Source: Enterobacteria phage IME_EC2 | Strand: one strand, 5' to 3' | Sequence record: NC_047742.1 | DNA length: 41,510 bases | Part shown: piece by piece, positions 1 to 41,510 of the stretch | Layout of the letters: the number at the start of each line of letters is the position of its first letter | Position numbering within the stretch: the first letter of the stretch is position 1 | Program-made: the position numbers and the translations under genes | Notes under the pieces: generated by a model | Seen by the model: only the letters and a program-made list of their open reading frames with translations | Told to the model about the DNA's origin: nothing | Database searches by the model: none

Positions 1-58
1 TACCCGATCGGGCCGGACTCGGACCTGGTGGCCCGGTTGAGTGAATATCTTTACCCGG

Positions 59-103
59 ATAGCACGAATTGCTAAAAGCGATTTATCAAATGTTGTTATA
101 GTT
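59..103 (+). promoter_or_regulatory. Promoter-like cassette copy 1: dyad ATAGCACGAATTGCTAAAA, 22-bp spacer, TATAGT
   Basis: Read directly; same dyad recurs 6 times, always upstream of the first ORF of a gene block and in the same orientation relative to it. Confidence 0.5.
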
Positions 104-148
104 CTTTCACCGGGCGGCAATGGGTCGCCCACTACCGGAGAGATAACG

Positions 149-397
149 ATGGCAAACTTAACAATCATGGTAAAAGGCGATCAAGAGCGCGGGCGTCAGT
201 GGTCACGTAACTTTAAAAACCTGCTCCCGGCGTTCGTGAAAACTGGCACAGTTAAGCGCTATCTCTCATGGAAAGCGCCGGAGTTAACAGGCGAGGAGCC
301 GGAACTGGAGGAGCGCGTGGACGAGTTCATGACTCGCGGCGAGTTCGAACTGAATCGCCTGATCCACCGTAACAAGATCCGCGCCGACGAGTATTAA
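149..397 (+). CDS. hypothetical protein (83 aa)
   Basis: ORF 41..397 trimmed to ATG at 149 preceded by GGAGAGA; first gene after promoter cassette copy 1. Confidence 0.55.
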   Translation: MANLTIMVKGDQERGRQWSRNFKNLLPAFVKTGTVKRYLSWKAPELTGEEPELEERVDEFMTRGEFELNRLIHRNKIRADEY

Positions 398-403
398 CAG
401 CCC

Positions 404-438
404 GGCCCCTTCGGGGGCCATCCACCCAGGAGTCGAAG
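404..438 (+). promoter_or_regulatory. GC stem-loop with UUCG tetraloop (GGCCCC-TTCG-GGGGCC) fused to ATCCACCCAGGAG Shine-Dalgarno context
   Basis: Perfect 6-bp stem read directly, no U-tract; near-identical element at 12911-12946. Confidence 0.5.
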
Positions 439-816
439 ATGTCGAAAGTCACAGTAGTAACACGCTGGCCCACAGTAGCCGACGCACAGCAGGACGCGGA
501 GCGCGTGGCCTCACTCATTCGCGCACAGTCCAGCGTCCAGTCCATGCCGATCCGCGTTAACACATACCAGCGCGAGGAGAAGCTGGGCGGCGGGTTCGGC
601 TACGTGCTGGAATGCGGTCCAGTCTCGATCGTCTGCCGTAGCATCACCCGTTACACGGCTTGTTATTCGCTGCCGGAAGGTCCACGCGGGAACCATCGCG
701 ACGAGTTCGAAGCGGTCACGGCGGAGGCTGCGATCGAGGAGATGCGGGAATTTCTGGAGAGCCGGATCAAACACGCCCGCCTCGCGCTGGCTGTCCTGTC
801 CGGTCCTGCGGGATGA
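439..816 (+). CDS. hypothetical protein (125 aa)
   Basis: ORF track; ATG 15 nt after CCCAGGAG; stop overlaps next start (ATGA). Confidence 0.6.
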   Translation: MSKVTVVTRWPTVADAQQDAERVASLIRAQSSVQSMPIRVNTYQREEKLGGGFGYVLECGPVSIVCRSITRYTACYSLPEGPRGNHRDEFEAVTAEAAIEEMREFLESRIKHARLALAVLSGPAG

Positions 817-1049
817 TCCCGGAGAAGGTCCAGCGGAAGGCCGACGAGATTCTGGCCCGCTACTACGCGAAGGAGATCGCGCCTAAGCGGTTGAAGGGGT
901 TCGGCAAGGTATCAGCGTTCAACGTGGGCTATAGCTGGCGGCTCGTGACGTGGGACGAGGGGGAGACGTGGGATCTACTGTCCCACGAGGAGTACAACAA
1001 CAAAACGCGGGGCCGTCGTCAGCGGCTCCAGGTCAAAGGCAAGAGGTAA
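813..1049 (+). CDS. hypothetical protein (78 aa, basic)
   Basis: In-frame ATG inside ORF 660..1049 overlapping upstream stop as ATGA, suggesting translational coupling. Confidence 0.5.
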   Translation: MIPEKVQRKADEILARYYAKEIAPKRLKGFGKVSAFNVGYSWRLVTWDEGETWDLLSHEEYNNKTRGRRQRLQVKGKR

Positions 1050-1054
1050 ATATT

Positions 1055-1366
1055 ATGGAACGTTTCGCACATGTTTTTGAAGCACACGATCGCCAGGTTC
1101 TGGTCCGCCGTGGCGTTGACTCGGACGAGCATCCGGCGATCAATCTGATCACTGAGATCGACGGCGCGGAGTTGTCGTTTAACCTGGTGTTCCACCCGGA
1201 CGATCAGGAGGAGGATCGAGAGTTCTCCTACGAGAAAGCGGAAGCGGCCCGCGATCGCGCATTCCTGGACGTGGACACGCTGCGCAAGGCTGCGGAGGGC
1301 TTCGCCAAACAGTTAGAAGGCGCGGAATCGCCTATGGACGCCTTACGCCTTCTTTCCGGCAAATAA
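1055..1366 (+). CDS. hypothetical protein (103 aa)
   Basis: ATG at 1055 preceded by AAGAGG; internal Met of ORF 950..1366. Confidence 0.55.
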   Translation: MERFAHVFEAHDRQVLVRRGVDSDEHPAINLITEIDGAELSFNLVFHPDDQEEDREFSYEKAEAARDRAFLDVDTLRKAAEGFAKQLEGAESPMDALRLLSGK

Positions 1367-1388
1367 CAATAAGTTAACAATCAATCAT

Positions 1389-1416
1389 AAAAGGGCCTTT
1401 GCGGCCCTTTCTTTTT
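1389..1416 (+). terminator. intrinsic terminator (AAGGGCC-TTTGC-GGCCCTT + T-run)
   Basis: GC stem followed by CTTTTTTC, directly after stop of ORF 1055..1366. Confidence 0.7.
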
Positions 1417-1464
1417 TCATTTACCCTTTTAGCGTTCACTCACTTGTTAAAAGGGATCCCTCCA

Positions 1465-1818
1465 ATGTCTGAGCATACGACGCTATGGCAATTGTTCCAG
1501 CTATACCGCGTTGAGTTGGGTTATTCATTCATCGCGGCATCGGTGGCGGTGTTCCGTCACTGGCAATTGCGCCACCCGTTCCGCGATATCGTCAGCGGCG
1601 GGGCGATCTGCGCTGCCGTCGCGTTCGGGATGAATAATATTTTATCATTCTTCGGGGTCGATCATGGTACGTGGGGTTATCTCGCTTCCGTGTTCCTGGG
1701 CTATGTTGGCGTAGAGACTGCGCTCGACTGGGCCAGCGAAAAGATCCCATTTCTTAAAAAGATCCGCGCTACTCCGGCGCACACTAACCACGAGGATCAG
1801 ACCGATGGCAAAATTTGA
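1465..1818 (+). CDS. holin, lambda S-like (class I, 3 TM segments)
   Basis: Three hydrophobic segments plus charged C-terminal tail; C-terminal region resembles lambda S; immediately upstream of endolysin with overlapping ends. Confidence 0.75.
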   Translation: MSEHTTLWQLFQLYRVELGYSFIAASVAVFRHWQLRHPFRDIVSGGAICAAVAFGMNNILSFFGVDHGTWGYLASVFLGYVGVETALDWASEKIPFLKKIRATPAHTNHEDQTDGKI

Positions 1819-2284
1819 AGTCACGCCACAGCGCAAGGCGTTTCTGGACGCGATCGCGGTAGGAGAGGGAACAGACAACGGTCGCCAGCAGACCAAAAAT
1901 CACGGCTACGACGTGATCGTGGGCGGCTCGCTGTTCTCCGACTATTCGAAGCATCCGGGGCGGCTGGTGAAGCTGCCGAAGCTCGGCATTAACTCCACGG
2001 CGGCGGGCCGCTATCAGGTGCTTAAGAAGTATGCGGAGCATTACATCGACCAGCTAAACCTCCCCGACTTCTCCCCAGCGTCACAGGACCAGATCGCCCT
2101 CCAGCAGATCAGCGAGCGTAAAGCGCTGGCGGATATTGACGCGGGCCGGATCCGCGAAGCCGTGGCAAAGGTCAATAACATCTGGGCCTCCCTGCCGGGT
2201 TCGAAGTATGGACAACGGACGGAGACGATCGACGACTTCCTGAAATATTTCCGCGCTGCTGGCGGTAAGGTAGCCGGAGAATGA
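1805..2284 (+). CDS. endolysin, lambda R-like lytic transglycosylase
   Basis: Aligns by eye along its length with lambda R (QRKAFLD, EGTDNGRQ, NHGYDVIVGG, DYSKHP, AGRYQ, NIWASLPG, YGQ). Confidence 0.9.
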   Translation: MAKFEVTPQRKAFLDAIAVGEGTDNGRQQTKNHGYDVIVGGSLFSDYSKHPGRLVKLPKLGINSTAAGRYQVLKKYAEHYIDQLNLPDFSPASQDQIALQQISERKALADIDAGRIREAVAKVNNIWASLPGSKYGQRTETIDDFLKYFRAAGGKVAGE

Positions 2285-2802
2285 TCGCCGCCCTCCGGTT
2301 GTTCCTCTCGACTCACTGGCGATCGCTGCTGCTCGTCGTTGTCGTGCTGCTGGCGCTGGGGGGATCTTTCTGGGCTGGCTCGGCCTGGACGGACCGGGGC
2401 TGGACCGCTCGCGACAATGCCAGGATCGCGAAGGAATCCACCCAGGAAGCGAACGCACAAGCCGCCGCCCGTATCATTGAACAAGGCCGGGCCATTGCCC
2501 GCGAGGAGTCCGTAAAATATGCGAACGAACAAGCCGCAAAAGCTCGCGCCGCTGCTGCTACTGCTGGCGCTTCCCTTGATCGGTTGCTCGAACGAGCCGC
2601 AAAGGAAGCCGCACGACGCGACGCCGCTGATCAGACCGCTGCCCTCGGAAGGGCGTCAGGGGAAAAGACCGCCAGAATGTACGCCGACCTGTTACGACGG
2701 ACTGGCGAAGTCGCTGGACGGTATGCTGATATAGCGGAGAAGGCGATCACCGCCGGGGAGGTATGCGAAAGGAATTACGACGCCGTGGAGCGTCAGCAAT
2801 AA
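2281..2802 (+). CDS. Rz: i-spanin (Rz-like)
   Basis: N-terminal TM anchor then Ala/Arg/Glu-rich coiled-coil-like periplasmic region; follows endolysin with ATGA overlap; contains embedded +1-frame lipoprotein ORF. Confidence 0.8.
   Translation: MIAALRLFLSTHWRSLLLVVVVLLALGGSFWAGSAWTDRGWTARDNARIAKESTQEANAQAAARIIEQGRAIAREESVKYANEQAAKARAAAATAGASLDRLLERAAKEAARRDAADQTAALGRASGEKTARMYADLLRRTGEVAGRYADIAEKAITAGEVCERNYDAVERQQ
2519..2734 (+). CDS. Rz1: o-spanin (Rz1-like lipoprotein) embedded in Rz
   Basis: Signal peptide with lipobox LIGC, proline-rich mature part, fully inside Rz in the +1 frame. Confidence 0.75.
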   Translation: MRTNKPQKLAPLLLLLALPLIGCSNEPQRKPHDATPLIRPLPSEGRQGKRPPECTPTCYDGLAKSLDGMLI

Positions 2803-2805
2803 ATC

Positions 2806-2830
2806 GGGGGCCAGTTGGCCCCCTTTTTTA
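2806..2830. terminator. intrinsic terminator between convergent genes (GGGGGCC-AGTT-GGCCCCC + T-run)
   Basis: Stem-loop with T-run on plus strand; sits at the convergence of Rz (+) and the Ig-like gene (-). Confidence 0.7.
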
Positions 2831-3616
2831 TGCCGGGTTTACCGTGACCGTACAAGCGATCGAGGTGACGGTGTTCGGCGGGACGGTGTTCGAACTGGTG
2901 GCAATACAGCGGTATTGACCAGCGTCCCCAGCCTGCGGCGTGGCAATGTTCAGCGTTGCGGCGGTTGCTCCAGTGATGCCACCTGCGCCTCCGTTGGCGA
3001 CGTTGCTCCAGGAGGTCCCGCCGTTCGTGGACTTCTGCCACTGGTAGGAGTACGGAGCGAGGCCCGTCGCCGCGTTGACCACGACCGCCAGCGAGTCCGC
3101 GACGTCTACCGTCCAGGTATCGGTCGCCGGGAGGTTGGTCGATAGGGCGATCGCCTGTTTCGTGCGCTCGCGCAAGGACTCCACCATCTGGCCCGTTGCG
3201 TCGGTTACTCTCACGAAGTAATCCCCGTTATTATTAGCCGCTGAGTAAGAGGCGATCGTGTAGCTGTCCTGATCGGCCCCCACTGGGTTGTCGGTGCTGG
3301 AGGCACGACGGAACCAGGCGAACGAGTAAGGAGCCACGCCGCCCTCCATCTCCACGGAGAACTCCTTCGAAGCGCCCCCGGTGACGTAGGTCGCGCCCGC
3401 GTCGGTTGCGTTGTTGCCCGGAAGGTTGACGGCGAACGTCAGCGCCGGGACAAGGTTCGGATCGTACTCCATGTAAAACATCCCAGTAGGATCCAGACCT
3501 TCGGGATCTGCGTCCAGCCAGATCACATCTTTCTGGGGAACCGTGACCGGATCAAGGATTCGCGTCACTTTCCACCCGAACATATCCGGGCGGTAGTACC
3601 GATGCCAAAAAGCCAT
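2828..3616 (-). CDS. Ig-like (Big/Hoc-type) domain protein
   Basis: Two Ig-like repeats (PYSFAWFRR, PYSYQWQKS, GQYRC); ORF trimmed to second ATG (MAFWH) with GAGGA upstream. Confidence 0.65.
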   Translation of the reverse strand: MAFWHRYYRPDMFGWKVTRILDPVTVPQKDVIWLDADPEGLDPTGMFYMEYDPNLVPALTFAVNLPGNNATDAGATYVTGGASKEFSVEMEGGVAPYSFAWFRRASSTDNPVGADQDSYTIASYSAANNNGDYFVRVTDATGQMVESLRERTKQAIALSTNLPATDTWTVDVADSLAVVVNAATGLAPYSYQWQKSTNGGTSWSNVANGGAGGITGATAATLNIATPQAGDAGQYRCIATSSNTVPPNTVTSIACTVTVNPA

Positions 3617-3688
3617 AATTTTGTCCTCGTGAAATTGTGCGGTATACTGCCCCGGCATTGTAGATCATCTCTGGCGTTAAAACGAAAG

Positions 3689-3718
3689 GAGCCGCTTTTT
3701 AAGCGGCCCTTTTTTTTA
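3689..3718. terminator. intrinsic terminator (GAGCCGC-TTTTTAA-GCGGCCC + T8)
   Basis: Stem-loop flanked by T-run on plus side and U-rich on minus side. Confidence 0.65.
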
Positions 3719-3817
3719 GAGTACCATCGACACGCCGAAACCGATTAAAGCCCACAGCGCGGCGCTTGCTGCGATTACGCCCCATATAACGTATTTGTGT
3801 CCGCGTAAGTTGTTCAT
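3716..3817 (-). CDS. small hydrophobic protein (33 aa, one TM)
   Basis: ATG with strong SD (AGAGGGGAA), overlaps upstream stop as ATGA; short, so uncertain. Confidence 0.45.
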   Translation of the reverse strand: MNNLRGHKYVIWGVIAASAALWALIGFGVSMVL

Positions 3818-4206
3818 GCGATTTTCCCCTCTTTCTTGAATTTTGCCAGGCGTCCGCGAATTGAAGGACGCGATTTGTTGAGCCAGTTCGCGACGTGCGC
3901 GTGAGTGAGTTCGGTCGGCACTATCACCCGGCGACCAGTGGCGATCACCAGTTCGTCCAGATCCTCGTCGGTCAGAAGTCCCTCCCAGAAGCGGACCAGC
4001 TTCCGGTCCTCCTCCGTCGTCCATTGCGTGTACGTCCGGTTATACGCCAGGGAGAGGCCCAGCTTAGAGGCCCGGACCTGCATCTGGCGGAAGTTGCGAC
4101 CGATGCGCTTCGCCAGTTCGTGCGGCGGCATGGTCGCGGCGAGGCGGGTCAGTTCCGCGTCCTGCTCGTCAGTCCACCCGATAATCTGCGCTGTTACTTT
4201 ACCCAC
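3814..4206 (-). CDS. putative DNA-binding protein with two GcrA/Myb-like WT-x-EED repeats
   Basis: GTG start with AGGAGG 7 nt upstream; GWTDEQDAEL...ASKLGLS and QWTTEEDRKL repeats resemble the GcrA N-terminal domain. Confidence 0.55.
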   Translation of the reverse strand: MGKVTAQIIGWTDEQDAELTRLAATMPPHELAKRIGRNFRQMQVRASKLGLSLAYNRTYTQWTTEEDRKLVRFWEGLLTDEDLDELVIATGRRVIVPTELTHAHVANWLNKSRPSIRGRLAKFKKEGKIA

Positions 4207-4477
4207 GAGATCCTCCTTTGAGGTGCTTCCGGTTTTTGGTTGAGTCCAGCGCCCGCTTAAGGTCGCCCTTCTCGCTTTTGGTTCCCGGCACGACTCGGAA
4301 GTGGTGCGGGTCTGGTTGGTTCAGGTACATCTCGCCGTCCGGCGTCTCGATCGATATGTCGGCGATCGCCTCCTTGCCGAACACGCGAGAGACTGCGCTG
4401 ATCATGCCGTCCAGTTCGGCGGCTTGCGCCGCCTCCCACAGTTCCCGGCGCGTTGCCTTAGTGGGCCGGGTAGCCAT
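4199..4477 (-). CDS. hypothetical protein (92 aa)
   Basis: ORF track; tightly packed in minus-strand operon. Confidence 0.5.
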   Translation of the reverse strand: MATRPTKATRRELWEAAQAAELDGMISAVSRVFGKEAIADISIETPDGEMYLNQPDPHHFRVVPGTKSEKGDLKRALDSTKNRKHLKGGSRG

Positions 4478-4685
4478 ACGCCCCCCGGATAAGTTCGCGG
4501 GCGTCGTTCTCCGCCTGGACCGCTTCGCGGGTAAGTGCTGCCTTTGCCAGTGGCCCCGCCGCGTACATCTTGAGGCGGTTGCGGAGGATCATCGCTGTCT
4601 CGATCAGGATATGCGCCTGTTTCAGTAACAGCGGGTTCACGATCTGAGCCTTGTTTGTTTTGGTGTGGAGTAATGTCTGTTTCAT
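4458..4685 (-). CDS. hypothetical protein (75 aa)
   Basis: ORF 4458..4748 trimmed to ATG (MKQTLL) with GAGGA upstream; first gene after promoter copy 2. Confidence 0.5.
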   Translation of the reverse strand: MKQTLLHTKTNKAQIVNPLLLKQAHILIETAMILRNRLKMYAAGPLAKAALTREAVQAENDARELIRGAYGYPAH

Positions 4686-4740
4686 TGCTTCGTCCTCGTG
4701 TTGGTGTGAAAGAATAATAACAAAGGATAAGCGGCATTGC

Positions 4741-4758
4741 TTTAGCAAAAAGTGCTAT
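4741..4758 (-). promoter_or_regulatory. Promoter-like dyad copy 2 (ATAGCACTTTTTGCTAAA on minus strand), -10-like TATTAT 22-23 bp downstream
   Basis: Read directly; lies between a terminator and the next minus-strand gene. Confidence 0.5.
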
Positions 4759-4762
4759 ACGC

Positions 4763-4786
4763 AAAAAAGGCCCCGGAGGGCCTTGT
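4763..4786 (-). terminator. intrinsic terminator for minus-strand operon (AAGGCCC-TCCG-GGGCCTT + U-run)
   Basis: GC hairpin followed on minus strand by TTTTTTG, directly after stop of ORF 4788..5528. Confidence 0.6.
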
Positions 4787-4787
4787 G

Positions 4788-5528
4788 TCAGAATGGAGCG
4801 TTTTCGATGTAGACCGCGACGGCGAAGCCTTCGGGCGTGGCGCTTCGGATGTTCTTCGTTCGTGTGCTGGATCCGCCCAGTCTCGACCAGCCCGGATTAT
4901 CCTTAACAGCCGGGACGCTCTGGAATGCCGGGAAGCGGAAGCCGCCACCGCACCAGATCCCCGTCTGCTTCGGGTACGCGTCCCGCGCCGGATAGATCTC
5001 CGGGTAGAGGCTATGCTGGTGATCCTCCGGCAAGTAGCCGCCGAAGTTGTAGGGGTGGAACCAGTGATCGCAAGGTCGCCACATCGTGGAGAGCCGGGAG
5101 ATCTTCGGATTCTCCAGCATCCAGGGGACCAGCGTTTTGTCCTCATAGTCGCCGTTTTCGTACCCGGCAAACGTAGCCACCTGCTCGACCATCTTCGCCA
5201 GCGCGACGGCCTTCTCCTGGAAGCGTGGATCCTTCTTGCGCTTCGCTTCCCACCATCTGGCCCCGGTACAGGTTAGATCGGTGCATTCAGCAAAGGAGGC
5301 CACGAAGATCACGCCCGGCCCGACTTCATCGGCGATTCTGAGCGCTTCTACTTCCGTGTTGTCTGCGTCGAACATCCGGCCCACACGGATCAGGTTCGGC
5401 TCGTCGGCGTCTGGGTGGATCCCTGGCTCGTGCTGCCCGTCATACATCCAGCATTCCACGCCAGCCTCCAGCCACTTGTCCACCATGATCCGGGTCAGGT
5501 TAAACAGGAAAATCGCCTTATGCTTCAC
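4788..5528 (-). CDS. hypothetical protein (246 aa) in Dam/clamp-like operon
   Basis: ORF 4788..5561 trimmed to GTG (VKHKAIF) with AGGA upstream; start is uncertain (an ATG 14 codons downstream is an alternative); no family recognised. Confidence 0.55.
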   Translation of the reverse strand: MKHKAIFLFNLTRIMVDKWLEAGVECWMYDGQHEPGIHPDADEPNLIRVGRMFDADNTEVEALRIADEVGPGVIFVASFAECTDLTCTGARWWEAKRKKDPRFQEKAVALAKMVEQVATFAGYENGDYEDKTLVPWMLENPKISRLSTMWRPCDHWFHPYNFGGYLPEDHQHSLYPEIYPARDAYPKQTGIWCGGGFRFPAFQSVPAVKDNPGWSRLGGSSTRTKNIRSATPEGFAVAVYIENAPF

Positions 5529-5751
5529 GGTTCTGATCCTTCTCGTACTCGTCGGCGTCACGCTTGATCAGCGCGTCCCACTGGTCCATATGTACCGGGT
5601 TATAGTCCTGCTCGAAAGAGAGATCGAGCGCCTCGGCGAAGTGCTCGGCCTCCTCACGGGAGGCCACCAGCTTACGCGCCATTAACTCGTCCGCGACCTT
5701 CTCCTGGAAGATGGCCCAGCGGCTATTAGTGTGACCGTCGTTATATTTCAT
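5518..5751 (-). CDS. hypothetical protein (77 aa, acidic)
   Basis: ORF track. Confidence 0.5.
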   Translation of the reverse strand: MKYNDGHTNSRWAIFQEKVADELMARKLVASREEAEHFAEALDLSFEQDYNPVHMDQWDALIKRDADEYEKDQNREA

Positions 5752-5754
5752 TGC

Positions 5755-6336
5755 TTACACTCTCGCGGGCATAATGATCAGGGTTGCCTCGCCGTCCGGC
5801 GTGGTCAGGTTCACGCGGATCGGCTCCGCTGCGCCGTTAAAGTTCAGTTTCGCAAAAGGCATCTTGATCCCGAACTTCTTCGCCAGCCTCTCGACCATTC
5901 CGAGGTAAGGCGTCGCCACGCCGATCTCGTGGACGGCCTTCGAGTTCTCGCGGGCCTTGTTCAGTAACGCGTCCACGTTCGGATAATTGGCCTCCACAAT
6001 GTCCACGGTCCCCACAGCGACGCGGGCCTTTTTGTGGTCCACTTCTTCGAGGTCCTTCGGCTTGTCTGCCGGAATGTCCAGCCAGTACACGATCCCCGCT
6101 TCGGTATCGATCACGGCGGAGAAGATCCGCCCAGTCGGTGGCGTGGAGATTGAGAGGATAATCCCCTCCTCCGGCGCGTTTACCAGCTTATGGGTACTTT
6201 CCATGCAAACATGACCGTTAGACGTGCGGATCCGGTTCCCGATGAAGTGGAGCGCGTTCAGGTAGTAGCGGACGTCCTGCTGGCCTTTGGTGAGTTGGTG
6301 AGCGCGTAAGGCGCTTACTGGTGCATAAATAATCAT
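5755..6336 (-). CDS. DnaN-like beta sliding-clamp homolog, truncated (about two domains)
   Basis: QQDVRYYLNALHF matches DnaN QDVRYYLNGMLFE (start of domain II); C-terminus EATLIIMPARV matches DnaN C-terminus AAYVVMPMRL; 193 aa versus 366 aa for E. coli DnaN. Confidence 0.55.
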   Translation of the reverse strand: MIIYAPVSALRAHQLTKGQQDVRYYLNALHFIGNRIRTSNGHVCMESTHKLVNAPEEGIILSISTPPTGRIFSAVIDTEAGIVYWLDIPADKPKDLEEVDHKKARVAVGTVDIVEANYPNVDALLNKARENSKAVHEIGVATPYLGMVERLAKKFGIKMPFAKLNFNGAAEPIRVNLTTPDGEATLIIMPARV

Positions 6337-6352
6337 CTCTGGGTCCTCTCGG

Positions 6353-6994
6353 TTAAATCATCGTTTTGCCTTCGAACATCATTTCCGCCTGGGTCAGATA
6401 TTCAGTCTTGATCGGTCCGCGCTTCTTCGGCTTGATAACGAACATCACGGACGGCTTGCTGTTTTTCTTGCCCGCGACTTCGGTCCCTGCCTTCACGAAC
6501 GCCACGCGCCCGGAGTTCTCTCCGTCGCTGGTGATGTGAATTACCAGGCTCCCGGCGTCCAGCGCCTTCTTAAACCACGCCGTGGACGCGTCGGAGTTCA
6601 GGAGGAAAACGGTCGTAACGTCGCGATCCTTCGCTTGCTGGATGGCCTTCACGATCCACGGAAGCGGCTCGGCGTAAGGAGGATTGCACCAGGCCAGCCC
6701 GCCCTCCGCGCCCCAGTCTACGCCGTCCTTGAGGGCGTCCGTTTTCTCGTCCAGATAGACGTCACAAAGCGCGTTTGCTTTCTCCGCTGCGACGTCGATC
6801 CCGAACTGCCCGAAGCGCTTCACAGCCCAGTCGAACAGCCAGCGCGGGGTCTGCCACTTCTGACGGATAGCGTCCGGCGTCTTGGACTTGTTGAAGCGGC
6901 GACCGCTAACAGTGGTCACGTCTGCCGCTGCGCGTTCCGCTTCGGTCATGCCGTCCACATGGTCGATCGTGGTGGTGTCTTTCTCGTCTTTCAT
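6353..6994 (-). CDS. phage N6-adenine DNA methyltransferase (Dam family)
   Basis: WQTPRWLFDW near N-terminus and catalytic-type motif NPPY (LAWCNPPYAE), typical of phage N6A-MTases. Confidence 0.8.
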   Translation of the reverse strand: MKDEKDTTTIDHVDGMTEAERAAADVTTVSGRRFNKSKTPDAIRQKWQTPRWLFDWAVKRFGQFGIDVAAEKANALCDVYLDEKTDALKDGVDWGAEGGLAWCNPPYAEPLPWIVKAIQQAKDRDVTTVFLLNSDASTAWFKKALDAGSLVIHITSDGENSGRVAFVKAGTEVAGKKNSKPSVMFVIKPKKRGPIKTEYLTQAEMMFEGKTMI

Positions 6995-7049
6995 CTGCTG
7001 CCCTTTTTTGGTTGGTGGTGACTAACGATAATTGATTAACTGTTTTGTG

Positions 7050-7068
7050 TTTTAGCAAAAAGTGCTAT
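7050..7068 (-). promoter_or_regulatory. Promoter-like dyad copy 3 (ATAGCACTTTTTGCTAAAA on minus strand), TATCGT 22 bp downstream
   Basis: Read directly; about 58 bp upstream of the Dam start codon. Confidence 0.5.
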
Positions 7069-7125
7069 TTATGGCTTCTCACGTTTCCCTGTAGCAACAT
7101 TAGCGCCGCTGGTATCGACGCATTA

Positions 7126-7151
7126 AGCCCCCGCGCCGGGGCTTTTTTTTT
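7126..7151 (+). terminator. terminator-like hairpin (AGCCCC-CGCGCC-GGGGCT + T9), plus-strand polarity
   Basis: Strong hairpin plus T9 on the plus strand, abutting the stop of the minus-strand primase gene; minus-strand side has only an A-run upstream. Confidence 0.5.
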
Positions 7152-7968
7152 ACCCGAACGCCCCCGCAAGATGCCCGCCGACGCATGGCCTCCCCGTCCT
7201 CTCGTAGCCGTACAGGAAAACCTCGTCCGGGTCAGTGTAGACGAACCGGATCTCCCGATCGCCATCGTAGATCGCCGACGCCTGGATCGCGTTCATAGGC
7301 CGGAACGTCAGCCAGACCTCCGCCTCCCCTCGCGCCGCCACGTTCACGGCATGGACCGGATCCGCCACCAGATACACCGGAGCGTCCGGCGCTGGGTGGA
7401 TCAGCCCTACCGCGCCCCACGTCGGGCCACCAGCGGCAAACACCACAGACCTGTCGGAGCCGATCTTCGCCACGTTGCACCACGGCCCCAGCGATCCCCC
7501 CAGTGGACGAGCGCATGGAACATACAGGAAGCCGTCGCGCATTGCGCCTTTGCTCATGACCTTTTCCACGTCCTCCGGGGTCAGCTCCCAGTCCTGCGCG
7601 GGCTTGTCCTGCTGGCGGGCATACTTGCGGGCCTCTTTGACGATCGTTTCCCGCTTCTCCGGGGTGAGTCCGCCTATCCAGTCGCCCAGGTCGTTGATCG
7701 CTTCGTTGAATGGCTGCGATCTGCTGGTCATAAACCAAAACATGCCATCACGAGCGCCACCGCACGAGCCGGAACAGTACCCGAAGCCCTCGGCCTTCTT
7801 CGTCTGCTGCTTATGGCCCCAGCGAAAGCGATCCGTCCCGCCGCATATCGGGCAAGGCTGGTGATTGCCGTTAAACGCCTTGCGGTCCCAGCCGCACAGA
7901 TCGAGGAGCGCCTGTTCCCACTTGCCGGGCATCGCGGCGAGAACGTCCTCTTTTTTATAAATTGCCAT
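7150..7968 (-). CDS. putative DNA primase (P4-type Zn-ribbon plus TOPRIM-like region)
   Basis: HQPCPICGGTDRFRW zinc-binding motif typical of phage/plasmid primases; AGGAGG SD. Confidence 0.55.
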   Translation of the reverse strand: MAIYKKEDVLAAMPGKWEQALLDLCGWDRKAFNGNHQPCPICGGTDRFRWGHKQQTKKAEGFGYCSGSCGGARDGMFWFMTSRSQPFNEAINDLGDWIGGLTPEKRETIVKEARKYARQQDKPAQDWELTPEDVEKVMSKGAMRDGFLYVPCARPLGGSLGPWCNVAKIGSDRSVVFAAGGPTWGAVGLIHPAPDAPVYLVADPVHAVNVAARGEAEVWLTFRPMNAIQASAIYDGDREIRFVYTDPDEVFLYGYERTGRPCVGGHLAGAFG

Positions 7969-8030
7969 CTTGCCCTCCTGAGTTTTCCCGGTTACTATAA
8001 ATCACGCTTTAATGATATTACAAGGAATAA

Positions 8031-10073
8031 ATGGAAATGGTCGAGACATTAGAAAGGCAGATCGCGGCCCTCGATCGCGACGCCATTCTCCGCGCCCTCG
8101 GTGATATGCCCGTAACGCCATACGATCACCAGTTCGTCGCATATGAGGCTTGCGCGAAGGCTATCCGTAAATATCCGGGGCCTGTCATTGTGGACGCCGC
8201 CGTGAGCGCCGGGAAAACCATCATGATCTCCATGCTGGCCCGCCGGATCAGGGATATGGGATTCCCCGCCATGATCCTGTCCCGCCAGGGTGAGATCATC
8301 GATCAGGACTTCGAGGAGTTGCGGAACTTCGGCGTAAACTCCTCGATCTACTGCGCCAGCTTAGGCCGCAAGTCTGCACACTTCCCGATCGTCGTCGGCT
8401 CCGAGGGTACAGTGATCGGAGGGATCCGCCCAGGCCAGCCCCTCGCCCATTACGCGCCGTTGTTCCTGCTGATCGATGAATGCCATCACGTCAACATTGA
8501 GGACCTGATCCGCTCGGAGGAGCGCGTGGTCCCGGAGTACCTGCGGGACGATAACGGGACCGTTATCCTCGACGGCTTCGGGGATCCGACCATTATCGGC
8601 GAGCATAAGGGCGAGACATACGAGGAGATGATCGAGGCGGGTCGCTCCAGTTATACGATCATCATCCGAACGTTACAGGCCCGCGCCCGGTCAGTGTACG
8701 GGAAGGAACTCCGCATTATCGGCTACACTGGGACGCCTTACAGGGGCGTGGAGTCCATCATCCAGCCAGACCTCGAACAGCCCGGATTCTGGCGTGAAAA
8801 GGTCTGCGAGATCTCGACGGAATACCTCGTCAGCGTTGGCGCTGTCGTTCCGACTCACTTCGGGATCTCCAATCTCCACTACAACCTCGACCAGTGGCGA
8901 TCGACGGGTGAGGACGGCATTAAGGAGTTCACGGACTCCGACATGGACGCCATGCAAAAGGCGATCCTGAAAGAGAAAAAGCTCACTCATGAGATCATGG
9001 CGGAGGTCTACGCCATCGCCCAGCACAGGAACGGCGTGTTAGTGACGTGTGCGGGCGTGAGACACTGCAAACAGGCGGCGGAGGCCCTTCCCCCTGGTAC
9101 GCCTTACGCCATCATTACGGACGACACGACGGGCAAGAAGCGCATGGACATTTTGCGCCGCGCCAATACCGGGGAGATCAAGTTCATTTTCCAGGTTAAC
9201 GCCCTAACGACTGGCGTTAACGTCCCGTTCTGGGACACGTCCGTGATCCTGCGGAAGATCGGCTCCCTCACGCTCCTAACCCAGCTTTTAGGCCGTGGGA
9301 TGCGAATCCTTAAGCCGTTCCACATCGCCGCCGGGGTGACGAAAGAGGATCACCTGGTTCTCGACTACGCCGGGACGCTGGACGAACTCGGATCCCTGTA
9401 CTTCTCCCCGCTGCTGGAGGCATATCAGCACAGCGCCGACGAGAGCAAAGGAGAATTAGAGTTAGACTGTCCGAAGTGTCGCAAGGCGGGCCATCCTACG
9501 CTCAACGGCAAACACGCCCGACGCTGCCGCTACGTGGACGAGAACGGCGATCGCTGCGAACACTTTTTCCAGTTCATCACCTGCGACGACTGGAAGGACG
9601 CCAGCGGGCGGAAAGTGGTCCAAAAGGGATGCGGGGCGCAAAACGACATAGTAGCCAGGATCTGCCGCTGCTGCGGGAACTCGCTCGTAGATCCGAACAA
9701 GAACTTAAGCCGGACCACGTACAGCCGCGACGACTACGCGACCGTGAGAGGGTTCAGAATTGAATTAGCGCGAGGGACTGGGGGGATCGCCTTCCGGTAC
9801 GAACTGGAGAAGGACGGGGACCAGTTTGTGGCCTGGCAAGTATTTTGGCCCGGTAGCGACTCGCCAGCGGCGAAAAAGGAATGGGTCCATAATGGCATCC
9901 TTAAGCACGTCCTGGACGGCAAAATGAGGGCCACGATCAAGAAATGCCGGACGCCCCAGCAGGTATTAGAGTTCGCCCCGTACTTCATGGCCCCGCTTAA
10001 GGTCAGCCACCGGAAGATCGGCAAGGGTAAAGACGTTATCACTAACAAAATTTTCATGAATGAGGAGTTTTAA
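8031..10073 (+). CDS. SF2 DNA helicase (DExH box) with C-terminal Cys-rich zinc-finger region
   Basis: Motif I AAVSAGKT, motif II DECHH, motif VI QLLGRGMR; C-terminal CPKC...CRY...C...CRCC. Confidence 0.8.
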   Translation: MEMVETLERQIAALDRDAILRALGDMPVTPYDHQFVAYEACAKAIRKYPGPVIVDAAVSAGKTIMISMLARRIRDMGFPAMILSRQGEIIDQDFEELRNFGVNSSIYCASLGRKSAHFPIVVGSEGTVIGGIRPGQPLAHYAPLFLLIDECHHVNIEDLIRSEERVVPEYLRDDNGTVILDGFGDPTIIGEHKGETYEEMIEAGRSSYTIIIRTLQARARSVYGKELRIIGYTGTPYRGVESIIQPDLEQPGFWREKVCEISTEYLVSVGAVVPTHFGISNLHYNLDQWRSTGEDGIKEFTDSDMDAMQKAILKEKKLTHEIMAEVYAIAQHRNGVLVTCAGVRHCKQAAEALPPGTPYAIITDDTTGKKRMDILRRANTGEIKFIFQVNALTTGVNVPFWDTSVILRKIGSLTLLTQLLGRGMRILKPFHIAAGVTKEDHLVLDYAGTLDELGSLYFSPLLEAYQHSADESKGELELDCPKCRKAGHPTLNGKHARRCRYVDENGDRCEHFFQFITCDDWKDASGRKVVQKGCGAQNDIVARICRCCGNSLVDPNKNLSRTTYSRDDYATVRGFRIELARGTGGIAFRYELEKDGDQFVAWQVFWPGSDSPAAKKEWVHNGILKHVLDGKMRATIKKCRTPQQVLEFAPYFMAPLKVSHRKIGKGKDVITNKIFMNEEF

Positions 10074-10541
10074 ATGTCCGTACTGAATAAAAAGACTGAG
10101 TTCTGGCGCGAGTTCTATCTGGACCATATCCCGACCTACTCGCCACACGAGGACGTCGAACAGCAAAACATGGCGAGCAACATCCGGGAGATCTACGGCG
10201 ATCCCCTCACTGATCCCGACGCGCTGCTGGCGTTCCACCCAGTAAACGAGAGCGGCGGCTCCAGCGATCCCCGCTACGGGGCGAAGTTGAACGCGCTCGG
10301 ACGACTGGCGGGGATCTCGGACTGGGTGATCCTTGAGCCTCGCGGTGGCTATGGCTTCGCGCTGATCGAGTTGAAGCGGAACAGCCGGAGCAAATCACGG
10401 CTTAAGCCGGAGCAAAAGGAGATCCTCGAACGGGCGCGGGCGCGTGGTGGCTGGACTGCTGTCGCGTGGGGCTGCGAGGCTGGCCTGGCTGCTCTCGAAT
10501 ATTATCTTAAATTACCCGTTGCAAACATCACGAAAGAATGA
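10074..10541 (+). CDS. VRR-NUC domain nuclease
   Basis: DWVILEP...GFALIELKR...LKPEQKEILERARARGGWTAVAW pattern of VRR-NUC PD-(D/E)xK nucleases; start overlaps helicase stop. Confidence 0.7.
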   Translation: MSVLNKKTEFWREFYLDHIPTYSPHEDVEQQNMASNIREIYGDPLTDPDALLAFHPVNESGGSSDPRYGAKLNALGRLAGISDWVILEPRGGYGFALIELKRNSRSKSRLKPEQKEILERARARGGWTAVAWGCEAGLAALEYYLKLPVANITKE

Positions 10542-10580
10542 TTTAATCTTTCTCACACCAACAACGTGAGAGAGAACAAA

Positions 10581-11624
10581 ATGGAAACAGCATTCGACCT
10601 TATCCCGGCGCTGCCATCGTTCGACGTTGGCGCGTCGCTTTTCGTTAGCGCTCGCGACGCCGATCAGTTGACTAACGAACAGTACCACGAGGACGAGATC
10701 TACATTACCGGGTCGAGCCTCTGGACCATTTACAGCAAATGCCCCGCCGCGTGGCGCTTCCAGAAGGCACAGGAAGCGAAAGCGAAAAAACTCAATTCCG
10801 CCCAGAAGCCGCTCACATTCGGGACCACTTCCCACACGATGTTACTTGAGCCGGATCGCTTCGCTCGTGAGTTCTTCCGTCTGCCTAACCCGGACGACTT
10901 CCCGGACCTGATCACCTCTGTAGCGAAGATGCAAAGCTGGTTAAAGGATCGAGGCCAGAAGGGCTACTCCAACAAAACCGCCGAAGAACTGATCGCGATG
11001 TGTCGCGCTGTCCAGGCCCCGGACGAAGTGCTCCACATCTGGCACGAGATCGAGGCGAACGCCATCAAAGAGGCGAACGGTCGCGAGATCGTCCCGGCGA
11101 AGGACTGGGACCGCGTTCACTCAATGCGCGACGTTCTGCTGGCTAACCACAATTACCGCCGGATCATTGAGACGGGGGTCCCGGAGTTGTCGCTGTTCTG
11201 TATTATCGACGGCGTTCCCGTTAAGGTCCGACTCGACCGCGTGACGGACGTCGGGGAGATTATCGACTTTAAGACGACGCAAAGCGCGGAGCCGGAGAAG
11301 TTCGGGCGACTGGCCCACGATCTCGGCTACTGGTGCAAAATGGCTTTACAACATGATTGTTTCAAGTTGGCCTACCAGCAGGATCCGAACGGTACGAAGT
11401 TACTCGTACAGGAAAAAGACGAGCCGTGGCTGGCCCTCATGAATCGCTTAACGCCGGAACAGTTGCTCGTCGGTCGCGGTCAGTACAAGACGGCGCTCCA
11501 GGTCCTCAAACACTGCCGCGAGCGTGACGTGTGGCCCGCCTATGCGAACGGGCAAGAGGAGATCGCGCTTTCTACTCCGGCATACTTACAACAACGTTAC
11601 AAAGAATATTTTAAAGAGGTGTAA
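10581..11624 (+). CDS. PD-(D/E)xK family exonuclease (recombination exonuclease-like)
   Basis: IIDFKTTQ...HDLGYWCKMALQ nuclease-type motifs; sits directly upstream of ERF and SSB; trimmed to ATG with GAGAGA SD. Confidence 0.55.
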   Translation: METAFDLIPALPSFDVGASLFVSARDADQLTNEQYHEDEIYITGSSLWTIYSKCPAAWRFQKAQEAKAKKLNSAQKPLTFGTTSHTMLLEPDRFAREFFRLPNPDDFPDLITSVAKMQSWLKDRGQKGYSNKTAEELIAMCRAVQAPDEVLHIWHEIEANAIKEANGREIVPAKDWDRVHSMRDVLLANHNYRRIIETGVPELSLFCIIDGVPVKVRLDRVTDVGEIIDFKTTQSAEPEKFGRLAHDLGYWCKMALQHDCFKLAYQQDPNGTKLLVQEKDEPWLALMNRLTPEQLLVGRGQYKTALQVLKHCRERDVWPAYANGQEEIALSTPAYLQQRYKEYFKEV

Positions 11625-11626
11625 TC

Positions 11627-12349
11627 ATGGAATTTTCAACCGATAAGAATCAGATCGTAGTCGCAATGGTTAAGGCTCGCGCCGCCATGATGTCAGAAGC
11701 GAAAAAGAACACGCAAAATAATCACCTCCATAACTGGTACGCGGATTTAGGATCCTTCCTGGCGACCGTTCGCCCTGCTCTGGAGTCGAACGGGCTGATC
11801 GTCATTCAGTCCCCACTCCCGGCGGTGGAAAAAGGCGGGATGCTCGTCCTACCGCTGGAGACGATGATCCTCCACGAGTCCGGCGAGTTCATGAGCGCCG
11901 TTATGGAGATGCCGCTGGCGTTTAACCCCAAAAGCGCCCCGGCTCACGCTGTCGGCTCGGCGATCACCTATGCCCGACGCTATCACCTGGCGGCTCTGTT
12001 CGGCATCACCCAGGCAGACGACGACGGCAACGCGACGAAGAAAACCGCCCGTCAGTGGATCGAGGACCTGAAAGGGATCGAGGACGTCGAGAAGCTGGAC
12101 GAAGCCGTGGGCCGTATTGTCCACAATCTGGCAGACGATAAGGCGAGCGTGAAGGTCGTCCGTGACTGGCACATTTCCCGCAAAGCGGAACTTCGCGCCA
12201 GCGAGTCGAAAGGATTTAATCCGGCCTCGGTTGTCCAGAAGAAAAAAGCCGCCGATAATGCCCCGGCAAAAGAACAGCCCGCCGCCCCGGTAGAACCACA
12301 GCAGGAAGCGCCAGCGGCGGACGATAAACCGAACATTGAGGAGTTCTAA
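11627..12349 (+). CDS. erf: ERF-family single-strand annealing protein
   Basis: [16 protein letters not shown] resembles the conserved ERF core; gene order exo-ERF-SSB. Confidence 0.7.
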
Positions 12350-12351
12350 AC

Positions 12352-12903
12352 ATGGCATCACGCGGCGTTAACAAGGTGATTCTGGTCGGCAATCTGGGCC
12401 AGGATCCCGAAGTGCGTTATATGCCGTCGGGTGGAGCGGTGGCGAACATTACGATCGCCACCTCTGAATCCTGGCGCGACAAGCAGACGGGCGAACAGAA
12501 AGAACAGACGGAATGGCATCGCGTCGTATTGTTCGGCAAGCTGGCGGAGGTCGCCGGGGAGTATCTGCGCAAGGGTTCACAGGTTTACATTGAGGGCCAG
12601 CTTAGGACGCGCAAATGGACGGACCAAAGCGGCGCGGAGAAGTACACGACGGAGGTCGTCGTGAACGTCGGCGGCACTATGCAAATGCTCGGCGGGAAGA
12701 AAGAGGGAGGCCAGTCTGGGGGGAATGGACCTACCCACTCCGGCGGCGGTGGCAATTCTCGCAATTCTCCGGGCCGTGGCGCGTCTAATTCGCAAAATCC
12801 GGGCAAGGGTAGCGGGTCGGGTCCTGCGTCGTCTGGAGGCGCTTCTGGGGCCTCTAATGGCGGGGAGCCTCCGATGGACTTTGACGACGATATACCGTTT
12901 TAA
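12352..12903 (+). CDS. ssb: single-stranded DNA-binding protein
   Basis: OB-fold SSB N-terminus ([36 protein letters not shown]), Gly-rich linker, acidic tail DDDIPF. Confidence 0.9.
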
Positions 12904-12910
12904 CGGGTGA

Positions 12911-12946
12911 GGCCCTTCGGGGCCGATCCTCCCAGGAGCCGACGAG
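12911..12946 (+). promoter_or_regulatory. UUCG-tetraloop hairpin (GGCCC-TTCG-GGGCC) fused to GATCCTCCCAGGAG SD context, copy 2
   Basis: Near-identical to element at 404-438; directly precedes the HNH start codon. Confidence 0.5.
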
Positions 12947-13387
12947 ATGAAACAATGCGCCATCTGTCACGAATCGAAGCCGCTGGAGGAGTTCCACAGG
13001 AACAAGAGCAAGAAGGACGGGAGGGACTCGCGCTGTCGCCAGTGTAAGAGCGGGCTTTATAAGAGTTACTACCACGGCGATCCAGCCCGAAAGGAGCGGA
13101 TCATCGAAAACGTTAAAACGTACCAGGCCGGACCGGGGCGAGAGAAGGCGAACGCCACAAAGTCCAGCTATCACACAAAACATCCAAAGAAGCGCCGCGC
13201 CCATAATCTGGTTTATAACGCGATACGGCGCGGAGAGCTAACGAGGGGGCCGTGTGAGGTCTGCGGAGCGGAGAAGGTAGTGGGACACCATGACGACTAC
13301 GATCGCCCGTTAGAGGTCCGCTGGCTCTGCGAGAGGCATCATAAAGAGTGGCATCTGGTTAACGGTGAAGCGCTTAACCCAGATTGA
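12947..13387 (+). CDS. HNH endonuclease
   Basis: N-terminal Cys cluster (CAICH...CRQCK) and C-terminal HNH-type motif (VVGHHDDYDRPLEVRWLCERHHKEWH). Confidence 0.8.
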   Translation: MKQCAICHESKPLEEFHRNKSKKDGRDSRCRQCKSGLYKSYYHGDPARKERIIENVKTYQAGPGREKANATKSSYHTKHPKKRRAHNLVYNAIRRGELTRGPCEVCGAEKVVGHHDDYDRPLEVRWLCERHHKEWHLVNGEALNPD

Positions 13388-13444
13388 TTTAGATAACGGT
13401 TTAATGAATAATCACGGAGACGTTAACCAATGAAGGAGCCGATC

Positions 13445-13663
13445 ATGGCAACATTAAAGCCCGTTTGCCTCGTGAAGCAGGTCCGAGAGGCGAAAGGCAT
13501 CCAGCAAAAAGATCTGGCGGAACGCGTAGGCATGATCGCCCACCAGTTGAGCCGATACGAGAACGGGCACGAGTTGCCACATATTACTAACCTCTGCCGA
13601 CTCGCTGCCGCCCTGGACGTGTCGATCGCAGACCTGATCGAGTATGGAGTGAATCATGATTAA
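13445..13663 (+). CDS. XRE-family HTH transcriptional regulator (Cro/CI-like)
   Basis: KGIQQKDLAERVGMIAHQLSRYENG HTH signature; second ATG chosen because AAGGAG lies 6 nt upstream (ORF track start 13430 is an alternative). Confidence 0.75.
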   Translation: MATLKPVCLVKQVREAKGIQQKDLAERVGMIAHQLSRYENGHELPHITNLCRLAAALDVSIADLIEYGVNHD

Positions 13664-13940
13664 GTCCGGCCTTAGCTTTAGCGAAGCTCTGATCGCAGTG
13701 AAGGAAGGTTATAAAATTGCCCGCGCTGGATGGAATGGCGCTAATCAATTCGTGATCAAGGCTGGCGGGTATACCGTAAACGAGCCGCGACCGGGTAGTG
13801 ATTATGCAAAGGCCGGGATCACTGGCGAATTTACGATCGCCCCGCATCTTGATCTTAAAAATGCGCAAGGCGTAATGCAACCGGGTTGGGTCCCATCACA
13901 GGGCGACCTGTTCGCCAATGACTGGACGATCTTACGCTGA
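13656..13940 (+). CDS. DUF2829-like protein (Tad2-type fold candidate)
   Basis: FSEALIAVKEGYKIARAGWNG near N-terminus and C-terminal DLFANDWTIL resemble the DUF2829 pattern; overlaps HTH stop. Confidence 0.5.
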   Translation: MIKSGLSFSEALIAVKEGYKIARAGWNGANQFVIKAGGYTVNEPRPGSDYAKAGITGEFTIAPHLDLKNAQGVMQPGWVPSQGDLFANDWTILR

Positions 13941-13967
13941 TTGTTAACGCGGAATCGAGAGAAGAAG

Positions 13968-13994
13968 AAGGGGCCAATTAAGGCCCCTTTTTTT
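13968..13994. terminator. bidirectional intrinsic terminator (GGGGCC-AATTAA-GGCCCC + T7)
   Basis: Hairpin with T-run on plus side and U-rich on minus side, at convergence of the plus-strand operon and tailspike gene. Confidence 0.7.
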
Positions 13995-16233
13995 ATGCCG
14001 GAGTTCGGAAGGAGATCGGCTTCGTTGCCGCCAGTTGAACGCCCGCCACGGTTGCCGTCACGATAGCGTCCGCAATGTCGATCCTGATCTCTGCGGTCGG
14101 GTTGCTTGGGTTGGTGCTGTACGGTGCGCGAGTGATCACCGTGTTAAGCGGAGCGCCGCCAGCCCCGGCTCCGGGGATCGTGACGCGGGTCCCCTGCGTA
14201 AGCGGGGTCTTATAAAACCAGACCTGATCCGACTTGTTGCCAGCCATCGCGTAATTTTGCGCGAGGTAGGTCTGGCCCGCTGCCGTCGCTTTAATCTGCA
14301 ATTCTGCGACCGCCGGGAGGTATGCGCCGGACGTCTCGACGGCAAAGATCTTGCCATCGTTGCGGACCAGGAGATCGCCCTCCATGAACTCGCGCCCGGT
14401 CGGGAACGCGTTACCATCCCAGATCCCTACGCCGTCCATCTGGTCAGGAGTCGGGATCAGGTAAGTATGGTTAGAGGGCTGCATTTCAGCGCCTACGCCG
14501 CCGTTAGTCCCCGAACGAGGGTACGGACGGGCGAACACGTTCGAATTAACGCAATCAATCTGGCTGTATGCGCAACGGCTCCAGCCCTGATCCGGGTACG
14601 CGCCGAAGTTAACATTATTCATGCGTAACACGGTGCGACCGCCAGCGATATAACCATTCGAAGGCGTCCCGCCGCTGGAATCATCCCCGATCGCGTCGAA
14701 GATATCGCCGGAGATATCGTTTAAATCCAGTTCGGTAGCCACGCCGAAAACGGAGAATTTAGCCACGTTGATGTTACTGAATCGGCAACGGTTGGTTGCT
14801 CCGGCCTTTTCCGTACCCACGCCAGCGTAAAAGCGCCCGGTCTTGGAATAGACGTTCCTCACGGTCATGTCCTGGCAAGGACCACGAGCGCCCACTCCGG
14901 CGTTAGTCCCCCACTCCAGCATAACCACGCGGACGTCGGAGGCCAGGGTCCCGGAGGTCACGATCGGCTCCCCGCGAACGCCATCGATCGACACGCGGCG
15001 CGAGCCATAACAGAGGACCGTCGCCAGCGTCAGGCCGGAGCCGTTAGACACGTTCTGATCCGGGTCGCCGTTGATGTTCTCGATCACGGAGTCGCGGACC
15101 ATTTCGAAGTGAACAAGCTGGCGGACGCCGACGCCCGTCACGTTGCGGATCGTGATGTTCTTCGCAAAGTTCTCGTCAGGCGTGTCGATACCATACGGAG
15201 ATTGACCAGCGACGCCGATCCCGATCCCCCAGTTGGACGGGTTGATCGGAGCCTGTCCGGTGGAGTCGATGTTCTCCAGGTAGATATTTTCGATCACGCA
15301 ACCGTCGTCATAGTGGCGCTGCACCACGTTAAGCTCGATCCCGTCGCCGCCCATGTCGTAAAACGACAAGTTACGATACAGGCCACGCGTGACGAGTTCC
15401 CCGGTCCCCTGCTGCAAGATGCCGTAAAGGCCATTGCGGAACTCGCTCTCCGTGACTTCCACAGTCGCGTTTTTCGGTAGGGCTTGCATCATTACGCTTG
15501 CGACCTTGCTCGTGGTCGGCTTGCCGTCAAACAGGCAATCCCGGATCCTTACGTCGCCGCCCCATACGCGAATACGGGCGTTTTTAATGGTCGCGCCTTT
15601 CAGCGTGGAATTGTCCATGAAAAAGTCCGGCGTACCTTTCCACGTTCCCCCCATGATGAGGATATCCGTCGCGGTCACGTTGCCGTCCAGCGTTCCCTCC
15701 CAGCCAATGGCCCAGACCGCCAGCTTTTGGGCCTGAGCCGTGTCAAACATGGTCTGGATGGCTGCGGACACGCTGGTGAATGGCGCTTTCCCGACGAACT
15801 GAAAAGGAGTGATCCAGCCCTGAATCGACTCTTTCAAAACGCCGTAATTCGTCCCCACGTACTCCCAGCCCGTCGGCGAGGTGAGAAGGTTCCACATCTG
15901 GACCGGATCATATTTGAACAGGTTCCCGAAATAGAATTGCTGGACGTCGTTCGCGTCCATCACCTTCATGGATGATTCGATCTTGGTGATCAGTTTGACT
16001 ACTTGACCGTTCCAGACCGGATAGCCGGAGACGTTGGTCCGTACTGGCTGCGGGATTGGCGTCAGCGTTCCGTCCTCGTCCTCGACAAAGACCTGGGTCT
16101 GGTTCGCTGGGTTCAGCGGGTCGGTATCTTTCACGCCTACGTAGATCTTCCCGTTGACCAGCGCCGCGAAGCGGTCCAGACGTAGGAAAGGCGTCGAAGG
16201 CATACCAATATCAGCGTATACGTCGCGGGCCAT
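13993..16233 (-). CDS. tailspike protein (P22-type N-terminal head-binding domain, distinct beta-helix receptor-binding domain)
   Basis: N-terminus ALVNGKIYVGVKDTDPLNPANQTQVFVEDEDG aligns with P22 gp9 [32 protein letters not shown]; remainder unlike P22; trimmed to ATG (MARDV) with GGAGAA SD. Confidence 0.85.
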   Translation of the reverse strand: MARDVYADIGMPSTPFLRLDRFAALVNGKIYVGVKDTDPLNPANQTQVFVEDEDGTLTPIPQPVRTNVSGYPVWNGQVVKLITKIESSMKVMDANDVQQFYFGNLFKYDPVQMWNLLTSPTGWEYVGTNYGVLKESIQGWITPFQFVGKAPFTSVSAAIQTMFDTAQAQKLAVWAIGWEGTLDGNVTATDILIMGGTWKGTPDFFMDNSTLKGATIKNARIRVWGGDVRIRDCLFDGKPTTSKVASVMMQALPKNATVEVTESEFRNGLYGILQQGTGELVTRGLYRNLSFYDMGGDGIELNVVQRHYDDGCVIENIYLENIDSTGQAPINPSNWGIGIGVAGQSPYGIDTPDENFAKNITIRNVTGVGVRQLVHFEMVRDSVIENINGDPDQNVSNGSGLTLATVLCYGSRRVSIDGVRGEPIVTSGTLASDVRVVMLEWGTNAGVGARGPCQDMTVRNVYSKTGRFYAGVGTEKAGATNRCRFSNINVAKFSVFGVATELDLNDISGDIFDAIGDDSSGGTPSNGYIAGGRTVLRMNNVNFGAYPDQGWSRCAYSQIDCVNSNVFARPYPRSGTNGGVGAEMQPSNHTYLIPTPDQMDGVGIWDGNAFPTGREFMEGDLLVRNDGKIFAVETSGAYLPAVAELQIKATAAGQTYLAQNYAMAGNKSDQVWFYKTPLTQGTRVTIPGAGAGGAPLNTVITRAPYSTNPSNPTAEIRIDIADAIVTATVAGVQLAATKPISFRTPA

Positions 16234-16272
16234 TGTGTTCTCCATGAGAAAGGGGGCTTATCGCCCCCGTTG

Positions 16273-19200
16273 TTATTGTTGCTGCTGGTCGCTTGCTGCC
16301 GCTTGCCCGCCAGTACCGGAAAGGAATCCGACGATCCCGGCGCGGTTAATGGCTGCTTTCTCCTCCGGGGTCATGGCCTCGATCAAGGCTTTCCACTCCG
16401 GCGAGTTTGCCGCCGCTTCCTCGGCCTCTCGGACGAACGTCCGGCCCGCTGGGGTCAGCTTCCCGGAACTCTGCGCGGCTGCGGCTTGTAACAGTTTATT
16501 GAAGTTTTCACCAGAAAGCACGTTGTCCGCAAGAACAGATCGCGGAACACGAGTCGCTCGCCCTGCTGCCTGAGCCGCTGCGAGCGCTGCATTACCCGCC
16601 GGGCCTAACGTGTAGAGCGCTGCGGCATGTTTACCCAGCCAGCCCGCCGCGCCGTATAGCTTCGACATAACGCCACCAGCGCCCGGATCGTCGAATCGCT
16701 TCACGAAGTCGGAGATCGATCCCGTCGTCGTGGTAAAGCGTTTCGCCCGGTCGATCCCGTTCGCCACGCGGTAGATCTGCATGAGGCGCTGGCGCTGCTG
16801 GCGCGGTAGGTGCTGCATGACGTTTCCTAACGTCCCGTTAGCCTGGGCGGTCTTGTACCAGTCCACGAAGCCGGGGATCGCGAAGGTATCGCGGGCGCTA
16901 CGTGCGCCCAGGGTACGCTCCAGCGCGTTAGCCACTACGTCGGACTTGAGGCTGTCCGGGGTTGCGGCCATCAGCTTGTCCCAGTCCCTCGCGCTGCCGC
17001 CCTTCTTGCCCAGGTTCAGGATCGCACTCTGCACTTTCCCGGTGATCGAGTTGTCGAGGTTTTTCCCCAGGACTTCGAGGGCCTGAGTCTCCAGGTCCTT
17101 ACGGCGTTTAACAAGCTGTTTCCCCACATTCCAGTCGTCCGCCGCGCCATACTGGGCCGCGACTCGCTCCTGGTCGTCAGTCAGGCGGGCATAAAGCTGT
17201 TTAAGCTGCGCCGGGACTTCATCCTTAAACGGGCCGTTTTTCTTGTTCAGCGCCTCGCCGACCTGCTTCCGAAGGGTGTCCAGTCGGGCGTAAGTCGGGA
17301 TCGTCGAAACACTCTGATCAGGGAGTCCCGTCACTGGGTCCACCTTCCCAGGCTTCGGAGCCATCCAGTCGAGCGCCTTTTTCTCTGCTGCGGAAAGGTA
17401 CTCGTCCCCGCCTAACTCGTCAGCCTTCGCCGTCAGATAATCCACGGTGCTGTCCGGCCTTACTTCGGCGTTGCGGGGGATCTTGGCGCTCACGGCGTTA
17501 TAAGCCTTTTCCGCCTCGTCGCCCAGGCCGTCGATAATGGCGCGGGTACGGGCGGCAAACGCCTGATCGATGGTCTGCGCGTTCATGCTGGTCATGCTGT
17601 CGATCAGCTCGTCGGCCTTCTCACCTAAGCGAGAGATCCCGTTAATCTGCTGAGTTTCCAGGTTGGAACTTTTCCGGCTTACAAGCTGCTGGAGCGTGGT
17701 CCTAAACTGCGTATCACGCGCATAAGCCGCCGGGGTCAGTTGATCCTCCATCCCCAGATCGCGGGCGGTTTTCATCAGCTTTTTGTCCACGTCCGCCATG
17801 TTCGCGAGGTCGATCATCTCGTCAGAAGCGCGGAGGGTTTCACCGTTCGCGCCCTGTACGGTCTGATCTGGCGTCAGTCGGAACTTGCTCGCATCACGAG
17901 CCACAGCGTCGGAGATTCCCGCCTCGGTCGCCTGGGTGGATCGGGTTGCGTCCGCTGCTGCGTCTGCTGCGCCACCTGCGGCCCCCTCGCCGCCCCTGAG
18001 CGCATTCCACAGCCTACCAGCGCCACCGATAACAGCGCGGCCCACAGCCTCGCCAGCGGGCGCTAGTGCGATATTCGTCAGCGTCTCCTCCGGGTCCCCA
18101 CGACCAGCGGCGATCGCGCCCGGCACAGCACGAGCCGCCGGAGCCGCGATCCAGTTCTGGGTCATATCGGCGAGACGGGTCGCGAAGCTGGTCGCGTCCG
18201 GCGCTTCACGAACCAGTCCGAGGAGTTCGGTCGCCGCCTGAGCCTTACGCGGGCCAGGTAGCGGCGCGAGCATATCGCCGATCAGGGTCCCGATCTGCGC
18301 GTATTTGTCAGTAGGGGCCAGACCAGGGATCCCCCCAGGCGTGATGGTTGGCGCTTGGGTGCTTTCATCCACCAGCCCGACGCCCTTCCCGGCATCGGTC
18401 ACGGCTTGGGAGATCATGTTCGCCAGGGAGATCGGCGTGTTCAGCAGGTCGATCCCCGTCTGAGCCACGCCGCGAGCGCCCTGATCCAGCGAGTGGAGGA
18501 CGGTCTGGCCTAACTTTTCCCAGTTTCGGGCGGCTTCTTCGTTTGGATCGGTTTGTCCGGGCTGATTAGCTCCGCCCTGCTCTCCGTTACCGTTCGGCGC
18601 TGCCGCCCCTTGTGCGCCATCAGATCCCGCTTGATTAAGTGCATTGCCAGCGGAGACGGCTGGGACTTGTTGATCGGCTCCGGTTGCTCCGGCTCCGTCT
18701 GCGGCTGCTGGTGCCTGGTAGTCTCCGAACTGGTCGAAAACATTACCGCCAGCGCTCGGAGATCGTGCGCTGGTTGCGTATTGAGTAGGTTCGCCGCTGC
18801 CATCGCTGCCAGCGCCTCGCCCAGTCCATTGATTAAACCGATCATCCACATATTGACGCCCCTCCGGGCCTGGGGTTGCCTGGCCCGCCAGTTGTTTGTC
18901 TACGTTGCCGGGGCCGTCGTGGTAAGCCTGGAGAGCCGTCCCCCAATCTCCGTAGCGCTGATACATGCGGGAAAGATACTGCGCCCCCGCGTCCGCTTGC
19001 ATTGCCGGATCCTGCGCCAGTTGCGCCGGGTCGTAGCCCATATCGCGGGCCGTTCCCGGCATCACCTGAGTAAGCCCCATTGCGCCCTTGCTGGAGGTCG
19101 CAGTGGGATCGCCGCTGGATTCTTTACCCATTAACTGAGTCATGAGGCCAGCAGGGATCCCCCACTTGGCCCCGGCGCTCTCCACCAGATCAGCATAACC

Positions 19201-19296
19201 TCCGCCAGTGGATCCCGCTTGCTGCGGGATCTGATTTGGGAGCGCTTCCGCACTTTCCGGCATATTCTGATCAAACTGGTCGAAGATGTTCGCCAT
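16273..19296 (-). CDS. internal virion/ejection protein (gp16 position) with N-terminal lytic transglycosylase (SLT) domain
   Basis: SLT motifs GKESSGDP...KGAMGLTQVMP...ALQAYHDGPGNV; 1007 aa, Ala/Gly-rich; last gene before tailspike. Confidence 0.7.
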   Translation of the reverse strand: MANIFDQFDQNMPESAEALPNQIPQQAGSTGGGYADLVESAGAKWGIPAGLMTQLMGKESSGDPTATSSKGAMGLTQVMPGTARDMGYDPAQLAQDPAMQADAGAQYLSRMYQRYGDWGTALQAYHDGPGNVDKQLAGQATPGPEGRQYVDDRFNQWTGRGAGSDGSGEPTQYATSARSPSAGGNVFDQFGDYQAPAAADGAGATGADQQVPAVSAGNALNQAGSDGAQGAAAPNGNGEQGGANQPGQTDPNEEAARNWEKLGQTVLHSLDQGARGVAQTGIDLLNTPISLANMISQAVTDAGKGVGLVDESTQAPTITPGGIPGLAPTDKYAQIGTLIGDMLAPLPGPRKAQAATELLGLVREAPDATSFATRLADMTQNWIAAPAARAVPGAIAAGRGDPEETLTNIALAPAGEAVGRAVIGGAGRLWNALRGGEGAAGGAADAAADATRSTQATEAGISDAVARDASKFRLTPDQTVQGANGETLRASDEMIDLANMADVDKKLMKTARDLGMEDQLTPAAYARDTQFRTTLQQLVSRKSSNLETQQINGISRLGEKADELIDSMTSMNAQTIDQAFAARTRAIIDGLGDEAEKAYNAVSAKIPRNAEVRPDSTVDYLTAKADELGGDEYLSAAEKKALDWMAPKPGKVDPVTGLPDQSVSTIPTYARLDTLRKQVGEALNKKNGPFKDEVPAQLKQLYARLTDDQERVAAQYGAADDWNVGKQLVKRRKDLETQALEVLGKNLDNSITGKVQSAILNLGKKGGSARDWDKLMAATPDSLKSDVVANALERTLGARSARDTFAIPGFVDWYKTAQANGTLGNVMQHLPRQQRQRLMQIYRVANGIDRAKRFTTTTGSISDFVKRFDDPGAGGVMSKLYGAAGWLGKHAAALYTLGPAGNAALAAAQAAGRATRVPRSVLADNVLSGENFNKLLQAAAAQSSGKLTPAGRTFVREAEEAAANSPEWKALIEAMTPEEKAAINRAGIVGFLSGTGGQAAASDQQQQ

Positions 19297-20621
19297 TTAT
19301 AGCCCCTCCGGTAGAAAACCGTATTTTTCCTGAAATTGAGCCTTAACGCTAGGGGTAGGGTTCTGCATCAGGTAATTAATCGCGGCTTGCGCGTTCTGCT
19401 GCGGAATCCCCCCAGCGCTGAGGCGTCCGACGGCTTCCTGTTTCGCGTCGTCCTGCTTGATCTCGCGACGGTAGGACTCCACGCGCCCGCCCTGCGACTT
19501 CTCGATCGCGTCCTTGCCCTTGCTGAGTGCGTTCACGTAGCGCGTCATAACGTCCTTAAGCTGCTGCTCGCTCATGGTGCGCGGGTCTGCGTTGATCAGC
19601 GCCTGAGCGGCTGCGCGGCCCTCCTGCTCGGTCACTGGACCAGTACCACGCAAAGACTGAATACCCGCGACGCGGGCCTGGTCTTTAAGCTGGTTAAACT
19701 GGTTCATGATCTCCGCCGTGGCATCGCCGCCACCAGTAACCCACGACGCGCCCCTGTTAATCGCGCCCAGGTTGCCCGTCACGTAGGCCAGATCCTTACG
19801 CTGGAGGAGTCGCTGGGCCTGATCGATCGCCGTGGTGATCGGGGCGAGTTGCGTCTCGTAGGTCTGGAGAAAATCGCGCTTCGTGTTGAGGCTGTCGGCT
19901 TGCATTTTTGCTGCTGCTGCACGTACTTCTGTCGCTCAATATCGTTCTTTTCCTGCGCGATCCTCGTGTTGAGTCGCTCGGTCTGGAGTCCGATATATTT
20001 CAGATTTCGGTCTGCCGCGTTGCTCGCTGCGGTGACGTCCTGCCCCCTGATTACGGTCTGGTTCTTCATGTACTCTTTCGCGTAGTCCAGTTGGTCCTTG
20101 CTGGTATTGCTCGCCAGGTGGAGCGCCTGGACTGAGCGCTTGAACGCTTCCGGGTCCTGCGCTGCCGCCTGGTAGGCCACCTGCGGATCGATTCCCAGCG
20201 CCTGGAGCGCCGGGGCGTTCTGCTGGACGAATTGCTGGGCCATCTTCGGCCCCTGCGAGATCGCGACGTCGGCCTGGCTTGCAAGCTGGGATCCCTGCTG
20301 GCGTCGAATATCATCCACCAGTCCGAGGCGCTTCTGGAGCGCTTCGATCTGGGTAGGGTATTTGTAGGCCAGTTCGGAGATCTTGGACGGGTCGCCCGCT
20401 GCTGCTTGCCAGTCCTGATTGAACTGGGCCATTTGCGCCTGATTAGCTTGCGCCGCCTGAGTGGCGAGGCCCTGCTGGCGGTTCGCGATCTGCTGCGCCG
20501 TGTTGTTCTGAATCTGCCCGATATTGGCGAGGGTGTTAGTCCCCGCCGCCTGGATGTTCTGGAGGTTGTTCCACAGATCGCCCGGATCTGCGCCACCGCC
20601 ACCGCCTAGTAATTGCGCCAT
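19297..20621 (-). CDS. ejection protein (gp20 position), reading frame interrupted near 19905-19912
   Basis: Two ORFs (19779..20621 and 19297..19905) overlap in different frames; both Gln/Ala-rich; the upstream ORF becomes junk-like after an A5 run where the downstream frame opens. Confidence 0.45.
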
Positions 20622-21283
20622 TAGATCATGCTCCCGAACATGCCGCCGAACATGGACGTAAACGTGTTAGCGTCCTGCGCTGCGCCTTGTGCCATTTGAT
20701 TGTTAGCCGTTGCTGCGGTATTCCACGGCAAGGCCGCTTTTTGTCCCAGGATCTGGCCCTTCTGGCCCGCGAGTGCGGTCAGTGCGTTGGTGGTCCCGGT
20801 AGCCGCTGCGGACTGAGCGCCAGCGCCAGATAAGCCGACGTTAGTCAGGCCCAAAAGCTGGTTAAACATGTCTTGCTGCTGCGCTTGCATCGCGTTCAGA
20901 TAGTTCTGGCCCAGCGTAGGCGCGATCGACGCGAGGCTGTTCTGGGTAGCCGTGGATCCGAGTCCGCCCGTCGCTTCTGCGCTGGCAAGCTGGGAACGTC
21001 GAGCCGCTTCCTCGTTCATGGCGAACTCCTGCCCGCCGTAGTAGTCGGAAAGTAGCTGCTCGCGGTCAATCGGCTGGCCCGCGATCGCAGTCAGGCCGGG
21101 GATAGCGTTCGTCCCTGCCTCACGGAACGGGCTTAACCATTCCGCTTGTTGCGCCTGGAGTTCGCGCTGGTAGTCCATCTGTTTATCGGTCGCTTTCTGC
21201 TGCTGCTTGAGCGCCTTCCTCGTACCGATCCCGCCTAAAACGGACGAGACGGCCCCACCGATCCCGCTAATTGCTCCGCCCAT
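20621..21283 (-). CDS. ejection protein (gp7 position), Gly/Ala/Gln-rich
   Basis: Gly-rich N-terminus and Q/A-rich body; assigned by position in P22 gene order. Confidence 0.5.
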   Translation of the reverse strand: MGGAISGIGGAVSSVLGGIGTRKALKQQQKATDKQMDYQRELQAQQAEWLSPFREAGTNAIPGLTAIAGQPIDREQLLSDYYGGQEFAMNEEAARRSQLASAEATGGLGSTATQNSLASIAPTLGQNYLNAMQAQQQDMFNQLLGLTNVGLSGAGAQSAAATGTTNALTALAGQKGQILGQKAALPWNTAATANNQMAQGAAQDANTFTSMFGGMFGSMI

Positions 21284-21668
21284 TTGGTCCTCTCCTCAAG
21301 AAAATAATTTCCGCCTCTCTGCCGTCCACCAATTGTACAAGCTGGGGAGGGCTTTCAACAAATCCGACTTTTCGGACCACGTTCCGGGCGTGTTTGTGAC
21401 TCATAAGGACCGGAACGCGGATCGCATAGTGGCCCCAGTGGTAGAGAAAAGCCAGACAAGCCTCGCGTGACCGTCTGCGCCTGGGTGGATCCATCGCCAT
21501 ATGACCATCGATCCCGCCTTCATCGTTCGCCATGATGGCAAACACGCAACAACGATCCCACAGGAAATATTTTGCGACGGCCTGGCGAGGCCACTCCGGC
21601 AAGCCCCAGGCGTGGAGGAGGTCCACGCCGGAGTCTGGCACGAGTTCGATCATCTCTTTTTGTTCCAT
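21267..21668 (-). CDS. hypothetical protein (133 aa) in gp14 position
   Basis: ORF track; no confident family; weak GNAT-like C-terminal resemblance not relied on. Confidence 0.45.
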   Translation of the reverse strand: MEQKEMIELVPDSGVDLLHAWGLPEWPRQAVAKYFLWDRCCVFAIMANDEGGIDGHMAMDPPRRRRSREACLAFLYHWGHYAIRVPVLMSHKHARNVVRKVGFVESPPQLVQLVDGREAEIIFLRRGPNGRSN

Positions 21669-21677
21669 GCGGTCCCC

Positions 21678-22448
21678 TTACTGCGTCGCGATTAGTTTGA
21701 TCTGGGTAGCAGTGAACGCGGAGCCGTTCGCCTGGATCGTCATGTTGATCCCTGGGCTGGTAATGTCGTCCCCCTCCTCCACGGAGAAAAAGGTGTTGAA
21801 CAATAAGTTATCCGTAGGGGTTGCCGGGTTGCGACTCACCACGAGAGTGTCGGGGACGACGGTCCCGAAAGTGATCTCCATCGACCTGTTAGTGGCCCCG
21901 CTCGCGAACGATCCCACCAGGCTGATTTTGAGTTTAAGATCCTTGTTCTTATTCAGCGCCACGAGTCGCCCGGTCGCCATGTTGAAGAACGGGGCCAGAC
22001 TGCCGGACGTCGGGGTGAGGGCGGCGAGGAGCGTCAGGAGGTTGGAGGGCGTCGTGGGGATGTTAAGCGAGATCCCGCTGTAGACGACCTCGGATTTCTG
22101 GCGGGTCATGTACACGCGCCAGTCCTCCAGATCCTCGATCCGCGTCTCCAGATCGATCACCTTGTCCAGCAGGTAGTCCACATCGTCCTCTAACAGCGTG
22201 AGGCGGTTCTCTGCGCTGTCGAGTCGCTGATCGTGGAGGGCCAGCGTCACGTCCTGCTGGTCGTTTCGGATGCGCTGGGCCTCGGCGATCTCCTTCGCCT
22301 CGTCTGCGGTGGACTCCGCTCCGTCTGCGACGTCCCCCGTCTCCTTCGTGACTCCGTTCAGCCTCACCAGCCAGTCCCGGAAAGCGATCGACGTTCCCGG
22401 CGGTAGGCTGCTGGTGTTTAGCTGCTGAATCTTCTGTTTAACTGGCAT
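21678..22448 (-). CDS. tail needle protein (gp26 position) with coiled-coil N-terminal half and C-terminal knob
   Basis: Heptad-like coiled-coil region (LEDDVDYLLDKVIDLETRIEDLED) followed by a beta-rich C-terminal domain. Confidence 0.55.
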   Translation of the reverse strand: MPVKQKIQQLNTSSLPPGTSIAFRDWLVRLNGVTKETGDVADGAESTADEAKEIAEAQRIRNDQQDVTLALHDQRLDSAENRLTLLEDDVDYLLDKVIDLETRIEDLEDWRVYMTRQKSEVVYSGISLNIPTTPSNLLTLLAALTPTSGSLAPFFNMATGRLVALNKNKDLKLKISLVGSFASGATNRSMEITFGTVVPDTLVVSRNPATPTDNLLFNTFFSVEEGDDITSPGINMTIQANGSAFTATQIKLIATQ

Positions 22449-22463
22449 GATCCCCCCAGTGGA

Positions 22464-23903
22464 TTAGGTCACACGGACACGCGCCCGCGAGAGAGTCGCC
22501 GGGGTTGCGCCTACGGTGCGGATTTTAAAGCCGATAGCGGAACGGACGCGGCCTACTACGCGTAAGATAACGTTCTGTAGCCACTGGTACGGGGTATTGT
22601 AGGCGATGCTTTTCTCCTGCCCGTACACGATCCCGTCCTCGGTCGCGGAGAGCCAGATCCGGCTCGCTACTGAGTCGCCCCCGGTGCTGGCATCCATGCG
22701 GAAGTCTGCAAGGATCGCATTCTCGGCCCACAGTAGCGGCGTATACAGGACGATCTCCTGGTCCTCGCCATACTGGGCCGACGTGGTGTTATCCATTTTC
22801 CCCAGATACGGATCCAGCTTGTCGCCACAGGTGATCACGCGGCCCTCGTTCACGAAGTCCACGGCGCGGTAAGGTCCGATCCCGTTGATGCCCGTCTTAA
22901 TGTACGACCAGACCGGGACGCCCTGCGCCTGGCTTACTGGGTGATCGTAAACCAGCGTTTTGTCCGGCAAGTGGACGATCAGAAGTTTGTGAGTCTCAAA
23001 ACTGAGCGACTCCAGACGGACGTCGGCGAGGTCTGCCACGTCATAGTCCGCCAGAATCTTCTTGATCTCCGCGCTGGCGATCTCGTTCCACGTACCGCCG
23101 CCGGGGTTCATCATGGCGATCGTTAAATCGCCGGAGAATGGCGACGTAAGAAAGGCGAAAGTCTCCATATATTCGCAGACACTTTCACGCCCGATCGTCC
23201 CGGCTTCGACGGTGTAGGACGGCTGGCTGGCGTAGACGTTCTGATCGTCCCCGGTCAGGCCGAAGAACTCGATCGAGGCGGTCCCAAAACAAACGACATA
23301 ATCACGCCACGCCCTGATCGCCACAATGCCGTCCGGCATGGTTTCGGCGCGGTAGGCCGGGGCGGTCTTGTCCGGCTTCGTCTCGTCCAGCAGGTCGGAG
23401 ATCCAGAAGGTGTCCGAGTTCTTCGTGGAGAAGATAAAGCGCTGGCGGAGGTGGCACACGTCGTTAATGTCGCCCCAGTCATACGTCGGATCATCTTCCC
23501 CGGTCCAGTTGGAGAAGCTGTTCCGGCTCCCGTCGTAGCCGATCATGATCATGGCGTTCTGGGACACAATGGCGACGCGGTTCCGGCTATGAGCCATAGG
23601 AGTACGGTCCACGCCGGAGATGGTCGCCACGGACTCCCCGGAGAGGTACAGCTGATCACCCATCACGCGGTAAGTCGCATTTTTGACCGTGTTCCAGTCT
23701 GCGCCGCGAGAGACGCCCGCCACGTCCTTGTCCTTCACGATCCCCGGCATCATGCGCATGTAGCCGTTGCCGCCCTTAATGGTGCGGGCGACCGCCAGCA
23801 TGTTCTCCGGTAGCCGGGTTGACCAGTCGAGCGTCGTCGATCGGCGACCATCGCCATATAACAGCGGGATCGTGATCTCCTGCCCGCGTTCTGGGTTGCG
23901 CAT
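22464..23903 (-). CDS. tail accessory factor (gp10 position)
   Basis: 479 aa versus about 472 aa for P22 gp10; assigned by position and size only. Confidence 0.5.
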   Translation of the reverse strand: MRNPERGQEITIPLLYGDGRRSTTLDWSTRLPENMLAVARTIKGGNGYMRMMPGIVKDKDVAGVSRGADWNTVKNATYRVMGDQLYLSGESVATISGVDRTPMAHSRNRVAIVSQNAMIMIGYDGSRNSFSNWTGEDDPTYDWGDINDVCHLRQRFIFSTKNSDTFWISDLLDETKPDKTAPAYRAETMPDGIVAIRAWRDYVVCFGTASIEFFGLTGDDQNVYASQPSYTVEAGTIGRESVCEYMETFAFLTSPFSGDLTIAMMNPGGGTWNEIASAEIKKILADYDVADLADVRLESLSFETHKLLIVHLPDKTLVYDHPVSQAQGVPVWSYIKTGINGIGPYRAVDFVNEGRVITCGDKLDPYLGKMDNTTSAQYGEDQEIVLYTPLLWAENAILADFRMDASTGGDSVASRIWLSATEDGIVYGQEKSIAYNTPYQWLQNVILRVVGRVRSAIGFKIRTVGATPATLSRARVRVT

Positions 23904-23983
23904 CAGTAGCCCCCTTTAGCCTTAGCTGGTTTCTTCGGCTTCTTGCTGCCCTGCGGCTTCTTTTTGCCTTTGGTCGGTTTCAT
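23903..23983 (-). CDS. possible small Lys-rich protein (26 aa, MKPTKGKKKPQGSKKPKKPAKAKGGY)
   Basis: ATG overlaps upstream stop (ATGA) and its stop overlaps the downstream ATG (TGATG); GGGAG SD; below ORF-track size cut-off. Confidence 0.3.
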   Translation of the reverse strand: MKPTKGKKKPQGSKKPKKPAKAKGGY

Positions 23984-24435
23984 TTGTCGCTCCCGTCATA
24001 GTAGAAACGGTCCTCCGGGAAGAACGGACGATTACCCGCCCCCGTAGGCATATCGTTACGCTGTTTCAGGCTTGGGACCGTGTAGAACTGGATCTTAATA
24101 ATGTCCCATTGCTCCTTTAAAACTGCGTTCATTTCAGGCGTTAAATCGCGCTGCATATCCAGGAGGATCCGCTGGGCCAGCTTGAGGGCGATCCCCTCTT
24201 TGGTCCACAGGTCCAGCCCGGAGTCCTCGTTCCCGTCCGGTACGCCGTCGGCGTTGGTCGTGAAGATGTAGGGTAAGGCCACGCCGTCCTGAATCACCGT
24301 AGCCATTAATCCCTCCAGATCCTCCAGCGCGTCGGCTAACTGCTGGGGATCTGGCATCATGAGAACAGCAGACGACGCCAGCCCGCCACGGCGTAACGCC
24401 AGGTTAACGATCTGGATCTTCTGCAAAGTCGCCAT
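23980..24435 (-). CDS. head completion / tail accessory protein (gp4-like)
   Basis: Aligns by eye with P22 gp4 (ALRRGG.ASSA, DLEGLMA..QDG, MPTGAGN versus MPTGSGN). Confidence 0.65.
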   Translation of the reverse strand: MATLQKIQIVNLALRRGGLASSAVLMMPDPQQLADALEDLEGLMATVIQDGVALPYIFTTNADGVPDGNEDSGLDLWTKEGIALKLAQRILLDMQRDLTPEMNAVLKEQWDIIKIQFYTVPSLKQRNDMPTGAGNRPFFPEDRFYYDGSDK

Positions 24436-24437
24436 AA

Positions 24438-24968
24438 TTATTTCTTAGCCTTCTTGTCGGTCGGAACTTTCGCGCCGTCTACCTTCTCGCCGTCTTTCGG
24501 CTTGGATTCGTCGGCCTTCGCTTCCTGGGTGGATTCCTGAGCCTCTGCGCCGCTCTCTGGCTCGTTCTTCACTTCTTCGGCCTTCGGTGCGTCTTTCGAC
24601 TCGGAGGCCGTAGCGGTCGATTCTGGGGCCTTATTTTGGGCCTCTGCGTCCTGCTTCTCTTTCAGGCGGGCGGCTTCTTCGTCGTCTGCCTCCTGCTTGT
24701 CCTTTTTGGCCTCCTTCTCCGCTGCCTCGGCGATCGCGGCATCCAGCGCCGGGAGTTTGTTCGGATGATCCACCCAGAAGCCAGACTCAAGACGCTCGGC
24801 GGCTTCTTGCTCCGGGAAGATGGCGCGGACGTAGGGGCCGTCAGTGTGCGGGCGGCGCATGGTTTCCAGTCCGGCGATGCGTTCACGTCCCAGAATAGCG
24901 GGGCGGGAGTAAAGCATTACGGTTAAAACTGCGGCGATGGCGGTTTTTGAATAGGAGCGCTGGTTCAT
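24438..24968 (-). CDS. membrane-anchored protein with Lys/Glu/Ala-rich low-complexity C-terminal tail
   Basis: N-terminal hydrophobic segment (TAIAAVLTVMLY) then long charged KE-rich region; AGAGGA SD; lies between the coat terminator and the gp4-like gene. Confidence 0.5.
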   Translation of the reverse strand: MNQRSYSKTAIAAVLTVMLYSRPAILGRERIAGLETMRRPHTDGPYVRAIFPEQEAAERLESGFWVDHPNKLPALDAAIAEAAEKEAKKDKQEADDEEAARLKEKQDAEAQNKAPESTATASESKDAPKAEEVKNEPESGAEAQESTQEAKADESKPKDGEKVDGAKVPTDKKAKK

Positions 24969-25012
24969 TGTAAATCCTCTTTGTGTGATGTTTCCCGGCT
25001 AGTATATGCCAT

Positions 25013-25038
25013 AAAAAAAGAGGAGCCAATGGCTCCCC
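25013..25038 (-). terminator. intrinsic terminator after coat gene (GGAGCC-AAT-GGCTCC + U7)
   Basis: Hairpin followed on minus strand by CTTTTTTTAT, directly after the coat stop. Confidence 0.75.
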
Positions 25039-25057
25039 TTTTGTATTGCTGCGCGTC

Positions 25058-26317
25058 TTACTGCTGGTTAGGCAGTACCAGGCCCACGTATTCCGGCACG
25101 AGGACGGAGCAACCGTAAAGCGTGGTGTAACGGCAGGTGGTCACGCCCGCGATGTGATCGAACGCGTAGGACATGATCAGAGTCGCGCCCTGTTTGGTGG
25201 TGGCTCGCATTACTTGCGGACCTTGACCAGTAGGGAACGCCAGATTACCGAACATCAGTTCCACGGAGCCGTCGGCCCACAGGATGTTAGCATTAGATGC
25301 CGTGTTGTTGATAACGGTCAGTTCCGCGCCGTTGGCGGCGTTCGCGTCCACGTTCGCGTAAGGGCGAGACGGCAGATCGGCGTTGTCCGGCGGCAGGATC
25401 TGAGGGGTGATCGTGATGTTGTTACCAGACACTCCCAGGACGCGGAACACTTGAGGGGTGTCCGTGGTGTCCTTGCTGATCATATGGACCATGTTCACGC
25501 CCGCGATGGTGAAGGCATCACCAGCGACCAGGCCGTGGGCTGCGGACACGGTGATCACGCCCTGGCGGTTATCGACCGGGAGATCGTTCGCGTCTTTCGC
25601 TTCGACTTTGTGAGCCGGAGCCGCTGCCAGGGTGATCGCTGCTGCGGAGCCAGCGCCCAGACGTGCGGAAATATCCGTCTCAAAGGACATGAAGCGAGCC
25701 ACGTCCGGGATCTGCGCCTTTTCGTATGCGGTCAGGGTTGCGCCCTGAGCATATGCGCGGGATCCGAGTTCTTTCGCCAGGAACTTGTTAGAGAACGAGT
25801 TCCAGAAGGCTTTTTTATTCGTACCCTGCGGGATGCCGATCGCGGTCATTTGTGCGCCGATCTGCGCTGCTGCGTCCCACAGGTCGCCGCCTAGCGTTCC
25901 GGTGCTGTTGTCGCCAGTGGTGGCGACGTGGGTCGCGTAACGCGCTGCGGTAGCGATCAGATCGGAGTCGATCTTCGCGGCTACGCGCTGGCCCGCTGCT
26001 CGGCCCATCTCTTTACGCTGCTCTGGGTCGCGCATTTCGCGAGCGTCCAGCTTAAAGAGAACGTTCTGAGGTTCTTTGAACACGGAAGGGACGAGGCGCT
26101 GGACGATATCGGTCCCGGCTTGTCCGGTCAGATCCAGACCTTCGATGATATCAGCGTGGTAACGCTGCGGACGGTGGATCACGTCCCCGGCGCGTTGCAT
26201 CGTCTGATCACCGGGGCGGAACTTCGCCGCGTTCTTCGACACGACGCAAGACGCCTCGAAGCTCTCCACATATTCCTCGAAAGCAATTTCGAGATCCTTC
26301 GCTAACTGGTTAGCCAT
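25058..26317 (-). CDS. major capsid (coat) protein, P22 gp5-like
   Basis: Aligns by eye with P22 coat (MQRAGDVIHRP versus MQRSSNTIWMP; YANVDANA...ILWADGSVEL versus YANVNTSL...NVFWADDAIRI); followed by strong terminator. Confidence 0.9.
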   Translation of the reverse strand: MANQLAKDLEIAFEEYVESFEASCVVSKNAAKFRPGDQTMQRAGDVIHRPQRYHADIIEGLDLTGQAGTDIVQRLVPSVFKEPQNVLFKLDAREMRDPEQRKEMGRAAGQRVAAKIDSDLIATAARYATHVATTGDNSTGTLGGDLWDAAAQIGAQMTAIGIPQGTNKKAFWNSFSNKFLAKELGSRAYAQGATLTAYEKAQIPDVARFMSFETDISARLGAGSAAAITLAAAPAHKVEAKDANDLPVDNRQGVITVSAAHGLVAGDAFTIAGVNMVHMISKDTTDTPQVFRVLGVSGNNITITPQILPPDNADLPSRPYANVDANAANGAELTVINNTASNANILWADGSVELMFGNLAFPTGQGPQVMRATTKQGATLIMSYAFDHIAGVTTCRYTTLYGCSVLVPEYVGLVLPNQQ

Positions 26318-26351
26318 TATCCTATCTCCACCGATGAGTGATTAATTTAGT

Positions 26352-27347
26352 TTACTTCTTTTCCCGCTTCTCTTTCGCCGCGAAGTATGCCGTATAATCC
26401 CCGGTTTCTTCGGCCTTCTTGCGAAGGGCTTCGAGTTGGCCCACGTTAGCGACTCCATTCTGGCCCTTAACGTCCGGCGTTTTGTTAAGCTGCTGCTTCG
26501 CCTTCGGTGCGGATCCCGCTCGGCTTTCAATATCGCGGATAAGATAGCCCAGCGCAATGTGATCGTTATTGTAAGCGTCCTCGACCTGTTTACGCAAATC
26601 AGCATTGCGTCCCAGTGCCATCACGAGCGCCGTCGGGTTCTGGCTGGTGATCATCAGGCCCGCCTGGAGTGGCTCCGGCAGTTCTGCGATCGCCGCTTCG
26701 GCCTTCTCAAATCCTGCGTACTTCTTGATCGCCTTTGCGCGTTCCGTCTGGTAGCGCGTCTGGCCTTCCTGGAATTTCTTCCCGAACGCTTCGCGCTTCG
26801 CTTCCTGCGCCGCCTGGTGCTGCTGGAAAGCTGCCTTATCCTCGGTCCACTTGTCCAGCGCTTCGGCGTACTTCTCCGGGTCCCAGTCGATCCCCTCGTC
26901 GCCCATTTCCGGCTTACGCGGCATGTCGGCGGGGATTTCCTGCGGATCCTTCTTCTGGGTGGATCCCTTAATCTGTTTTTTCTGCTCGCGAAGTTGAGCG
27001 CGGAGACGTTTCACCAGTTCGGTGTCGCCTTCCTGGTCGTCCTCGTCGGTCGGTTCAACGGTCACGGCTTTACCATCGAACAGGAACTCCTCCTCCTGAT
27101 CGTCGTCCTCGCCGTTCTCGCCTTCCTTCGTCTTAGGCTCGCCGTTTTCGTCCAGGTCCTGCTCGTCCGGGTCGGTGTCCGCGTTGCCGGGATCCTTCTC
27201 GTCCGGGTCGGTGTCTGGATTGTCGTCGGCGTTGTCGCCCTGCTGCCCTTGTTGAGCCTCATACGCCGCTGCGCCGCCGTCGCCGCCTCCCTGAGATCCG
27301 TCGTCGTGCTCTGCGTAATATTTCAAAAACATATTTCGGAATTTCAT
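26352..27347 (-). CDS. scaffolding protein (gp8 position)
   Basis: Immediately upstream of coat; highly acidic low-complexity N-terminal half and helical charged C-terminal half. Confidence 0.6.
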   Translation of the reverse strand: MKFRNMFLKYYAEHDDGSQGGGDGGAAAYEAQQGQQGDNADDNPDTDPDEKDPGNADTDPDEQDLDENGEPKTKEGENGEDDDQEEEFLFDGKAVTVEPTDEDDQEGDTELVKRLRAQLREQKKQIKGSTQKKDPQEIPADMPRKPEMGDEGIDWDPEKYAEALDKWTEDKAAFQQHQAAQEAKREAFGKKFQEGQTRYQTERAKAIKKYAGFEKAEAAIAELPEPLQAGLMITSQNPTALVMALGRNADLRKQVEDAYNNDHIALGYLIRDIESRAGSAPKAKQQLNKTPDVKGQNGVANVGQLEALRKKAEETGDYTAYFAAKEKREKK

Positions 27348-27473
27348 TGTAGATCCTCGTTTGTTGCATACGCGATGTTTTCGCCCATCGGTGGCGGGTG
27401 TAAGTTTAAGCGAGGACGGCGGGAAAATGCAAACAGGGGAGATCGCGATTAACGATCCCCCCAGTGTGGCGGG

Positions 27474-27740
27474 TTATTTCGTGGCGGCTCTTACGACCTG
27501 CTGGGAGAGGTAGAGCGCCTCGTGATGCGGTGGAACCGAAGCGGGGATCACGTAGTACAGCGCGACGTCTCCCCCGTCCTTCTCGAAGCCGTGGATCCTC
27601 TCACTGGCTACGATTCGCCAGCGGTTCCCCTCTGGCCCGGTCAGGAAGCCGTCCAGGTCGTGGAGTTCCGTCTCCACCTGGGCCAGCTTCGCGAGGGATG
27701 CGACTCCCCCGCTCGGAAAGGCTAAATAGTGATGTTTCAT
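27474..27740 (-). CDS. hypothetical protein (88 aa)
   Basis: ORF track; ATGA overlap with upstream gene. Confidence 0.5.
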   Translation of the reverse strand: MKHHYLAFPSGGVASLAKLAQVETELHDLDGFLTGPEGNRWRIVASERIHGFEKDGGDVALYYVIPASVPPHHEALYLSQQVVRAATK

Positions 27741-28173
27741 ACGATCTCGGCGTCCTCCACGTCGTCGTCTTTGCGCGGGTTGACTTCTTTCGCGCTGTCG
27801 GCTGCTGCCACGTAGTCGCCCTCGATCGGGCCTTTGTAGGTCAGTTGTTTGATGCTCGCGATATCGGCGAGGAGTTTCTGTTCCTGCATGTAGAAGTTAG
27901 CGCGGAGTGACTGGAGGCCAGTCTCCAGCAGTGGGAGAGCCAGTTCCGCGATGCGCTCGGCGGTCGGCTCGGTGTAGACGATCTCGATCTCACGAGTTTC
28001 TAACAGGACCATAGCCGGGTCCGTGTTGTCCTTGATGTGCTTCTCCACGCTGTACAGGTCGCCCAGGTCGTGGTCGGAGACGTAAGTCTCCCCGCGCTTG
28101 TAGAAGCTGGAGCGTGTACCGTCCGCGACGCACAGGCAAATGAATTGTTTTTGATGTAAGTTTTAGTAGTCAT
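27737..28173 (-). CDS. hypothetical protein, apparent frame change near 28140 (A5 run)
   Basis: ATG at 28173 with SD opens a frame (MTTKTYIKN) that turns junk-like; the -1 frame is protein-like and continues into ORF 27737..28048, which has no good start of its own. Confidence 0.4.
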
Positions 28174-28248
28174 TTTGTAGTCTCTCTGGTCAGTGGCGGG
28201 GACCATTCCCCGCCGACACAATCAATATAACATTTGATAATCTGGGCG

Positions 28249-28267
28249 TTTTAGCAATTCGTGCTAT
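28249..28267 (-). promoter_or_regulatory. Promoter-like dyad copy 4 (ATAGCACGAATTGCTAAAA on minus strand), TATATT 22 bp downstream
   Basis: Read directly; followed by conserved leader hairpin GGCGGGG-AATGGT-CCCCGCC and SD. Confidence 0.5.
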
Positions 28268-28680
28268 TTGGCGCGAGCGCCGATCATGGCTTGCCAGGTA
28301 AACACGACCGTATCGGAAAGAAGCTCGTCCACGCCTTCCTCCGCCATCTGCTCGTAAAGTCCATCGAGAGCGCCGGGGATCTGTTCCCAAAGGGCTTTAC
28401 GTCCGGCCTCGATCTGCTCCGCCGTCGGCTGGAGTTCCACCTCGATCGGAGCGGGTTCGACCTCTCCCGCCTTCACCTGCGGCTCCGCGTTGGTCATGAG
28501 TTCCGAAGCGCGAGCGCCGACCAGCGCCAGCGCCAGGCCATACGCCGCCAGATCCTCCTCGGTCGGCTGCTGGATGAAGCGAGCCGCCAGACGCGCCTCG
28601 TGTGCCTTCACTTTGTCGAGGATCCCCATCTCGTCGGCCTGAGCCAGAAGAACGGCGCGGATTACTTTTTCCTGGTTCAT
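28264..28680 (-). CDS. hypothetical protein (138 aa, acidic)
   Basis: ORF track. Confidence 0.5.
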   Translation of the reverse strand: MNQEKVIRAVLLAQADEMGILDKVKAHEARLAARFIQQPTEEDLAAYGLALALVGARASELMTNAEPQVKAGEVEPAPIEVELQPTAEQIEAGRKALWEQIPGALDGLYEQMAEEGVDELLSDTVVFTWQAMIGARAK

Positions 28681-28898
28681 GCGTAAGCCCCTTCGAATTG
28701 TGCGATCGACATTGGCGAGTAATACAGATTTAACTCGTACCCACAGATCCGCCCGTCTGGGCCGTTGATCGGCTCGCGGACTTTGACCTCCACGCGGCGC
28801 TCGTTGTCCGGGAACTCCGTCACGCTCACGATGTTACGGACCGGGAGGAGATACTTTTCCCCGGCGGCGTCTTTGACTGCTATCAGTGATCGGGCCAT
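28677..28898 (-). CDS. hypothetical protein (73 aa)
   Basis: ORF track; ATGA overlap with next gene. Confidence 0.5.
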   Translation of the reverse strand: MARSLIAVKDAAGEKYLLPVRNIVSVTEFPDNERRVEVKVREPINGPDGRICGYELNLYYSPMSIAQFEGAYA

Positions 28899-28993
28899 TC
28901 AAAACTCCTTTGTAATGGTTTAGTGATGTGTCGAGGCAAAGAATAGCCCGGACTTGCCGGGCTTGTCTTTAGCTTTTCGTGCGGTCCGACCAG

Positions 28994-31231
28994 TTACAGG
29001 CCAGCGAGTCCTAACTGGCGATCGGCGGACTGCTGCGCCTGGCGTTCTGCCATCTCGCGAGCGTTCCGATCCTCCTGCTGGTTGTGGCCTTGCCCCTGAG
29101 CCTTGAGGAACAGATCCGCCTGTTTGTGGGCGTCGCTGTTCTGCTGGCTCACGTACTTCTGGAGGACGGCGATCGCGTTCATTAGCTGATCCTGCGGGAT
29201 AGCCGCCGCCTCTGCCATCGTCTTGACCGTCTGCGCCTGTTTCAGATTGCCGTCGGACGCGGTGCTCTGCGCCTTGAGTTGCAATTCTAAGCGCTTGTTC
29301 TCCTGCTCCATCACTGCGGCCTGTCCCTGCTGCGCTACGCCCTGAGCGGCTACCATCTCCGGGTTTTCCTGCTGCTGGGCCGCTTGCTGGGCCTGTTGAA
29401 CAAGGGCTTTTTCTTCGTCCGTCTGCGGCTTAATGATGCCATTCAGGAGAAGCTGGCGGCGGCTGTACTCTTTGAAGTCCTGCAAGCCTTCGCCGTCCAT
29501 GTTCATGATGATCAGGCCCATGACTACGGCGGCGTTCGGGTCGCCTGGTGCCATCGACTGGAGGAGCGTCGTCAGGCTGCGGACGGTTGCGGTCCGTTTG
29601 GTGCTGCTGGACTCACCCACATCGGCCTCGACCTCATATTTCCCGCGTTTCAGGTCGTTAATCGCGATCGCCTCGTCCGTGTCGCGGTCGATCACTTTCC
29701 CGGTCATTAACACGAGATCGTCGGTCCCGTCCTCGTTCTTGATTCGGACGTAGTTCTCCGAGCCGTAGACCTTGCGGGCCGCGCTGAGGTAAACACGCCC
29801 GCAATGGCGGAGGGTTTTCCCCAGGTTGTCCATGTAGAGAGCGCCCTGTCCGTCCATACGGGCGAAAATGGCCTCCACGGTTTCGGTCGCAAGGTTCGAC
29901 GGAAGGGCCTCGACCTGGGAGGATCCGACGATCTGCTGGATAGTGCTCCCGGTGTACTGAAGGACCGCCGCCAGCGCTGGAGAGAGCGGAGTCGATGGCG
30001 TGTAACCCAGTGGCCCGGCTTGCTGCACGACCTCACCAGCGGCATTACGGAGCGATTTCGCGGGCAAGTATGCCGGGCGTTTCGTGTTACGTTCCCCCCA
30101 GGCGTCCGCCAGCTTGCCGGGAATCATGTCGATATCCATGATCGGGATGTTATCGCCGCCAGACTGCGCGGCCTGGTCCGCCATCATGGACACGATCAGG
30201 TTTTCCAGACGTTGCGCGTCGAGGGCCTGGGTCGCGTGACCGCTTACGCGCTCCATGTTGTCGATAAACGAGCGGCGGGCGTTGAACACGAAGATCGGGA
30301 TCCATTCGAACGGGATCAGCTTCGGCTCCTCGATCCATTCACCGCCGGACATAAGGCCGCAATAGACCTTACGGCGTTTCACTTTGCGGTCCTTCTGGCG
30401 CTCCCAGCCTCCGGCCTTAAGCTCGTCCTCGATCTGCTCGATCTCGTCCTCGTCGTACACCTCCACGTCCCCGGTGAGTGGGTTCTTATAGGAGATCACG
30501 GTGGTGTCCTCGATCTTCACCTCGTAGTAACGCGCCAGGTAGATCGCGTCCTTCGTGGCCCAGTCGAATTGTTTCCCGGTGTCCATCGCCAGCAGGTCCT
30601 CCGGGGCGAGCGCGTCGGGATATTTCTCCTCGTACTTGTCCGGGGTCATGCTGAATAGCTCCGCCATCCACATGGCATCCGAACGATCGTACATTTTGGA
30701 GTCCTGATCGATAAACAGGCACGAGGCCGGATCATAGATCGGATAAAAGACAATATGCCGGGCCTCGTTGTCCGGGTCGAACTCGTCCTCCAGTTCGGTG
30801 TCCATGCGGAAAGCGCCCATTCCGCCCGTCACGCCGTCGTCGTAGGTATTGTCCACGGACTCCGGCCCGTTCGACTCCTGGAAGTCGGCGCGGAACTTGC
30901 CGTTTAACTTGTCCGCCAGTTCTTCGGAGGCCTGGGTGTCCTTCGGGCGGAAAGTAACATTGATGCGGTTCAGTCGGTAGTCGGTGATAATGCGATCCAC
31001 CTCGCGCCCGACCTTGTTAAGCTCGAATCGAGGGTATTTCTGGAATCGTTCATCATCCATCGCAAAGCCGGAGTTCGTCGATCCTTCCCATTGTGCGCCC
31101 GGAATGCGGACGAAACGGGCCGTTTCGATCATCTTCTTACGACTGGACTCCTCGCTCCCGATCGCGGCGCTTAACTTATTACGTGCGCATTCCTGCCAGT
31201 TCTGCGCCTTCTTCGTTGCTCGTGCCATCAT
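28994..31231 (-). CDS. portal protein, P22 gp1-like
   Basis: Aligns by eye with P22 portal (YYEV, VKRRKVY versus IKRRRVY, PEMVAAQGVAQQGQAAV versus PAMVQAQGVLLQGQAEL); Gln-rich C-terminal barrel region. Confidence 0.9.
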   Translation of the reverse strand: MMARATKKAQNWQECARNKLSAAIGSEESSRKKMIETARFVRIPGAQWEGSTNSGFAMDDERFQKYPRFELNKVGREVDRIITDYRLNRINVTFRPKDTQASEELADKLNGKFRADFQESNGPESVDNTYDDGVTGGMGAFRMDTELEDEFDPDNEARHIVFYPIYDPASCLFIDQDSKMYDRSDAMWMAELFSMTPDKYEEKYPDALAPEDLLAMDTGKQFDWATKDAIYLARYYEVKIEDTTVISYKNPLTGDVEVYDEDEIEQIEDELKAGGWERQKDRKVKRRKVYCGLMSGGEWIEEPKLIPFEWIPIFVFNARRSFIDNMERVSGHATQALDAQRLENLIVSMMADQAAQSGGDNIPIMDIDMIPGKLADAWGERNTKRPAYLPAKSLRNAAGEVVQQAGPLGYTPSTPLSPALAAVLQYTGSTIQQIVGSSQVEALPSNLATETVEAIFARMDGQGALYMDNLGKTLRHCGRVYLSAARKVYGSENYVRIKNEDGTDDLVLMTGKVIDRDTDEAIAINDLKRGKYEVEADVGESSSTKRTATVRSLTTLLQSMAPGDPNAAVVMGLIIMNMDGEGLQDFKEYSRRQLLLNGIIKPQTDEEKALVQQAQQAAQQQENPEMVAAQGVAQQGQAAVMEQENKRLELQLKAQSTASDGNLKQAQTVKTMAEAAAIPQDQLMNAIAVLQKYVSQQNSDAHKQADLFLKAQGQGHNQQEDRNAREMAERQAQQSADRQLGLAGL

Positions 31232-31246
31232 AATCTCCGGTATGGG

Positions 31247-32869
31247 TTAGCGGTTGCTCGGCACATTATAGCCGGAATAATCTTCATCTTTCGAGCGCTC
31301 CGGCGGTTGCATCAGCATACACAATACATCAGCCATGCCCGGAGACTTCATTTTCAGCTTAGTGCGCATCTGCGGCTTAGGCATACGCGCAAATTTCCCG
31401 TTGGTGTTGTAAATACGCGGAATGCGGCACACTTCGGCGCGGAGTTTGGCCATATGCTCCCCGATCCCCTCGCTGTCCAGGCTGATCAGGTCGTCCGGGT
31501 TGTGATAGACGCCCTTCACCACGGCCTCGTAAGTCCTTTCGAAGCGCTTCCGTAACAGGTAGATATCCTGGGAGCCACGGTTCGCGAAAGCGTCGATATT
31601 CTTCTGAATGTTGTCGCCCTTCGCCTTGTTGTTGAGCCAGTGATCCAGCTCCACAGGGTTGTCCGGGAACTTCACGCCGTCCCCGGCGTTGTAGCCATCT
31701 ACGAGGACGTTCGTCCCGGCGTATGAGTCCGTAACCTGGCGGCGGAGGCCAGCGCCCAGTCCGGCGCGGTCCCACACGAACGCCTCGATCCCGTGGTCCT
31801 TCGCCGTGTTGATCGCCTTGTCTACGGAGTCGTTCGCGTCCCCTTCGAACCATTCCTCCATATGGGTGACGACGGAGCCGAAGCGCTCGCCATATGCCTT
31901 GTTATCCGCCCCGACGTCCGCCGGGTCGAGTGCGCCGATCCTCATGCCGGACGGCTTGAATCCGAGTTTCTTGTGGGCGTCGATCGCCGCGTCGAACCAT
32001 TCCGCCGGGATAATCGCATCCGGTACGGAGTCGTTAAACATCCCGCCCCATACGTGATCAAACAGCGCTTTCGAGAGGGTTACGCGGTCGAACTCCATCT
32101 CCGATCGAAGCTCTGGGGGGAACCACGGATTATCTTCCCAGTTCACGCGGATAATCAGGTGGAGATCGTCCTCGTAAATGCCGTCCCGCTGGAGATCCTC
32201 CCAGAATGGAATGAGAAAACGCTGAGAAAACGCATCCTCCGAGGAGCCGGGGTTCGCGGTGAATAGCATCATGCCGCCCGTTTCGCGCATGGTCGGCGTA
32301 AGCTGGCGGAGAGACTCGGCGGAAAAGGTCTGCGCCTCCTCGCCCCAGAAGCGACGGAAGCCGAACGCGGACTTAACGCCCGCCGGGTCCCTGGCCATCC
32401 CCTTAAATCGGATGATCGCGCCGTTGGAGTGGCGGATCTCCTTCTCCAGTACCTCGAAGCCGTCCAGCCCGTAAGCCTCGATCCGGTTGACGAGGAGCGG
32501 GTGGACTGAATCCTTGATCGATGCCTGATACTCACGGAGACACATCGCGCTCGCTGCCTCGTCGTGGGCGTCCGCGTCGATGATCCCGCCGACGGTGAGC
32601 GACTTCCCGGAGCCACGGCCCCCGACCAGGATAATAAAGCGCTTAGGACGGAGGAGGATCGGGGTCAGACACTCCGCGATCGTAATGTCGTGCGGCTCGG
32701 AGGTGTAGATCCACTCTCCGTTAACCTTCTTCATGTTGTAGCAGTGCTTGGCGCTGGTCCCGTCCGGCTCATAGACGCCATAGACCAGCCCGCCGTCTCG
32801 TGCGACGTAAGCGGCCCGCCCCTCCAGGCGAGCCAGTCGATCGAGGTTATCCTTTCGATTTTTTGCCAT
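31247..32869 (-). CDS. terL: terminase large subunit
   Basis: Walker A VGGRGSGKS; position directly upstream of portal; N-terminal 45 aa may be an extension (start uncertain). Confidence 0.85.
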   Translation of the reverse strand: MAKNRKDNLDRLARLEGRAAYVARDGGLVYGVYEPDGTSAKHCYNMKKVNGEWIYTSEPHDITIAECLTPILLRPKRFIILVGGRGSGKSLTVGGIIDADAHDEAASAMCLREYQASIKDSVHPLLVNRIEAYGLDGFEVLEKEIRHSNGAIIRFKGMARDPAGVKSAFGFRRFWGEEAQTFSAESLRQLTPTMRETGGMMLFTANPGSSEDAFSQRFLIPFWEDLQRDGIYEDDLHLIIRVNWEDNPWFPPELRSEMEFDRVTLSKALFDHVWGGMFNDSVPDAIIPAEWFDAAIDAHKKLGFKPSGMRIGALDPADVGADNKAYGERFGSVVTHMEEWFEGDANDSVDKAINTAKDHGIEAFVWDRAGLGAGLRRQVTDSYAGTNVLVDGYNAGDGVKFPDNPVELDHWLNNKAKGDNIQKNIDAFANRGSQDIYLLRKRFERTYEAVVKGVYHNPDDLISLDSEGIGEHMAKLRAEVCRIPRIYNTNGKFARMPKPQMRTKLKMKSPGMADVLCMLMQPPERSKDEDYSGYNVPSNR

Positions 32870-33278
32870 AGCCCAGATCCCCGAAGGTCTGCTCCATCAT
32901 GTTAAACAGCCAGCCCACGAAGTACGCCTCCGGCTCGTCGTTGTTCGGGTCCCACTCGATCCCCAGCGTGTCGCCGATGTAGTTCTTAACGTGGACGATC
33001 TCGTGTGCGATCGTGGTCCGCCAGTATTGGCCCCGGCGGACGCCCACGAACACCAGCTTAACGTCGGCGGCGTGGTACTCAATGGCGACGCCCTGCTGGA
33101 TCTCCTTCTCCCGGCTCCAGTCGGGGAAGCATTCGCCCAGCTTCGCCACCATCTCCTCGTCCTGCGGGTCAAAGCACACGATAAAGTAAGGGTAAGGGGA
33201 CGCCGTGAACCATTTCAGGCCCAGCGCCTCCAGTCTGCCGTAAGTGTCCGGCGGTAGCTTATTCTTTTGATTCGCCAT
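32847..33278 (-). CDS. HExxH-motif protein (putative zinc metallopeptidase-like), 143 aa
   Basis: TIAHEIVHVKNY contains HExxH; GGAGG SD; overlaps both flanking terminase genes by about 20 nt. Confidence 0.5.
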   Translation of the reverse strand: MANQKNKLPPDTYGRLEALGLKWFTASPYPYFIVCFDPQDEEMVAKLGECFPDWSREKEIQQGVAIEYHAADVKLVFVGVRRGQYWRTTIAHEIVHVKNYIGDTLGIEWDPNNDEPEAYFVGWLFNMMEQTFGDLGYGKKSKG

Positions 33279-33810
33279 TCAGTCGGGCCTCCAGTGCGTC
33301 CAGACGTTTGACCATCTCGGACATTTCGAACACTTCCGCGCCGTGGCGGATCATCTTCACCATTGCCTCCGCCGCGTCGAACGGTAGCTCCCCATTCGCC
33401 ACCAGGTCCTCGATCTCGGTGATGCGCTCGGACGGGGTTGATCCGGTCAGTTCAAAGCAATAGGTCGGGCTGGTGGGCTTCGTGTAGGGAATGAGTCGGC
33501 TCATGATATCGCGCATCATTCCGCCGTCTACGAGGGCCATCTGGATCGCCCGCTGGATAAACATTTCCTCCGTGAGCGGGACCTCCACATATTCGTCCAC
33601 CATGATCGGCTCGCCCGTTTCGCTGTTCAGCTTCACCTCGCCAGTGTCGGGATCGATATCCTCAATTCTGCGCCCGGTCGCTTCCTTAACGCGTACTTTT
33701 CGGAGGGCTTCGAGGAGTAAGGTCCGGTTCTGCTTGGCCCTCCCGCGTCGCTCTGGCTGGTTGTCTTTGGAGAACTTGTTCCCCTTTTTTAAATTCTGCT
33801 CGTTAGCCAC
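33259..33810 (-). CDS. terS: terminase small subunit (by position)
   Basis: Basic N-terminus, acidic C-terminus; directly upstream of terL; GTG start with GGAGGA SD; no sequence match to P22 gp3 recognised. Confidence 0.5.
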   Translation of the reverse strand: MANEQNLKKGNKFSKDNQPERRGRAKQNRTLLLEALRKVRVKEATGRRIEDIDPDTGEVKLNSETGEPIMVDEYVEVPLTEEMFIQRAIQMALVDGGMMRDIMSRLIPYTKPTSPTYCFELTGSTPSERITEIEDLVANGELPFDAAEAMVKMIRHGAEVFEMSEMVKRLDALEARLNGESKE

Positions 33811-33814
33811 AAAA

Positions 33815-33860
33815 AATCCTCCGGTTATCGCCTGAGTGTCACAGGGTTACGCGGAGGATT
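33815..33860 (-). promoter_or_regulatory. SD-sequestering stem-loop upstream of terS (AAUCCUCCG ... CGGAGGAUU followed by U6)
   Basis: 9-bp inverted repeat whose 3' arm contains the terS GGAGGA SD; U-run between hairpin and GTG start. Confidence 0.45.
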
Positions 33861-33882
33861 ATCGGCGGTTACGGAAGCGTGA

Positions 33883-34173
33883 TCAAGTCCGCTTAAACGA
33901 GAGATCCGGGCATAGGTGCATATTCTCGGCGGTGATAGGCCAGGGGCTTACGGGATGGTTAAACGCCTGGACGTCGCGCTTTTTGGCGATGTAGCCCCGG
34001 CTCTTGCCCTTCGGCTCCGTCAGGCTGGCGCACATGATGCAAGCGCCGTTTGACGTGTACCGGGTGAAGTTGCCCGCGTGGATCTTGCACTCCGGGCCGC
34101 GATACAGTTTAGCCTTTATCAGCCGGGCCTCCGCCTTGCTGCGGGCGACGGTGCGCCCCTTGTCGATCGCCAT
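33883..34173 (-). CDS. Cys-containing small protein (96 aa, C-x2-H ... C-x2-C)
   Basis: ORF track; possible zinc ribbon. Confidence 0.45.
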   Translation of the reverse strand: MAIDKGRTVARSKAEARLIKAKLYRGPECKIHAGNFTRYTSNGACIMCASLTEPKGKSRGYIAKKRDVQAFNHPVSPWPITAENMHLCPDLSFKRT

Positions 34174-34643
34174 CAGTCACAGCCCCCGGACGAGTAGCTG
34201 GAGGAGTCGCTCCCGCTGTCGTAGCTGCTGCTGGACTCATAGCCGGAGGAGTGGCTGGTGTGGCGGCTGCTGTCGTCGCACACGCTGGAGACGCTGCTCG
34301 CTTCATACTGGCGGTGGCTGCTGCTGTCCCAGTCGTTCAGCGGGTTAAGAGGCGACACTGGGGAGATCGGGTTTAACGGGTTGAGGATGTGCATCGGGTC
34401 CGACGTCGGATCCTGCTGCGTACCGCGAGCCGCCGGGCGTTTGTCCTGCGCCATAGCGCGGGCCATTGCTGCGGCGTGGCTCTTGTTCGCCATGCTGCGC
34501 GGTGCGGTCAGTGTCCGATATCCCAGGACCTCGCCTACGGTCTTGTTACGGCACACGCTACAGATAAACTCTTTCTCCTCGGTCCATCCTCTCGGCTCCG
34601 TCGCGCCACAGGTGCGGCATTCTTTCGTTCTGGTGATTGACAT
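34173..34643 (-). CDS. zinc-ribbon protein with Ser-rich low-complexity C-terminal tail
   Basis: CRTC-x16-CSVC motif; LNPLNPISPVSPLNPLN and Ser-rich tail; trimmed to ATG (MSITRT). Confidence 0.5.
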   Translation of the reverse strand: MSITRTKECRTCGATEPRGWTEEKEFICSVCRNKTVGEVLGYRTLTAPRSMANKSHAAAMARAMAQDKRPAARGTQQDPTSDPMHILNPLNPISPVSPLNPLNDWDSSSHRQYEASSVSSVCDDSSRHTSHSSGYESSSSYDSGSDSSSYSSGGCD

Positions 34644-34709
34644 TGTTCGATCTCTCTCGTTGGGTGGAATTGGCCCCAGCATATCGCCGGGGCGCACATC
34701 ATGCAAGCG

Positions 34710-34892
34710 TTATCTAATGAAGGTATCGAAGAACCACAGCAGACCACAGACGCACAGGAACAGCGTCACGCCTCGCCATGCCAGATCGAGCCAGTCGATC
34801 GAGGTGTCCGGCTCTGCTGGTTTTATTACCCAGCCCGCCGCGATCTCGCGCTTCGTTGCTTCGAATTGTGCCAGCGTTACCGGGGGACGCAT
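34710..34892 (-). CDS. possible small membrane protein (60 aa)
   Basis: C-terminal hydrophobic segment LFLCVCGLLWFF; start uncertain, no clear SD. Confidence 0.3.
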   Translation of the reverse strand: MRPPVTLAQFEATKREIAAGWVIKPAEPDTSIDWLDLAWRGVTLFLCVCGLLWFFDTFIR

Positions 34893-34933
34893 GACGAAAA
34901 AGGGGGCGTTCCGATCCCCCCAGTCGCTGGCCC

Positions 34934-35893
34934 TCACTTTACGCGGCGATACTTCTCGACGTCGGACCATTCGACCACGCCAGCCTCCAGGATGTTCTCC
35001 CCGCCGCCATAGGTGCGGATCTCCACCACTTGATCGTCAGGGAGATCGTTCGGCTTGTACTGCCATTCCCACACGATCCAGTCCCCGACGGGTTGCCAGT
35101 CCTTCGACTGCTCGCCAGTCTGCGGACGGTCCAGCAGGGCGTCCAGCAGTTTCCCCGCCGTGTCGGCCCCGAAGCGCGTCCCGGTGAGTTGCTCGATCAG
35201 TTTGCGGCACTTCTCGGCGTTGCGAGCGTGCCAGCGGAGGCTCTGCTCCGTGTCCTGCTTGCTGCGGTTCTCCGACCACACGATCCGCTCGTGGTCCGTC
35301 TCGCAGTTGGTGATCTTCTCCTGCTGGCTATGCCACCAGACCAGATCGCGGAGTGCTCCGGTCCCCATCCTGAATACGTTCCAGTTATACGGGAGGCGCT
35401 TGTCGTCGCACTCCTTCACGTAGCGCTCCAGCAGTTCCACGCGCTGCTCTGCGTCCACTGCTGCGCGACGGTTGCGATCGCTGTCGTCTGCCTTCTTGAC
35501 CAGCTCGCGGGCCTTCTGCTCGGTCCATGCGATATGTTTCGGGTTGCCATCGATCGGGCGGAAGTGGGTCGGCACGTCCAGCGCGTCCAGGATGCCGCGA
35601 AGGTTCACGTAATACCCGTTCAGCTTCTCGTCCGCGTCGATCAGCGTCTGGATCCTTGCTTCCAGCGCCCGCTCGTGGGACTTGTCGCGCCACTTCTCGG
35701 ACTCCTTGAAAACGCGTTCCAGCGCGTCGTCGGAGAGGAGCGGAAGGTGGCACGGAGCCAGGTCCGGCTCGGCCTTAAAGCCCTGTTGAATCGCGTCCGT
35801 AACGTCGGCGATCCAGTTGGCCCGGTACTGGATGCGCTGGCGGGCTTCGGTGGAGTTGAGCGCGTAGGCCACGCCCTTGTCGTGTGAGTTCAT
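34934..35893 (-). CDS. hypothetical protein (319 aa)
   Basis: ORF track; long, diverse composition; no family recognised. Confidence 0.6.
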   Translation of the reverse strand: MNSHDKGVAYALNSTEARQRIQYRANWIADVTDAIQQGFKAEPDLAPCHLPLLSDDALERVFKESEKWRDKSHERALEARIQTLIDADEKLNGYYVNLRGILDALDVPTHFRPIDGNPKHIAWTEQKARELVKKADDSDRNRRAAVDAEQRVELLERYVKECDDKRLPYNWNVFRMGTGALRDLVWWHSQQEKITNCETDHERIVWSENRSKQDTEQSLRWHARNAEKCRKLIEQLTGTRFGADTAGKLLDALLDRPQTGEQSKDWQPVGDWIVWEWQYKPNDLPDDQVVEIRTYGGGENILEAGVVEWSDVEKYRRVK

Positions 35894-35939
35894 GCTGTAG
35901 ATCCTCTGGTTGGTTGCCCCGTTGCCGGGGCTGGTGGAG

Positions 35940-36140
35940 TTAAAAGCCGTCGTAGTAGCCAGGCAGTGCGCGGAGAGCCGCTTCGTCGTCGATCAGGTCC
36001 CACTCGGTCGGCTCAATGTCTGCCGCCTCTGCCATCTCGTGGGCGATGATACCAGCCACCAGCGGGGAGACGTTGCCCGTCGCTTTCTGGCGCTCGATCT
36101 CTGCCTGAATATCTGCGAGTGTATCGGATAATGATTTCAT
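35940..36140 (-). CDS. hypothetical protein (66 aa, acidic)
   Basis: ATG with GGGAGA SD; first gene after promoter cassette copy 5. Confidence 0.55.
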   Translation of the reverse strand: MKSLSDTLADIQAEIERQKATGNVSPLVAGIIAHEMAEAADIEPTEWDLIDDEAALRALPGYYDGF

Positions 36141-36211
36141 GATGTTCTCCCGGTCAGTGGCGGGACCATTTCCCGCCGTCAGAAGAACTATAACAACATT
36201 TGATAAGTGCG

Positions 36212-36230
36212 TTTTAGCAATTCGTGCTAT
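36212..36230 (-). promoter_or_regulatory. Promoter-like dyad copy 5 (ATAGCACGAATTGCTAAAA on minus strand), TATAGT 22 bp downstream
   Basis: Read directly; flanking about 90 bp nearly identical to copy 1 (inverted) and copy 4. Confidence 0.5.
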
Positions 36231-36499
36231 TCGATGCCGTCATAACGCCCGGCCTTGAACAGTGTCCCGTTTCGCCAGTCGTTCCACGCGAAGTAGGGCC
36301 AGATCACCAGCGTAACAGCCAGCACGAGGACCGCCAGCAATGCCACGATGAAGGCGACGAGAGGGATCAGGGAGGGAGGGATGGCCCTCACCTCCTCCGC
36401 CATCTTGCGGCCCAGGTAGGCCGCTGCTCCCGCCCTGCATTCCATGATGATATAAGCGACGCCCAGCATCAGGAAAGAGGCGATCAGTTCGTAGATCAT
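36227..36499 (-). CDS. small membrane protein (90 aa, 2-3 TM)
   Basis: Hydrophobic segments IASFLMLGVAYIIM and LIPLVAFIVALLAVLVLAVTLVIW. Confidence 0.55.
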   Translation of the reverse strand: MIYELIASFLMLGVAYIIMECRAGAAAYLGRKMAEEVRAIPPSLIPLVAFIVALLAVLVLAVTLVIWPYFAWNDWRNGTLFKAGRYDGIE

Positions 36500-36856
36500 T
36501 CAGTACATCCCATTAGTGAGTAAGTATAAACGACGGTTCCGCATGGAGCGGACCATCTGCGAGGATCCCCAGCCACCAGGCACACGGAACATCAGCCCGG
36601 AGCCAGCGGCCCGGCAATAAAGGCGGTTGCGGTCGCGGAAGTCGCGAAGCTGTCGCCCGGTCTGCGTCCCCTTCGGGTCCACCAGCAGACAAAACACTGG
36701 CGGCTCGCCGTAGCGATCCCGGAGGTCGGCGAGGTGCTTCTCCACCATCTCCGCCACGGCGTTCTCCGCTGCCTCCTTCGCGCAATCATCGCACATCCCG
36801 CCCTCCCTTCCCGACGGGATCGGGAGGTGGCAACGTTTGCAGTAATCAAAGACCAT
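36500..36856 (-). CDS. Cys-rich protein (118 aa; CKRCH ... CDDC)
   Basis: ORF track; possible zinc finger; two overlapping alternative-frame ORFs judged spurious. Confidence 0.5.
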   Translation of the reverse strand: MVFDYCKRCHLPIPSGREGGMCDDCAKEAAENAVAEMVEKHLADLRDRYGEPPVFCLLVDPKGTQTGRQLRDFRDRNRLYCRAAGSGLMFRVPGGWGSSQMVRSMRNRRLYLLTNGMY

Positions 36857-37127
36857 CAGATAATCCCTCGCTCATGTTGTCGGCGACCTGCTGCATGTAG
36901 ATCGCGTAAAGGTTCTGGCCTATCGCCAGGATATCCTCCGGGCGGAGGATGGCCCGCGCCGTGTGGACGTTGGAGAGCGCCGCCACCAGGACGTCGCGCT
37001 GTACGTGGTTAAGCCGGAGTTCGCCCCACGCCGGGGAGTCTGCCCGGTGGATCACCTGCTCGATCTTGAGGTGGTCGAACCACACGAGGATCTCGCGCTC
37101 GTCTGGCTTTTCGGTTGCGTCTGTCAT
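36846..37127 (-). CDS. hypothetical protein (93 aa)
   Basis: ORF track. Confidence 0.5.
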   Translation of the reverse strand: MTDATEKPDEREILVWFDHLKIEQVIHRADSPAWGELRLNHVQRDVLVAALSNVHTARAILRPEDILAIGQNLYAIYMQQVADNMSEGLSDGL

Positions 37128-37170
37128 TGGATCCTCCCAGGATGCCCGGCTCTCGACCGGGCGGTGGTTG

Positions 37171-37389
37171 TCAGATGTTCGCGGCGATGAATGCCAGGAC
37201 TTCGCGGAGGTGCTTCTCGTCGCGGATAGTGGCTGGCAATTCCTCTTTCACGCTGCTGTCGAGGTAGATATTGCCATTCCATGTATAAGAGCCGTTAGGG
37301 TTGACCAGATAGGAGAACATCCACTCACAATCATTGTCAGCTTCCCACACGCACAGCAGGATCTTTCCGTCGTCGTTGATATCTTCCAT
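37171..37389 (-). CDS. hypothetical protein (72 aa)
   Basis: ORF track; preferred over overlapping low-complexity ORF 37248..37511. Confidence 0.5.
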   Translation of the reverse strand: MEDINDDGKILLCVWEADNDCEWMFSYLVNPNGSYTWNGNIYLDSSVKEELPATIRDEKHLREVLAFIAANI

Positions 37390-37518
37390 CGTAACGTCCA
37401 GGCCGCGCTTAACTGCGTATTTTTGGTGGTTGCGTTGACTGCTGTCATGGTCTTGCCCTCTGAGTTGGTGGGCGTCTCGTCGCCCGGTGAAAACATATTA
37501 TCAATTATCACCGGGGAC

Positions 37519-37537
37519 GTTTTAGCAATTCGTGCTA
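37519..37537 (-). promoter_or_regulatory. Promoter-like dyad copy 6 (ATAGCACGAATTGCTAAAA on minus strand), TAATAT 22 bp downstream
   Basis: Read directly; overlaps the stop of the upstream small ORF. Confidence 0.5.
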
Positions 37538-37717
37538 TTTATCCTTTCTCATTCGACGGAGTGATCGGACCAGATCGACGACGGCCCAGCCAGACGCCAG
37601 CAGGAACGGCGCGAGGACCGCCAGCTTTTCCCAGTTGGTCAGGATCGCGTCGGTCCCTCTGGTCATGCCGATCCAGGCTATCACCAGGACCTCGTAAGCG
37701 AAGGCGAGCCAGATCAT
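37535..37717 (-). CDS. small membrane protein (60 aa)
   Basis: Two hydrophobic segments; ORF track. Confidence 0.45.
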   Translation of the reverse strand: MIWLAFAYEVLVIAWIGMTRGTDAILTNWEKLAVLAPFLLASGWAVVDLVRSLRRMRKDK

Positions 37718-37947
37718 TTCCCCAGCCTCACCTTGCGGACGATCGTAGCTGCGGTGTCGTAGGCGTCGCGCTGCCGGGGTGAGACGCTGCTCTCCCGGAG
37801 TTCGACCAGACCACGCTCCAGGACTTCCAGCGCGGCCCAGCGCCCGGACAAGTCCATGATCACCTCCTCGGCGTCGCGGTCGATCTTGCCTGGCGGGTGT
37901 CCCTCCGCCATCAGCTTGATCTCCTCGGTGGTCATTGGCTTACGCAT
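37714..37947 (-). CDS. hypothetical protein (77 aa)
   Basis: ORF track; ATGA overlap. Confidence 0.5.
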   Translation of the reverse strand: MRKPMTTEEIKLMAEGHPPGKIDRDAEEVIMDLSGRWAALEVLERGLVELRESSVSPRQRDAYDTAATIVRKVRLGK

Positions 37948-38236
37948 CAGCGCCCCCTTTCGGTCCCAGCTCCTGGTCGATAAAGTCCTGCGCCATGCGG
38001 TCGGCGTCCTCTGCGTTCGCGTTCTGGATGGCCTCCAGTTGCTTCTTGCGGTGGTCGTGGAGGAAGCTCTCGACGGCCTGGTGTGCGAGCGCCGTCGCCT
38101 GGTTGTGGGTGTAGCCCTTGCGCTTAAACTGGGCGTAAGCGTTATCGAGCAACGTCTGGCGCTGGTGTGGGCCTACATACATACGCGAGATATCCGCGAC
38201 GCCTGATTTCTGCCCTGCATTGTCTTTCATCATCAT
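37940..38236 (-). CDS. hypothetical protein (98 aa)
   Basis: ORF track. Confidence 0.5.
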   Translation of the reverse strand: MMMKDNAGQKSGVADISRMYVGPHQRQTLLDNAYAQFKRKGYTHNQATALAHQAVESFLHDHRKKQLEAIQNANAEDADRMAQDFIDQELGPKGGADA

Positions 38237-38266
38237 CTCCTCGTTTCCTCGTCGTCGTGACGGGCC

Positions 38267-38455
38267 TCACATCAGGCCCAGCATGTTAAACACGATCGCC
38301 GCCAGTCCGACCACGATCGCGCCGATGGTTGTCGCCACCATCAGGAAGTAATTCCACAATCCGAACCGTTCGATCCAGTGGTTCGATCGTGCTGGTTCAA
38401 CCTGTCCGACTGCTGTCCGTCGGGGGAATAAAATCACGTTGTTATCGTCGCTCAT
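38267..38455 (-). CDS. small membrane protein (62 aa)
   Basis: C-terminal TM segment LMVATTIGAIVVGLAAIVF. Confidence 0.45.
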   Translation of the reverse strand: MSDDNNVILFPRRTAVGQVEPARSNHWIERFGLWNYFLMVATTIGAIVVGLAAIVFNMLGLM

Positions 38456-38640
38456 TTCGCATCACTTATCAATGATTATTTAAGCGGGGATTTTTCGGGG
38501 GTGGCCCCCGATTTTTACCCCCTGATTTCCGCATTAACGATTTGCCATAAACCTGTTAACACTTCTCTTGTAACTTCATGAATCTGTTATGTTAATTTTC
38601 AGTTCATAGTTAACGTTGTTTAGACTTTCCGGCATATGTT

Positions 38641-38692
38641 GTTAACGTTACGCGTTTATCCCTCTCTCTATAAGAGAGGGGATAACGTTAAC
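38641..38692. repeat. 52-bp imperfect palindrome (GTTAACGTTA ... TAACGTTAAC outer arms) in AT-rich iteron-like region
   Basis: Outer 10-bp arms are exact reverse complements; inner arms TATCCCTCTCTC / GAGAGGGGATA nearly so; further GTTAAC(GTT) copies nearby. Confidence 0.6.
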
Positions 38693-38848
38693 GGAACACA
38701 ACGCCCCGTTAAAAGTCACTCAGATCGTCGGATCCTTCGGTCGGTTTCCAGTCGGTCGGGAGTGGCTTCTGATCCCGGATTCCACCCAGGAGCGGAGCCG
38801 CTTCGGTTGAGGCGGTCAGCGTTTCGTCCCCTGCCATTTTGATGATCA

Positions 38849-40396
38849 TCATTTTTTGGTCGCATGTTCGAAGGCGTGGAAAAAGTCCGTCCGCTTAATC
38901 GGCGGCTCTGCGAAGTTGCGGAAGTGATCGGATAACATGCCTTTGGTCAGCTTCGGCAAGCGGTAGCCCTTGTCCTTGCGCTGCTGCGAGTATTCCACGA
39001 CGTAGGCCAGCAGTCGGATCGCCTGTTCCTCCTTCTTGCTGCGCTTGCGCGTGTCCTCCGGCTTCTCGCCCTCGTCCTTCTCGGCTGGCACTGCCTCCAG
39101 CGCGTTAATGACGACCAGCGTCCCCAGGTTGTCGCCGATCTCCCACGCCGCCGGGTTGGCCTTCGCCTCCGGGCGTACAGGCTGCATCCTCGCCAGCGCC
39201 TCGCGCTTCATCTTCACCAGGTCAGGCGGTAACTTCGCGGACTTCGTGCGCATGGCTCGCGCCGGGAGAAGCGCACAGCCTTTGGCCTTCGTGTGCTCAA
39301 TCACAAAAAGCTCTTTGTCCTTGCACTTCTTCACCATGATCTCGAATCCGGCGTTTGCCCTGAGCGTTGACGCGCCACGAGCGCCGCGCTCGGTGTCCTT
39401 CCCGGTGTGGTGGATGATCATCACGGCACAGTTAAGCCATTCAGCCAGTAACGCCGCGTTACGCATCAGGATCGCCGCCACGTTGTTGTCGTTCTCGTTG
39501 AAGTCGGTCCCGCCCTCCCAGCGGTCCGGCTCGTCGCCCTTGCCTGGGATCATGCGCTCGCCCACTTTCTGGCCCGCGCTGTTGGCGCTGTAGGTATCGA
39601 TCACGATCAGGGAAAGCGGGTTCAGGCCGAAGAATGGGGACGCCTTGATGGTTGCCGCGAACGTCTGGAGTTCGCTCTCGCGGTGTAGTGGGACCTGCTG
39701 GGACAATACCCAAAAGTTGGGTAACGGCTCGTTCTTGTTCTGCGTGTACTTCCATCCCGCGTAACGTTCACGGACGCCGCTCGCATCCTCCGGCGCGAAG
39801 TACATCACGGATCCCTGTCGGACTGGCAAGCCGCCGAAGTCGATCCCGGTGGCGACACAAATCGCCATTTGTAACGCTGCGAACGTTTTCTTTGCGCCGG
39901 ACTCGCCGACCAGGAAGCCCACGGAGCGCTCCGGGATCAGCGACTGGATCACATAGTTAACGGGCTTGATCTCGTTCGACTTGTTCAGGCTGGCGATCAG
40001 CGGGTCGTCCATTGCCTCGACCGCCAGCGCCTCGTCGATCTTCTTGCGCTGCTTCTCGCGCTGCTTCGCGAGGAGTTCCTGGCGACGTGCTTCGTCCTTC
40101 TCCTCGTCGGTGAGGTCTGACGTCTTGACGATCGTCGGCTTGTCGTTGCGGACGGTTGCCGTCCACTCTGCGGCCTCGTGCTCGTCGAAGTCGAAGAACG
40201 CCCCGGCATCCTGGGCGGATTCTGCTTCTCTCGCCGCGTACAGGCTGGCCTGTTCCTCGTAGAACTCCATAGGAGCCTCTGGCACGTCGTCAGCAGGTGG
40301 AGGCGTTACCGGGCCGGAGAACTCGCCCCGGACCATCTCGATCAGCTCCTCCTCGCTGCGCTCTGGTGTCGGCATTACTTCATCATAATCAGTCAT
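38849..40396 (-). CDS. RepA-like RecA-fold AAA ATPase (putative replicative helicase)
   Basis: Walker A GESGAKKT, Walker B-like LIVIDTYS, IIHHTGKD; acidic disordered N-terminal region. Confidence 0.7.
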   Translation of the reverse strand: MTDYDEVMPTPERSEEELIEMVRGEFSGPVTPPPADDVPEAPMEFYEEQASLYAAREAESAQDAGAFFDFDEHEAAEWTATVRNDKPTIVKTSDLTDEEKDEARRQELLAKQREKQRKKIDEALAVEAMDDPLIASLNKSNEIKPVNYVIQSLIPERSVGFLVGESGAKKTFAALQMAICVATGIDFGGLPVRQGSVMYFAPEDASGVRERYAGWKYTQNKNEPLPNFWVLSQQVPLHRESELQTFAATIKASPFFGLNPLSLIVIDTYSANSAGQKVGERMIPGKGDEPDRWEGGTDFNENDNNVAAILMRNAALLAEWLNCAVMIIHHTGKDTERGARGASTLRANAGFEIMVKKCKDKELFVIEHTKAKGCALLPARAMRTKSAKLPPDLVKMKREALARMQPVRPEAKANPAAWEIGDNLGTLVVINALEAVPAEKDEGEKPEDTRKRSKKEEQAIRLLAYVVEYSQQRKDKGYRLPKLTKGMLSDHFRNFAEPPIKRTDFFHAFEHATKK

Positions 40397-40536
40397 TGTC
40401 TTTTCCCTGCTGCGTTAATAAAGTGTTCATAACTTAACAGTGATTCATAACGCCGTCAATCCGCACCAGTAAAGAAAACTCTTTACATCACTGTTACGTC
40501 ATGTATGCTTAAAGACGAACAACAACGGAGGCGAAC

Positions 40537-40980
40537 GTGGACTTATTCAAACAGAAGCGAACTACGGCCCCGGCTACCGCCGGAGCGCCGCGCAAGACGG
40601 CGGCGGAGAAGCGCCAGGAGATACTCGACAAGATAGCGCCCACTGATCTGTCGGTGCTGGACGCTATCGACAAGGGGCTGATCGATCCGTTTGTACCCAC
40701 GGACGAGACTCGGAAGGCGTTCTCCATGCTCAAGCCGTCGGAGCAATTGTTCGCCGCGTTCTTCGAATGCCCCGGCGTTGACCAGCGGAAGCTCTCCGCG
40801 CTCTGCCGTCACACGGCAAAGATGGAACGCGCCGGACTGCTGCGTGATCTGCGCGTTGACCGTTCGAAGCTGGCCCCGCCAGTGTCGGATCCGATGGAGT
40901 TCCCCCCAGGCGTCGAGATTGGCCCGGAGTTGGCCCTCGCTGCCTTACAATGTAAACAAGCCATGAGGAAAGAGAGATGA
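40537..40980 (+). CDS. hypothetical protein (147 aa)
   Basis: GTG start with GGAGG SD; divergent from the AAA ATPase gene. Confidence 0.5.
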   Translation: MDLFKQKRTTAPATAGAPRKTAAEKRQEILDKIAPTDLSVLDAIDKGLIDPFVPTDETRKAFSMLKPSEQLFAAFFECPGVDQRKLSALCRHTAKMERAGLLRDLRVDRSKLAPPVSDPMEFPPGVEIGPELALAALQCKQAMRKER

Positions 40981-41510
40981 TCAGATATATCGCAGTAGGT
41001 GAGCCGGAATTTAATTGCGAGTGGTTCCTGAGTATCGCCGCGATCAATTCGTTCAGCCTGGACGAAAAGACCGGACGCGCCCGGCTCCACTACACGCTCC
41101 CCGACACGGAGGAGGGAACGATGGAGGATTGTCTGAGCGTGGAGCCGTTCGAAAAGGTTCGCCCGCTGCTGCTGGGTCTGCCGCCTGATCCGCTTATCCT
41201 GGATCTGAGTAAGGCCGAACAGGACAAGATCCGCCGGACGTTAAACGCCACCCAGCAGACGCTCGACGAACTCCAGCCACGGCTCCAGCCTGGCCCTACT
41301 GTCGGCCTCGACTCGGACGTGTGGGCCGTGGTCAAACTGCTGGAGTCTCGCGAGTGGGCCGAACACTGCACGACGACCGAACTCGGCGGACGACTGGAGG
41401 CTGAGATCACGAAGCTGATCGGGCATGATAACGCGGCGACGAACAAGCTCCAGCGGGCGGAGCAATTGCTGGCTGAGATCCATCACGCGGTAAACAACGA
41501 CGGCGGGCTG
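40977..41510 (+). CDS. hypothetical protein, 3' partial (runs off window end)
   Basis: ATG overlapping upstream stop (ATGA); 178 codons open to the last base; absent from ORF track because no stop is reached. Confidence 0.5.
   Translation, partial: MIRYIAVGEPEFNCEWFLSIAAINSFSLDEKTGRARLHYTLPDTEEGTMEDCLSVEPFEKVRPLLLGLPPDPLILDLSKAEQDKIRRTLNATQQTLDELQPRLQPGPTVGLDSDVWAVVKLLESREWAEHCTTTELGGRLEAEITKLIGHDNAATNKLQRAEQLLAEIHHAVNNDGGL

What the first reader, a model, noticed from the sequence alone, without database searches (positions are those of the whole stretch)
1..41510. Genome-scale architecture: probable complete circularly permuted genome, five strand blocks, no integrase
Window length matches a P22-like genome. 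The last ORF (40977 onward) has no stop before the window end and, if the sequence is circular, stays open for 26 more codons into the window start, ending at a TAA (about 76-78) next to dyad copy 1. The lysis cassette is on the opposite strand to the morphogenesis genes, unlike P22. No integrase or attachment site was recognised.
Basis: inference. Interest (0 to 1): 0.4.

Follow-up and report, generated by a model that had tools for sequence, protein, structure and literature searches.

The report
Complete genome of coliphage IME-EC2

Summary
The window is a complete, unit-length phage genome. Its length (41,510 bp) equals the published length of Enterobacteria phage IME-EC2. Two published IME-EC2 read-terminus 30-mers match it exactly. 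It is about 97% identical to phage sortsyn (species Murrayvirus EC2).

The window's two ends are contiguous in relatives.

Position 1 is an arbitrary cut. The published physical ends map to about 37,910 and 38,209: a sharp pac-type end, a diffuse opposite end and about 300 bp of redundancy. Any permutation is therefore partial.

The linear window shows five strand segments, which are four blocks on the circle. The convergent joints carry terminator hairpins.

PHROGs, Pfam and tblastn found no integrase, excisionase, CI-type repressor, tRNA or Rfam element. There is no prophage copy in 5,426 E. coli genomes.

Only the virion module is P22-like, and it is closest to Sf6. Lysis genes are on the opposite strand, unlike P22.

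Side notes:
- Six conserved dyad-promoter modules.
- Four homopolymer frameshifts that look like Ion Torrent errors.

The parts
40977..41510 (+). 5' part (178 codons) of the ORF that crosses the window junction
   Evidence: ATG at 40977, no stop before the window end. Together with 1-75 it gives 202 aa, 99% identical to sortsyn_28.
1..75 (+). 3' part (24 codons plus TAA at 73-75) of the junction ORF
   Evidence: The junction is contiguous in sortsyn and sortregn and is annotated as a joined CDS in circular KMB41.
40537..41510 (+). Strand block A, first half (two genes of unknown function); continues into 1-2802
   Evidence: Gene map; phrog_30497 and phrog_20174, both of unknown function.
1..2802 (+). 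Strand block A, second half: four small unknown genes and the lysis cassette
1465..2802 (+). Lysis cassette: holin 1465-1818, endolysin 1805-2284, Rz-like spanin 2281-2802
   Evidence: phrog_126 E 3e-17, phrog_90 E 2e-54, phrog_312 E 8e-43.
2806..2823 (.). GC-rich hairpin at the convergent A/B joint, terminator-like on both strands
   Evidence: GGGGGCCAGTTGGCCCCC followed by a T run, found on both strands.
2828..7968 (-). Strand block B: Hoc-like Ig decoration protein, two DNA methyltransferases, RusA-like resolvase, primase, small unknowns
   Evidence: phrog_2973, phrog_757, phrog_3007, PF05869 Dam, phrog_510 / Zn_Ribbon_Prim.
7969..8036 (.). Divergent B/C control region (68 bp)
   Evidence: Gene map. 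A sigma-70-like site on the - strand, 8023-7994.
8037..13940 (+). Strand block C: helicase, VRR-NUC-like nuclease, PD-(D/E)XK exonuclease, Erf annealase, SSB, endonuclease, 72-aa HTH_3 regulator, one unknown
13445..13663 (+). Only Cro/CI-type HTH protein (72 aa). Too short to be a CI-type repressor with a cleavage domain. Candidate binder of the dyads (inference).
   Evidence: PF01381 HTH_3 E 5e-14; 74% identical to Sortsne gp27.
13968..13989 (.). Terminator-like hairpin at the convergent C/D joint
13993..40396 (-). Strand block D (26.4 kb): AAA_25 ATPase, about 14 small early genes, terminase, portal, head, tail and ejection genes, tailspike
13993..33278 (-). P22/Sf6-type packaging and morphogenesis module in P22 gene order (putative TerS, TerL, portal, scaffold, coat, gp4, gp10, gp26, gp14-position, gp7, gp20, gp16+SLT, tailspike)
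   Evidence: Pfam P22_portal, P22_CoatProtein, P22_Tail-4, Phage_stabilise, Phage_tail_NK, P22_gp7, Inj_translocase, SLT, Head_binding. tblastn against P22 gives 25-47% identity. TerS is assigned by position only.
31247..32869 (-). Large terminase subunit, Sf6 gp2-like (headful type)
   Evidence: PF04466 E 2e-31. PDB 4IDH 'Gene 2 protein' E 1.8e-84 over residues 67-529. No similarity to P22 gp2.
37910..38209 (.). Published physical-end region: sharp end at 38209 (DNA extends to lower coordinates), weak end at about 37903-37910, about 300 bp terminal redundancy. It lies inside small genes about 4.9 kb upstream of the putative TerS gene.
   Evidence: Table S4 of PMC3896407. The 30-mers map exactly at 38180-38209(-) and 37910-37939(+).
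38456..38848 (.). Largest non-coding gap. AT-rich, with 4 GTTAACG in 85 bp and a near-palindromic hairpin at 38656-38685. Candidate origin or early control region (inference). About 140 bp of the gap is an artefact of a frameshift at 38858.
40397..40536 (.). Divergent D/A control region (140 bp)
   Evidence: A sigma-70-like site at 40482-40509 on the + strand.
59..75 (+). Dyad-promoter module copy 1 (ATAGCACGAATTGCTAA), upstream of gene 149-397
4742..4758 (-). Dyad module (variant spacer CTTTT)
7052..7068 (-). Dyad module (variant spacer CTTTT), upstream of the Dam methylase gene
28251..28267 (-). Dyad module upstream of the small genes that precede scaffold and coat
36214..36230 (-). Dyad module
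37522..37538 (-). Dyad module
19297..20621 (-). gp20-like ejection protein gene, split into two ORFs by a 1-nt shorter A/T run near 19910. Probably a sequencing error.
   Evidence: The gene is intact (441 aa) in sortsyn and KMB41.

Best explanation
The window is one unit length of the genome of the virulent E. coli podovirus IME-EC2 (type species of Murrayvirus), written as an arbitrary linearisation of a circular map.

Shown here:
- The ends join seamlessly inside a conserved 202-aa gene.
- About 60 genes fill 94% of the sequence in four strand blocks: two divergent control regions and two convergent joints with terminator hairpins.
- The virion and packaging module is of the P22/Sf6 type, with an Sf6-like headful terminase.
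- The lysis cassette sits in a different block on the other strand.
- No integration or lysogeny genes exist.

Taken from the literature and mapped here: virion DNA has a sharp end at 38,209 and a diffuse end near 37,910, about 300 bp of redundancy.

Inferred life cycle:
1. Linear DNA of about 41.8 kb is injected.
2. It is circularised through its short redundancy, probably with help from the phage's own Erf annealase, PD-(D/E)XK exonuclease and SSB.
3. It is replicated with the phage primase and helicases and the host polymerase.
4. Concatemers are cut at a pac site near 38,209 and packaged towards lower coordinates, the same direction as late transcription, by the headful.
5. Lysis, decoration and structural genes, although spread over three blocks, are probably co-regulated through six copies of one dyad plus extended -10 promoter module.
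For: Identity:
- Length of 41,510 equals the published IME-EC2 length.
- Published terminus 30-mers match exactly, and both sit at the published coordinate +30.
- 97-99% identity to sortsyn, classed as Murrayvirus EC2.
- GC 59.2%, in line with the >59% reported for the genus.

Completeness and circular map:
- Ungapped junction alignments.
- Junction protein 99% identical to sortsyn_28.
- KMB41 and ST231 are deposited as circular records, KMB41 with the same origin as the window.
- Whole-circle collinearity with sortsyn.
- No prefix/suffix overlap.

Architecture:
- Gene map, terminator hairpins, and the same four blocks in five relatives.

Virulence:
- No 'integration and excision' PHROG among 60 CDS.
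- No Phage_integrase, Resolvase, Recombinase, rve or Peptidase_S24 among 35 CDS plus 5 antisense ORFs in Pfam.
- P22 int, xis, c2, c1, cro, mnt, arc, 18, 12, 23 and 24 give nothing by tblastn.
- No tRNA and no Rfam family.
- No match in 5,426 E. coli genomes.
- In 185,579 species genomes the only relative of the helicase is a 42.8-kb phage-length contig.
- The phage was isolated as lytic.

Packaging:
- TerL matches Sf6 gp2 at E 1.8e-84.
- The read-start pattern is one strong end and one weak end.
Against: - The GenBank record KF591601/NC_047742 is not in the searchable collection, so identity to IME-EC2 rests on length, two 30-mers and close relatives.
- A terminal redundancy of about 0.7%, with forward read starts clustered within 8 nt, is unusually small and sharp for headful packaging. 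The source paper itself also lists the phage under 'fixed termini'.
- The pac-type end is about 4.9 kb from the putative TerS gene, unlike P22.
- TerS is assigned by position only.
- The promoter and regulon model and the Erf-mediated circularisation are inference only.
Confidence: 0.93

Rival explanations
1. The window is an internal fragment of a longer contig, or an integrated prophage with host flanks trimmed off.
For: None found. The window alone cannot exclude trimming.
Against: - The ends join inside a conserved gene with ungapped 99% alignment to an independently assembled linear record.
- Every relative is a 38-43 kb phage record with the same circular gene order.
- No match in E. coli chromosomes.
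- No integrase.
- GC is 59%; my own knowledge puts E. coli at about 51%.
Confidence: 0.01
2. The phage is temperate by an unrecognised route, such as a novel recombinase among the unknown proteins or a plasmid prophage.
For: - About half of the proteins have no assigned function, including a 319-aa protein (34934-35893), a 183-aa protein (33259-33810) and the 202-aa junction protein.
- A small Cro/CI-type HTH protein exists.
Against: - No integrase, transposase, partition or protelomerase family in PHROGs or Pfam.
- No CI-length repressor.
- No prophage copies in 5,426 E. coli genomes.
- Pattern-based scans of 185,579 species genomes with two of its proteins found only a phage-length contig.
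- Described as lytic on isolation.
Confidence: 0.04
3. Virion DNA has two fixed ends with an exact direct terminal repeat of about 300 bp and is not circularly permuted at all (DTR-type rather than headful packaging).
For: - The source paper puts IME-EC2 in its 'R>100, fixed termini' class.
- The top forward read starts fall within 8 nt, and the implied redundancy is only 0.7% of the genome.
- The record origins of ST231 and Sortsne fall near this region.
Against: - The two ends differ tenfold in read support: 695 against 66 reads, with an average start frequency of 9.5. That is the usual signature of pac initiation followed by headful cuts.
- TerL is a close homologue of the Sf6 headful terminase.
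- The authors themselves conclude headful packaging.
Confidence: 0.18

Closest known systems
Enterobacteria phage IME-EC2 (KF591601 / NC_047742), species Murrayvirus EC2; also Escherichia phage sortsyn MN850623
   Same: - Same length of 41,510 bp, and exact match of the published terminus reads.
- 97-99% nucleotide identity and full circular collinearity with sortsyn.
- Same host and same high GC.
   Different: Relative to sortsyn:
- A 615-bp gene between terminase and portal is absent.
- One small gene is replaced (36713-37129).
- The Hoc-like gene and part of the gp16-like gene are divergent.
- Four 1-nt homopolymer differences break genes in the window.

No difference from IME-EC2 itself could be tested.
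Other Murrayvirus and Sortsnevirus phages (KMB41, ST231, sortregn, Lumpael, Sortsne, IME279, Kc237)
   Same: - Same four-block circular gene order and same module content.
- 77-88% nucleotide identity.
- The dyad modules are syntenic within Murrayvirus.
   Different: - Sortsne lacks the ATAGCA-N5-TGCTAA dyad and repeats a different upstream sequence around a similar -10 region.
- Small early genes vary between the phages.
Shigella phage Sf6 and Salmonella phage P22 (P22-like podoviruses)
   Same: - Virion gene set and order: portal, scaffold, coat, gp4, gp10, tail needle, three ejection proteins, and a tailspike with a P22-type head-binding domain.
- TerL and portal are closest to Sf6 proteins.
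- Genome size is about 41.5 kb.
- Headful packaging runs in the direction of late transcription.
   Different: - No lambdoid early region, immunity region, int/xis/attP or antiterminators 23/24.
- Different replication genes.
- The lysis cassette is on the opposite strand in a separate block, not at the head of a single late operon.
- The pac-type end is not in the TerS gene.
- Only 25-47% amino-acid identity to P22.
- The phage is virulent.

Membership tests
Murrayvirus EC2 (phage IME-EC2) | At least 95% nucleotide identity over the genome to a member of the species | tested here: met
   96.6-97.4% identity to sortsyn (NCBI taxonomy: Murrayvirus EC2). One joined place covers 70% of window 1-25000 and another covers 98% of 20001-41510. 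Local BLAST HSPs at 95-99% tile the whole circle except three divergent stretches, 2835-3473, 17299-17560 and 36713-37129.
Murrayvirus EC2 (phage IME-EC2) | Same length and same sequence as the published IME-EC2 genome | tested here: inconclusive
   Length of 41,510 equals the published value. Two published 30-mers match exactly, both at the published coordinate +30. The GenBank record is not in the collection, so a base-by-base comparison was impossible.
P22-like phages (Lederbergvirus and relatives) | P22-type virion module (portal, coat, gp4, gp10, gp26, gp7, gp20, gp16, tailspike head-binding domain) in P22 order | tested here: met
   Nine Pfam families above their curated cut-offs. tblastn against P22 proteins gives E 1e-4 to 1e-116 for most.
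P22-like phages (Lederbergvirus and relatives) | Lambdoid early and immunity region with c2/cro/c1, antiterminators, int/xis/attP | tested here: not met
   None of these P22 proteins gives a significant tblastn hit (best E 0.18). No such PHROG or Pfam family.
P22-like phages (Lederbergvirus and relatives) | Single late operon with the lysis genes upstream of, and on the same strand as, the morphogenesis genes | tested here: not met
   P22: genes 13, 19, 15 and 3 through 9 are all on the + strand. Window: lysis on +, morphogenesis on -.
Headful (pac) packaging phages | Large terminase homologous to a characterised headful terminase | tested here: met
   PDB 4IDH/4IEE 'Gene 2 protein' at E 1.8e-84. 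I recognise this entry, from my own knowledge, as Sf6 gp2.
Headful (pac) packaging phages | One sequence-specific end, imprecise opposite ends, terminal redundancy and partial permutation in virion DNA | not testable with these tools
   No reads are available here. Published read-start counts (695 against 66) and about 300 bp of redundancy were mapped on the window.
Temperate (integrating) phages | Tyrosine or serine integrase, or a transposase | tested here: not met
   PHROGs on 60 CDS and Pfam on 35 CDS plus 5 antisense ORFs gave no such family. P22 Int found nothing by tblastn.
Temperate (integrating) phages | Prophage copies in host genomes | tested here: not met
   No megablast match in 5,426 complete E. 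coli genomes. GTDB scans with two proteins found only a 42.8-kb phage-length contig.

The most novel reading that the evidence does not exclude
Murrayviruses replace the single P22-type late operon with a dispersed regulon. Six conserved modules head transcription units on both strands; those units include the lysis cassette, the Hoc-like decoration gene, two methylases and the head genes. Each module is a 17-bp dyad (ATAGCA-N5-TGCTAA) centred about 42 nt upstream of the predicted start, an extended -10, a GC hairpin and an RBS. The modules would be switched together by a phage HTH protein, with the 72-aa protein at 13445-13663 as candidate. In addition, packaging would start at a pac site about 4.9 kb upstream of the terminase genes, next to a probable origin, rather than inside the TerS gene.
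Probability: 0.3. Interest if true: 0.3.

Novelty: already known. Interest (0 to 1): 0.1.

Why it matters
It matters little as a discovery. The genome, its genus and even its termini were published in 2014-2020.

The check is still useful in three ways. Second, it fixes the true physical ends (about 37,910 and 38,209) as distinct from the arbitrary record origin. Third, it flags likely homopolymer sequencing errors in a reference genome that other groups use to orient and classify new Murrayvirus isolates.

The group is a clear example of a P22/Sf6 virion module grafted onto a non-lambdoid, strictly lytic backbone.

Tried and rejected
- Fetching the IME-EC2 RefSeq record for direct comparison: not in the collection. 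The primary genome paper (PubMed 25163858) is not held.
- 'repeat_region' features in sortregn as possible terminal repeats: they are short internal repeats, not ends.
- Terminal overlap between the window ends: none.
- tRNA and Rfam scans for att-associated or RNA elements: nothing.
- GC skew as an origin marker: it mostly follows the transcription strand and is uninformative.
- Sequence search of the putative TerS (32847-33278) and of the gene holding the pac-type end (37940-38230) against solved structures: nothing meaningful. I did not go on to structure prediction because it is tangential to the finding.
- First GTDB scan, with the AAA_25 protein: no relatives.
- Exact dyad search in Sortsne and P22: absent.
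- Five large antisense ORFs checked for hidden recombinases: no Pfam family.

Full report
WHAT THE WINDOW IS

Megablast against 50,697 phage records found 14 relatives, all enterobacterial podoviruses of the genera Murrayvirus and Sortsnevirus. The closest is Escherichia phage sortsyn at 96.6-97.4% identity. NCBI places sortsyn in species Murrayvirus EC2.

The type phage of that species is Enterobacteria phage IME-EC2 (KF591601). Its published length is 41,510 bp, exactly the window length. Two 30-nt high-frequency read-start sequences published for IME-EC2 (Table S4 of PMC3896407) occur exactly once each in the window, at 38180-38209(-) and 37910-37939(+). The 5' ends of both lie at the published coordinate plus 30. 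GC is 59.2%, in line with the >59% reported for the genus.

I could not align to the GenBank record itself, because it is not in the collection. With that caveat, the window is the IME-EC2 genome.

CHECKING THE OBSERVATION

The last ORF begins at ATG 40977 and is open to base 41510 (178 codons, in frame). Continued at base 1 it runs 24 more codons to TAA at 73-75.

Staying open for 24 codons is not evidence by itself in 59% GC DNA. The expected chance is 46% from composition and 54% empirically. The real evidence is homology:
- The joined 202-aa protein is 99% identical over its full length to sortsyn_28.
- An artificial junction of the last 600 plus first 600 bases aligns without a single gap at 99.1% to the interior of the sortsyn record.
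- The same junction aligns across 923 nt to sortregn.
- KMB41, deposited as circular and starting at the same base as the window, annotates the same CDS joined across its origin.

The rest of the window tiles the whole sortsyn circle collinearly. There is no prefix/suffix overlap. So the window is exactly one unit length of a circular map, opened at an arbitrary point inside a gene.

GENE MAP AND STRAND BLOCKS

I transferred gene calls from sortsyn and checked starts and stops. This gives 61 ORFs (60 genes, one of them split) covering 94% of the sequence. The linear window reads +,-,+,-,+. The first and last segments are one block across the junction, so the circle has four blocks:
- A(+) 40537 through 2802
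- B(-) 2828-7968
- C(+) 8037-13940
- D(-) 13993-40396

The convergent joints carry GC-rich terminator-like hairpins at 2806-2823 (both strands) and 13968-13989. The divergent joints are 68 and 140 bp. The same four blocks are present in sortsyn, KMB41, sortregn, ST231 and the sister-genus phage Sortsne.

CONTENT OF THE BLOCKS

- Block A holds small unknown genes and the lysis cassette: holin, endolysin and Rz-like spanin.
- Block B holds a Hoc-like Ig decoration protein, two DNA methyltransferases, a RusA-like resolvase and a primase.
- Block C holds a helicase, nucleases, an Erf-family annealase, SSB and a 72-aa HTH_3 protein.
- Block D starts with an AAA_25 ATPase and about 14 small unknown genes, then a P22-order packaging and virion module.

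The virion module comprises a putative TerS (by position only), TerL, portal, scaffold, coat, gp4-, gp10-, gp26-, gp7-, gp20- and gp16-like proteins, and a tailspike. The tailspike has a P22-type head-binding domain and a colanic-acid-degrading body.

Against P22 itself these proteins are 25-47% identical, and the terminase subunits do not match at all. TerL and portal are instead closest to the PDB chains 4IDH (E 1.8e-84) and 7SFS (E 1e-200), which I recognise as Sf6 gp2 and gp3 (the identification is from my own knowledge).

In the annotated P22 record the lysis genes and all morphogenesis genes are on one strand, downstream of one late promoter. Here they are on opposite strands in different blocks.

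INTEGRASE AND LYSOGENY

- None of 60 proteins hits a PHROG of the 'integration and excision' category.
- None of 35 proteins (all those of 170 aa or more, and many smaller) nor 5 long antisense ORFs hits a Pfam integrase, resolvase, recombinase, transposase or S24 peptidase family.
- P22 Int, Xis, C2, C1, Cro, Mnt, Arc, gp18, gp12, gp23 and gp24 find nothing by tblastn.
- There is no tRNA gene and no Rfam family.
- The whole window has no megablast match in 5,426 complete E. coli genomes.
- Pattern-based scans of one genome for each of 185,579 species found no relative of the AAA_25 protein.
- For the helicase, the same scan found only a 42,764-bp MAG contig. Its fetched 20.7 kb are collinear with window 257-19997, so it is another free phage genome.
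- The phage was isolated as lytic.

The only Cro/CI-type protein is 72 aa, too short for a CI-type repressor with a cleavage domain. The phage is virulent.

PHYSICAL ENDS AND 'CIRCULARLY PERMUTED'

The published read-start analysis gives one strong end and one weak end:
- Strong: 695 reads starting at window 38,209 and running to lower coordinates.
- Weak: a cluster of opposite starts of 62-66 reads at about 37,903-37,910.
- Average start frequency: 9.5.

The authors conclude a definite start, partially permuted ends and about 300 bp of redundancy, consistent with headful packaging. The Sf6-like TerL agrees. The packaging direction, from 38,209 downwards, is the direction of late transcription, as in P22.

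The population of virion DNAs is therefore at most partially permuted, and the window's base 1 has nothing to do with the ends.

Two points leave a rival open, namely exact 300-bp terminal repeats. The redundancy is only 0.7% of the genome, and the weak end is fairly sharp. Only long reads or PhageTerm can settle this.

The sharp end lies 21 nt inside a 96-aa gene of unknown function (37940-38230). That is about 4.9 kb upstream of the putative TerS gene and about 250 bp from the largest, AT-rich intergenic region. The record origins of ST231 (about window 38,094) and Sortsne (between the homologues of the two genes that flank that region) fall close by, which is weakly supportive.

HOW IT PROBABLY WORKS (INFERENCE BEYOND THE POINTS ABOVE)

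1. Injected linear DNA circularises through its short redundancy, plausibly using the phage's own Erf, exonuclease and SSB set.
2. It replicates with the phage primase and helicases and the host polymerase.
3. It is packaged from concatemers by the headful.

Because late functions are scattered over three blocks, they need a shared signal. A candidate exists. The 17-bp dyad ATAGCA-N5-TGCTAA occurs six times exactly, against 0.04 expected by chance. Every copy is in an intergenic gap and is oriented with the downstream genes. Each is followed by an extended -10-like TGnTATAGT, in most copies by a GC hairpin, then by an RBS, with a start codon some 70-85 nt downstream of the dyad.

By my count the dyad centre lies about 42 nt upstream of the predicted start, the position of a class II activator or of a repressor overlapping the -35 region. 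The copies are syntenic in sortsyn, KMB41, ST231 and sortregn. They are absent from Sortsne, which keeps a similar -10 region with a different upstream sequence.

COMPARISON WITH WHAT IS KNOWN, AND VERDICT

The genome, its genus and its termini are already published. As a finding it is ordinary and scores low.

Noticed in passing
59-75(+), 4742-4758(-), 7052-7068(-), 28251-28267(-), 36214-36230(-), 37522-37538(-): Six exact copies of the dyad ATAGCA-N5-TGCTAA, against 0.04 expected by chance. Each is intergenic and co-oriented with the downstream genes. Each is followed by an extended -10-like TGnTATAGT, usually a GC hairpin, an RBS and an ATG. Copies are syntenic in four Murrayvirus relatives and absent from Sortsne and P22. 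The TAA stop of the junction ORF lies inside copy 1. They are probably co-regulated promoter/operator modules.
   Followed up: partly
about 19910, 28153, 37425, 38858 (also intergenic 2830, 13995, 33817): Isolated 1-nt shorter T/A homopolymer runs relative to sortsyn. They split the gp20-like ejection gene, truncate the N-termini of two small genes (27737-28048 and 37171-37389), and remove 47 aa from the C-terminus of the AAA_25 protein. IME-EC2 was sequenced on Ion Torrent, so these are probably homopolymer sequencing errors in the reference genome. They inflate three 'intergenic' gaps.
   Followed up: partly
38456-38848: The largest non-coding stretch. It is AT-rich, with four GTTAACG in 85 bp (15 in the whole window against 3.6 expected) and a near-palindromic hairpin at 38656-38685. 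It sits between the AAA_25 gene and the early small genes, about 250 bp from the published sharp DNA end. It is a candidate replication origin or early control region.
   Followed up: partly
37910-38209: The published pac-type end and the 300-bp redundancy lie inside small genes of unknown function, about 4.9 kb upstream of the putative small terminase gene. In P22 the pac site lies inside the TerS gene.
   Followed up: partly
2828-3658 (-): A Hoc-like Ig-domain head-decoration protein is encoded outside the morphogenesis module, in the methylase/primase block. It is the most divergent protein relative to sortsyn, at 60% identity.
   Followed up: no
L001 (sortsyn) 28750-29295 and 22756-23115; window 31231-31247 and 36846-37127: Sortsyn carries an extra 181-aa gene between terminase and portal that the window lacks, and a different small gene at the position of window 36846-37127. 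These are small mosaic indels within one species.
   Followed up: no
L007 (QFQS01000013.1, contig 42,764 bp): A MAG contig binned as Cereibacter sphaeroides is collinear with window 257-19997 at 71-79% identity and is of phage-genome length. It is most likely a Murrayvirus/Sortsnevirus-like phage genome mis-binned into a bacterial MAG.
   Followed up: partly
L002 (KMB41) 38983-40638, 32949-33503, 6045-6626: Several product names in the KMB41 record look like over-annotations. They are 'cobalt-zinc-cadmium resistance protein', 'DNA gyrase subunit A' and 'beta sliding clamp'. The window homologues are an AAA_25 ATPase, a protein of unknown function and a RusA-like protein respectively.
   Followed up: no
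whole window: GC is 59.2% in a phage that grows on E. coli (about 51% GC, from my own knowledge). The genus literature notes this for all members.
   Followed up: no

Follow-up and report, generated by a model that had tools for sequence, protein, structure and literature searches.

Why does nearly the same short sequence stand between a UUCG hairpin and a start codon at two distant loci of Enterobacteria phage IME_EC2? The first locus lies at positions 404-438 of the window, by which we mean the whole stretch of 41,510 nucleotides analysed (NC_047742.1), and the second at 12911-12946. A preliminary description had treated hairpin and initiation context as one repeated unit. The question is whether the two parts belong together and what the repeated part may serve.

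Two intercistronic hairpins and their start codons

On the plus strand, the first hairpin reads GGCCCC-TTCG-GGGGCC (404-419); ATCCACCCAGGAG comes next (420-432), and the start codon ATG is at 439. The second reads GGCCC-TTCG-GGGCC (12911-12924), with a stem of 5 bp instead of 6, and leads into GATCCTCCCAGGAG (12925-12938) and the ATG at 12947. The context common to both on the 3' side is (C/G)ATCC(A/T)CCCAGGAG and then ATG, and the 13-mers next to the two hairpins differ by 1 base, so that the near-identical arrangement previously described at these loci is borne out by the sequence. The shared context is a copy of a strand-asymmetric word at the DNA level, RWTCCNCCCAG (CTGGGNGGAWY on the G-rich strand). 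At the first unit the word occupies 419-429 (+) as CATCCACCCAG, with its core TCCACCCAG at 421-429, and its 3' end runs into GGAG (429-432), the Shine-Dalgarno sequence for ATG 439. At the second, GATCCTCCCAG (12925-12935, +) overlaps GGAG (12935-12938), the Shine-Dalgarno sequence of the EndoVII/HNH-like gene starting at ATG 12947.

Both hairpins begin about 6-8 nt past the TAA stop of the upstream gene (395-397 for the first; 12901-12903, the stop of ssb, for the second), and the first folds as drawn. The stems (6 bp and 5 bp) consist entirely of G-C pairs and close 4-nt loops of the cUNCGg type, C(UUCG)G in both cases. No U/T run was found 3' of the stems, where ATCCACCC and GATCCTCC stand instead, and neither hairpin appeared in a terminator scan of the window that finds many T-tract hairpins elsewhere; the earlier judgement that they are not typical intrinsic terminators is upheld. 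RNase III processing calls for a duplex some 20 bp long, or about two helical turns, and pairing beyond the 5-6 bp of these stems was not predicted. There was also no Rfam match at gathering score anywhere in the window.

Conservation in related phages had been put forward as a check, and both hairpin-plus-word units are indeed kept in all eight close relatives, except that the word is lost at the first unit in Kc237; in the other seven the word at 419-429 is invariant at the orthologous position. The first hairpin has TTCG, TCCG, TACG or TGCG loops in the eight relatives, with a 5-bp version in KMB41, and the second is likewise present in all eight, the Sortsnevirus version having a 6-bp stem and a TCCG loop. 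Loops stay UNCG across these genomes, with the sole exception of a 6-nt loop in the second hairpin of Kc237, and stem length varies through paired C...G insertions. At the second unit GATCCTCCCAGG is invariant in 9/9 genomes, and GGAG is replaced by GGGG in Sortsnevirus. Since a GC-rich hairpin is present in nearly every intergenic gap of the genome, we regard these two as ordinary intercistronic stem-loops and not as special elements. Being conserved and without a U-tract, they fit some role on the mRNA, and are probably 3'-end or stability elements, or weak terminators, like those in most gaps.

A word repeated on both strands

Allowing up to 2 mismatches, ATCCACCCAGGAG has 14 copies in the window against 1.06 expected from shuffles, and 0 of 100 shuffles reached 14. 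RWTCCNCCCAG is the most over-represented word of the window. Specifically, its core TCCNCCCAG has 32 copies in the window where an order-3 Markov model predicts 3.7, and the 10-mer ATCCNCCCAG ("strict" copies) has 25 where 0.87 are expected. In this phage clade the density of the word is about one copy per 1.3 kb. Variants with one mismatch, considered over the nine positions after the first two, were no commoner than a rough chance estimate. Apart from the copies described individually, 23 core copies of TCCNCCCAG (each 9 nt from its start) lie within 4872-40909, with starts at 4872, 6126, 8425, 10234, 10797, 18330, 19407, 22451, 24769, 30093, 32196, 34915 and 40901 on the plus strand and at 5411, 9778, 12716, 17932, 21481, 24525, 26955, 29915, 32113 and 40211 on the minus strand.

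The word is found on both strands and in all six reading frames, and 26 of the 32 core copies are inside genes. The 25 strict copies comprise 10 sense, 10 antisense and 5 intergenic ones, with encoded peptides that all differ. The word is independent of genes, reading frames and transcription direction, and a peptide-coding explanation is ruled out by the use of six frames and the differing peptides. Because 20 of the 25 strict copies are intragenic and 10 are antisense, in place of the confinement to 5' UTRs or spacers in sense orientation that an RNA element would show, neither translation nor an RNA function explains the repetition. The few intergenic copies sit in short spacers that run from an intercistronic hairpin to the next start codon, and the purine-rich part of the word (CCCAGGAG, or GGGAGGA when inverted) doubles there as the Shine-Dalgarno sequence; this position creates the appearance of a hairpin fused to a start context. 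The preliminary description was right to place GGAG 6-8 nt before each ATG, but the start-specific repeat unit that it built on this does not stand, the TCCACCCAGG part being one of the 32 genome-wide core copies.

A third hairpin-word-start unit on the minus strand (37127-37162) separates the two components further. Its hairpin is GCCCGG-N7-CCGGGC (37144-37162), and its word is inverted, with GATCCTCCCAG on the plus strand at 37130-37140. The mRNA accordingly reads CUGGGAGGAUC, with GGGAGGA as the Shine-Dalgarno sequence 5 nt before the ATG (first base 37127, minus strand), and the word is kept in sortsyn, ST231, Lumpael, KMB41 and Sortsne. This inversion indicates that the hairpin relates to the mRNA and that the orientation of the word is independent of the hairpin. 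Another intergenic copy (core 27456-27464, +) falls within a hairpin at 27436-27464 (GGGGGGAUCG...CGAUCUCCCC, -21 kcal/mol, z = -4.55); the complement of the copy forms one arm of this strong hairpin, which has a short T-rich tail on the minus strand. The "partial copy" reported at about 38781-38792 also exists, as a core copy TCCACCCAG (38781-38789, +) within TTCCACCCAGGAG at 38780-38792. The non-coding location given for it was mistaken, since the corresponding region of sortsyn and Lumpael encodes the C-terminal part of the AAA_25 helicase; in the window, that gene is frameshifted by the loss of 1 nt from an A-run near 38851-38856.

The reading of the hairpin and TCCACCCAGGAG as an RNA module for processing, stability or translational enhancement is consistent with the existence of three conserved stop-hairpin-word-start units, in each of which the word supplies the Shine-Dalgarno sequence. 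As an explanation of the repeat it is refuted by the intragenic copies. It would also have to accommodate a different RNA sequence in the inverted third unit, the conservation of ATCC.CC 5' of the Shine-Dalgarno sequence, a segment with no known role in initiation, the lack of an Rfam match, and stems too short for RNase III, and we consider it highly improbable.

Enrichment of the word extends to 11 related genomes, some of them distant (28 copies in Kc166B, 18 in Skarpretter, 16 in C130_2), and covers Murrayvirus, Sortsnevirus, Skarpretter, C130_2 and Kc166B. RWTCCNCCCAG has 0-1 copies in P22, T7, the T1-like phages, Ymer, LPSTLL and K207. When other dispersed words were sought, P22 gave none, T7 only its promoters, LPSTLL and K207 only clustered operator-like repeats, and Ymer a coding tandem repeat. 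A primase-based search for related loci returned only close relatives. In comparisons with Sortsnevirus, identity is 0.89-0.94 over the eight specified core bases, 0.75-0.77 in the flanks and 0.70-0.82 at the N, and the free N thus varies between genera as the flanks do. The word is kept across genera at synonymous and non-synonymous positions alike. As judged from its over-representation in related genomes and from these alignments, it is under selection.

The T1-like phages T1, Henu8, Roth87 and 25988IV have a different but alignable word, aACCARTCAG against ATCCNCCCAG, with the shared frame AWCC..YCAG. In T1 this related word, ACCANTCAG, has 30 copies against 2.2 expected, and the counterpart of the G-rich CTGGGNGGAW is CTGANTGGT. 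A 21-nt intergenic repeat of T1-like phages, aaATAGCACnnnTTGnTAAAA, which was reported in the 2024 re-annotation of TLS (PMC11447400), has 6 copies in the window. As a repeat common to both, it confirms the T1-like character of the early, replication and regulatory part of the genome. This repeat is exclusively intergenic and co-oriented with transcription, whereas the word is mostly intragenic and strand-independent.

The 8 nt 3' of the C-rich strand of the word are depleted in T (z = -5.7), with only weak deviations on the upstream side. Copies alternate between strands (P = 0.0012 in the window, 0.0003 in Kc166B). Intervals in which a G-strand copy is followed by a copy with the C-strand on top have medians of 320-460 bp, compared with 2.0-2.2 kb for the other order. 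The copies of a facing pair are 80-1000 bp from each other (81-970 bp in the window), with about 0.5-5 kb (median about 2 kb) between pairs, and with this geometry any enzyme tracking 5'->3' from a long interval would meet the G-strand orientation first. This bias in the flank (z = -7.2) and this pairing recur in the T1-like phages. The one-sided flank bias and the ordered pairs may be taken as signs of polarity, albeit indirect ones. The tightest facing pair lies in the spanin gene (2356-2445; CTGGGGGGATC, core 2356-2364 on the minus strand, and AATCCACCCAG, core 2437-2445 on the plus strand), with 81 nt from start to start; Lumpael, IME279, Kc237, Sortsne, Skarpretter and C130_2 retain this pair with a spacing of 80-81 nt. 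A second tight pair (7392-7503; cores 7392-7400, minus, and 7495-7503, plus) lies in the primase gene, in a stretch encoding residues conserved in all primase homologues (the CN and T183 region). MITE- or REP-like insertions are ruled out, as the tight pairs enclose conserved primase coding sequence and part of the spanin gene.

Candidate readers and functions of the word

With regard to what reads the word, the two clades differ in their words, share replication and recombination genes and grow on the same host (both T1 and sortsyn grow on E. coli K-12), which suggests that the reader is probably phage-encoded. The genes common to both clades encode a primase, a RadD-like helicase, VRR-NUC, ExoVIII and Erf. 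Several other candidates were rejected. The EndoVII/HNH gene beside the second copy is absent from Kc166B and from all T1-likes; the small DNA_BRE_C-annotated protein of Lumpael (wrapping 40977 to 72) has no Pfam match and occurs only in close relatives; and phrog_2676 (5521-5751 in the window; ST19 in T1), though encoded by T1-likes and by most Murrayvirus-like phages and missing from the genomes that have no word, is also missing from Sortsnevirus, which retains the word. No small DNA-binding protein common to all word-carrying genomes was found. The sequences of E. coli Chi, KOPS, the DnaA box, the 16S anti-Shine-Dalgarno and the tRNA 3' end do not match the word. A Dam target was rejected given that 25988IV has no detectable Dam homologue and the T1 word no GATC, and a Dcm target given that no Dcm homologue was detected in T1.

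Our preferred explanation, held with low confidence, is that the word may be a Chi-like polar cis signal read by a recombination or replication enzyme of the phage. The reader would belong to the T1-type replication and recombination module, which comprises a RadD-like SF2 helicase, a VRR-NUC nuclease, an ExoVIII-type 5'-3' exonuclease, Erf, SSB and primase. Tracking 5'->3' on the G-rich strand, such an enzyme would meet the A-poor flank first and then CTGGGNGGAWY, where it would pause or switch; this would limit resection of the phage's own DNA and leave host DNA, presumed to carry the word rarely, unprotected. Like such a signal, the word is short, sharp, asymmetric and over-represented, and among the genomes examined all Murrayvirus-like ones carry it and all others have 0-1 copies. 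T1-like phages degrade host DNA by a route that is listed as an open question (PMC11447400). Against this explanation, Ymer, LPSTLL and K207 carry the same gene module and no dispersed word; therefore, either the module alone is insufficient or their signals are too short for our scan. To our knowledge, RadD, VRR-NUC and RecE-type enzymes do not read sequences of 9-11 nt, and known Chi sites do not occur in tight facing pairs, an arrangement that a Chi-like model gives no firm reason to expect. An RNA primer starting with pppAG fits the 8 nt after ...CAG, T-poor and purine-rich as they are, at least as well.

This last point leads to the main rival, a preferred priming signal, which we consider unlikely. 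Here the G-rich strand would be the template, with a 5'-CTG-3' start triplet as for E. coli DnaG, a cryptic 3' G and the seven bases 3' of it (GGNGGAW) as an extended recognition element. The primer would start with pppAG, and the A-poor 8 nt on the 5' side would template a purine-rich primer of ~10 nt that is passed to the host Pol III, so that the copies would set Okazaki or leading-strand starts, with diverging primers from facing pairs. It is consistent with this proposal that in both clades the word finishes with CAG, which is CTG on the template, and the next 8 nt are poor in T and rich in purines, that same-strand spacing is 2-3.5 kb, the size of Okazaki fragments, and that the phages have a Zn-ribbon primase and no DNA polymerase (PMC11447400). 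Further precedent comes from T7 primase, for which GTC flanked by G/C/T-rich (A-poor) sequence is the best binding site and leads to longer primers (PMC8599759), and from AtTwinkle, which uses more than one cryptic base (PMC5737085). However, the Kc166B primase shares only ~31% identity with the Murrayvirus type and its second zinc knuckle looks T1-like, yet Kc166B carries the Murrayvirus word, and the primase of Ymer is closer (40-42%), yet Ymer lacks the word. With these mismatches the word does not track the primase. No known primase needs 9-11 specified bases, and the DNA between paired copies shows no AT-rich unwinding element, its GC content in six genomes being the same within pairs as between them.

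Sites for a phage dsDNA-binding protein with an architectural, roadblock or regulatory role appear less likely again. The protein would read about one helical turn with the central N facing away, and the pairs would be bound by a dimer or bridged; the span of 10-11 bp with one free central position, the inverted pairs and the HTH and D5-like regulators encoded by the phage all suit this idea. Transcription-factor sites, however, usually tolerate mismatches, and weak variants are not enriched here. Pair spacing varies from 81 to 970 bp in the window with no helical phasing by eye, most sites are intragenic and in both orientations, no small DNA-binding protein is shared by all carriers of the word, and simple binding would hardly account for the one-sided flank bias. 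The sharpness of the sequence and its presence on both strands would also be expected of an enzyme recognition site, as in site-specific single-strand interruptions of the kind found in T5, phiKMV-like phages and Pseudomonas phage tf. A phage nickase would then cut one strand per word, and facing pairs would give nicks on opposite strands. The genome encodes VRR-NUC, an EndoVII/HNH-like protein and a TOPRIM-like domain in the primase, and there is a precedent in phage tf, which reportedly has a 9-nt nick consensus on both strands. Nonetheless, Kc166B and the T1-likes have a word without the EndoVII/HNH gene, and opposite-strand nicks 80-100 bp apart in essential genes risk double-strand breaks; we regard nicking as improbable.

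Likeness to known signals and significance

Chi sites are polar 8-mers, sharply defined and over-represented, whose sequence varies from one bacterial clade to another. The E. coli form (GCTGGTGG, a regulator of RecBCD) and the word are both short, sharp, G-rich, strand-asymmetric, over-represented and clade-specific, and the word has a one-sided flank bias in addition. CTGGGNGGAW, free N included, is not GCTGGTGG, and true E. coli Chi occurs 8 times in the window against 5.6 expected. The density of the word is ~3-fold above that of Chi in E. coli; it forms tight facing pairs where Chi follows the direction of replication, and its reader would be phage-encoded, unlike RecBCD. KOPS (GGGNAGGG, which orient FtsK) and the word are G-rich 8-9-mers with one central N, polar and over-represented. 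The KOPS sequence differs, however, and KOPS point to dif in two long arms, whereas the word alternates every 1-2 kb; we know of no link between phage DNA and FtsK. Primase sites (5'-GTC-3' for T7 gp4, 5'-CTG-3' for E. coli DnaG, 5'-(G/C)GGA-3' for AtTwinkle) resemble the word in that the strand that would be its template likewise has CTG, but they measure 3-5 nt and are not over-represented, in contrast with the 9-11 fixed nt of the word and its lack of co-variation with the primase. The nick consensuses of T5, phiKMV and tf are, like the word, sharp, phage-specific, genome-wide repeats (on both strands in tf). They were defined by mapped nicks, whereas the word is known from sequence alone, has more copies and is paired.

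A precedent for the enzyme proposed in the Chi-like explanation is lambda exonuclease, a 5'-3' recombination exonuclease that pauses in a strand- and orientation-specific manner at ~9 nt, GGCGATTCT, in cosNL (PMC7496540). Among the proteins of the phage studied here is an ExoVIII-type exonuclease whose distribution follows that of the word, although the ExoVIII/RecE family differs from lambda Exo. To the best of our knowledge, the lambda pause site is known in cosNL and no over-representation of it has been reported.

Full-text literature searches for both word strings and for reports of the T1 motif found nothing relevant, and the 21-nt intergenic repeat is the only one given in the 2024 re-annotation of the T1-like phage TLS (PMC11447400). 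Both words are apparently undescribed. An intercistronic hairpin followed by a Shine-Dalgarno sequence is common; a genome-wide word behind such units is not ordinary. Each of two phage groups with a replication and recombination module in common maintains ~30 copies of a word that is sharp, polar and paired. A more general reading, which we judge rather doubtful, is that T1-type lytic phages, classical T1 among them, may use a polar word of 9-11 nt to mark their genomes, each clade having its own (RWTCCNCCCAG in the Murrayvirus-like podophages, ACCARTCAG in Drexlerviridae), as either a Chi counterpart or a ~10-nt primase signal. If the primase version were true, this would be the first primase with ~10-nt recognition and replication would be restricted to phage DNA, which would bear on why primases ignore most trinucleotide sites, an open question (PMC8599759). 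Synthetic recoding or engineering of these therapeutic-candidate phages could destroy word sites unnoticed. If instead the Chi-counterpart version were true, the word would govern a phage nuclease or helicase such that host DNA is destroyed and the phage's own is spared. Such self-marking would explain how phages that have unmodified DNA and no known RecBCD inhibitor degrade the DNA of their host yet spare their own.

A dispersed word in Murrayvirus and related phages

The sequence shared downstream of the two hairpins had been taken for a translation-initiation context in the preliminary description. Our results indicate that it is instead a copy of a genome-wide word, found sense and antisense and in all frames. 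In the window, ATCCACCCAGGAG had 14 matches at ≤2 mismatches (~1 expected), and k-mer counting returned ATCCACCCAG and ATCCCCCCAG as the commonest 10-mers. Under an order-3 Markov model, the strict form ATCCNCCCAG was present in 25 copies (0.87 expected) and the 9-nt core TCCNCCCAG in 32 (3.7 expected), of which 31 fit the full form RWTCCNCCCAG. Recognition is sharp, because variants differing by one base, anywhere in the nine positions that follow the first two, were not commoner than a rough chance expectation. Ten of the 25 strict copies are sense, 10 antisense and 5 intergenic, which rules out an RNA or translation explanation of the repeat; a peptide explanation was also ruled out, given that the copies use every frame and encode different peptides.

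The word was the top de novo motif in all relatives tested. Copies of the strict form (core copies in brackets) numbered 22–26 (31–37) in Murrayvirus, 18–25 (31–36) in Sortsnevirus (Sortsne, IME279, sortkaff) and the related Kc237, 20 (28) in Kc166B, 12 (18) in Skarpretter and 11 (16) in C130_2, compared with 0 (0–1) in P22, T7, Ymer, LPSTLL, K207 and the T1-like phages (T1, Henu8, Roth87, 25988IV). The majority of window sites lie at orthologous positions in Sortsnevirus (~76% overall nucleotide identity). The N and flanking bases drift between the two, with identities of 0.89–0.94 at the eight specified core bases, 0.75–0.77 in the flanks and 0.70–0.82 at N. Few window sites could be aligned at the nucleotide level to Kc166B or Skarpretter, where 0/2 and 2/6 were retained. 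Since copy number was kept although few aligned sites were, this implies turnover of the word under selection for density.

Copies alternate between strands beyond chance (P = 0.0012 in the window, 0.0003 in Kc166B, 0.017 in Skarpretter) and form ordered pairs. Intervals with the G-rich strand on top and then the C-rich strand on top have medians of 320–460 bp (81–970 bp within the window), compared with 2.0–3.5 kb for the reverse order. Tight pairs enclose conserved coding sequence, which rules them out as inserted elements, and AT-richness between paired copies was looked for and not found. On the C-rich strand, the 8 nt on the 3' side of the word are poor in T and rich in purines (z down to −5.7); deviations on the upstream side are only weak.

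Hairpin units and other intergenic elements

Both hairpins (404–419 and 12911–12924) and their downstream sequences were confirmed at the positions first reported. The claim that the two units are nearly identical held for the 13-mers, which differ by one base, but the second stem has 5 bp rather than 6. In both units the hairpin starts 7–8 nt after a TAA stop, GGAG lies 6–8 nt upstream of the next ATG, and folding prediction gives the hairpin as drawn; Rfam returned no family match anywhere in the window. Neither hairpin carries a U-tract, as previously observed, because the word and the Shine-Dalgarno sequence occupy the next 13 nt. Conservation, left by the preliminary description to a comparison of related phages, was found across eight relatives from two genera, in which both units were kept except that the word was lost at the first unit in Kc237. 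Among these relatives the loops vary within UNCG alone (save one 6-nt loop in Kc237), and changes in stem length are paired C...G changes. A GC-rich hairpin occurs in nearly every intergenic gap of the window, the majority with T-tracts, and T1 late genes are likewise described as forming modules with terminators on their flanks (PMC11447400). The hairpins of the two units belong to the mRNA, where they most likely stabilise the 3' end or terminate transcription weakly.

A third stop-hairpin-word-start unit lies at 37127–37162 (−), with the word inverted so that the mRNA reads CUGGGAGGAUC and carries the Shine-Dalgarno sequence GGGAGGA; another inverted word precedes a start codon at 22451. 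In short spacers, whichever way the word points, it is therefore positioned so that it can also serve as a ribosome-binding site. One arm of a strong 11-bp hairpin at 27436–27462 (−; −21 kcal/mol, z = −4.55), located upstream of the scaffold gene and between it and the preceding minus-strand gene, is also a copy of the word, and a terminator scan flagged this hairpin as terminator-like. Among other palindromic GC-rich hairpins, those at 2806–2823 and 28945–28963 have T-rich tails on both strands at gene-direction switches or between convergent blocks and are likely bidirectional terminators, whereas the hairpin at 13968–13989 resembles a terminator on one strand only and that at 16252–16268 has weaker tails.

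The partial copy formerly assigned to a non-coding region is present at 38781, but inside the coding sequence for the C-terminal part of the AAA_25 (RepA/DnaB-like) helicase. The last ~50 codons of this gene are out of frame in the window relative to sortsyn through a 1-nt deletion at ~38845–38860 (A6 vs. A7 in sortsyn; an A-run in the gene, a T-run on the + strand), which may reflect an error in sequencing or assembly, or else a true truncation. Two more genes intact in sortsyn, for a 441-aa protein (a DNA transfer/ejection protein in the annotation of other records) and a 156-aa protein, seem in the window to be divided between two frames (~19899–19908 and ~28132–28153), which suggests further indels or assembly errors.

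The sequence ATAGCAC(GAA/TTT)TTGCTAAAA occurs six times between genes, on each occasion ahead of a gene and in the orientation of that gene: in the window at 59–77 (+) and at 4740–4758, 7050–7068, 28249–28267, 36212–36230 and 37520–37538 (all −). This is the 21-nt repeat aaATAGCACnnnTTGnTAAAA of T1-like phages, here in a P22-like podophage. It has been described in TLS, T1 and Rtp (PMC11447400), and was among the top k-mers of Skarpretter, C130_2, Henu8, T1 and 25988IV. The true E. coli Chi (GCTGGTGG) was near expectation in the window (8 copies vs. 5.6) and ~2.5-fold over-represented in Sortsne, IME279 and sortkaff (16–17 copies vs. 6–7 expected).

T1-type modules and a second word

The window is essentially a complete, circularly permuted Murrayvirus podophage genome. 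Its first 8 kb share 97.6% identity with Escherichia phage sortsyn, and the circular permutation follows from a 202-aa gene that crosses the window ends (40977–41510 joined to 1–72). A homologue of this gene is annotated as a DNA_BRE_C recombinase in the Lumpael record; Pfam gave no match for the 202-aa sortsyn homologue (~99% identical). The head and tail genes are P22-like and the early, replication and recombination genes T1-like. RadD-like helicase, VRR-NUC, ExoVIII and Erf are common to the window and the T1-like phages, and the primase is ~30% identical to Drexlerviridae primases.

Because the replication module is T1-like, we applied the same de novo scan to T1, Henu8, Roth87 and 25988IV. 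Each of the four contains 26–32 copies of CCANTCAG, compared with 2–15 in other genomes, and ACCANTCAG occurs 30 times in T1 (2.2 expected; P ~6e-24). The N of this word is mostly a purine, and the word can be written (A)ACCARTCAG(G), with examples in T1 (NC_005833) at 38759 (+) and 38840 (−). In T1 and the other three, likewise Drexlerviridae, it is sharp and dispersed. Like the window's word, it shows downstream T-depletion (z = −7.2), strand alternation and ordered facing pairs, and alignment of both words at their 3' ends gives a common frame, A-W-C-C-x-x-Y-C-A-G. Control scans returned nothing in P22 and promoters alone in T7. Ymer, LPSTLL and K207, with the same gene module, had no dispersed word: the repeats of LPSTLL and K207 were all clustered and operator-like, and Ymer had a tandem repeat in coding sequence. 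The latter is the highly repeated CGGCTCCGGC of Pectobacterium phage Ymer, whose RadD-like helicase gene is apparently broken (28382–31492) by a LAGLIDADG homing endonuclease ORF in the record annotation.

Full-text literature searches outside subscription journals, made with each word in either orientation, brought up nothing relevant, although an older report is possible. There is no mention of the word in papers on Murrayvirus, Sortsnevirus and Kc237, and a re-annotation of TLS, a T1-like phage, published in 2024 gives no repeat other than the 21-nt one (PMC11447400).

Candidate readers and possible roles

The protein recognising the word is most likely phage-encoded, since E. coli K-12 supports the growth of both T1 and sortsyn, yet their words differ. 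Neither the EndoVII/HNH-like gene beside the second copy nor the small protein spanning the window ends is conserved across word-carrying genomes, and both were rejected. Also rejected was phrog_2676 (T1 ST19), a small acidic protein (window 5521–5751, −; T1 39734–39985, +), because Sortsnevirus retains the word but lacks this protein. Its gene adjoins dam in T1 and KMB41 and lies two genes from dam in the window; it is present in the T1-like phages, Murrayvirus, Skarpretter, C130_2 and Kc166B and absent from Sortsnevirus, Ymer, LPSTLL and K207. Erf is mosaic. Primase type and word do not go together: the enzyme of Kc166B is ~31% identical to the Murrayvirus type, as distant as the T1 enzyme, with a zinc domain T1-like in look, and that of Ymer is closer (40–42%), yet Ymer lacks the word. 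RadD-like helicase (PDB 6jde match, E = 1e-38), ExoVIII, VRR-NUC and SSB follow genome phylogeny and are candidate readers, with none singled out.

With regard to function, we tentatively infer that the resection/unwinding enzymes of the phage itself may read the word as a Chi-like or pause signal. This is favoured because of the pair order: a 5'→3' tracking enzyme leaving a long interval would meet the G-rich orientation first, with the A-poor flank preceding it. The word is like Chi and KOPS in sharpness, length, single N, over-representation and variation between clades. A strand-specific pause at a 9-mer is known for lambda exonuclease (PMC7496540), and T1-like phages degrade host DNA (PMC11447400). 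The main rival, a priming signal, is rather doubtful. In its favour, each word finishes with CAG, whose template is CTG as in the DnaG triplet, and a primer rich in purines would be templated by the 8 nt that follow. Copies are also spaced at Okazaki-fragment size, and A-poor flanks are preferred by T7 primase (PMC8599759); however, word and primase do not co-vary. It is unlikely that the copies are binding sites for a double-strand DNA-binding protein, and use as nick sites is quite improbable.

Whether or not it acts as a Chi-like or pause signal, the word is a signal at the level of DNA, polar and sharply defined, whose density is under selection and whose copies are arranged in facing pairs; such signals are confined to phage clades that have a T1-type module for replication and recombination.

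Follow-up and report, generated by a model that had tools for sequence, protein, structure and literature searches.

Embedded spanins and the locus in IME_EC2

In phage lambda, Rz1 is embedded in the +1 frame of Rz, with an offset of 220 nt (1 mod 3), a start at 0.48 L and an end at 0.87 L. The modal range of embedded spanins is approximately 0.4-0.5 L for the start and 0.9-1 L for the end, and the lipobox consensus is [LVI][ASTVI][GAS]C (PMC6139136). Mature lambda Rz1 consists of 40 amino acids (Kongari et al., 2018; PMC6139136), or 41 by the count made in this analysis, and includes a penta-proline stretch that is functionally critical (PMC6139136). Phage N15 constitutes a singleton embedded family, separate from that of lambda, and its homologue is listed as an embedded i-/o-spanin pair with the o-spanin given as ‘not annotated/putative’ (Kongari et al., 2018; PMC6139136, Table S1).

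The locus compared here with these systems belongs to Enterobacteria phage IME_EC2 (NC_047742.1), of which a stretch of 41,510 nt, called the window, was analyzed. Its features are as follows.

1465..1818, plus strand: holin gene (117 aa) of the lambda S family, first in the lysis cassette; PF05106 Phage_holin_3_1, E=5.2e-9, above the curated cut-off
1805..2284, plus strand: endolysin gene (159 aa), lambda R-type; 14-nt overlap with the end of the holin gene
2281..2802, plus strand: probable i-spanin gene (173 aa), DUF2514 / N15 gp55 type; start codon overlapping the stop of the endolysin gene (ATGA)
2320..2382, plus strand: predicted N-terminal transmembrane anchor of the i-spanin (about residues 14-34, RSLLLVVVVLLALGGSFWAGS); Kyte-Doolittle means of 2.0-2.2 in 19-residue windows
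2503..2508, plus strand: putative Shine-Dalgarno GAGGAG of the o-spanin gene, 10 nt before the ATG and inside the i-spanin codons Arg-Glu-Glu
2519..2734, plus strand: probable o-spanin gene (71-aa precursor, ATG start, MRTNKPQKLAPLLLLLALPLIGCSNEPQRKPHDATPLIRPLPSEGRQGKRPPECTPTCYDGLAKSLDGMLI), occupying 0.46-0.87 L of the i-spanin gene, in which it is embedded
2519..2584, plus strand: predicted o-spanin signal peptide (residues 1-22); basic n-region R2, K5, K8 and hydrophobic core 9-19
2576..2587, plus strand: lipobox L-I-G-C (codons 20-23, TTG ATC GGT TGC); Cys23 predicted to be lipidated and to become mature residue 1
2624..2728, plus strand: conserved 35-residue core of the mature o-spanin (P36-L70, PLIRPLPSEGRQGKRPPECTPTCYDGLAKSLDGML), with Cys54 and Cys58; ungapped alignment of 14 sequences
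2806..2829, both strands (weaker on the minus strand): predicted intrinsic terminator, hairpin GGGGGCC-AGTT-GGCCCCC followed by TTTTTT; 7 GC pairs, 4 nt past the i-spanin stop, closing the lysis cassette

The ORF 2519..2734 is very probably the o-spanin gene of a two-component spanin, embedded in the gene of its i-spanin partner. The sequence-only reading had placed an Rz1-like lipoprotein ORF in the +1 frame of an Rz-like gene, and the ORF was found at exactly these coordinates, fully within the 173-aa ORF 2281..2802 and offset from it by 238 nt (1 mod 3), the same frame relation as in lambda. A TAA triplet in frame at 2513-2515, two codons upstream of the ATG, makes the start unambiguous. 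The GAGGAG preceding it is the same in Murrayvirus and Sortsnevirus relatives, and N15 has GAGG at the equivalent place, the Shine-Dalgarno site also given for N15 by Kongari et al. (2018; PMC6139136, Table S1). The i-spanin residues REE encoded there are conserved as protein too, so that the conservation of GAGGAG is not attributable to either frame alone.

The lipoprotein signal was judged by sequence patterns and hydropathy proxies. The last three residues of the signal peptide, L20-I21-G22, supply the first three lipobox positions, and the proposed LIGC lipobox, located at codons 20-23 of 2519..2734, conforms to the published consensus (PMC6139136). The o-spanin passes the G+LPPv2 lipoprotein pattern and fails the strict PROSITE PS00013 pattern solely on account of Pro at -4. 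This failure is not disqualifying, since G+LPPv2 is passed and close relatives carry Leu at -4; those relatives pass PS00013. Pattern flags for N15, Fraca, Skarpretter, C130_2 and sortsyn (L001) were excluded because of wrong internal starts.

The mature region had also been described as proline-rich. This proved true to a moderate degree, with 8 Pro in 49 residues (16%), the longest run being PP at residues 51-52 and a penta-proline stretch being absent. An AlphaFold2 model of the o-spanin contained only a signal-peptide helix and a short C-terminal helix, the latter predicted to be amphipathic, and its low confidence (mean pLDDT 56) was insufficient for fold searching.

Constraint on the embedded frame

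The length of the embedded ORF is no evidence for a gene: when the host gene was recoded synonymously 20,000 times, 12,516 of the results (63%) had a +1 ORF of 71 aa or longer, and length was thus rejected as support. The same figure favors the view that 2519..2734 is a non-functional by-product of GC-rich, alanine-rich coding, given that GCN-rich genes seldom have +1 stops. The 59% GC content of the window agrees with this view, as do the further opening of the +1 frame upstream, at 2339..2515, the failure of gene callers ever to report the ORF, and the lack of any match to the exact 71-aa sequence in a collection of 15 billion proteins. A by-product is nonetheless highly improbable. Lipoprotein-type signals were rare among the recodings (4 of 20,000), and in a heuristic scan of ATG, GTG and TTG starts over six frames of the 41.5-kb window the start of 2519..2734 was the only one to yield such a signal. 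Moreover, phages whose host-frame identity in the overlap has dropped to 29% still have the ORF, its start, the lipobox Cys and an invariant motif of 13 residues, the variability of codon positions tracks the embedded frame, and the product matches a PHROG spanin family.

Conservation was followed in 15 related phage loci, all of which retain the embedded ORF (15/15). The lipobox Cys, PLPS and C-x-P-x-C are kept in nine close relatives (73-99% nt identity) and also in Skarpretter, N15, C130_2, phiNP, 2H10, Tritos and Fraca, in the +1 frame every time and with a start at 0.36-0.46 L. The lipobox Cys is invariant across every aligned family member. In the core alignment, 13 of 35 columns are invariant in the embedded frame versus 5 of 34 in the i-spanin frame. 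The invariant pattern, P...PLPS...Q......C.P.C...L...L..ML, corresponds to the motif P-x3-PLPS-x3-Q-x6-C-x-P-x-C-x3-L-x3-L-x2-ML and is found in 14/14 aligned members, the window and N15 included.

Variable sites of the core number 20, 19 and 29 of 35 at the three codon positions of the embedded frame, and the two clades are 53% identical to each other when compared in the embedded frame versus 29% in the host frame. Both the substitution pattern of the core and the periodicity of its variable sites follow the embedded frame. Variable sites at third positions of i-spanin codons amount to 55% where the genes do not overlap and to 38% where they do (Fisher p=0.03, from ten related and non-independent sequences). 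The proposal of an o-spanin inside an i-spanin is thus borne out by the signal and lipobox, by a match to phrog_11621 ‘Rz-like spanin’ (E=4.5e-12), by the 15 loci and by the dual-coding pattern.

The host gene, the lysis cassette and the spanin family

The i-spanin is 100% identical to IME_EC2 YP_009784206.1, named ‘Rz-like spanin’. It matches Pfam PF10721 over profile positions 1-160 of 161 (E=6e-29, 101.6 bits, cut-off 26) and phrog_312 ‘Rz-like spanin’ (E=8e-43). In NCBIfam nothing above threshold was found for either spanin, and a GspM match to the i-spanin (E=0.002, 17.8 bits versus a cut-off of 60) was set aside as coiled-coil/anchor noise. The basic residues R6 and R14 on the N-terminal side of the anchor suggest an N-in, C-out orientation. 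A single-sequence AlphaFold2 model of the protein is helical over residues 2-172 (pLDDT 86) and has no globular domain. Since the model is one continuous helix, without a hinge or two coiled-coil segments, a lambda-like hairpin is not confirmable from it. The AlphaFold2 models of both spanins agree with the spanin reading but do not decide it. The periplasmic cysteines, Cys162 of the i-spanin and Cys54 and Cys58 of the o-spanin, are all three conserved across the family.

The host gene is often misnamed in sequence records, as ‘tail assembly-like protein’, ‘murein endopeptidase’ or ‘hypothetical’. GenBank names of orthologues, namely ‘tail assembly-like protein’ in ST231 and IME_EC2, ‘putative murein endopeptidase’ in KMB41 and ‘endopeptidase Rz’ in phiNP and Fraca, would fit 2281..2802 as a tail-assembly protein or a peptidoglycan endopeptidase, in which case the embedded lipoprotein would have an unrelated role, for example superinfection exclusion. 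The probability of this is close to negligible: the protein matches no tail or peptidase family, only DUF2514 and the PHROG ‘Rz-like spanin’; it consists of a single N-terminal anchor and one long helix, with no globular domain; and the gene always follows the holin and endolysin genes, whether the virion module of the phage is P22-like, N15-like or lambdoid. Lambda Rz itself has historically been called an ‘endopeptidase’.

The lysis cassette had been described as lambda-like, and its first two genes justify the term. The holin, whose ATG is the start annotated in orthologues, matches phrog_126 holin/anti-holin (E=3e-17) and lambda S (BLASTP, E=2e-7, 28% identity), and the endolysin aligns with lambda R across 153 aa at 60% identity (E=9e-65) and matches phrog_90 endolysin (E=2e-54). 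Past the spanin genes, the minus-strand copy of the terminator, with the tail GATTTATTGC and 5 T in the 8-base window, is a weaker candidate that might serve the convergent gene.

The accompanying claim of P22-like morphogenesis was upheld. Elsewhere in the window PHROG matches were obtained to portal, scaffold, coat, Hc3 head closure, tail needle, ejection proteins and the tailspike N-terminus, families of the kinds found in the P22 virion module. By the kinds of families matched, the virion module of IME_EC2 is read as P22-like and of podovirus type. Murrayvirus had been misclassified as Siphoviridae (Olsen et al., 2020), and a siphovirus assignment of these phages was ruled out by the podovirus-type PHROG module together with that report.

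The spanin genes themselves differ from lambda’s in sequence family, judging from profile and pairwise searches: the pair belongs to the DUF2514/phrog_312 plus phrog_11621 (N15 gp55-type) family and not to the lambda Rz/Rz1 family. In Pfam and PHROGs, the i-spanin matched only PF10721 and phrog_312, with no match to PF03245 or phrog_13, and the o-spanin had no Pfam match at E≤1 (PF06085 included) and no match to phrog_3198. As controls, lambda Rz gave PF03245 at E=3e-54 and phrog_13 at E=1e-79, and lambda Rz1 gave PF06085 at E=3e-20 and phrog_3198 at E=1.5e-29. Direct homology to lambda Rz/Rz1 was not found by BLASTP, Pfam or PHROGs. In single pairwise BLASTP comparisons the alignments covered the membrane-anchor or signal-peptide ends and a few chance residues (E 0.02-0.04); that of the i-spanin with lambda Rz was made up of the transmembrane segment plus two short stretches of chance similarity (best E=0.04), and comparison of the o-spanin with lambda Rz1 aligned only the signal-peptide end, with no detectable homology. 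The description of the pair as a classical lambda-type embedded spanin therefore holds for the architecture but not for the sequence family, which is N15-type and lacks PF03245 and PF06085 matches.

It could still be argued that the pair does belong to the lambda family, as a true orthologue of Rz/Rz1 diverged past easy recognition. The genes stand in the same order as in lambda, with the same ATGA junction and frame offset and with the embedded gene at the same relative position, the adjoining S and R genes are clear lambda homologues, and phrog_456 weakly matches the window o-spanin (E=0.08) as well as lambda Rz1 (E=0.002). Orthology is nevertheless unlikely: PF03245, PF06085, phrog_13 and phrog_3198, which recognize the lambda proteins at E=1e-20 to 1e-80, are not matched, BLASTP aligns the anchor and signal ends only, the penta-proline is absent, and N15 is set apart from the lambda family (Kongari et al., 2018). 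The reading retained here is that of an N15-type spanin pair.

Proposed spanin function and comparison with known systems

The whole mechanistic account of this pair is considered very probable and would run as follows. Holin, endolysin and spanin genes would be expressed from one late transcript ending at the 2806-2829 hairpin, with both spanins translated, the o-spanin presumably from its own internal GAGGAG/ATG, where the sequence features are observed. According to lipoprotein rules, the 71-aa precursor would undergo Sec export, lipidation at Cys23 and cleavage by signal peptidase II after Gly22. The residue at +2 is Ser24, with no Asp there, and the mature protein would on this account be sorted by the Lol system to the inner leaflet of the outer membrane. 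The i-spanin is predicted from hydropathy and AlphaFold2 to hold its N-terminal helix in the inner membrane while its long helical domain spans the periplasm. By analogy with lambda, the C-terminal parts of the two proteins may bind each other, and disulfides involving Cys162, Cys54 and Cys58 probably stabilize the complex. When the holin fires and the lambda R-like endolysin clears the peptidoglycan mesh, the complexes would be free to move and change shape, and, as the lambda Rz/Rz1 model predicts, might go on to fuse the inner and outer membranes or disrupt them, completing lysis.

Within the literature consulted, no experimental test of any DUF2514/phrog_11621 member was found. The o-spanin gene is unannotated in the IME_EC2 record and in every related record examined except RefSeq Sortsne (NC_048178), where the orthologue, gp11, is annotated as ‘Rz-like spanin’. 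With the o-spanin annotated, the lysis genes of IME_EC2 and of its relatives form a complete cassette; some of these phages are under study for therapeutic use. The embedded spanin layout is already well known from lambda, and the finding is correct but ordinary; its modest interest lies in a non-lambda spanin family with the same embedded layout, in which the embedded frame dominates the constraint on the overlap. Embedded-frame constraint in the overlap has already been treated for the lambda family (Kongari et al., 2018; PMC6139136).

The same cassette occurs in podophages of Murrayvirus, Sortsnevirus and Skarprettervirus at 76-97% nt identity, with 69% over part of it in Skarpretter. The orthologue set comprised sortsyn, ST231, Lumpael, sortregn, KMB41, Sortsne, IME279, sortkaff, Kc237 and Skarpretter. 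In the nine close relatives the embedded 71-aa ORF is 62-96% identical to that of the window and carries the LIGC lipobox, whereas Skarpretter has a longer, N15-like o-spanin of 84 aa with the lipobox LTAC.

With lambda the locus shares the order S-R-Rz/Rz1, with homologous S and R, the ATGA junction of R and Rz, and the +1 embedding. Its range of 0.46-0.87 L is near the modal embedded range, starting slightly before Rz1 and ending, as in lambda, just short of the modal end. In both phages the i-spanin is N-terminally anchored and helical, the o-spanin is a short lipoprotein that contains proline and for which no fold is predicted with confidence, and both partners carry periplasmic cysteines. 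The distribution of the latter differs: the o-spanin has two in the window (C-x3-C) and one in lambda, whereas the i-spanin has one in the window and two in lambda. Mature lambda Rz1 contains 10 Pro (about 25%), penta-proline included, against 16% and no such stretch in the window o-spanin, for which the short C-terminal amphipathic helix is predicted, unlike lambda Rz1.

The likeness to N15 extends to sequence, and among catalogued spanins the embedded pair of N15 is the nearest to that of the window. The N15 gene 55 product is also a DUF2514 protein, to which the window i-spanin is 41% identical (E=3e-25), and the N15 embedded o-spanin gene (NC_001901, nt 43677..43931, unannotated) encodes a core 45% identical to that of the window (E=3e-9). 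Both o-spanins are in the +1 frame, have GAGG at the same site and share the motif PLPSE...C-x-P-T-C...L...ML, and in both phages the i-spanin carries a single periplasmic Cys and its partner two. The window o-spanin, with 71 aa versus 84 in N15, is 13 residues shorter at its C-terminus, its linker past the lipid Cys is also shorter, and the window i-spanin has 4 residues fewer in the distal helix. The partners of the N15 spanins are different, namely another holin, a lysozyme and a siphovirus-type virion.

From these comparisons it is tentatively proposed, as a scenario that could well be right while falling a little short of being probable, that the embedded spanin of the DUF2514/N15-type pair evolved independently of lambda’s, by convergence. 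The two types would then differ in contact chemistry, with PLPS...C-x-P-x-C and the C-terminal helix replacing the penta-proline, the o-spanin frame would be the more constrained one, as the clade identities indicate, and Murrayvirus and Sortsnevirus would have lost the last 13 residues of the N15-type o-spanin.

The lysis cassette and its embedded o-spanin gene

The left end of the genome carries a compact set of lysis genes, with a second spanin gene lying inside the first.

1465..1818 (+), holin of the lambda S family (PF05106, E=5e-9, above cut-off; phrog_126; BLASTP to lambda S, E=2e-7)
1805..2284 (+), endolysin, 60% identity to lambda R (E=9e-65)
2281..2802 (+), i-spanin (host) gene, Pfam DUF2514 (PF10721, E=6e-29) and phrog_312 'Rz-like spanin' (E=8e-43)
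2503-2508 (+), GAGGAG, 10 nt 5' of the o-spanin ATG
2519..2734 (+), o-spanin ORF, ATG start, 71 aa: MRTNKPQKLAPLLLLLALPLIGCSNEPQRKPHDATPLIRPLPSEGRQGKRPPECTPTCYDGLAKSLDGMLI
2576-2587 (+), lipobox L-I-G-C, o-spanin codons 20-23 (TTG ATC GGT TGC)
2806-2829, hairpin of 7 GC pairs (hairpin proper 2806-2823) with a T-run, 3' of the host-gene stop codon

The o-spanin ORF lies wholly within the 173-aa ORF 2281..2802 at an offset of 238 nt, equal to 1 mod 3, as is the 220-nt offset of Rz1 within Rz in lambda. ATG 2519 is the earliest possible start because an in-frame TAA occupies 2513-2515. The n-region of the protein contains three basic residues (R2, K5 and K8), residues 9-19 are hydrophobic and free of charge, and the lipobox conforms to the consensus [LVI][ASTVI][GAS]C (quoted in Kongari et al., 2018; PMC6139136), with Ser at position +2 after the lipobox Cys. 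The coordinates, +1 frame and LIGC lipobox assigned in the sequence-only reading were thus all found correct when checked against the sequence. Its description of the mature region as proline-rich applies moderately: 8 of the 49 residues are Pro (16%), but a polyproline run is absent from the mature protein, which also contains two more Cys, C54 and C58. The AlphaFold2 model of the o-spanin is of low confidence (mean pLDDT 56) and shows no more than the signal-peptide helix plus one short helix near the C-terminus (58-67). The i-spanin has an N-terminal hydrophobic segment at residues 14-34, and its single-sequence AlphaFold2 model is helical throughout (pLDDT 86).

The endolysin stop and the i-spanin ATG overlap as ATGA, as in lambda. 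The holin, whose N-terminus is MSEHTT, lacks the Met-Lys-Met dual-start motif of lambda S. An in-frame TTG at 1399, 5' of the holin ATG, would lengthen the protein by 22 residues; this start is used in the annotation of none of the relatives fetched. A hairpin resembling a terminator occurs at 1390..1418, about 50 nt 5' of the holin ATG; its sequence is AAAGGGCC-TTTGC-GGCCCTTT, and a T-run follows. It may mark the end of the upstream operon, or alternatively could be a site similar to lambda tR', which late transcription would have to read through; the stretch between this hairpin and the holin gene yielded no sigma-70-like promoter. The scan also listed the hairpin at 2806-2823 in minus-strand orientation, where its T tail is poorer; this hairpin separates the cassette from a convergent gene, 2828..3658 (-). 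The latter encodes a 276-aa Hoc-like Ig-domain head-decoration protein (phrog_2973, E=3e-72), variously named 'tail protein', 'major tail subunit' or 'capsid decoration' in relatives.

Chance and conservation of the embedded frame

The length of the embedded ORF alone is no more than chance: when the host gene, which is alanine-rich, was recoded synonymously 20,000 times with codons drawn at the phage's own frequencies, 63% of the recodings contained a +1-frame ORF of 71 aa or longer. GC content across the window is 59%. A second open stretch in the same +1 frame (2339..2515 (+), 58 aa, TTG start) lies immediately 5' of the o-spanin start; it yielded no signal peptide or family match and most likely reflects nothing more than the GC- and Ala-rich composition of the host gene.

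The weight of evidence rests on the lipoprotein signal and not on the embedded ORF itself. A lipoprotein-type N-terminus occurred in only 4 of the 20,000 recodings, and a six-frame scan of every ATG, GTG and TTG start in the 41.5-kb window returned the o-spanin ORF as the sole candidate with such a signal. Of the two patterns applied, the o-spanin fails the strict PROSITE PS00013 through Pro at -4 and passes the broader G+LPPv2; relatives with Leu at -4 satisfy both.

An ungapped 522-nt host gene with a 71-aa embedded ORF containing LIGC was found in nine close relatives (sortsyn, Lumpael, Sortsne, IME279, ST231, sortregn, KMB41, sortkaff and Kc237; 73-99% nucleotide identity in the host gene). 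Each distant DUF2514 gene examined (Skarpretter, N15, C130_2, phiNP, 2H10, Tritos and Fraca) likewise has a lipoprotein ORF in the +1 frame, with its start at 0.36-0.43 of host-gene length. Among the ten close, related sequences, the third codon position of the host gene is variable at 55% of sites outside the overlap vs 38% inside (Fisher p=0.03), and the first position, the wobble position of the embedded frame, at 34% outside and 45% inside. These comparisons speak strongly against a mere by-product ORF, as does a gap-free alignment of the 35-codon o-spanin core from 14 sequences, where the embedded frame is the more conserved. This frame has 13 invariant residues (P...PLPS...Q......C.P.C...L...L..ML) vs 5 in the host frame, and amino acid identity between the two clades is 53% vs 29%. 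Variable sites at embedded-frame codon positions 1, 2 and 3 number 20, 19 and 29 of 35, a periodicity that tracks the embedded gene.

The o-spanins differ at their ends. Those of Murrayvirus and Sortsnevirus terminate at ...LDGMLI (71 aa; 2519..2734 here), 13 residues sooner and with a shorter linker than the 84-aa N15-type form, which ends in ...NDLTKAxxxx in N15 (1378..1632 of L012), Skarpretter (2493..2747 of L010), C130_2 and phiNP. The longest ORF reaches 89 aa in 2H10, Tritos and Fraca, where an in-frame Met further upstream gives five more N-terminal residues. As the 13-residue tail is present only in some clades, the extreme C-terminus is dispensable or clade-specific, in agreement with the account of lambda Rz1 by Kongari et al. 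(PMC6139136).

Phage relationships and annotation

The i-spanin sequence matches AGZ17798.1/YP_009784206.1 of Enterobacteria phage IME_EC2 (Murrayvirus EC2) at 100% identity; GenBank names that protein 'tail assembly-like protein'. Within the phage collection the closest record is that of Escherichia phage sortsyn (genus Murrayvirus), with 97.5% identity over the lysis cassette (nt 1380-2830) and 96.6% over the aligned 70% of the first 25 kb. Large ORFs matched PHROG families for portal, scaffold, major head protein, Hc3 head closure, tail-needle knob, DNA-transfer and ejection proteins, and for a tailspike that has a colanic-acid-degrading domain; given the established composition of the P22 virion, these appear to be parts of a P22-type virion module. 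The tailspike gene (13993..16245 (-); phrog_6117, E=2e-247) encodes a protein with an N-terminal head-binding region like that of P22 and a body that degrades colanic acid, and adjoins a gene for a 1007-aa DNA-transfer (ejection) protein (16273..19296 (-)) with an N-terminal lytic transglycosylase domain. Murrayvirus members are podoviruses misfiled as Siphoviridae (Olsen et al., 2020; PMC7552041), and this report and the PHROG families together support the earlier remark that morphogenesis is P22-like.

The embedded spanin arrangement is textbook, and the sequence family of the pair is already in PHROGs and the Kongari catalogue. The Sortsne orthologue of the o-spanin is annotated in RefSeq NC_048178 as 'Rz-like spanin' (gp11). 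In that record the embedded 216-nt gene (2626..2841) is annotated and the enclosing 522-nt i-spanin ORF (2388..2909), which is intact, is not; every other record fetched has the opposite pattern. A collection of 15 billion proteins contains no exact match to the 71-aa IME_EC2 o-spanin, which has therefore never been called as a gene, and most related records omit the o-spanin and misname its host gene. What is new is thus small: the uncalled o-spanin of IME_EC2 and these omissions and misnomers.

Proposed function and comparison with lambda and N15

By analogy with lambda, the late lysis transcript would give rise to both spanin proteins. The o-spanin precursor would be exported, lipidated at Cys23 and cut by signal peptidase II; Lol would then carry it to the outer membrane, since the +2 residue is Ser and not Asp. 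The i-spanin would provide an inner-membrane anchor and a helical rod across the periplasm. The two proteins are expected to bind through their C-terminal regions, in a complex probably stabilised by Dsb-dependent disulfides; i-spanin Cys162 and o-spanin Cys54 and Cys58 are the candidate residues, each of them conserved, and at least one periplasmic Cys occurs in 507 of 528 two-component spanins (Kongari et al., PMC6139136). With the peptidoglycan removed through holin and endolysin, the spanin complexes would fuse or disrupt both membranes. A limited literature search found no experimental test of any DUF2514/phrog_11621 member, and the N15 o-spanin is termed 'putative' (Kongari, 2018; PMC6139136).

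Lambda Rz matches PF03245 and phrog_13, and lambda Rz1 matches PF06085 and phrog_3198; none of these Pfam and PHROG profiles was matched by the spanins studied here, the embedded ORF matching phrog_11621 'Rz-like spanin' (E=4.5e-12). BLASTP against lambda Rz/Rz1 aligned only the signal or anchor ends and a few chance residues (E=0.02-0.04, single comparison). Profile misses and end-only alignments rule against membership of the lambda Rz/Rz1 family. By sequence, the closest catalogued relative is the N15 pair, in which gene 55 is listed as the embedded i-spanin (Table S1) and the unannotated ORF 43677..43931 as the putative o-spanin, the pair forming a singleton family (Kongari et al., 2018; PMC6139136). 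The i-spanin is 41% identical to the N15 gene 55 product (E=3e-25), and the o-spanin core is 45% identical to that of N15 (E=3e-9).

Tentatively, the DUF2514/N15-type family might have arrived at the embedded layout independently of lambda, with a different contact motif. Convergence among spanins is already a topic in the literature, and an independent origin, if true, would be only mildly interesting. The cassette can be called lambda-like, as had been proposed, for its holin, endolysin and architecture, but its spanin pair lies outside lambda's sequence family.

What the first reader, a model, noticed from the sequence alone, without database searches (positions are those of the whole stretch)
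3814..4206. Tandem GcrA/Myb-like repeat protein next to the phage Dam methylase operon
Two repeats (GWTDEQDAELTRL...ASKLGLS and QWTTEEDRKLVRFW) resemble the N-terminal DNA-binding domain of GcrA, a regulator that reads N6-methyladenine-marked promoters. With a phage N6A methyltransferase in the adjacent operon, this could be a methylation writer/reader pair controlling phage transcription, and a candidate binder of the dyad promoters.
Basis: inference. Interest (0 to 1): 0.5.

Follow-up and report, generated by a model that had tools for sequence, protein, structure and literature searches.

The report
Two-module GcrA/Myb-like phage DNA-binding protein
This is a real, conserved gene of a Murrayvirus-type enterobacterial phage encoding a small basic protein made of two helix-turn-helix modules that resemble the DNA-binding domain of GcrA; it is probably an ordinary phage DNA-binding regulator, and nothing tested supports a methylation reader or a binder of the dyad promoters.

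Summary
ORF 3814-4206 (-) is a real, conserved 130-aa gene with a strong ribosome-binding site, and both quoted WT-EED repeats are present.

**GcrA resemblance: supported at fold and remote-homology level.**
- A one-module profile built from distant relatives matches residues 11-53 in full. It also matches residues 61-74 and 106-123, so repeat 2 is split by a ~30-aa acidic insertion.
- The same profile matches the true GcrA N-terminus (21 bits).

**It is not a GcrA family member.**
- None of 29 relatives hits Pfam GcrA.
- The four m6A-pocket residues are replaced.
- There is no cysteine, so no sigma-70-binding zinc domain.

**Writer/reader idea: unsupported.** A Pfam Dam gene does sit in the upstream operon. 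GATC is very abundant (522 sites) but evenly spread and absent from all six dyad promoters.

**Dyad-binder idea: contradicted by a double dissociation.**
- T1-like phages carry the same dyad promoter and have no homolog.
- Sortsnevirus IME279 has a 75%-identical homolog and no dyad.

**Best reading:** a monomeric, bipartite DNA-binding regulator of unknown target. It is a new member of a known kind, of low to moderate interest.

The parts
3814..4206 (-). Gene for the 130-aa protein (stop codon included); pI 9.9, no cysteine
   Evidence: ORF list and translation; 28 homologs; PHROG 323 'transcriptional regulator, D5-like' E=1.1e-16; pI and Cys count
4212..4217 (-). Shine-Dalgarno AGGAGG, 5 nt before the GTG start
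   Evidence: Read directly from the sequence
4042..4179 (-). Module 1 (residues 10-55): complete GcrA-DBD/Myb-like three-helix HTH. The recognition helix R37-N38-F39-R40-Q41-M42-Q43-V44 and A46 are invariant in all 29 relatives
3982..4026 (-). Module 2, helix 1 (residues 61-75, QWTTEEDRKLVRFWE)
   Evidence: hhalign internal repeat; module HMM positions 1-14
3904..3981 (-). Acidic insertion inside module 2 (residues 76-101, one helix at 80-90). It is variable and occurs in at least three alternative versions among relatives
   Evidence: Alignment A1; AF2 models; pI 4.7 for residues 59-105
3826..3903 (-). Module 2 HTH (residues 102-127, AHVANWL / RPSIRGRLAKFKKEG): basic recognition helix with invariant K111, R117-G118-R119, K122, K124, E126-G127
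4714..4757 (-). Promoter-like element of the target's transcription unit: dyad TAGCA-N5-TGCTA (4743-4757), then 23 nt, then TGT-TATTAT (4714-4719)
4767..4784 (-). Terminator-like hairpin ending the upstream Dam operon
4458..4685 (-). First gene of the unit (75 aa from the ATG at 4685), no family match
4199..4477 (-). Second gene (92 aa, PHROG 2817, unknown function); its end overlaps the target's start
3716..3817 (-). Fourth gene (33 aa, hydrophobic, putative membrane peptide); its ATG overlaps the target's stop (ATGA)
   Evidence: annotated in Lumpael and KMB41
3689..3709 (-). Bidirectional hairpin terminator after the unit. It has a weak T-tract on the minus strand. The Hoc-like head-decoration gene (2828-3658) starts ~30 nt later with no promoter of its own
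6353..6994 (-). Phage Dam-type N6-adenine methyltransferase in the neighbouring upstream operon (context only, not shown to be functionally linked)
   Evidence: PF05869 E=1.5e-44; PHROG 111

Best explanation
The gene encodes a small (15 kDa), strongly basic, cysteine-free DNA-binding protein built from two tandem three-helix helix-turn-helix modules. The modules belong to the GcrA-DBD / Myb-like ('homeodomain-like') superfamily.

- **Module 1 (residues 10-55)** is complete.
- **Module 2 (residues 61-127)** is split between helix 1 and the HTH by a variable acidic insertion of about 30 residues.

*Shown:* the two recognition helices differ from each other, and they are the most conserved parts of the family.

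*Inferred:* the protein binds double-stranded DNA as a monomer on a bipartite, asymmetric site. This is the manner of Myb R2R3 or the Tc3/paired bipartite domains. It most likely acts as a phage transcription regulator.

*Shown:* the gene sits in a four-gene unit between the DNA-modification/replication genes and the Hoc-like head-decoration gene.

*Inferred:* the unit is transcribed by host RNA polymerase.

It is not a GcrA orthologue. It has no sigma-70-interacting domain and lacks GcrA's methyl-pocket residues. It is not the specific binder of the dyad promoters. Its DNA target is unknown.
For: **Real, conserved gene**
- Good RBS and translational coupling.
- PHROG 323 'transcriptional regulator' at E = 1e-16.

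**Structure**
- AF2 models have mean pLDDT 82.6 (whole protein) and 86.5 (C-terminal half), both all-helical.

**Remote homology**
- A profile search of 1.84 billion proteins gives 706 relatives. Many carry 4-13 tandem copies of the same module.
- Those relatives pass Pfam cut-offs for Myb_DNA-binding and Myb_DNA-bind_6, and P0029 passes the cut-off for GcrA.
- The module HMM maps both modules in the query and the true GcrA N-terminus.

**DNA-binding character**
- Invariant columns cluster in the two recognition helices.
- Module pI values are 10.4 and 11.1.

**Context**
- The position next to replication/modification genes and just before the Hoc-like gene is conserved in Hungariovirus C130_2 (annotated 'transcriptional regulator, D5-like'), Kc166B and MED16 ('DNA-binding protein reb1').
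- In IME279 the homologous unit has an ordinary sigma-70 promoter, TTGCGA-17-TATATT.
Against: - No member of the family has been studied experimentally.
- No DNA target was identified here.
- Direct Pfam, NCBIfam and PDB sequence matches of the protein itself are all below threshold.
- The fold is generic, so function cannot be read from it.
- Myb/SANT-type modules can also mediate protein-protein contacts.
- 'Transcription regulator' is therefore an inference from fold, charge, conservation pattern and gene position.
Confidence: 0.55

Rival explanations
1. Writer/reader pair. The protein is a GcrA-type reader of N6-methyladenine laid down by the phage Dam. It controls phage promoters according to their methylation state.
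For: - Module 1 is GcrA-DBD-like.
- A PF05869 Dam lies 2.1 kb upstream in the neighbouring operon.
- The Dam ... HTH-protein order is kept in C130_2, Kc166B (Dam 51% identical) and MED16.
- An unrelated lambdoid contig has Dam 2.4 kb upstream of a 133-aa relative.
- GATC is very abundant in the genome: 522 sites against 150 expected from base composition and 376 from a Markov model.
Against: - GcrA's m6A-pocket residues R33, N34, I37 and G38 (PMC5887438) correspond to F39, R40, Q43 and V44.
- No PF07750 hit in any of 29 members.
- No Cys, so no CCCH sigma-70-interacting domain.
- GATC is evenly spread at 5-22 per kb. It is absent from the dyad-to-(-10) stretch of all six dyad promoters and slightly depleted within +/-150 bp of them.
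- Relatives in a P22-like contig and in phage SE131 have no methyltransferase nearby.
- Three of the Dam-linked contexts are explained by inherited synteny.
Confidence: 0.07
2. The protein is the factor that binds the dyad TAGCA-N5-TGCTA at the six phage promoters, as a class-II-type activator or as a repressor.
For: - Six perfect dyads against 0.41 expected by chance.
- Each is centred about -42, with 22-23 nt to a -10-like hexamer. This is the position typical of a class II activator site.
- The protein has HTH modules, and its C-terminal HTH resembles Lrp/AsnC and Crp-type HTHs.
- The dyad's outer positions fit the E. coli Lrp consensus yAGhAwATTwTdCTr (PMC5554404).
Against: Double dissociation:
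- The same element (ATAGCAC-N5-GCTAAAA, then about 22 nt, then TATAAT) is present in up to 7 copies per locus in T1-like Drexlerviridae.
- tblastn over 50,697 phage records finds the protein only in 12 Murrayvirus/Sortsnevirus-type records plus 7 weak partial hits, none of them T1-like.
- Sortsnevirus IME279 encodes a 75%-identical homolog with identical recognition-helix residues. It has no dyad at up to 1 mismatch in its whole genome.

Other points:
- A symmetric dyad calls for two identical HTHs, and this protein's two recognition helices differ.
- The gene itself lies behind a dyad promoter.
Confidence: 0.04
3. It is a DNA-binding accessory of replication, recombination or host takeover (for example an origin- or helicase-loader-associated factor, or a binder of host DNA) rather than a transcription regulator.
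For: - The gene lies in the leftward block with primase, Dam, a RusA-like protein and a second methyltransferase.
- Weak hit to Pfam Inhibitor_G39P (SPP1 helicase loader): E = 0.0023, 18.9 bits against a cut-off of 22, seen in 9 of 29 members.
- HTH_ParB hits in 6 of 29 members.
Against: - All these hits are below threshold, and the G39P match covers the linker and the variable insertion.
- PHROG and database annotations of relatives point to regulators.
- No origin-like repeats were seen next to the gene.
Confidence: 0.25
4. It does not bind DNA. The Myb/SANT-like modules are protein-interaction surfaces, for example contacting RNA polymerase or a host defence protein.
For: - SANT-type relatives of Myb domains bind proteins.
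Against: - Both predicted recognition helices are strongly basic and are the most conserved parts.
- The closest structural matches are DNA-bound domains.
Confidence: 0.09

Closest known systems
GcrA cell-cycle regulator of Caulobacter crescentus (Pfam PF07750; PDB 5YIU/5YIV DBD, 7YE1)
   Same: - The N-terminal ~45-residue three-helix HTH starts with W-T-D-E and ends with L-G-L-S.
- The module HMM aligns it end to end.
   Different: - No long linker and no C-terminal CCCH zinc sigma-70-interacting domain.
- Methyl-pocket and base-contact residues R33/N34/I37/G38 are replaced by F/R/Q/V.
- Two modules instead of one.
- No PF07750 hit.
- An enterobacterial lytic phage, not an alphaproteobacterium with CcrM.
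Myb R2R3 / Cef1(Cdc5) tandem Myb repeats (Pfam PF00249, PF13921)
   Same: - Tandem three-helix modules, each starting W-T-x-E-E-D.
- Weak Pfam Myb hits in 15-18 of 29 members, and multi-repeat relatives pass the Myb cut-offs.
- Likely the same way of working: one polypeptide with two recognition helices on adjacent DNA.
   Different: - Lacks the regularly spaced tryptophan triad.
- c-Myb repeats match the module HMM mostly at helix 1 only.
- The second module carries a 30-residue insertion.
PHROG 323 'transcriptional regulator, D5-like' (e.g. Escherichia phage C130_2 gp16) and MED16 gp41 'DNA-binding protein reb1'
   Same: - HMM match at E = 1e-16 over residues 7-125.
- Same genomic slot: after the methyltransferase/RusA-like block and before the Hoc-like gene.
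   Different: - Only ~33-37% identity, and over the first module only.
- Lengths differ (103-195 aa).
- None has been characterised experimentally.
Lrp/AsnC-type N-terminal HTH (e.g. PH0061, E. coli AsnC)
   Different: - No RAM / alpha-beta effector and oligomerisation domain.
- The similarity is no better than to homeodomains or GcrA.

Membership tests
GcrA (PF07750) | N-terminal three-helix DNA-binding domain of GcrA type | tested here: met
GcrA (PF07750) | Match to the Pfam GcrA profile above the gathering score (26.9 bits) | tested here: not met
   No hit at E <= 10 for the protein and none at E <= 1 for any of 29 family members. Only remote relatives hit it (P0029 at 38 bits; P0179 and P0182).
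GcrA (PF07750) | m6A-reading pockets formed by R33, N34, I37 and G38 | tested here: not met
   The residues are defined in PMC5887438. By the HMM-anchored alignment they correspond to F39, R40, Q43 and V44. K39 to R45 and R42 to K48 are conservative changes.
GcrA (PF07750) | C-terminal sigma-70-interacting domain with a CCCH zinc finger (C118, C133, C143, H146) | tested here: not met
   The protein has no cysteine and ends after the second HTH.
GcrA (PF07750) | Preferential binding to methylated sites located in target promoters | not testable with these tools
   Binding itself cannot be tested here. Indirect test: GATC is absent from the six dyad promoters and is not enriched near them.
Myb/SANT DNA-binding repeats (PF00249, PF13921) | Profile match above the gathering score | tested here: not met
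   Best values are E = 0.06 (13.9 bits against 24.4) and E = 0.51 for the protein. Among 29 members the best are 0.031 and 0.0057. Multi-repeat relatives do pass.
Myb/SANT DNA-binding repeats (PF00249, PF13921) | Tandem three-helix modules with a recognition helix as helix 3 | tested here: met
Lrp/AsnC family | N-terminal HTH plus C-terminal RAM (alpha-beta) effector/oligomerisation domain | tested here: not met
   Only HTH-level similarity was found. No residues are left over for a RAM domain.
PHROG 323 (phage 'transcriptional regulator, D5-like') | Significant match to the PHROG profile | tested here: met
   E = 1.1e-16, 62.3 bits, residues 7-125 against profile positions 145-259 of 319. The profile is only partly covered.

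The most novel reading that the evidence does not exclude
The protein is a stripped-down GcrA-type reader with no sigma-binding domain. It senses the methylation state of the phage's exceptionally GATC-dense DNA (one site per 80 bp, written by the phage or host Dam) using a differently built pocket (F39/Q43/V44). It uses that to time a late step such as Hoc/late gene expression or the switch from replication to packaging. This would extend the GcrA/CcrM writer-reader logic from alphaproteobacterial cell cycles to enterobacterial lytic phages.
Probability: 0.05. Interest if true: 0.7.

Novelty: new member of a known kind. Interest (0 to 1): 0.25.

Why it matters
If the best reading is right, this assigns a fold and a likely activity (bipartite HTH DNA binding) to a conserved 'hypothetical protein' of Murrayvirus and Sortsnevirus phages. 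It also links that protein to a large, unstudied family of tandem GcrA-DBD-like modules with up to 13 copies per protein. That is useful for annotation but not surprising.

The negative results matter more for the scan. The attractive methylation writer/reader story and the link to the dyad promoters should not be carried forward on present evidence. The dyad promoters are a separate feature shared with T1-like phages, and they need a different explanation, either a host factor or RNA polymerase itself.

Tried and rejected
1. **Direct sequence searches with the protein.** Pfam, NCBIfam and PDB (phmmer and profile) gave only sub-threshold HTH, Myb and Crp hits.
3. **hhalign of the N half against the C half.** It recovers only helix 1 of the repeat. 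The split second module showed up only with an external module HMM.
4. **Inhibitor_G39P hit.** Below cut-off and located over the linker and insertion, so it is kept only as a weak rival.
5. **Sigma-54 reading of the dyad (GCAC...TTGC).** Rejected by eye because the spacing is 2 bp too short.
6. **Reading TTGCTA as an ordinary -35.** Rejected because the spacing to the -10 is 22-23 nt, not 17.
7. **Dam next to the distant homolog in L005.** The 206-aa neighbour is not a Dam homolog.
8. **Literature search for the dyad sequence.** No paper found. A search for Drexlerviridae promoter motifs returned nothing relevant.
9. **XRE-family protein (13430-13663) as an alternative dyad binder.** Homologs are common and only ~34% identical in some Klebsiella T1-like phages, so this is inconclusive.

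Full report
**Where the window comes from.**
- The 41.5-kb window is a near-complete genome of a Murrayvirus-type enterobacterial podophage. It is 97% identical to Escherichia phage sortsyn and 84-90% identical to Phage ST231, vB-Eco-KMB41 and Salmonella phage Lumpael.
- The finding corresponds to Lumpael gp27, annotated 'hypothetical protein', and to a truncated 'DNA-binding protein' call in KMB41.

**The observation.**
- It has a GTG start 5 nt after AGGAGG. Its start overlaps the end of the upstream ORF, and its stop overlaps the ATG of a 33-codon downstream ORF.
- Twenty-eight homologs at 52-97% identity were found, all from ~41-42 kb phage contigs. The gene is real.
- The two 'WT-EED' segments are a true internal repeat. 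hhalign of the two halves aligns WTDEQDAELTRL with WTTEEDRKLVRF (P = 2.8e-4).

**What the repeat is.**
- A profile of the family, searched against 1.84 billion representative proteins, found 706 relatives. Most are longer proteins with 4-13 tandem copies of a ~47-residue module, W-T-x-E-E-D-x-x-L-x-x-L-(Y/A)-x-x-x-P-x-x-E-I-A-x-x-L-G-R-S-x-x-A-V-x-x-R-A-x-x-L-G-L.
- These relatives pass Pfam's cut-offs for Myb_DNA-binding and Myb_DNA-bind_6. P0029 also passes the cut-off for the N-terminal 50 positions of GcrA. Closer small relatives carry precomputed PF07750 hits.
- I cut 36 single modules out of ten of these distant proteins and built a 45-position HMM. It matches the query at three places:
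  - residues 11-53, full length, 55.6 bits;
  - residues 61-74, module positions 1-14;
  - residues 106-123, module positions 23-40.
- The protein is therefore two modules. The second is split by an insertion of about 30 residues between helix 1 and the helix-turn-helix.
- That insertion is acidic (pI 4.7 for residues 59-105) and variable, with at least three alternative versions among relatives. The two flanking modules are very basic, with pI 10.4 and 11.1.
- The invariant columns of the family cluster in the two predicted recognition helices: R37-N38-F39-R40-Q41-M42-Q43-V44 and A46, and K111, R117-G118-R119, K122, K124, E126-G127.

**Is it GcrA-like?**
- At the level of fold and remote homology, yes.
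  - The AlphaFold model (mean pLDDT 82.6) is all-helical, with helices at 13-22, 28-35, 39-49, 64-75, 80-90, 102-108 and 113-126.
  - Close behind come Cef1 Myb (6.0), Tc3 (5.9), WER MYB (5.7), homeodomains and Lrp/AsnC HTHs.
  - The module HMM aligns the authentic GcrA N-terminus (sequence taken from PDB 7ye1) from residue 3 to 46 at 21.3 bits.
- As a family member, no.
  - No member of the 29-sequence family hits Pfam GcrA, even at E <= 1.
  - The structural paper on GcrA (PMC5887438) defines the m6A pockets by R33, N34, I37 and G38, and the sigma-70-interacting domain by a CCCH zinc finger.
  - In the HMM-anchored alignment the pocket residues become F39, R40, Q43 and V44.
  - The phage protein has no cysteine and no residues left for a second kind of domain.

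**The writer/reader idea.**
- A Dam-type methyltransferase is indeed next door. ORF 6353..6994 (-) hits PF05869 at E = 1.5e-44.
  - It heads an operon with a RusA-like protein, a 77-aa protein and a second methyltransferase (PHROG 757).
  - That operon ends at a terminator-like hairpin at 4767-4784.
  - The target's own unit starts immediately after it.
It comes out negative.
  - GATC is remarkably frequent in the genome: 522 sites against 150 expected from base composition and 376 from a third-order estimate.
  - It is spread evenly at 5-22 sites per kb.
  - It is absent from the dyad-to-(-10) stretch of all six dyad promoters.
  - Within +/-150 bp of them there are 1-4 sites, against about 3.8 expected.
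- Synteny gives only weak support.
  - The order Dam ... HTH protein ... Hoc-like gene is kept in Hungariovirus C130_2, Kosakonia phage Kc166B (Dam 51% identical) and Pantoea phage MED16. These phages share the whole genome layout, so this is inheritance.
  - One unrelated lambdoid contig has Dam 2.4 kb upstream of a 133-aa relative.
  - A P22-like contig and phage SE131 have no methyltransferase nearby.

**The dyad-promoter idea.**
- The window has six perfect TAGCA-N5-TGCTA dyads against 0.41 expected by chance.
  - All are oriented towards the downstream genes as ATAGCAC-N3-TTGCTAAA.
  - Each is followed after 22-23 nt by a -10-like hexamer, usually preceded by TGT. This puts the dyad centre near -42.
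  - They head the lysis operon (60), the target's unit (4743), the Dam operon (7053), the structural genes (28252) and two more leftward units (36215, 37523).
- Two comparative results separate this element from the protein.
  - First, the same element with the same 22-nt spacing to TATAAT occurs in up to seven copies per locus in ~50-kb contigs. Those contigs are T1-like Drexlerviridae, such as IME347 and several BASEL phages. tblastn with the protein against 50,697 phage genomes finds only 12 Murrayvirus/Sortsnevirus-type records and 7 weak partial hits, none of them T1-like. The viral-contig scan found only six loci.
  - Second, Klebsiella phage IME279 (Sortsnevirus) encodes a 75%-identical homolog with the same invariant recognition helices. 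It has no dyad, even with one mismatch, in its whole genome. At the homologous position its operon has an ordinary TTGCGA-17-TATATT promoter.
- In addition, a symmetric dyad calls for two identical HTHs, and this protein offers two different ones. The protein is therefore very unlikely to be the dyad's specific partner.

**Most likely function.**
- *Shown:* a conserved, expressed-looking gene for a basic two-module HTH protein whose recognition helices are its most constrained parts.
- *Inferred:* it binds dsDNA as a monomer on a bipartite asymmetric site, as Myb R2R3 or Tc3/paired domains do, and regulates phage transcription. This agrees with the PHROG 323 label and with the annotations of remote relatives.
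- The unit (75-aa, 92-aa, target and 33-aa membrane peptide) ends at a hairpin with a weak minus-strand T-tract at 3689-3709. The Hoc-like decoration gene follows 30 nt later with no promoter of its own. The unit therefore probably reads through into a structural gene.
- The DNA target, and whether the protein activates or represses, remain unknown.
- Alternatives are:
  - a replication- or recombination-associated DNA binder, supported only by weak G39P and ParB-HTH hits;
  - a protein-interaction role of SANT type;
  - with low probability, a methylation reader built differently from GcrA.

**Novelty and score.**
- The protein is an uncharacterised member of a known kind, the phage HTH regulators of the Myb/GcrA-DBD superfamily.
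- The GcrA resemblance is real but does not carry GcrA's mechanism.
- Interest is low to moderate (0.25).
- The by-products may deserve more attention than the protein itself: a promoter architecture shared by Murrayvirus and T1-like phages, and the extreme GATC density.

Noticed in passing
window 60-74 (+), 4743-4757, 7053-7067, 28252-28266, 36215-36229, 37523-37537 (-); also L007-L125: The oriented promoter element ATAGCAC-N3-TTGCTAAA(A/G)C, followed after 22-23 nt by a -10-like hexamer (dyad centre about -42), heads the lysis, DNA-modification, structural and packaging units. The same element, with the same spacing to TATAAT, is present in many copies in T1-like Drexlerviridae (IME347, BASEL phages), often with a GC-rich inverted repeat spanning the -10. 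No paper containing the sequence was found.
   Followed up: partly
same six dyads: The outer 5+5 positions of TAGCA-N5-TGCTA fit the E. coli Lrp consensus yAGhAwATTwTdCTr (PMC5554404) 10 out of 10, but the central five positions fit poorly. Host Lrp as the dyad-binding factor is an untested lead.
   Followed up: no
whole window: GATC occurs 522 times in 41.5 kb, one per 80 bp. That is 3.5 times the base-composition expectation and 1.4 times the Markov expectation. It is evenly spread. CTAG occurs only 5 times. IME279 has 470 GATC in 42.5 kb. This is notable for phages that carry their own Dam.
   Followed up: partly
window 4714-4757 versus L138 (IME279) 8533-8660: At the homologous promoter of the same operon, Sortsnevirus IME279 has an ordinary -35 (TTGCGA) at 17-bp spacing. 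The window instead has the dyad element 5 bp further upstream and no -35. Two promoter architectures have been swapped in front of conserved genes.
   Followed up: partly
window 60, 28252, 36215, 37523 versus 4743, 7053: There are two sub-classes of dyad promoter. Those with central GAATT are followed by a conserved GC-rich hairpin in the 5' leader (for example GGCGGGGAATGGTCCCCGCC). Those with central TTTTT (the Dam operon and the target's unit) have no such hairpin. This may reflect different temporal classes.
   Followed up: no
window 2828-3709 (-): The Hoc-like head-decoration gene (PHROG 2973) starts ~30 nt after the bidirectional hairpin 3689-3709 and has no promoter-like site of its own. 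Its expression would depend on read-through from the target's unit.
   Followed up: no
window 13656-13940 (+): The 94-aa ORF beginning MIKSGLSFSEALIAVKEGYKIARAGWNG looks, from memory, like the DUF2829/Tad2 anti-Thoeris family. No profile search was run on it.
   Followed up: no
window 12947-13387 (+) and 13430-13663 (+): An HNH-type endonuclease ORF (Cys- and His-rich, 146 aa) lies between the SSB gene and a 77-aa XRE-family HTH gene. The XRE protein has ~34% identical relatives in some Klebsiella T1-like phages.
   Followed up: partly
P0029, P0030, P0033 and other hits: There is a large metagenomic family of proteins made almost entirely of 4-13 tandem GcrA-DBD/Myb-like modules, up to 860 aa long. 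None has a name or a known function in any source.
   Followed up: partly
L135 7121-8824: In a P22-like contig, the 110-aa two-module relative sits just upstream of the lysis genes, roughly where lambdoid phages carry their late regulator Q. No Q-family Pfam hit is recorded in that stretch.
   Followed up: no

Follow-up and report, generated by a model that had tools for sequence, protein, structure and literature searches.

A Murrayvirus gene unit encoding a Dam methylase, a predicted cleft-retaining fragment of the sliding clamp and a small Dcm-like protein

Introduction

The closest described relatives of the proteins analyzed here are the phage N6-adenine methyltransferases (PF05869/TIGR01712, phage T1 and VT2 Dam type), the Escherichia coli sliding clamp DnaN (PDB 1MMI/2POL), and the cytosine-C5 methyltransferases M.HhaI, E. 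coli Dcm (PF00145) and DNMT3. Residues L177, P242, V247 and M362-L366 of the E. coli clamp take part in its cleft (PMC2685083). Among phage cytosine methyltransferases, the Dcm of phage K42, a KarlJaspers/Bas06-like member of the Drexlerviridae, is the trigger of retron Ec86 (bioRxiv 10.1101/2023.08.16.553469). K42 Dcm is encoded by a 711-bp gene, has the catalytic residues C82, E128 and K175/176, makes 5mC on msDNA with a specificity assigned to CCWGG and, as modeled with AlphaFold2, superposes on DNMT3A (bioRxiv 10.1101/2023.08.16.553469).

Here we analyze a group of four genes in a 41,510-nt phage sequence (the window, meaning the whole stretch of DNA that was analyzed). A preliminary description of this group, made from the sequence alone, had proposed a compact transcription unit with its own promoter and terminator that might serve DNA modification or replication takeover.

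Results

Gene organization and relatives

The window is ~99% identical to Escherichia phage sortsyn (Murrayvirus), with 99.2% identity across 2.4 kb, and all four genes are annotated as hypothetical in sortsyn. The host phage is a Murrayvirus, a P22-portal-type podophage without an annotated DNA polymerase gene; the annotated genes of the related phage KMB41 likewise include no DNA polymerase gene. All four open reading frames lie on the minus strand and are packed tightly from a promoter-like element to an intrinsic terminator:

6994..6353, minus strand: Dam, 213 aa
6336..5755, minus strand: "clamp-like" protein, hereafter mini-clamp, 193 aa
5751..5518, minus strand: 77-aa acidic protein, phrog_2676
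5528..4788, minus strand: 246-aa protein of the small phage Dcm family, GTG start

Reading from Dam to the 246-aa gene, the first two junctions leave gaps of 16 nt and 3 nt, and the last two genes overlap by 11 nt. The mechanical open reading frame of the last gene is 257 aa long and begins at an earlier GTG; the 246-aa start agrees with the sortsyn annotation and has an AAGGA ribosome-binding site 8 nt 5′ of the GTG. Comparison with relatives revealed purifying selection on all four genes (dN/dS 0.007-0.44), including Dam (0.007-0.28), the 77-aa gene (0.34-0.44) and the 246-aa gene (0.13-0.28). The 246-aa frame is therefore a real gene, as the preliminary description had assumed. The gene order is common to Murrayvirus, Sortsnevirus and Skarpretter-like phages as well as more distant contigs, at protein identities down to 43-50%. 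An Rfam scan of the whole window returned no matches.

Transcription signals

The following signals flank the four genes:

7125..7144, no strand assigned: hairpin after the primase gene and ahead of the Dam unit, with a T9 tract on the plus strand only
7053..7067, minus strand: dyad TAGCA-N5-TGCTA upstream of Dam, a repeated element whose center precedes the inferred transcription start by ~42 nt
7030..7025, minus strand: -10-like hexamer TATCGT, read from the sequence, 22 nt downstream of the dyad
4784..4767, minus strand: intrinsic terminator from a terminator scan, with a 7-bp GC-rich stem, a 4-nt loop, then U6
4743..4757, minus strand: next dyad copy, directly downstream of the terminator, an exact second copy of the 17-mer

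The dyad upstream of Dam, which had been described as the third copy of a dyad promoter, is real as a sequence element: TTAGCAAAAAGTGCTAT is found at 7052-7068, and the window holds six copies in total versus 0.04 expected by chance. A -10-like hexamer follows at a spacing of 22-23 nt in all six. The TATCGT of copy 3 is the weakest -10 among them, lacks a TG extension, and was not called in a consensus promoter scan. Other Murrayviruses also carry the dyad ahead of Dam, one half of it reading TGTTA instead of TGCTA in KMB41 and Lumpael, and the hexamer is kept in four of five aligned sequences, KMB41 having TATCTT. A sigma-54 reading of the dyad (TGGCAC-N5-TTGC) was rejected by inspection, the AG-GC element spacing being 2 nt too short. 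We infer from this arrangement that the dyad element may have promoter activity, with transcription of the four genes as one message starting near 7018 and a leader of ~24 nt.

The proposed terminator was borne out: its stem-loop (-13.7 kcal/mol) begins 3 nt past the stop codon and is conserved in sortsyn, KMB41, ST231 and Lumpael. Scanning predicted neither terminators nor promoters on the minus strand inside the unit. Immediately beyond the terminator, the dyad copy at 4743..4757, with a -10 of TATTAT preceded by TGT, marks the start of the next minus-strand unit. The interval 4788-6994 given in the preliminary description comprises only the coding sequences and stops just short of both the promoter element and the terminator.

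The upstream boundary is less sharp. On the minus strand, the hairpin at 7125..7144 has A9 before it and UUAAUG after it, and its stem is preserved in relatives by compensatory changes. Since this strand has no U-tract, the hairpin probably stops only some of the transcripts from the primase gene, and others are likely to run on into the unit. The genes may also be regulated independently. The earlier picture of a compact transcription unit hence holds for the tight packing that ends at the terminator, but has to allow for primase read-through and a weak -10. A less probable arrangement goes further: the four genes would have no operon of their own but lie at the far end of a longer early transcript that runs leftward from the divergent primase/helicase promoter region near 8000, and the dyad would be an operator or activator site modulating read-through instead of a promoter. 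Besides the weakest -10 of the six copies and a T-tract confined to the plus strand, a sigma-70-like minus-strand site upstream of the primase gene (8023..7994, TTGTAA-18-TATAGT) is consistent with such a transcript, as is the organization in Sortsne, where an inserted dUTPase gene separates primase from Dam and an exact pattern search detected no dyad. However, the distance from dyad to hexamer is constant over six copies that each face the start of a gene block, dyad and hexamer are both conserved upstream of Dam in other Murrayviruses, and the next downstream unit opens with the same element right after the terminator. We therefore favor the dyad-associated element as a candidate promoter of the unit.

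The Dam methylase and GATC content

Profile searches upheld the identification of the first gene product as a Dam methylase. Over its full length, it matches PF05869 with an E-value of 1.5e-44 (152.1 bits, curated cutoff 28.1) and TIGR01712 with 116.7 bits (curated cutoff 97.05), belongs to phrog_111, matches an orphan methyltransferase model of PADLOC at 5e-29, and carries the (D/N)PPY catalytic motif as NPPY in 'WCNPPYAEP'. In its NPPY motif and its orphan state, with no partner nuclease, it is the same as the phage N6-adenine methyltransferase family, and we noted no difference of consequence from the phage T1/VT2 Dam type.

Its target is presumably the adenine in GATC, a specificity assumed from the family and from the enrichment of GATC in the genome. 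The genome contains 522 GATC sites (one per 80 bp), whereas shuffling of synonymous codons gives 311 ± 11 (z = +19). Such enrichment is common to the whole phage group and tracks Dam, the median being 2.2-fold where Dam is in the locus and 0.51-fold where it is absent. So extreme an enrichment suggests co-evolution between the genome and Dam methylation.

The mini-clamp

The second gene product had been described as clamp-like. It is homologous to DnaN but is not a clamp, having only 1.5 domains. Domain II and the C-terminal half of domain III, i.e., its last beta-alpha-beta-beta-beta half, are present (DnaN residues 137-252 and 315-366), whereas there is no counterpart of domain I or of the dimer-interface half of domain III (DnaN residues ~253-314). 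With 193 aa versus 366 aa in E. coli DnaN, the phage-encoded protein (pI 7.9) therefore lacks the three-domain architecture with which clamp protomers assemble head to tail into a dimeric ring, and a ring built through the canonical interface is excluded because domain I and the dimer-interface half are missing. The missing stretch includes I272/L273 of the E. coli clamp dimer interface.

The homology to DnaN is supported by a search of the family profile against PDB (E = 2.2e-22) and by hhalign (probability 99.3%), and a clamp fold is predicted for the protein with high model confidence. PF02767 is matched by 37 of 61 family members, while the mini-clamp of the window alone has no match in Pfam. 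The family is large (748 clusters at 50% identity, 282 phage genomes) and uniform in length (about 170-215 aa). PHROG and RefSeq label the 193-aa protein as a RusA Holliday-junction resolvase. We rejected this assignment given the lack of a Pfam match (RusA is PF05866) and the clamp fold; it seems to be a misannotation inherited from phrog_3007. Our literature search found no functional study of the family.

Conservation within the family centers on the cleft that docks clamp-binding motifs. Across 61 members, 11 alignment columns are conserved at ≥90%; all 11 match the E. coli residue, and ten of them correspond to the E. coli cleft residues R152, Y154, L155, G174, H175, P242, Y323, M362, P363 and R365. 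Cleft positions are more conserved than non-cleft positions (Mann-Whitney p = 1e-7). The mini-clamp shares the motifs DVRYYLN, xxGH, FP(D/N) and C-terminal MPxR(L/V) with DnaN, its C-terminus reading IMPARV compared to VMPMRL. Cleft differences of the window protein from E. coli are R176V, L177C, R246A, N320A and M364A. Judging from the conserved residues, the mini-clamp is predicted to retain the clamp-binding-motif cleft.

We tentatively propose, as a possibility only, that the 193-aa protein represents a widespread, uncharacterized class of phage "cleft-only" mini-clamps, soluble monomers that offer a partner pocket without encircling DNA. Such a pocket may allow polymerase-less phages to capture for their own replisome those host proteins that bear clamp-binding motifs (Pol III alpha or delta, Hda, MutS/MutL), or to titrate these proteins from the host clamp. 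We find it improbable that the mini-clamp is instead a true processivity factor, in which four copies of three half-domains, or a mixture with host beta, re-form a ring around DNA and thereby hold host Pol III on the phage DNA. The confidently predicted clamp fold and the want of a polymerase gene in the phage would suit a ring, and, by arithmetic, three beta-alpha-beta-beta-beta halves in four copies would supply the 12 halves of a clamp ring. Yet the absence of domain I and residues ~253-314 argues against it, and conservation favors the cleft over positions of the inner ring or the interface.

The 77-aa acidic protein

The third gene encodes an acidic protein (pI 4.6) that is confined to this phage group, with matches to seven protein clusters and to phrog_2676; it is absent from Sortsne and IME279-like phages. 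Two candidate clamp-binding motifs within the unit were considered and rejected. ALDLSF in the 77-aa protein varies across homologues (LEDSF, LDMSY, LDASY) and resembles a structural helix motif. The C-terminal QAEMMF of Dam falls within the Pfam Dam domain, and other mini-clamp phages do not preserve it, having TLTEMMY or TKQDMLD instead. The sole other match to the clamp-binding-motif regular expression is QADLF, in the P22-type portal protein.

The 246-aa protein

The preliminary description could not assign the 246-aa protein to a family. Sequence searches of Pfam, NCBIfam, PADLOC and PDB indeed gave no match, but profile and structure comparison place it in the small phage Dcm family: it matches phrog_757 over its full length (E = 3.8e-64) and is predicted to adopt the fold of a C5-methyltransferase catalytic domain. 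The family is widespread, with 182 homologous clusters and 1485 phage records by tblastn. None of 25 members tested matches PF00145 at E ≤ 10, and hhalign against E. coli Dcm gave a probability of 3%, with a local match around motif IV only.

Motif IV of the 246-aa protein is FAEC (Cys82), and motif VI is ENP (Glu139). Cys82 and ENP139-141 are invariant in all 199 family sequences, in which the proline before the motif IV cysteine is replaced by glutamate (FAEC or FPEC) except in an FPPC branch. Motif I is degenerate: the 246-aa protein has FLFNLTR, without a single glycine of the FxGxG pattern, while the remaining family has mostly FDxTG with one glycine, and canonical (D/S)GSG occurs in ~11 of 199 sequences. 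Like M.HhaI, E. coli Dcm and DNMT3, the protein has a Rossmann-type fold, the same motif order, the motif IV cysteine and an ENV-like ENP; unlike them, it has no separate target-recognition domain, has lost the motif I glycines, and carries glutamate before the cysteine.

The small phage Dcm family probably includes the experimentally characterized K42 Dcm, judging from gene length, residue numbering and the proxy BubbaBully (Drexlerviridae). The BubbaBully protein hits the family profile with an E-value of 6e-80, and its FDGSG and PPC motifs are canonical; its PADLOC matches are weak (MTase_II, 1.7e-4; DruM, 0.03). The catalytic residues of K42 Dcm fit family positions C82, E139 (minus an 11-residue insert) and K187. 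Both K42 Dcm and the 246-aa protein are ~236-246 aa long, have a C5-methyltransferase fold without a large target-recognition domain, give AlphaFold2 models that superpose best on the DNMT3 catalytic domain, share the catalytic cysteine at position 82 as well as an equivalent ENP glutamate and K-x-T lysine, and are encoded in the phage early region. The 246-aa protein is ~39% identical to that of BubbaBully, from which it differs by FNLTR and AEC in place of FDGSG and PPC and by the 11-residue insert before ENP. Methylation activity and CCWGG specificity have been shown for K42 Dcm only.

Because the 246-aa protein has no motif I glycine, AEC for PPC and no database sequence match, methyltransferase activity in its clade is uncertain. 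In a secondary reading, the glycine-less FNLTR/AEC branch has a changed cofactor or has lost catalysis. We regard it as rather unlikely that the clade has ceased to be a SAM-dependent methyltransferase, whether as a pseudo-enzyme that binds DNA or flips bases or as an enzyme with another cofactor or substrate, since the cysteine, ENP and a C-terminal TKNIRSxTPxGF block are invariant and the dN/dS values indicate constraint, a pattern typical of a working active site. The genome also shows no depletion of CCWGG (155 sites, z about 0).

Linkage of the genes in other phages

Outside this phage lineage, the four genes are unlinked. Approximately 55 of 79 Dcm-like loci have neither Dam nor a mini-clamp nearby. 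Among 80 mini-clamp loci from a scan of viral contigs, none has an adjoining methylase and three have a Dam-like open reading frame 2.7-3.5 kb away, leading us to reject a general coupling of mini-clamps and methyltransferases. In other genera, the mini-clamp may neighbor a ParB-like protein, as in Skatevirus LPST10 and at one further locus (L102), and in EP23 it stands isolated between structural genes. The sole exception is one lambdoid contig in which a mini-clamp gene lies two genes from a D12-class Dam. The four-gene linkage is thus confined to this phage lineage, so that a shared function lacks support from independent co-occurrence.

Discussion

The whole unit appears to be an ordinary early-gene operon in a known, already sequenced coliphage genus, and its only unusual part is the mini-clamp. 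We think it reasonably likely that this is a conserved early/middle Murrayvirus unit that combines DNA modification genes with a host-replisome-interacting protein. The enzyme activities, the target sequences, the mini-clamp ligand and the functional coupling of the four genes are all inferred. Transcription would probably proceed from the dyad-associated promoter near 7018, together with some primase read-through, and end at 4784..4767. Dam would methylate adenine, presumably in GATC. The mini-clamp would be a soluble piece of the beta clamp that forms no ring and retains just the hydrophobic cleft, most likely binding the clamp-binding-motif peptide of a host protein (Pol III alpha, delta, Hda, MutS/MutL) or a phage protein, and would act as an adaptor or decoy. 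The 77-aa protein may be a lineage-specific accessory, and the 246-aa protein a minimal enzyme with a cytosine-C5 methyltransferase fold, whose probable relative in K42 writes 5mC. The earlier term "DNA modification module" is fair for two of the four genes, Dam and the Dcm-like gene, but has to be read with the lineage-restricted linkage in mind; a role in replication takeover is possible.

Our findings give defensible names to four genes annotated as hypothetical in sortsyn, and their practical value is better annotation. The common "RusA-like Holliday junction resolvase" label of the mini-clamp family is wrong. The Dcm-like gene may predict sensitivity to retron Ec86, since the Dcm of its probable relative triggers this retron, and the degenerate SAM-binding loop of the 246-aa protein raises the question of whether its clade still methylates. 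The part worth an experiment is the mini-clamp: a docking cleft on its own would be a simple and testable means by which a phage lacking a polymerase could engage or disarm the replication and repair factors of its host.

Gene content and relatives of the unit

The 2.4-kb region carrying the unit shares 99.2% identity with Escherichia phage sortsyn (genus Murrayvirus) and 88-92% with phages ST231, Lumpael, sortregn and KMB41. The window itself represents a nearly complete genome of about 42 kb, whose products include a P22-type portal, a zinc-ribbon primase and an SF2 helicase. The unit is of a phage early-operon type that is already known, in a genus already sequenced. In sortsyn all four of its genes are listed as hypothetical proteins; other records label them, in order, Dam; "putative beta sliding clamp" or "RusA-like Holliday junction resolvase"; hypothetical; and "dcm methylase" or "putative DNA cytosine C5 methyltransferase".

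Genes and terminator of the unit (window coordinates)
6994..6353, minus strand: Dam, 213 aa
6336..5755, minus strand: mini-clamp ORF, 193 aa
5751..5518, minus strand: 77-aa ORF
5528..4788, minus strand: 246-aa ORF, GTG start
4784..4767, minus strand: terminator, 7-bp GC-rich hairpin followed by U6, -13.7 kcal/mol

Successive genes are separated by 16 nt and 3 nt and then overlap by 11 nt, and each of the four has a plausible Shine-Dalgarno sequence. Compared with seven related loci, the Dam gene had a dN/dS of 0.007-0.28, the 193-aa gene 0.07-0.32, the 77-aa gene 0.34-0.44 and the 246-aa gene 0.13-0.28; these low ratios show that all four are genuine protein-coding genes. The minus-strand ORFs, their tight spacing, the dN/dS values and the terminator bear out the four-gene unit proposed in the preliminary description. 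The 77-aa protein is acidic (pI 4.6) and occurs only in this phage group; it is absent from Sortsne and IME279-like phages.

Dam and the composition of the genome

Dam matches PF05869 (E = 1.5e-44), TIGR01712 above its trusted cutoff, phrog_111 and the PADLOC orphan-methyltransferase model, and contains the NPPY motif. The window holds 522 GATC sites, one per 80 bp and 3.5 times the base-composition expectation; shuffling synonymous codons gives 311 +/- 11 (z = +19). The sites are evenly distributed over the genome and mostly in codon phase NNG-ATC. Enrichment is common to the whole phage group and to all related loci with a Dam gene: median GATC frequency is 2.2 times expectation in Dam-carrying loci, whereas loci without Dam are depleted (0.51 times). 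As indirect evidence, this composition is consistent with co-evolution of the genome with a Dam that is active and specific for GATC. Over the whole window, six 6-bp palindromes are absent or nearly so (GAATTC, AAGCTT, GTCGAC, CTGCAG and GCATGC 0 each, CAGCTG 1; expected 5-16 each; z -2.5 to -4.7). CTAG is also rare (5 versus 29 expected), and CCWGG occurs at the expected frequency.

The 246-aa protein belongs to a small phage Dcm family

Searched alone, the 246-aa protein had no match in Pfam, NCBIfam, PADLOC or PDB sequences. The earlier statement that it could not be assigned to a family is nevertheless overturned, since it matches phrog_757 "DNA methyltransferase" at E = 3.8e-64 and several of its homologues, which form 182 protein clusters, are called "Dcm methylase" by NCBI. 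The earlier interpretation was thus right in part, its "unknown" protein now having a place in a known family. With tblastn, matches were found in 1485 phage records. The secondary-structure elements follow one another as expected from the motif order of C5-methyltransferases, with an invariant Asp30 where strand 2 ends, FAEC (Cys82) after strand 4 and ENP (139-141) after strand 5. Unrelated Rossmann proteins reach about 10 with about 160 residues aligned. The separation is modest. Alignment of the family with E. coli Dcm by hhalign was insignificant overall, and the sole aligned stretch placed family GFPECTDLT on GFPCQPFS, the catalytic-Cys motif of Dcm.

A likely characterised relative is the 711-bp Dcm gene of K42, a Drexlerviridae phage close to BASEL phage KarlJaspers/Bas06, whose product has catalytic residues C82, E128 and K175/K176 and an AlphaFold2 model that superposes on DNMT3A (bioRxiv 10.1101/2023.08.16.553469). 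K42 Dcm raises 5mC on the msDNA of retron Ec86, which activates that defence; the assignment of its site, CCWGG, drew on msDNA mutants and on the motif already known for Dcm (bioRxiv 10.1101/2023.08.16.553469). These residue numbers coincide with Cys82, Glu139 (less the 11-residue insert of the window protein) and Lys187 of the family. As a proxy we used the 237-aa protein of BubbaBully (Drexlerviridae), which matches the family profile at 6e-80, bears canonical FDGSG and PPC motifs and weakly matches the PADLOC type II and DruM cytosine-methylase models. Judged by the residue numbers and this proxy, K42 Dcm very likely belongs to the family. The profile match, canonical motifs and PADLOC matches of BubbaBully make the assignment of the 246-aa protein, as read from sequence, a sound one.

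Across 199 distinct family sequences, the Cys and ENP are invariant and motif I is variable: most have FDxTG with one glycine, about 11 have canonical (D/S)GSG, and about 16%, including the clade of the window, have N-x-(T/S)-x, which lacks glycine, together with AEC. A Pro-to-Ala change at FAEC (window 4788-5528) thus accompanies the loss of every glycine from motif I. The glycine-less sub-branch may have altered cofactor use.

The terminator is firm and the promoter plausible

The preliminary description gave the unit its own promoter and terminator. The latter is solid: its hairpin begins 3 nt past the last stop codon and is kept in relatives. On the promoter side, the 17-mer TTAGCAAAAAGTGCTAT, with the dyad TAGCA-N5-TGCTA, lies upstream of Dam and has one further exact copy, and a variant with three differences occupies four further sites, six copies in all against 0.04 expected by chance.

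Dyad copies (window coordinates)
59-75: variant
4742-4758: exact second copy
7052-7068: copy upstream of Dam
28251-28267: variant
36214-36230: variant
37522-37538: variant

Oriented toward the downstream genes, all copies read ATAGCAC-N4-TGCTAA and are followed after 22-23 nt by a -10-like hexamer (TATAGT, TATATT, TAATAT or TATTAT, usually preceded by TGn), which puts the dyad centre near -42. Class II activator sites have this location, and the copies have no -35 element at normal spacing. The element is kept across genera (Skarpretter-like L019 and L020, also L051), and a GC-rich leader hairpin follows four of the six copies. The whole dyad segment upstream of Dam is kept in other Murrayviruses, with one half altered in KMB41 and Lumpael. 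An own promoter is plausible. This copy has the weakest -10 (TATCGT, 7030..7025, without TG), and a consensus scan called no promoter there. The hairpin between the primase gene and the dyad has a T-tract on the plus strand only, which makes read-through of the primase transcript into the Dam unit likely.

Read on the plus strand (window 7069-7152), that hairpin (7125-7144, then T9) is a strong terminator with no upstream plus-strand gene. Four of five Murrayviruses show good conservation of the 55 nt from the dyad to the hairpin, and the plus strand of 7069-7152 had no Rfam match. This could be a short RNA, antisense or divergent, or a stop that works in both directions.

Linkage of the genes across phages

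Murrayvirus, Sortsnevirus, Skarpretter-like phages and a few contigs further removed all have the gene order Dam, mini-clamp, (77-aa), Dcm-like, with protein identity falling as low as 43-50%. Because these phages have a common backbone across the whole genome, the order is not independent evidence of coupling. Among 79 viral loci carrying the Dcm-like gene, about 55 have neither Dam nor mini-clamp within 6 kb; there the gene adjoins, for example, a P2-type gpA or sits between primase-helicase and DNA polymerase genes. On a Murrayvirus-like contig (L013:6580-6900; 74% mini-clamp identity), Dam, mini-clamp and the 77-aa gene are present, the Dcm-like gene is absent, and a terminator and the next dyad directly follow the 77-aa gene. 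In nature, therefore, such phages can do without the Dcm-like gene.

In a scan of viral contigs, none of 80 mini-clamp loci had a methylase next door, and three had a Dam-like ORF 2.7-3.5 kb away. Neighbours at other loci include a ParB-like protein: a ParB-like or HTH_ParB protein precedes the mini-clamp in Salmonella phage LPST10 (Skatevirus; L189:2304-4037) and at L102:4207-5564, and the LPST10 early operon also carries an annotated anti-restriction gene. On a lambdoid contig (L103:1307-2948), a lambda-P-type replication gene is directly followed by a 208-aa mini-clamp, a 68-aa ORF and a D12-class Dam. Here the mini-clamp is two genes from a Dam unrelated to that of the unit, a second, independent pairing of mini-clamp with adenine methylase.

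The mini-clamp keeps the cleft of the sliding clamp

The 193-aa protein alone had no Pfam or PDB match. Searching 1.84 billion representative proteins with a profile retrieved 748 relatives, nearly all of 170-215 aa, and a 61-sequence family profile matched E. coli DnaN (E = 2.2e-22; hhalign probability 99.3%), aligning residues 8-193 with DnaN 137-366 and deleting about 253-314. The cleft of the E. coli clamp that takes up clamp-binding motifs includes L177, P242, V247 and M362-L366 (PMC2685083). Before the conservation test we drew up a list of cleft positions, and these were far more conserved than others in the family (p = 1e-7). The remaining listed positions are likewise cleft residues of the clamp. 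All 11 columns conserved at >=90% carry the E. coli residue, and 10 are cleft positions (R152, Y154, L155, G174, H175, P242, Y323, M362, P363 and R365). With conservation concentrated on the cleft of a truncated DnaN, the protein looks like a "cleft-only" module, unable to form a closed ring by way of the canonical interface.

Members of the family are present in 282 phage records, among them Skatevirus, Dhillonvirus, Serratia phage Eta and lambdoid phages, where they are called "DNA polymerase III beta" or, incorrectly, "RusA-like Holliday junction resolvase". We rejected the latter label (RefSeq, PHROG phrog_3007; window 5755-6336), as these are DnaN fragments and the 193-aa protein had no match to RusA; it appears to be an annotation error spread among records.

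The replication/recombination block (window 8031-13400, with KMB41 annotation, L002 and L191) comprises a helicase, VRR-NUC nuclease, exonuclease, ERF recombinase and SSB and lacks a DNA polymerase; none is annotated in KMB41. Host Pol III must therefore serve the phage. Literature searches found no published functional study of the mini-clamp family, and this cleft-only protein is the part of the unit that deserves follow-up.

Follow-up and report, generated by a model that had tools for sequence, protein, structure and literature searches.

A phage homologue of the bacterial beta clamp with a retained partner-binding cleft and no counterpart of the ring-closing segments: a candidate receptor for host clamp clients

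Pol III alpha and epsilon, the clamp-loader subunit delta and Hda dock in the cleft of the bacterial beta clamp (DnaN) through a clamp-binding motif (CBM) of the QL[SD]LF type. Further CBM clients of the host clamp are Pol II, Pol IV, Pol V, MutS and MutL. Clamp-fold factors that do not close a ring are known from herpesviruses, namely UL42, a monomer, and UL44, a C-shaped dimer, both of which hold a C-terminal peptide of the polymerase in the interdomain cleft. They are of the PCNA type, have two complete domains and a strongly basic DNA-binding face, and serve the virus's own polymerase. For the beta clamp, a monomeric form has been engineered (I272A/L273A; PDB 1JQL) that is not a ring, keeps the CBM cleft and still binds its partners (PMC11139829). 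Phage factors that exploit the beta-clamp hub in infection include Twort Gp168 (PMC8565349) and Mu MuC (PMC12867686). Both have unrelated folds and act as ligands or inhibitors of the host clamp, whereas the phage protein described here appears to be a copy of the clamp's receptor site.

The window is the whole stretch of DNA that was analysed, 41,510 nt of Enterobacteria phage IME_EC2 (NC_047742.1), and it encodes a clamp-like protein of 193 aa. Relatives of this protein have already been given clamp names. Escherichia phage vB-Eco-KMB41 has a 'putative beta sliding clamp' of the same family, gp20 of Burkholderia phage AH2 (209 aa) is called 'DNA polymerase III beta subunit' (PMC3483164), and many depositors name family members 'DNA clamp protein'. 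The similarity to the beta clamp has been known to annotators since at least 2012, by name only. The family is an uncharacterised variant of a known fold, with homologues already annotated as 'Pol III beta'; in the literature searched, we found neither a functional study of it nor an analysis of its architecture, missing ring elements, retained cleft or function.

The gene and its surroundings

The clamp-like gene lies in a same-strand unit that begins with a primase gene and ends at a terminator-like hairpin. The features of the region are as follows.

4767..4784, (-) strand: strong hairpin resembling an intrinsic terminator, which ends the transcription unit
4788..5528, (-) strand: 246-aa ORF, phrog_757 'DNA methyltransferase' (E 3.8e-64), last gene of the unit, overlapping the 77-aa ORF by 11 nt
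5518..5751, (-) strand: 77-aa ORF, phrog_2676, function unassigned, starting 3 nt past the clamp-like stop
5755..6336, (-) strand: clamp-like gene, an ORF of 193 aa plus stop, predicted DnaN-derived module of about 1.5 domains
6353..6994, (-) strand: phage Dam N6-adenine methyltransferase (PF05869, E 1.5e-44; TIGR01712 above cut-off), 16 nt upstream of the clamp-like gene
7150..7968, (-) strand: primase (Zn-ribbon; PF08273, phrog_510), first gene of the unit
7994..8023, (-) strand: sigma-70-like promoter match 5' of the primase (consensus match only; 2 sites found against 1.3 expected)
8031..10073, (+) strand: divergent SF2 helicase (ResIII/Helicase_C), a recurrent neighbour of the family

Dam, the clamp-like gene, the 77-aa ORF and the 246-aa ORF follow each other on one strand with junctions of 16 nt, 3 nt and -11 nt. 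The initial annotation, made from the sequence alone, had called the clamp-like gene co-operonic with Dam, which the shared strand and the 16-nt junction bear out. It had also placed two unknown proteins in the operon; this description still fits the 77-aa ORF (phrog_2676, unassigned) and no longer fits the 246-aa ORF, a putative DNA methyltransferase by its match to phrog_757. Some depositors call the latter Dcm or Dcm-like. The methyltransferase label stays putative, with zero sequence matches of this ORF in Pfam, NCBIfam or PDB. No DNA polymerase was found among the large ORFs of the window, nor in phage Sortsne.

The translated clamp-like ORF starts with MIIYAPV and ends with TLIIMPARV, and an RBS-like GAGAGGA stands just 5' of its ATG. 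The nearest relative in this region is Escherichia phage sortsyn (MN850623, genus Murrayvirus; 99.2% identity). Comparison with four Murrayvirus relatives gave dN/dS values of 0.06-0.30 for the clamp-like gene and, judged from these values, the ORF is real, functional and under purifying selection.

Two neighbouring products contain CBM-like strings, 'ALDLSF' in the 77-aa protein, whose family is narrow (only 7 clusters), and 'QAEMMF' at the C-terminus of Dam. We rejected both as candidate CBMs. Position 4 of the former is variable, with DLETSF or DLEDSF in homologues; the latter is kept only in close relatives, reads KQDMLD in a clade of 42% identity and is absent in the Vibrio Dam. A scan of the whole phage proteome gave only one conserved CBM-like string, 'QADLF' of the portal protein, which is probably there by chance.

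Homology to DnaN and loss of the ring elements

As a single-sequence query, the clamp-like protein gave zero matches in Pfam and NCBIfam and zero in the PDB, and no PADLOC model of anti-phage defence matched it at E<=0.01. Pairwise BLASTP does pair its residues 10-44 with residues 139-180 of E. coli DnaN (E 5e-6). A profile built from 18 close homologues matched the PDB 24 times, each time a beta clamp (best E 3.4e-6), and it aligns with DnaN in three collinear stretches, one of them with the C-terminal MPxR motif. With a 108-sequence family profile, all 41 PDB matches were beta clamps (best E 2.7e-23), the best of them gammaproteobacterial. This profile also finds authentic three-domain DnaN (E ~1e-20 to 1e-16), and these true DnaN matches all carry the three Pfam clamp domains, PF00712, PF02767 and PF02768. 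Among the 108 family members themselves, 33 match PF02767, the central domain, and 0 match PF00712 or PF02768. The AF2 model of the clamp-like protein has a pLDDT of 94.8 and a pTM of 0.89, and its best 50 Foldseek matches in the PDB are all bacterial beta clamps, with probability 1.0. Judged from the profiles and the predicted fold, the protein and the bacterial beta clamp are true homologues. The DnaN homology claimed in the initial annotation is therefore genuine. The two motifs it had spotted are real homologous motifs (DnaN 148-160 and 357-366), and the clamp fold extends beyond them, with only beta clamps found both in the profile search and with the AF2/Foldseek monomer.

The protein is collinear with E. 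coli DnaN (P0A988; PDB 2POL, 1MMI) over domain II and the C-terminal half of domain III. The parts are assigned as follows.

5944..6336, (-) strand: residues 1-131, equivalent of DnaN domain II and the II/III connector (DnaN ~129-253), from HMM alignments to DnaN 136-252
5758..5943, (-) strand: residues 132-193, equivalent of the second half of DnaN domain III (DnaN ~312-366), from sub-HMM scores
6037..6075, (-) strand: insertion IPADKPKDLEEVD, aa 88-100, particular to the clade and placed between the final two strands of the domain-II-like part

The clamp-like profiles align collinearly with DnaN 136-252 and 312-366 only. The sub-HMM of the C-terminal unit scores 27.5 bits against DnaN 309-366, 6.2 bits against 250-312 and <=0 bits for each of the four remaining half-domains. 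No counterpart exists for domain I or for DnaN ~254-311. Foldseek alignments run to about 270 columns against the 193 residues of the protein. While DnaN has two channel-lining helices per domain, the domain-II-like part is without the second one: in both AF2 models, strands 59-63 and 73-77 are joined by only 9 residues with no helix. The half-domain III part supplies one helix in the model (142-154). Compared with the 366 aa of DnaN, the protein thus lacks domain I, the N-terminal half of domain III and, in domain II, the second channel helix.

The published ring-closing interface of DnaN consists of I78, F106, I272 and L273, of K74/R96/R103/R105 and of E298-E304 (PMC11139829). Each of them lies in DnaN 1-128 or 254-311, the segments without a counterpart, so the clamp-like protein is left with no residue of this dimer interface and with just a fraction of the DNA channel. 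By alignment and model, it is not a two-domain clamp; it is domain II plus the C-terminal half of domain III, about 1.5 domains, and it would form no ring. The initial annotation had read the protein as two clamp domains that could form a PCNA-like trimer. The first point does not agree with the score of the C-terminal unit against DnaN 309-366 or with the missing helix of domain II. The second fails with 1.5 domains, no head-to-tail interfaces and no PCNA or gp45 structure among the best 50 Foldseek PDB matches. UL42 structures are also absent from these best 50 matches. In contrast to UL42 and UL44, the clamp-like protein has 1.5 DnaN-type domains, belongs to a mildly basic family and comes from a phage in which no polymerase was found.

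The insertion IPADKPKDLEEVD has an occupancy of 0.09 in the wide family. Within the 18-sequence clade, D91, K92 and D95 never vary, and residues 81-110 have 13 invariant positions. It is possibly a second, clade-specific surface.

The CBM-binding cleft

The published cleft residues of the E. coli clamp, subsites I and II, are R152, L155, T172, G174, H175, R176, L177, P242, R246, V247, V360, M362, N320, Y323, V344, P363, M364 and R365 (PMC11139829). All 18 have aligned counterparts in the clamp-like protein. Five DnaN cleft motifs (DVRYYLNG, T[DN]GH, DG.FPD, IGFN..Y and MPMR) are closely matched by the family, and they hold or adjoin nearly all of its strongly conserved positions. In the IME_EC2 protein they are located as follows.

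6244..6282, (-) strand: QQDVRYYLNALHF, aa 19-31, DnaN H148-F160, with the cleft residues R23 (R152) and L26 (L155)
6211..6222, (-) strand: S39-N-G41-H42, DnaN T172-D-G174-H175, cleft subsite I, the H bridging both subsites
5977..5994, (-) strand: E115-A-N-Y-P119-N120, DnaN D238-G-R-F-P242-D243, connector giving P242 to the cleft (P 99% conserved)
5905..5925, (-) strand: I138-G-V-A141-T-P-Y144, DnaN I317-G-F-N320-V-S-Y323, cleft subsite II
5761..5772, (-) strand: M189-P190-A191-R192, DnaN M362-P363-M364-R365, C-terminal wall of the cleft

Conservation percentages were taken over 149 family members. The R of R152 is conserved in 99% and the L of L155 in 96%. In the second motif the values are 86% for T, 99% for G and 93% for H, and in the MPxR motif 96% for M, 95% for P and 84% for R. 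The Y323 position is Y in 89% of members. The N320 position is N in 74% and Ala (A141) in the clade of the IME_EC2 protein.

The family consensus equals E. coli beta at 15 of 18 cleft positions and at 37 of 128 other positions (Fisher p=1.4e-5). Positions conserved to at least 70% number 11 of 18 in the cleft and 16 of 128 elsewhere (p=1.7e-5). This enrichment could partly mirror what stays detectable in a distant homologue, since DnaN itself is also most conserved at its cleft residues. We infer that the cleft still binds CBM peptides. Its specificity may have shifted in the IME_EC2 clade, because the IME_EC2 protein equals E. coli at only 9 of the 18 cleft residues. S39, L124 and I187 are conservative substitutions; this clade has A, A, V and A in place of N320, R246, R176 and M364, respectively.

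Proposed function and alternatives

The family comprises 742 clusters at 50% identity, with lengths of 165-245 aa in almost all of the best 150 clusters, and a homologue is present in 141 phage records. In a neighbourhood sample of 8 contigs and 8 annotated regions, members usually lie within phage replication/recombination modules. Recurrent neighbours are an SF2 helicase, primase, exonuclease, ERF, SSB, Dam or MT-A70, and a DnaQ-like RNase_T, with no DNA polymerase gene found close by. Some phages have the clamp-like gene as a lone insert in the tail module, and some carriers, such as Burkholderia phage AH2, encode a DNA polymerase (PMC3483164); for these two reasons the role is not strictly bound to polymerase-less replication. 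In P0206 and P0212, an intact clamp-like module with all five cleft motifs is fused to an FtsK-gamma winged-helix DNA-binding domain, and in one T1-like contig an HTH_ParB gene overlaps the start of the clamp-like gene. These arrangements show that DNA association, where needed, would come from a separate domain and not from ring topology. The median pI of the family is 8.4, neutral to basic and only mildly basic, as opposed to the acidic DnaN (5.25).

We slightly favour the view that the clamp-like protein is a ring-less CBM-pocket module that binds clients of the host clamp, as a decoy or as a recruiter. DnaN would have been cut back to what borders the domain II/III cleft on either side, namely domain II and the neighbouring half of domain III. 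The sole ring-closing parts, domain I and the far half of domain III, would have been discarded. The hydrophobic cleft would be what selection retains across hundreds of diverged phage lineages. Because the ring parts are lost and the cleft is kept, the product is more likely a free or DNA-tethered CBM receptor than a sliding clamp. It would be co-expressed with the primase, helicase and methylase genes of a phage in which no DNA polymerase was found. As a decoy, the protein would titrate a CBM-bearing host protein off the host clamp; as a recruiter, it would keep such a protein at the phage replication machinery. One point against the decoy route is that titration of Pol III alpha would also harm a Pol III-dependent phage.

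The engineered monomeric beta is probably the best functional analogy for a natural ring-less beta, although it is a laboratory mutant with all three domains and the phage protein is natural and much smaller. Monomeric beta binds delta about 50 times more tightly than ring beta and cannot tether Pol III processively (PMC11139829). This affinity, together with the loss in the IME_EC2 clade of N320 (the Gln pocket), which delta does not use, makes clamp-loader delta an attractive candidate partner.

More tentatively, phages may encode a minimal ring-less clamp receptor cleft that captures host CBM proteins, which would be a new principle of host takeover, 'hub-pocket mimicry'. Candidate targets would be delta, the Pol III core, Hda, MutL/MutS and the translesion polymerases, and host replication or repair would be rewired to favour polymerase-less phages. 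We know of no other natural viral copy of the docking pocket of a bacterial sliding clamp without the clamp. Should the cleft prove functional, the protein would be the first known, and it would reveal a clamp client that is limiting or dangerous for phages replicating with host Pol III. It would also explain a gene found in many of the T1-like, Jersey-like, Dhillon-, Murray- and Sortsne-type phages of therapy collections. Such a monomeric scaffold of 170-200 aa with the DnaN antibiotic-target pocket would also be handy for ligand screening.

A true sliding clamp, of which several copies close a ring by a new route and serve host Pol III as a phage-specific processivity factor, is in our judgement unlikely. 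Half-domains of two protomers could, for example, form one pseudo-domain, and four protomers a six-domain ring. Clamp domains are internal duplications, so two IIIb halves could in principle pair, and the C-terminal unit weakly resembles half IIIa too, at the 6.2 bits given above. The kept polymerase-binding cleft, the position among replication genes of a phage in which no polymerase was found and the 'DNA clamp protein' label of many depositors also fit a ring. However, domain I and every known ring-closing residue are absent, domain II has lost one of its two channel-lining helices, and AF2 yields a very confident compact monomer at the pTM already stated. The fusions to separate DNA-binding domains would also be needless for a topological clamp.

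It is rather improbable that the cleft serves a phage ligand, with the protein as an adaptor that couples the Dam or Dcm-like methyltransferases, or the 77-aa protein, to phage replication proteins. PCNA-DNMT1 would be the analogue. The gene sits between Dam and the methyltransferase-like gene in IME_EC2 and Sortsne, adjoins Dam in a Vibrio phage and is near MT-A70 in L020, and the private insertion conserved in the clade and the CBM-like strings of the 77-aa protein and the Dam C-terminus could be read in the same way. These strings vary among homologues, though, the small downstream ORFs are unrelated from phage to phage, and many family members have no methyltransferase nearby. The cleft consensus, near-identical to that of the host clamp (15/18), argues for host-type ligands.

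Smaller still is the chance that the host clamp itself is the target, for example with the protein capping beta monomers, assembling with them as a poison subunit, or using its exposed sheet edges to dock on the clamp or clamp loader. The truncation exposes sheet edges and the former half-domain interface, and Twort Gp168 (PMC8565349) is a precedent for inhibition of the host clamp by a phage protein. Yet the segments of the beta-beta interface, on both sides, are exactly those that are missing, and conservation is concentrated in the cleft and not at the edges. Of the 'decoy or poison' suggested in the initial annotation, the decoy survives as the most plausible class of mechanism, and poisoning by co-assembly is unlikely since the ring-interface segments are missing.

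A RusA-like Holliday junction resolvase, the label of PHROGs cluster phrog_3007 that was copied into several RefSeq phage records, is effectively refuted: phrog_3007 matches the protein full-length (E 2.7e-43), but this proves cluster membership only and not the correctness of the cluster label, whereas Pfam RusA (PF05866) gave zero matches for the protein at E<=1 and matched 0/108 family members at E<=0.01, and every sequence-profile and fold match of the protein and its family is a beta clamp. The RusA-like label in phrog_3007 and RefSeq needs correction, and 'DNA polymerase III beta subunit / sliding clamp' over-states what the clamp-like protein can be.

The clamp-like gene and its transcription unit

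The clamp-like gene lies in one same-strand unit with Dam, as the initial annotation had proposed, with a junction of only 16 nt between the two; the next junctions are 3 and -11 nt. The elements of the unit are as follows.

8023-7994, minus: promoter-like site at the head of the unit
7968-7150, minus: primase
6994-6353, minus: Dam, directly upstream of the clamp-like gene
5755..6336, minus: clamp-like gene (193 aa, ending ...TLIIMPARV; aa 19-31 are QQDVRYYLNALHF)
5751-5518, minus: 77-aa ORF (phrog_2676), starting 3 nt past the clamp-like stop
5528-4788, minus: 246-aa ORF (phrog_757), last gene of the unit
4784-4767, minus: terminator hairpin at the end of the unit

An RBS-like GAGAGGA stands 5' of the ATG of the clamp-like gene. 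The Escherichia phage sortsyn (MN850623, genus Murrayvirus) is 99.2% identical to the window at this region, and its copy is labelled 'hypothetical'. The dN/dS values of 0.06-0.30 against four Murrayvirus relatives indicate that the gene is functional. The 246-aa protein matched phrog_757, 'DNA methyltransferase' (E 3.8e-64), and depositors have named it Dcm or C5 cytosine methyltransferase; because it had no Pfam, NCBIfam or PDB sequence match, it is a putative methyltransferase. A GC-rich hairpin with T-runs, called on the plus strand, was also seen between primase and Dam (7125-7144), and a bidirectional terminator-like hairpin at 3689-3709.

Relationship to DnaN and domain architecture

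As a single sequence, the clamp-like protein had no match in Pfam, NCBIfam, PADLOC or the PDB. Pairwise BLASTP aligned its aa 10-44 to E. coli DnaN 139-180 (E 5e-6); the DnaN sequence used for comparisons had its length and key residues checked against PDB alignments. All 24 PDB matches of a profile of the 18 close homologues were beta clamps (best E 3.4e-6, three collinear stretches). An exhaustive HMMER search (inclusion threshold E<=1e-3) yielded 742 cluster representatives, and almost all of the best 150 of these are 165-245 aa long. A profile of 108 members of this wide family again matched only beta clamps in the PDB (41/41, best E 2.7e-23) and also retrieved authentic three-domain DnaN (E ~1e-20 to 1e-16). 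Individually, 33 of the 108 matched PF02767, the Pfam beta central domain, and none matched the RusA, beta_1 or beta_3 Pfam models. AlphaFold2 gave pLDDT 83.5 with a shallow alignment and 94.8 (pTM 0.89) with a deep one, the order of secondary structures being identical. The top 50 Foldseek matches in the PDB were bacterial beta clamps only (probability 1.0), and BFVD yielded a run of phage 'Pol III beta' proteins of 160-280 aa. The protein is thus DnaN-like, as first suggested from two short motifs, and with the 41 profile matches and the Foldseek top 50 all being beta clamps, the clamp-fold similarity extends well past those motifs.

Residues 7-130 are collinear with DnaN 136-252 (domain II and the II/III connector), and residues ~125-193 with DnaN 312-366. 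HMMER also placed the C-terminal unit weakly on DnaN 253-302, because clamp domains are internal duplications. For this reason each of the six half-domains of DnaN was scored with a sub-profile covering residues 132-193. This sub-profile reached 27.5 bits end-to-end against DnaN 309-366, compared to 6.2 against 250-312 and <=0 against the remaining half-domains. Judged from the collinear matches and these scores, the protein comprises domain II and, of domain III, the second half only (about 1.5 domains in total), and the ~270 columns over which Foldseek aligned its 193 residues are consistent with this. The two clamp domains of the initial annotation were wrong, since the C-terminal unit fits DnaN 309-366 and not the whole of domain III.

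In the domain-II-like part of the AlphaFold2 models, strands 59-63 and 73-77 are parted by nine residues with no helix; DnaN has the second channel-lining helix of domain II at this position. The clade carries a private insertion, missing in 91% of the wide family.

6037-6075, minus: insertion IPADKPKDLEEVD (aa 88-100)

Within the Murray/Sortsne/Dhillon-like clade it belongs to a region that ranks among the most conserved (D91, K92 and D95 invariant), and it may be a clade-specific second interaction surface.

Ring elements and the clamp-binding-motif cleft

Closure of the beta ring involves I78 and F106 packed on I272 and L273, and ion pairs of K74, R96, R103 and R105 with E298, E300, E301, E303 and E304 also contribute (PMC11139829, a 2024 review). 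All of these residues are in domain I or in DnaN 254-311 and have no counterpart in the clamp-like protein. In DnaN, the retained half of domain III abuts domain II and the discarded half contacts the partner protomer. We consider it unlikely that the protein self-assembles into a novel ring. A beta engineered to be monomeric cannot keep Pol III tethered for processive synthesis; its binding to delta, a clamp-loader subunit, is about 50-fold tighter than that of the ring (PMC11139829).

The cleft of beta that receives clamp-binding motifs (CBMs, QL[SD]LF-type peptides) consists of 18 residues in subsite I (R152, L155, T172, G174, H175, R176, L177, P242, R246, V247, V360, M362) and subsite II (H175, N320, Y323, V344, M362, P363, M364, R365) (PMC11139829). 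When 149 diverse members of the family were aligned with the matching stretches of DnaN, each of the 18 residues had a counterpart. The consensus of the family equals E. coli beta at 15/18 cleft positions versus 37/128 other aligned positions (Fisher p=1.4e-5), and 11/18 versus 16/128 positions are at least 70% conserved (p=1.7e-5). The strongly conserved positions are essentially five cleft-building motifs.

Motif 1: D-x-R-Y-Y-L-N-G
Motif 2: T-[ND]-G-H
Motif 3: D-G-x-x-P-D
Motif 4: I-G-x-N-x-x-Y
Motif 5: M-P-x-R

The IME_EC2 protein keeps R23, L26, G41, H42, P119, Y144, M189, P190 and R192, has conservative changes at S39, L124 and I187, and replaces R176, R246, N320 and M364 of DnaN by V, A, A and A. 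What is altered in its clade is the part of subsite II that binds Gln, along with two arginines of the rim; subsite I, which is hydrophobic, looks intact. We infer the cleft geometry from sequence, because the Foldseek global TM to beta clamps was just 0.51-0.61.

Since the cleft is conserved, and the elements that form the ring and most of those that form the channel have been lost, a ring-less receptor for CBMs is the best supported general mechanism, and we hold it to be moderately probable. Association with DNA, where needed, seems to come from a separate domain. In two metagenomic members (P0206 and P0212; locus L019 540-1445) an acidic linker joins the complete module, with all five motifs, to a winged-helix DNA-binding domain of the FtsK-gamma type at the C-terminus (E ~1e-24); a further member, P0210, is extended at its N-terminus (~75 aa) and its C-terminus (~65 aa). 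Members of the family are neutral to mildly basic, with a median pI of 8.4 versus 5.25 for DnaN.

Candidate ligands, alternatives and naming

The cleft consensus has remained nearly the same as that of the host clamp, which makes a host CBM protein a likelier ligand of a ring-less receptor than a phage-specific protein. A decoy might act on delta, Hda, MutL/MutS or translesion polymerases, and a recruiter would keep components of Pol III with the helicase-primase of the phage. Delta uses only subsite I of the cleft. It is an attractive candidate because it prefers monomeric beta and subsite I is the better preserved subsite in this clade; any single partner is much less probable than the general mechanism.

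The window, which is nearly the whole genome, and Sortsne encode a primase, an SF2 helicase, a D5-like ATPase, ExoVIII and Erf, and Sortsne also an SSB. Since no DNA polymerase was found in the window (ORFs of at least 230 aa scanned) or in Sortsne, replication should use host Pol III. A 515-aa protein (38849-40396, minus, phrog_2850) partially matched the PHROGs 'DNA polymerase/primase' and 'replicative helicase-primase'; rather than a polymerase, it is probably the D5-like AAA ATPase that Sortsne has annotated as gp01. A 130-aa ORF (3814-4206, minus) matched phrog_323, 'transcriptional regulator, D5-like', and weakly Pfam Inhibitor_G39P (helicase loader/inhibitor).

Among 13 contexts sampled from divergent members, replication/recombination modules were the commonest setting (with helicase, primase, exonuclease, ERF, SSB or DnaQ-like RNase_T as usual neighbours), and tail modules also house the gene in isolation. 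It is also present in a temperate Vibrio phage. The gene directly upstream varies among divergent phages (L006 5207-6004; L015 3068-3682; L020 5185-7197), being HTH_ParB, a DnaQ-like RNase_T exonuclease or an SF2 helicase; in a T1-like contig the HTH_ParB gene overlaps the clamp-like start by 4 nt. Dam or MT-A70, a DNA adenine methyltransferase, often adjoins or is near the gene in the 13 contexts. That the protein serves as an adaptor, either for methyltransferases of the phage or for other ligands that the phage encodes, is about as unlikely as the novel ring.

We found no robustly conserved CBM in the phage neighbours. ALDLSF in the 77-aa protein (5518-5751, minus), whose family is restricted to 7 clusters, resembles a hexameric CBM; homologues read DLDLSF, DLETSF or DLEDSF, and conservation is lacking at the key fourth position (Leu). 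The Dam C-terminus (...LTQAEMMFEGKTMI) has QAEMMF, resembling the internal QADMF of Pol III alpha; it is kept in Sortsne (QAEMIF), reads KQDMLD in a 42%-identity clade and is absent in Vibrio phage Dam, and we rejected it as well. Small ORFs 3' of the clamp-like gene are unrelated in other phages. The portal protein (28994-31231, minus) has QADLF near its C-terminus (aa 704-708, identical in Sortsne), a perfect pentameric CBM string, probably by coincidence.

Conservation in the family centres on the cleft, and in our view it is very unlikely that the protein binds or poisons the host clamp. Names such as 'putative beta sliding clamp' and 'DNA polymerase III beta subunit' have been given to homologues from 2012 or earlier (PMC3483164), so the resemblance was already known; we found no published study on the architecture or function of the family. 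The PHROG cluster of the protein, phrog_3007, is labelled 'RusA-like Holliday junction resolvase'; because all profile and fold evidence identifies a beta-clamp derivative and none supports the label, this is a systematic mis-annotation, and we give the resolvase identity next to no credence. The label has been copied to several RefSeq records, including NC_048178, NC_047862 and NC_048113.
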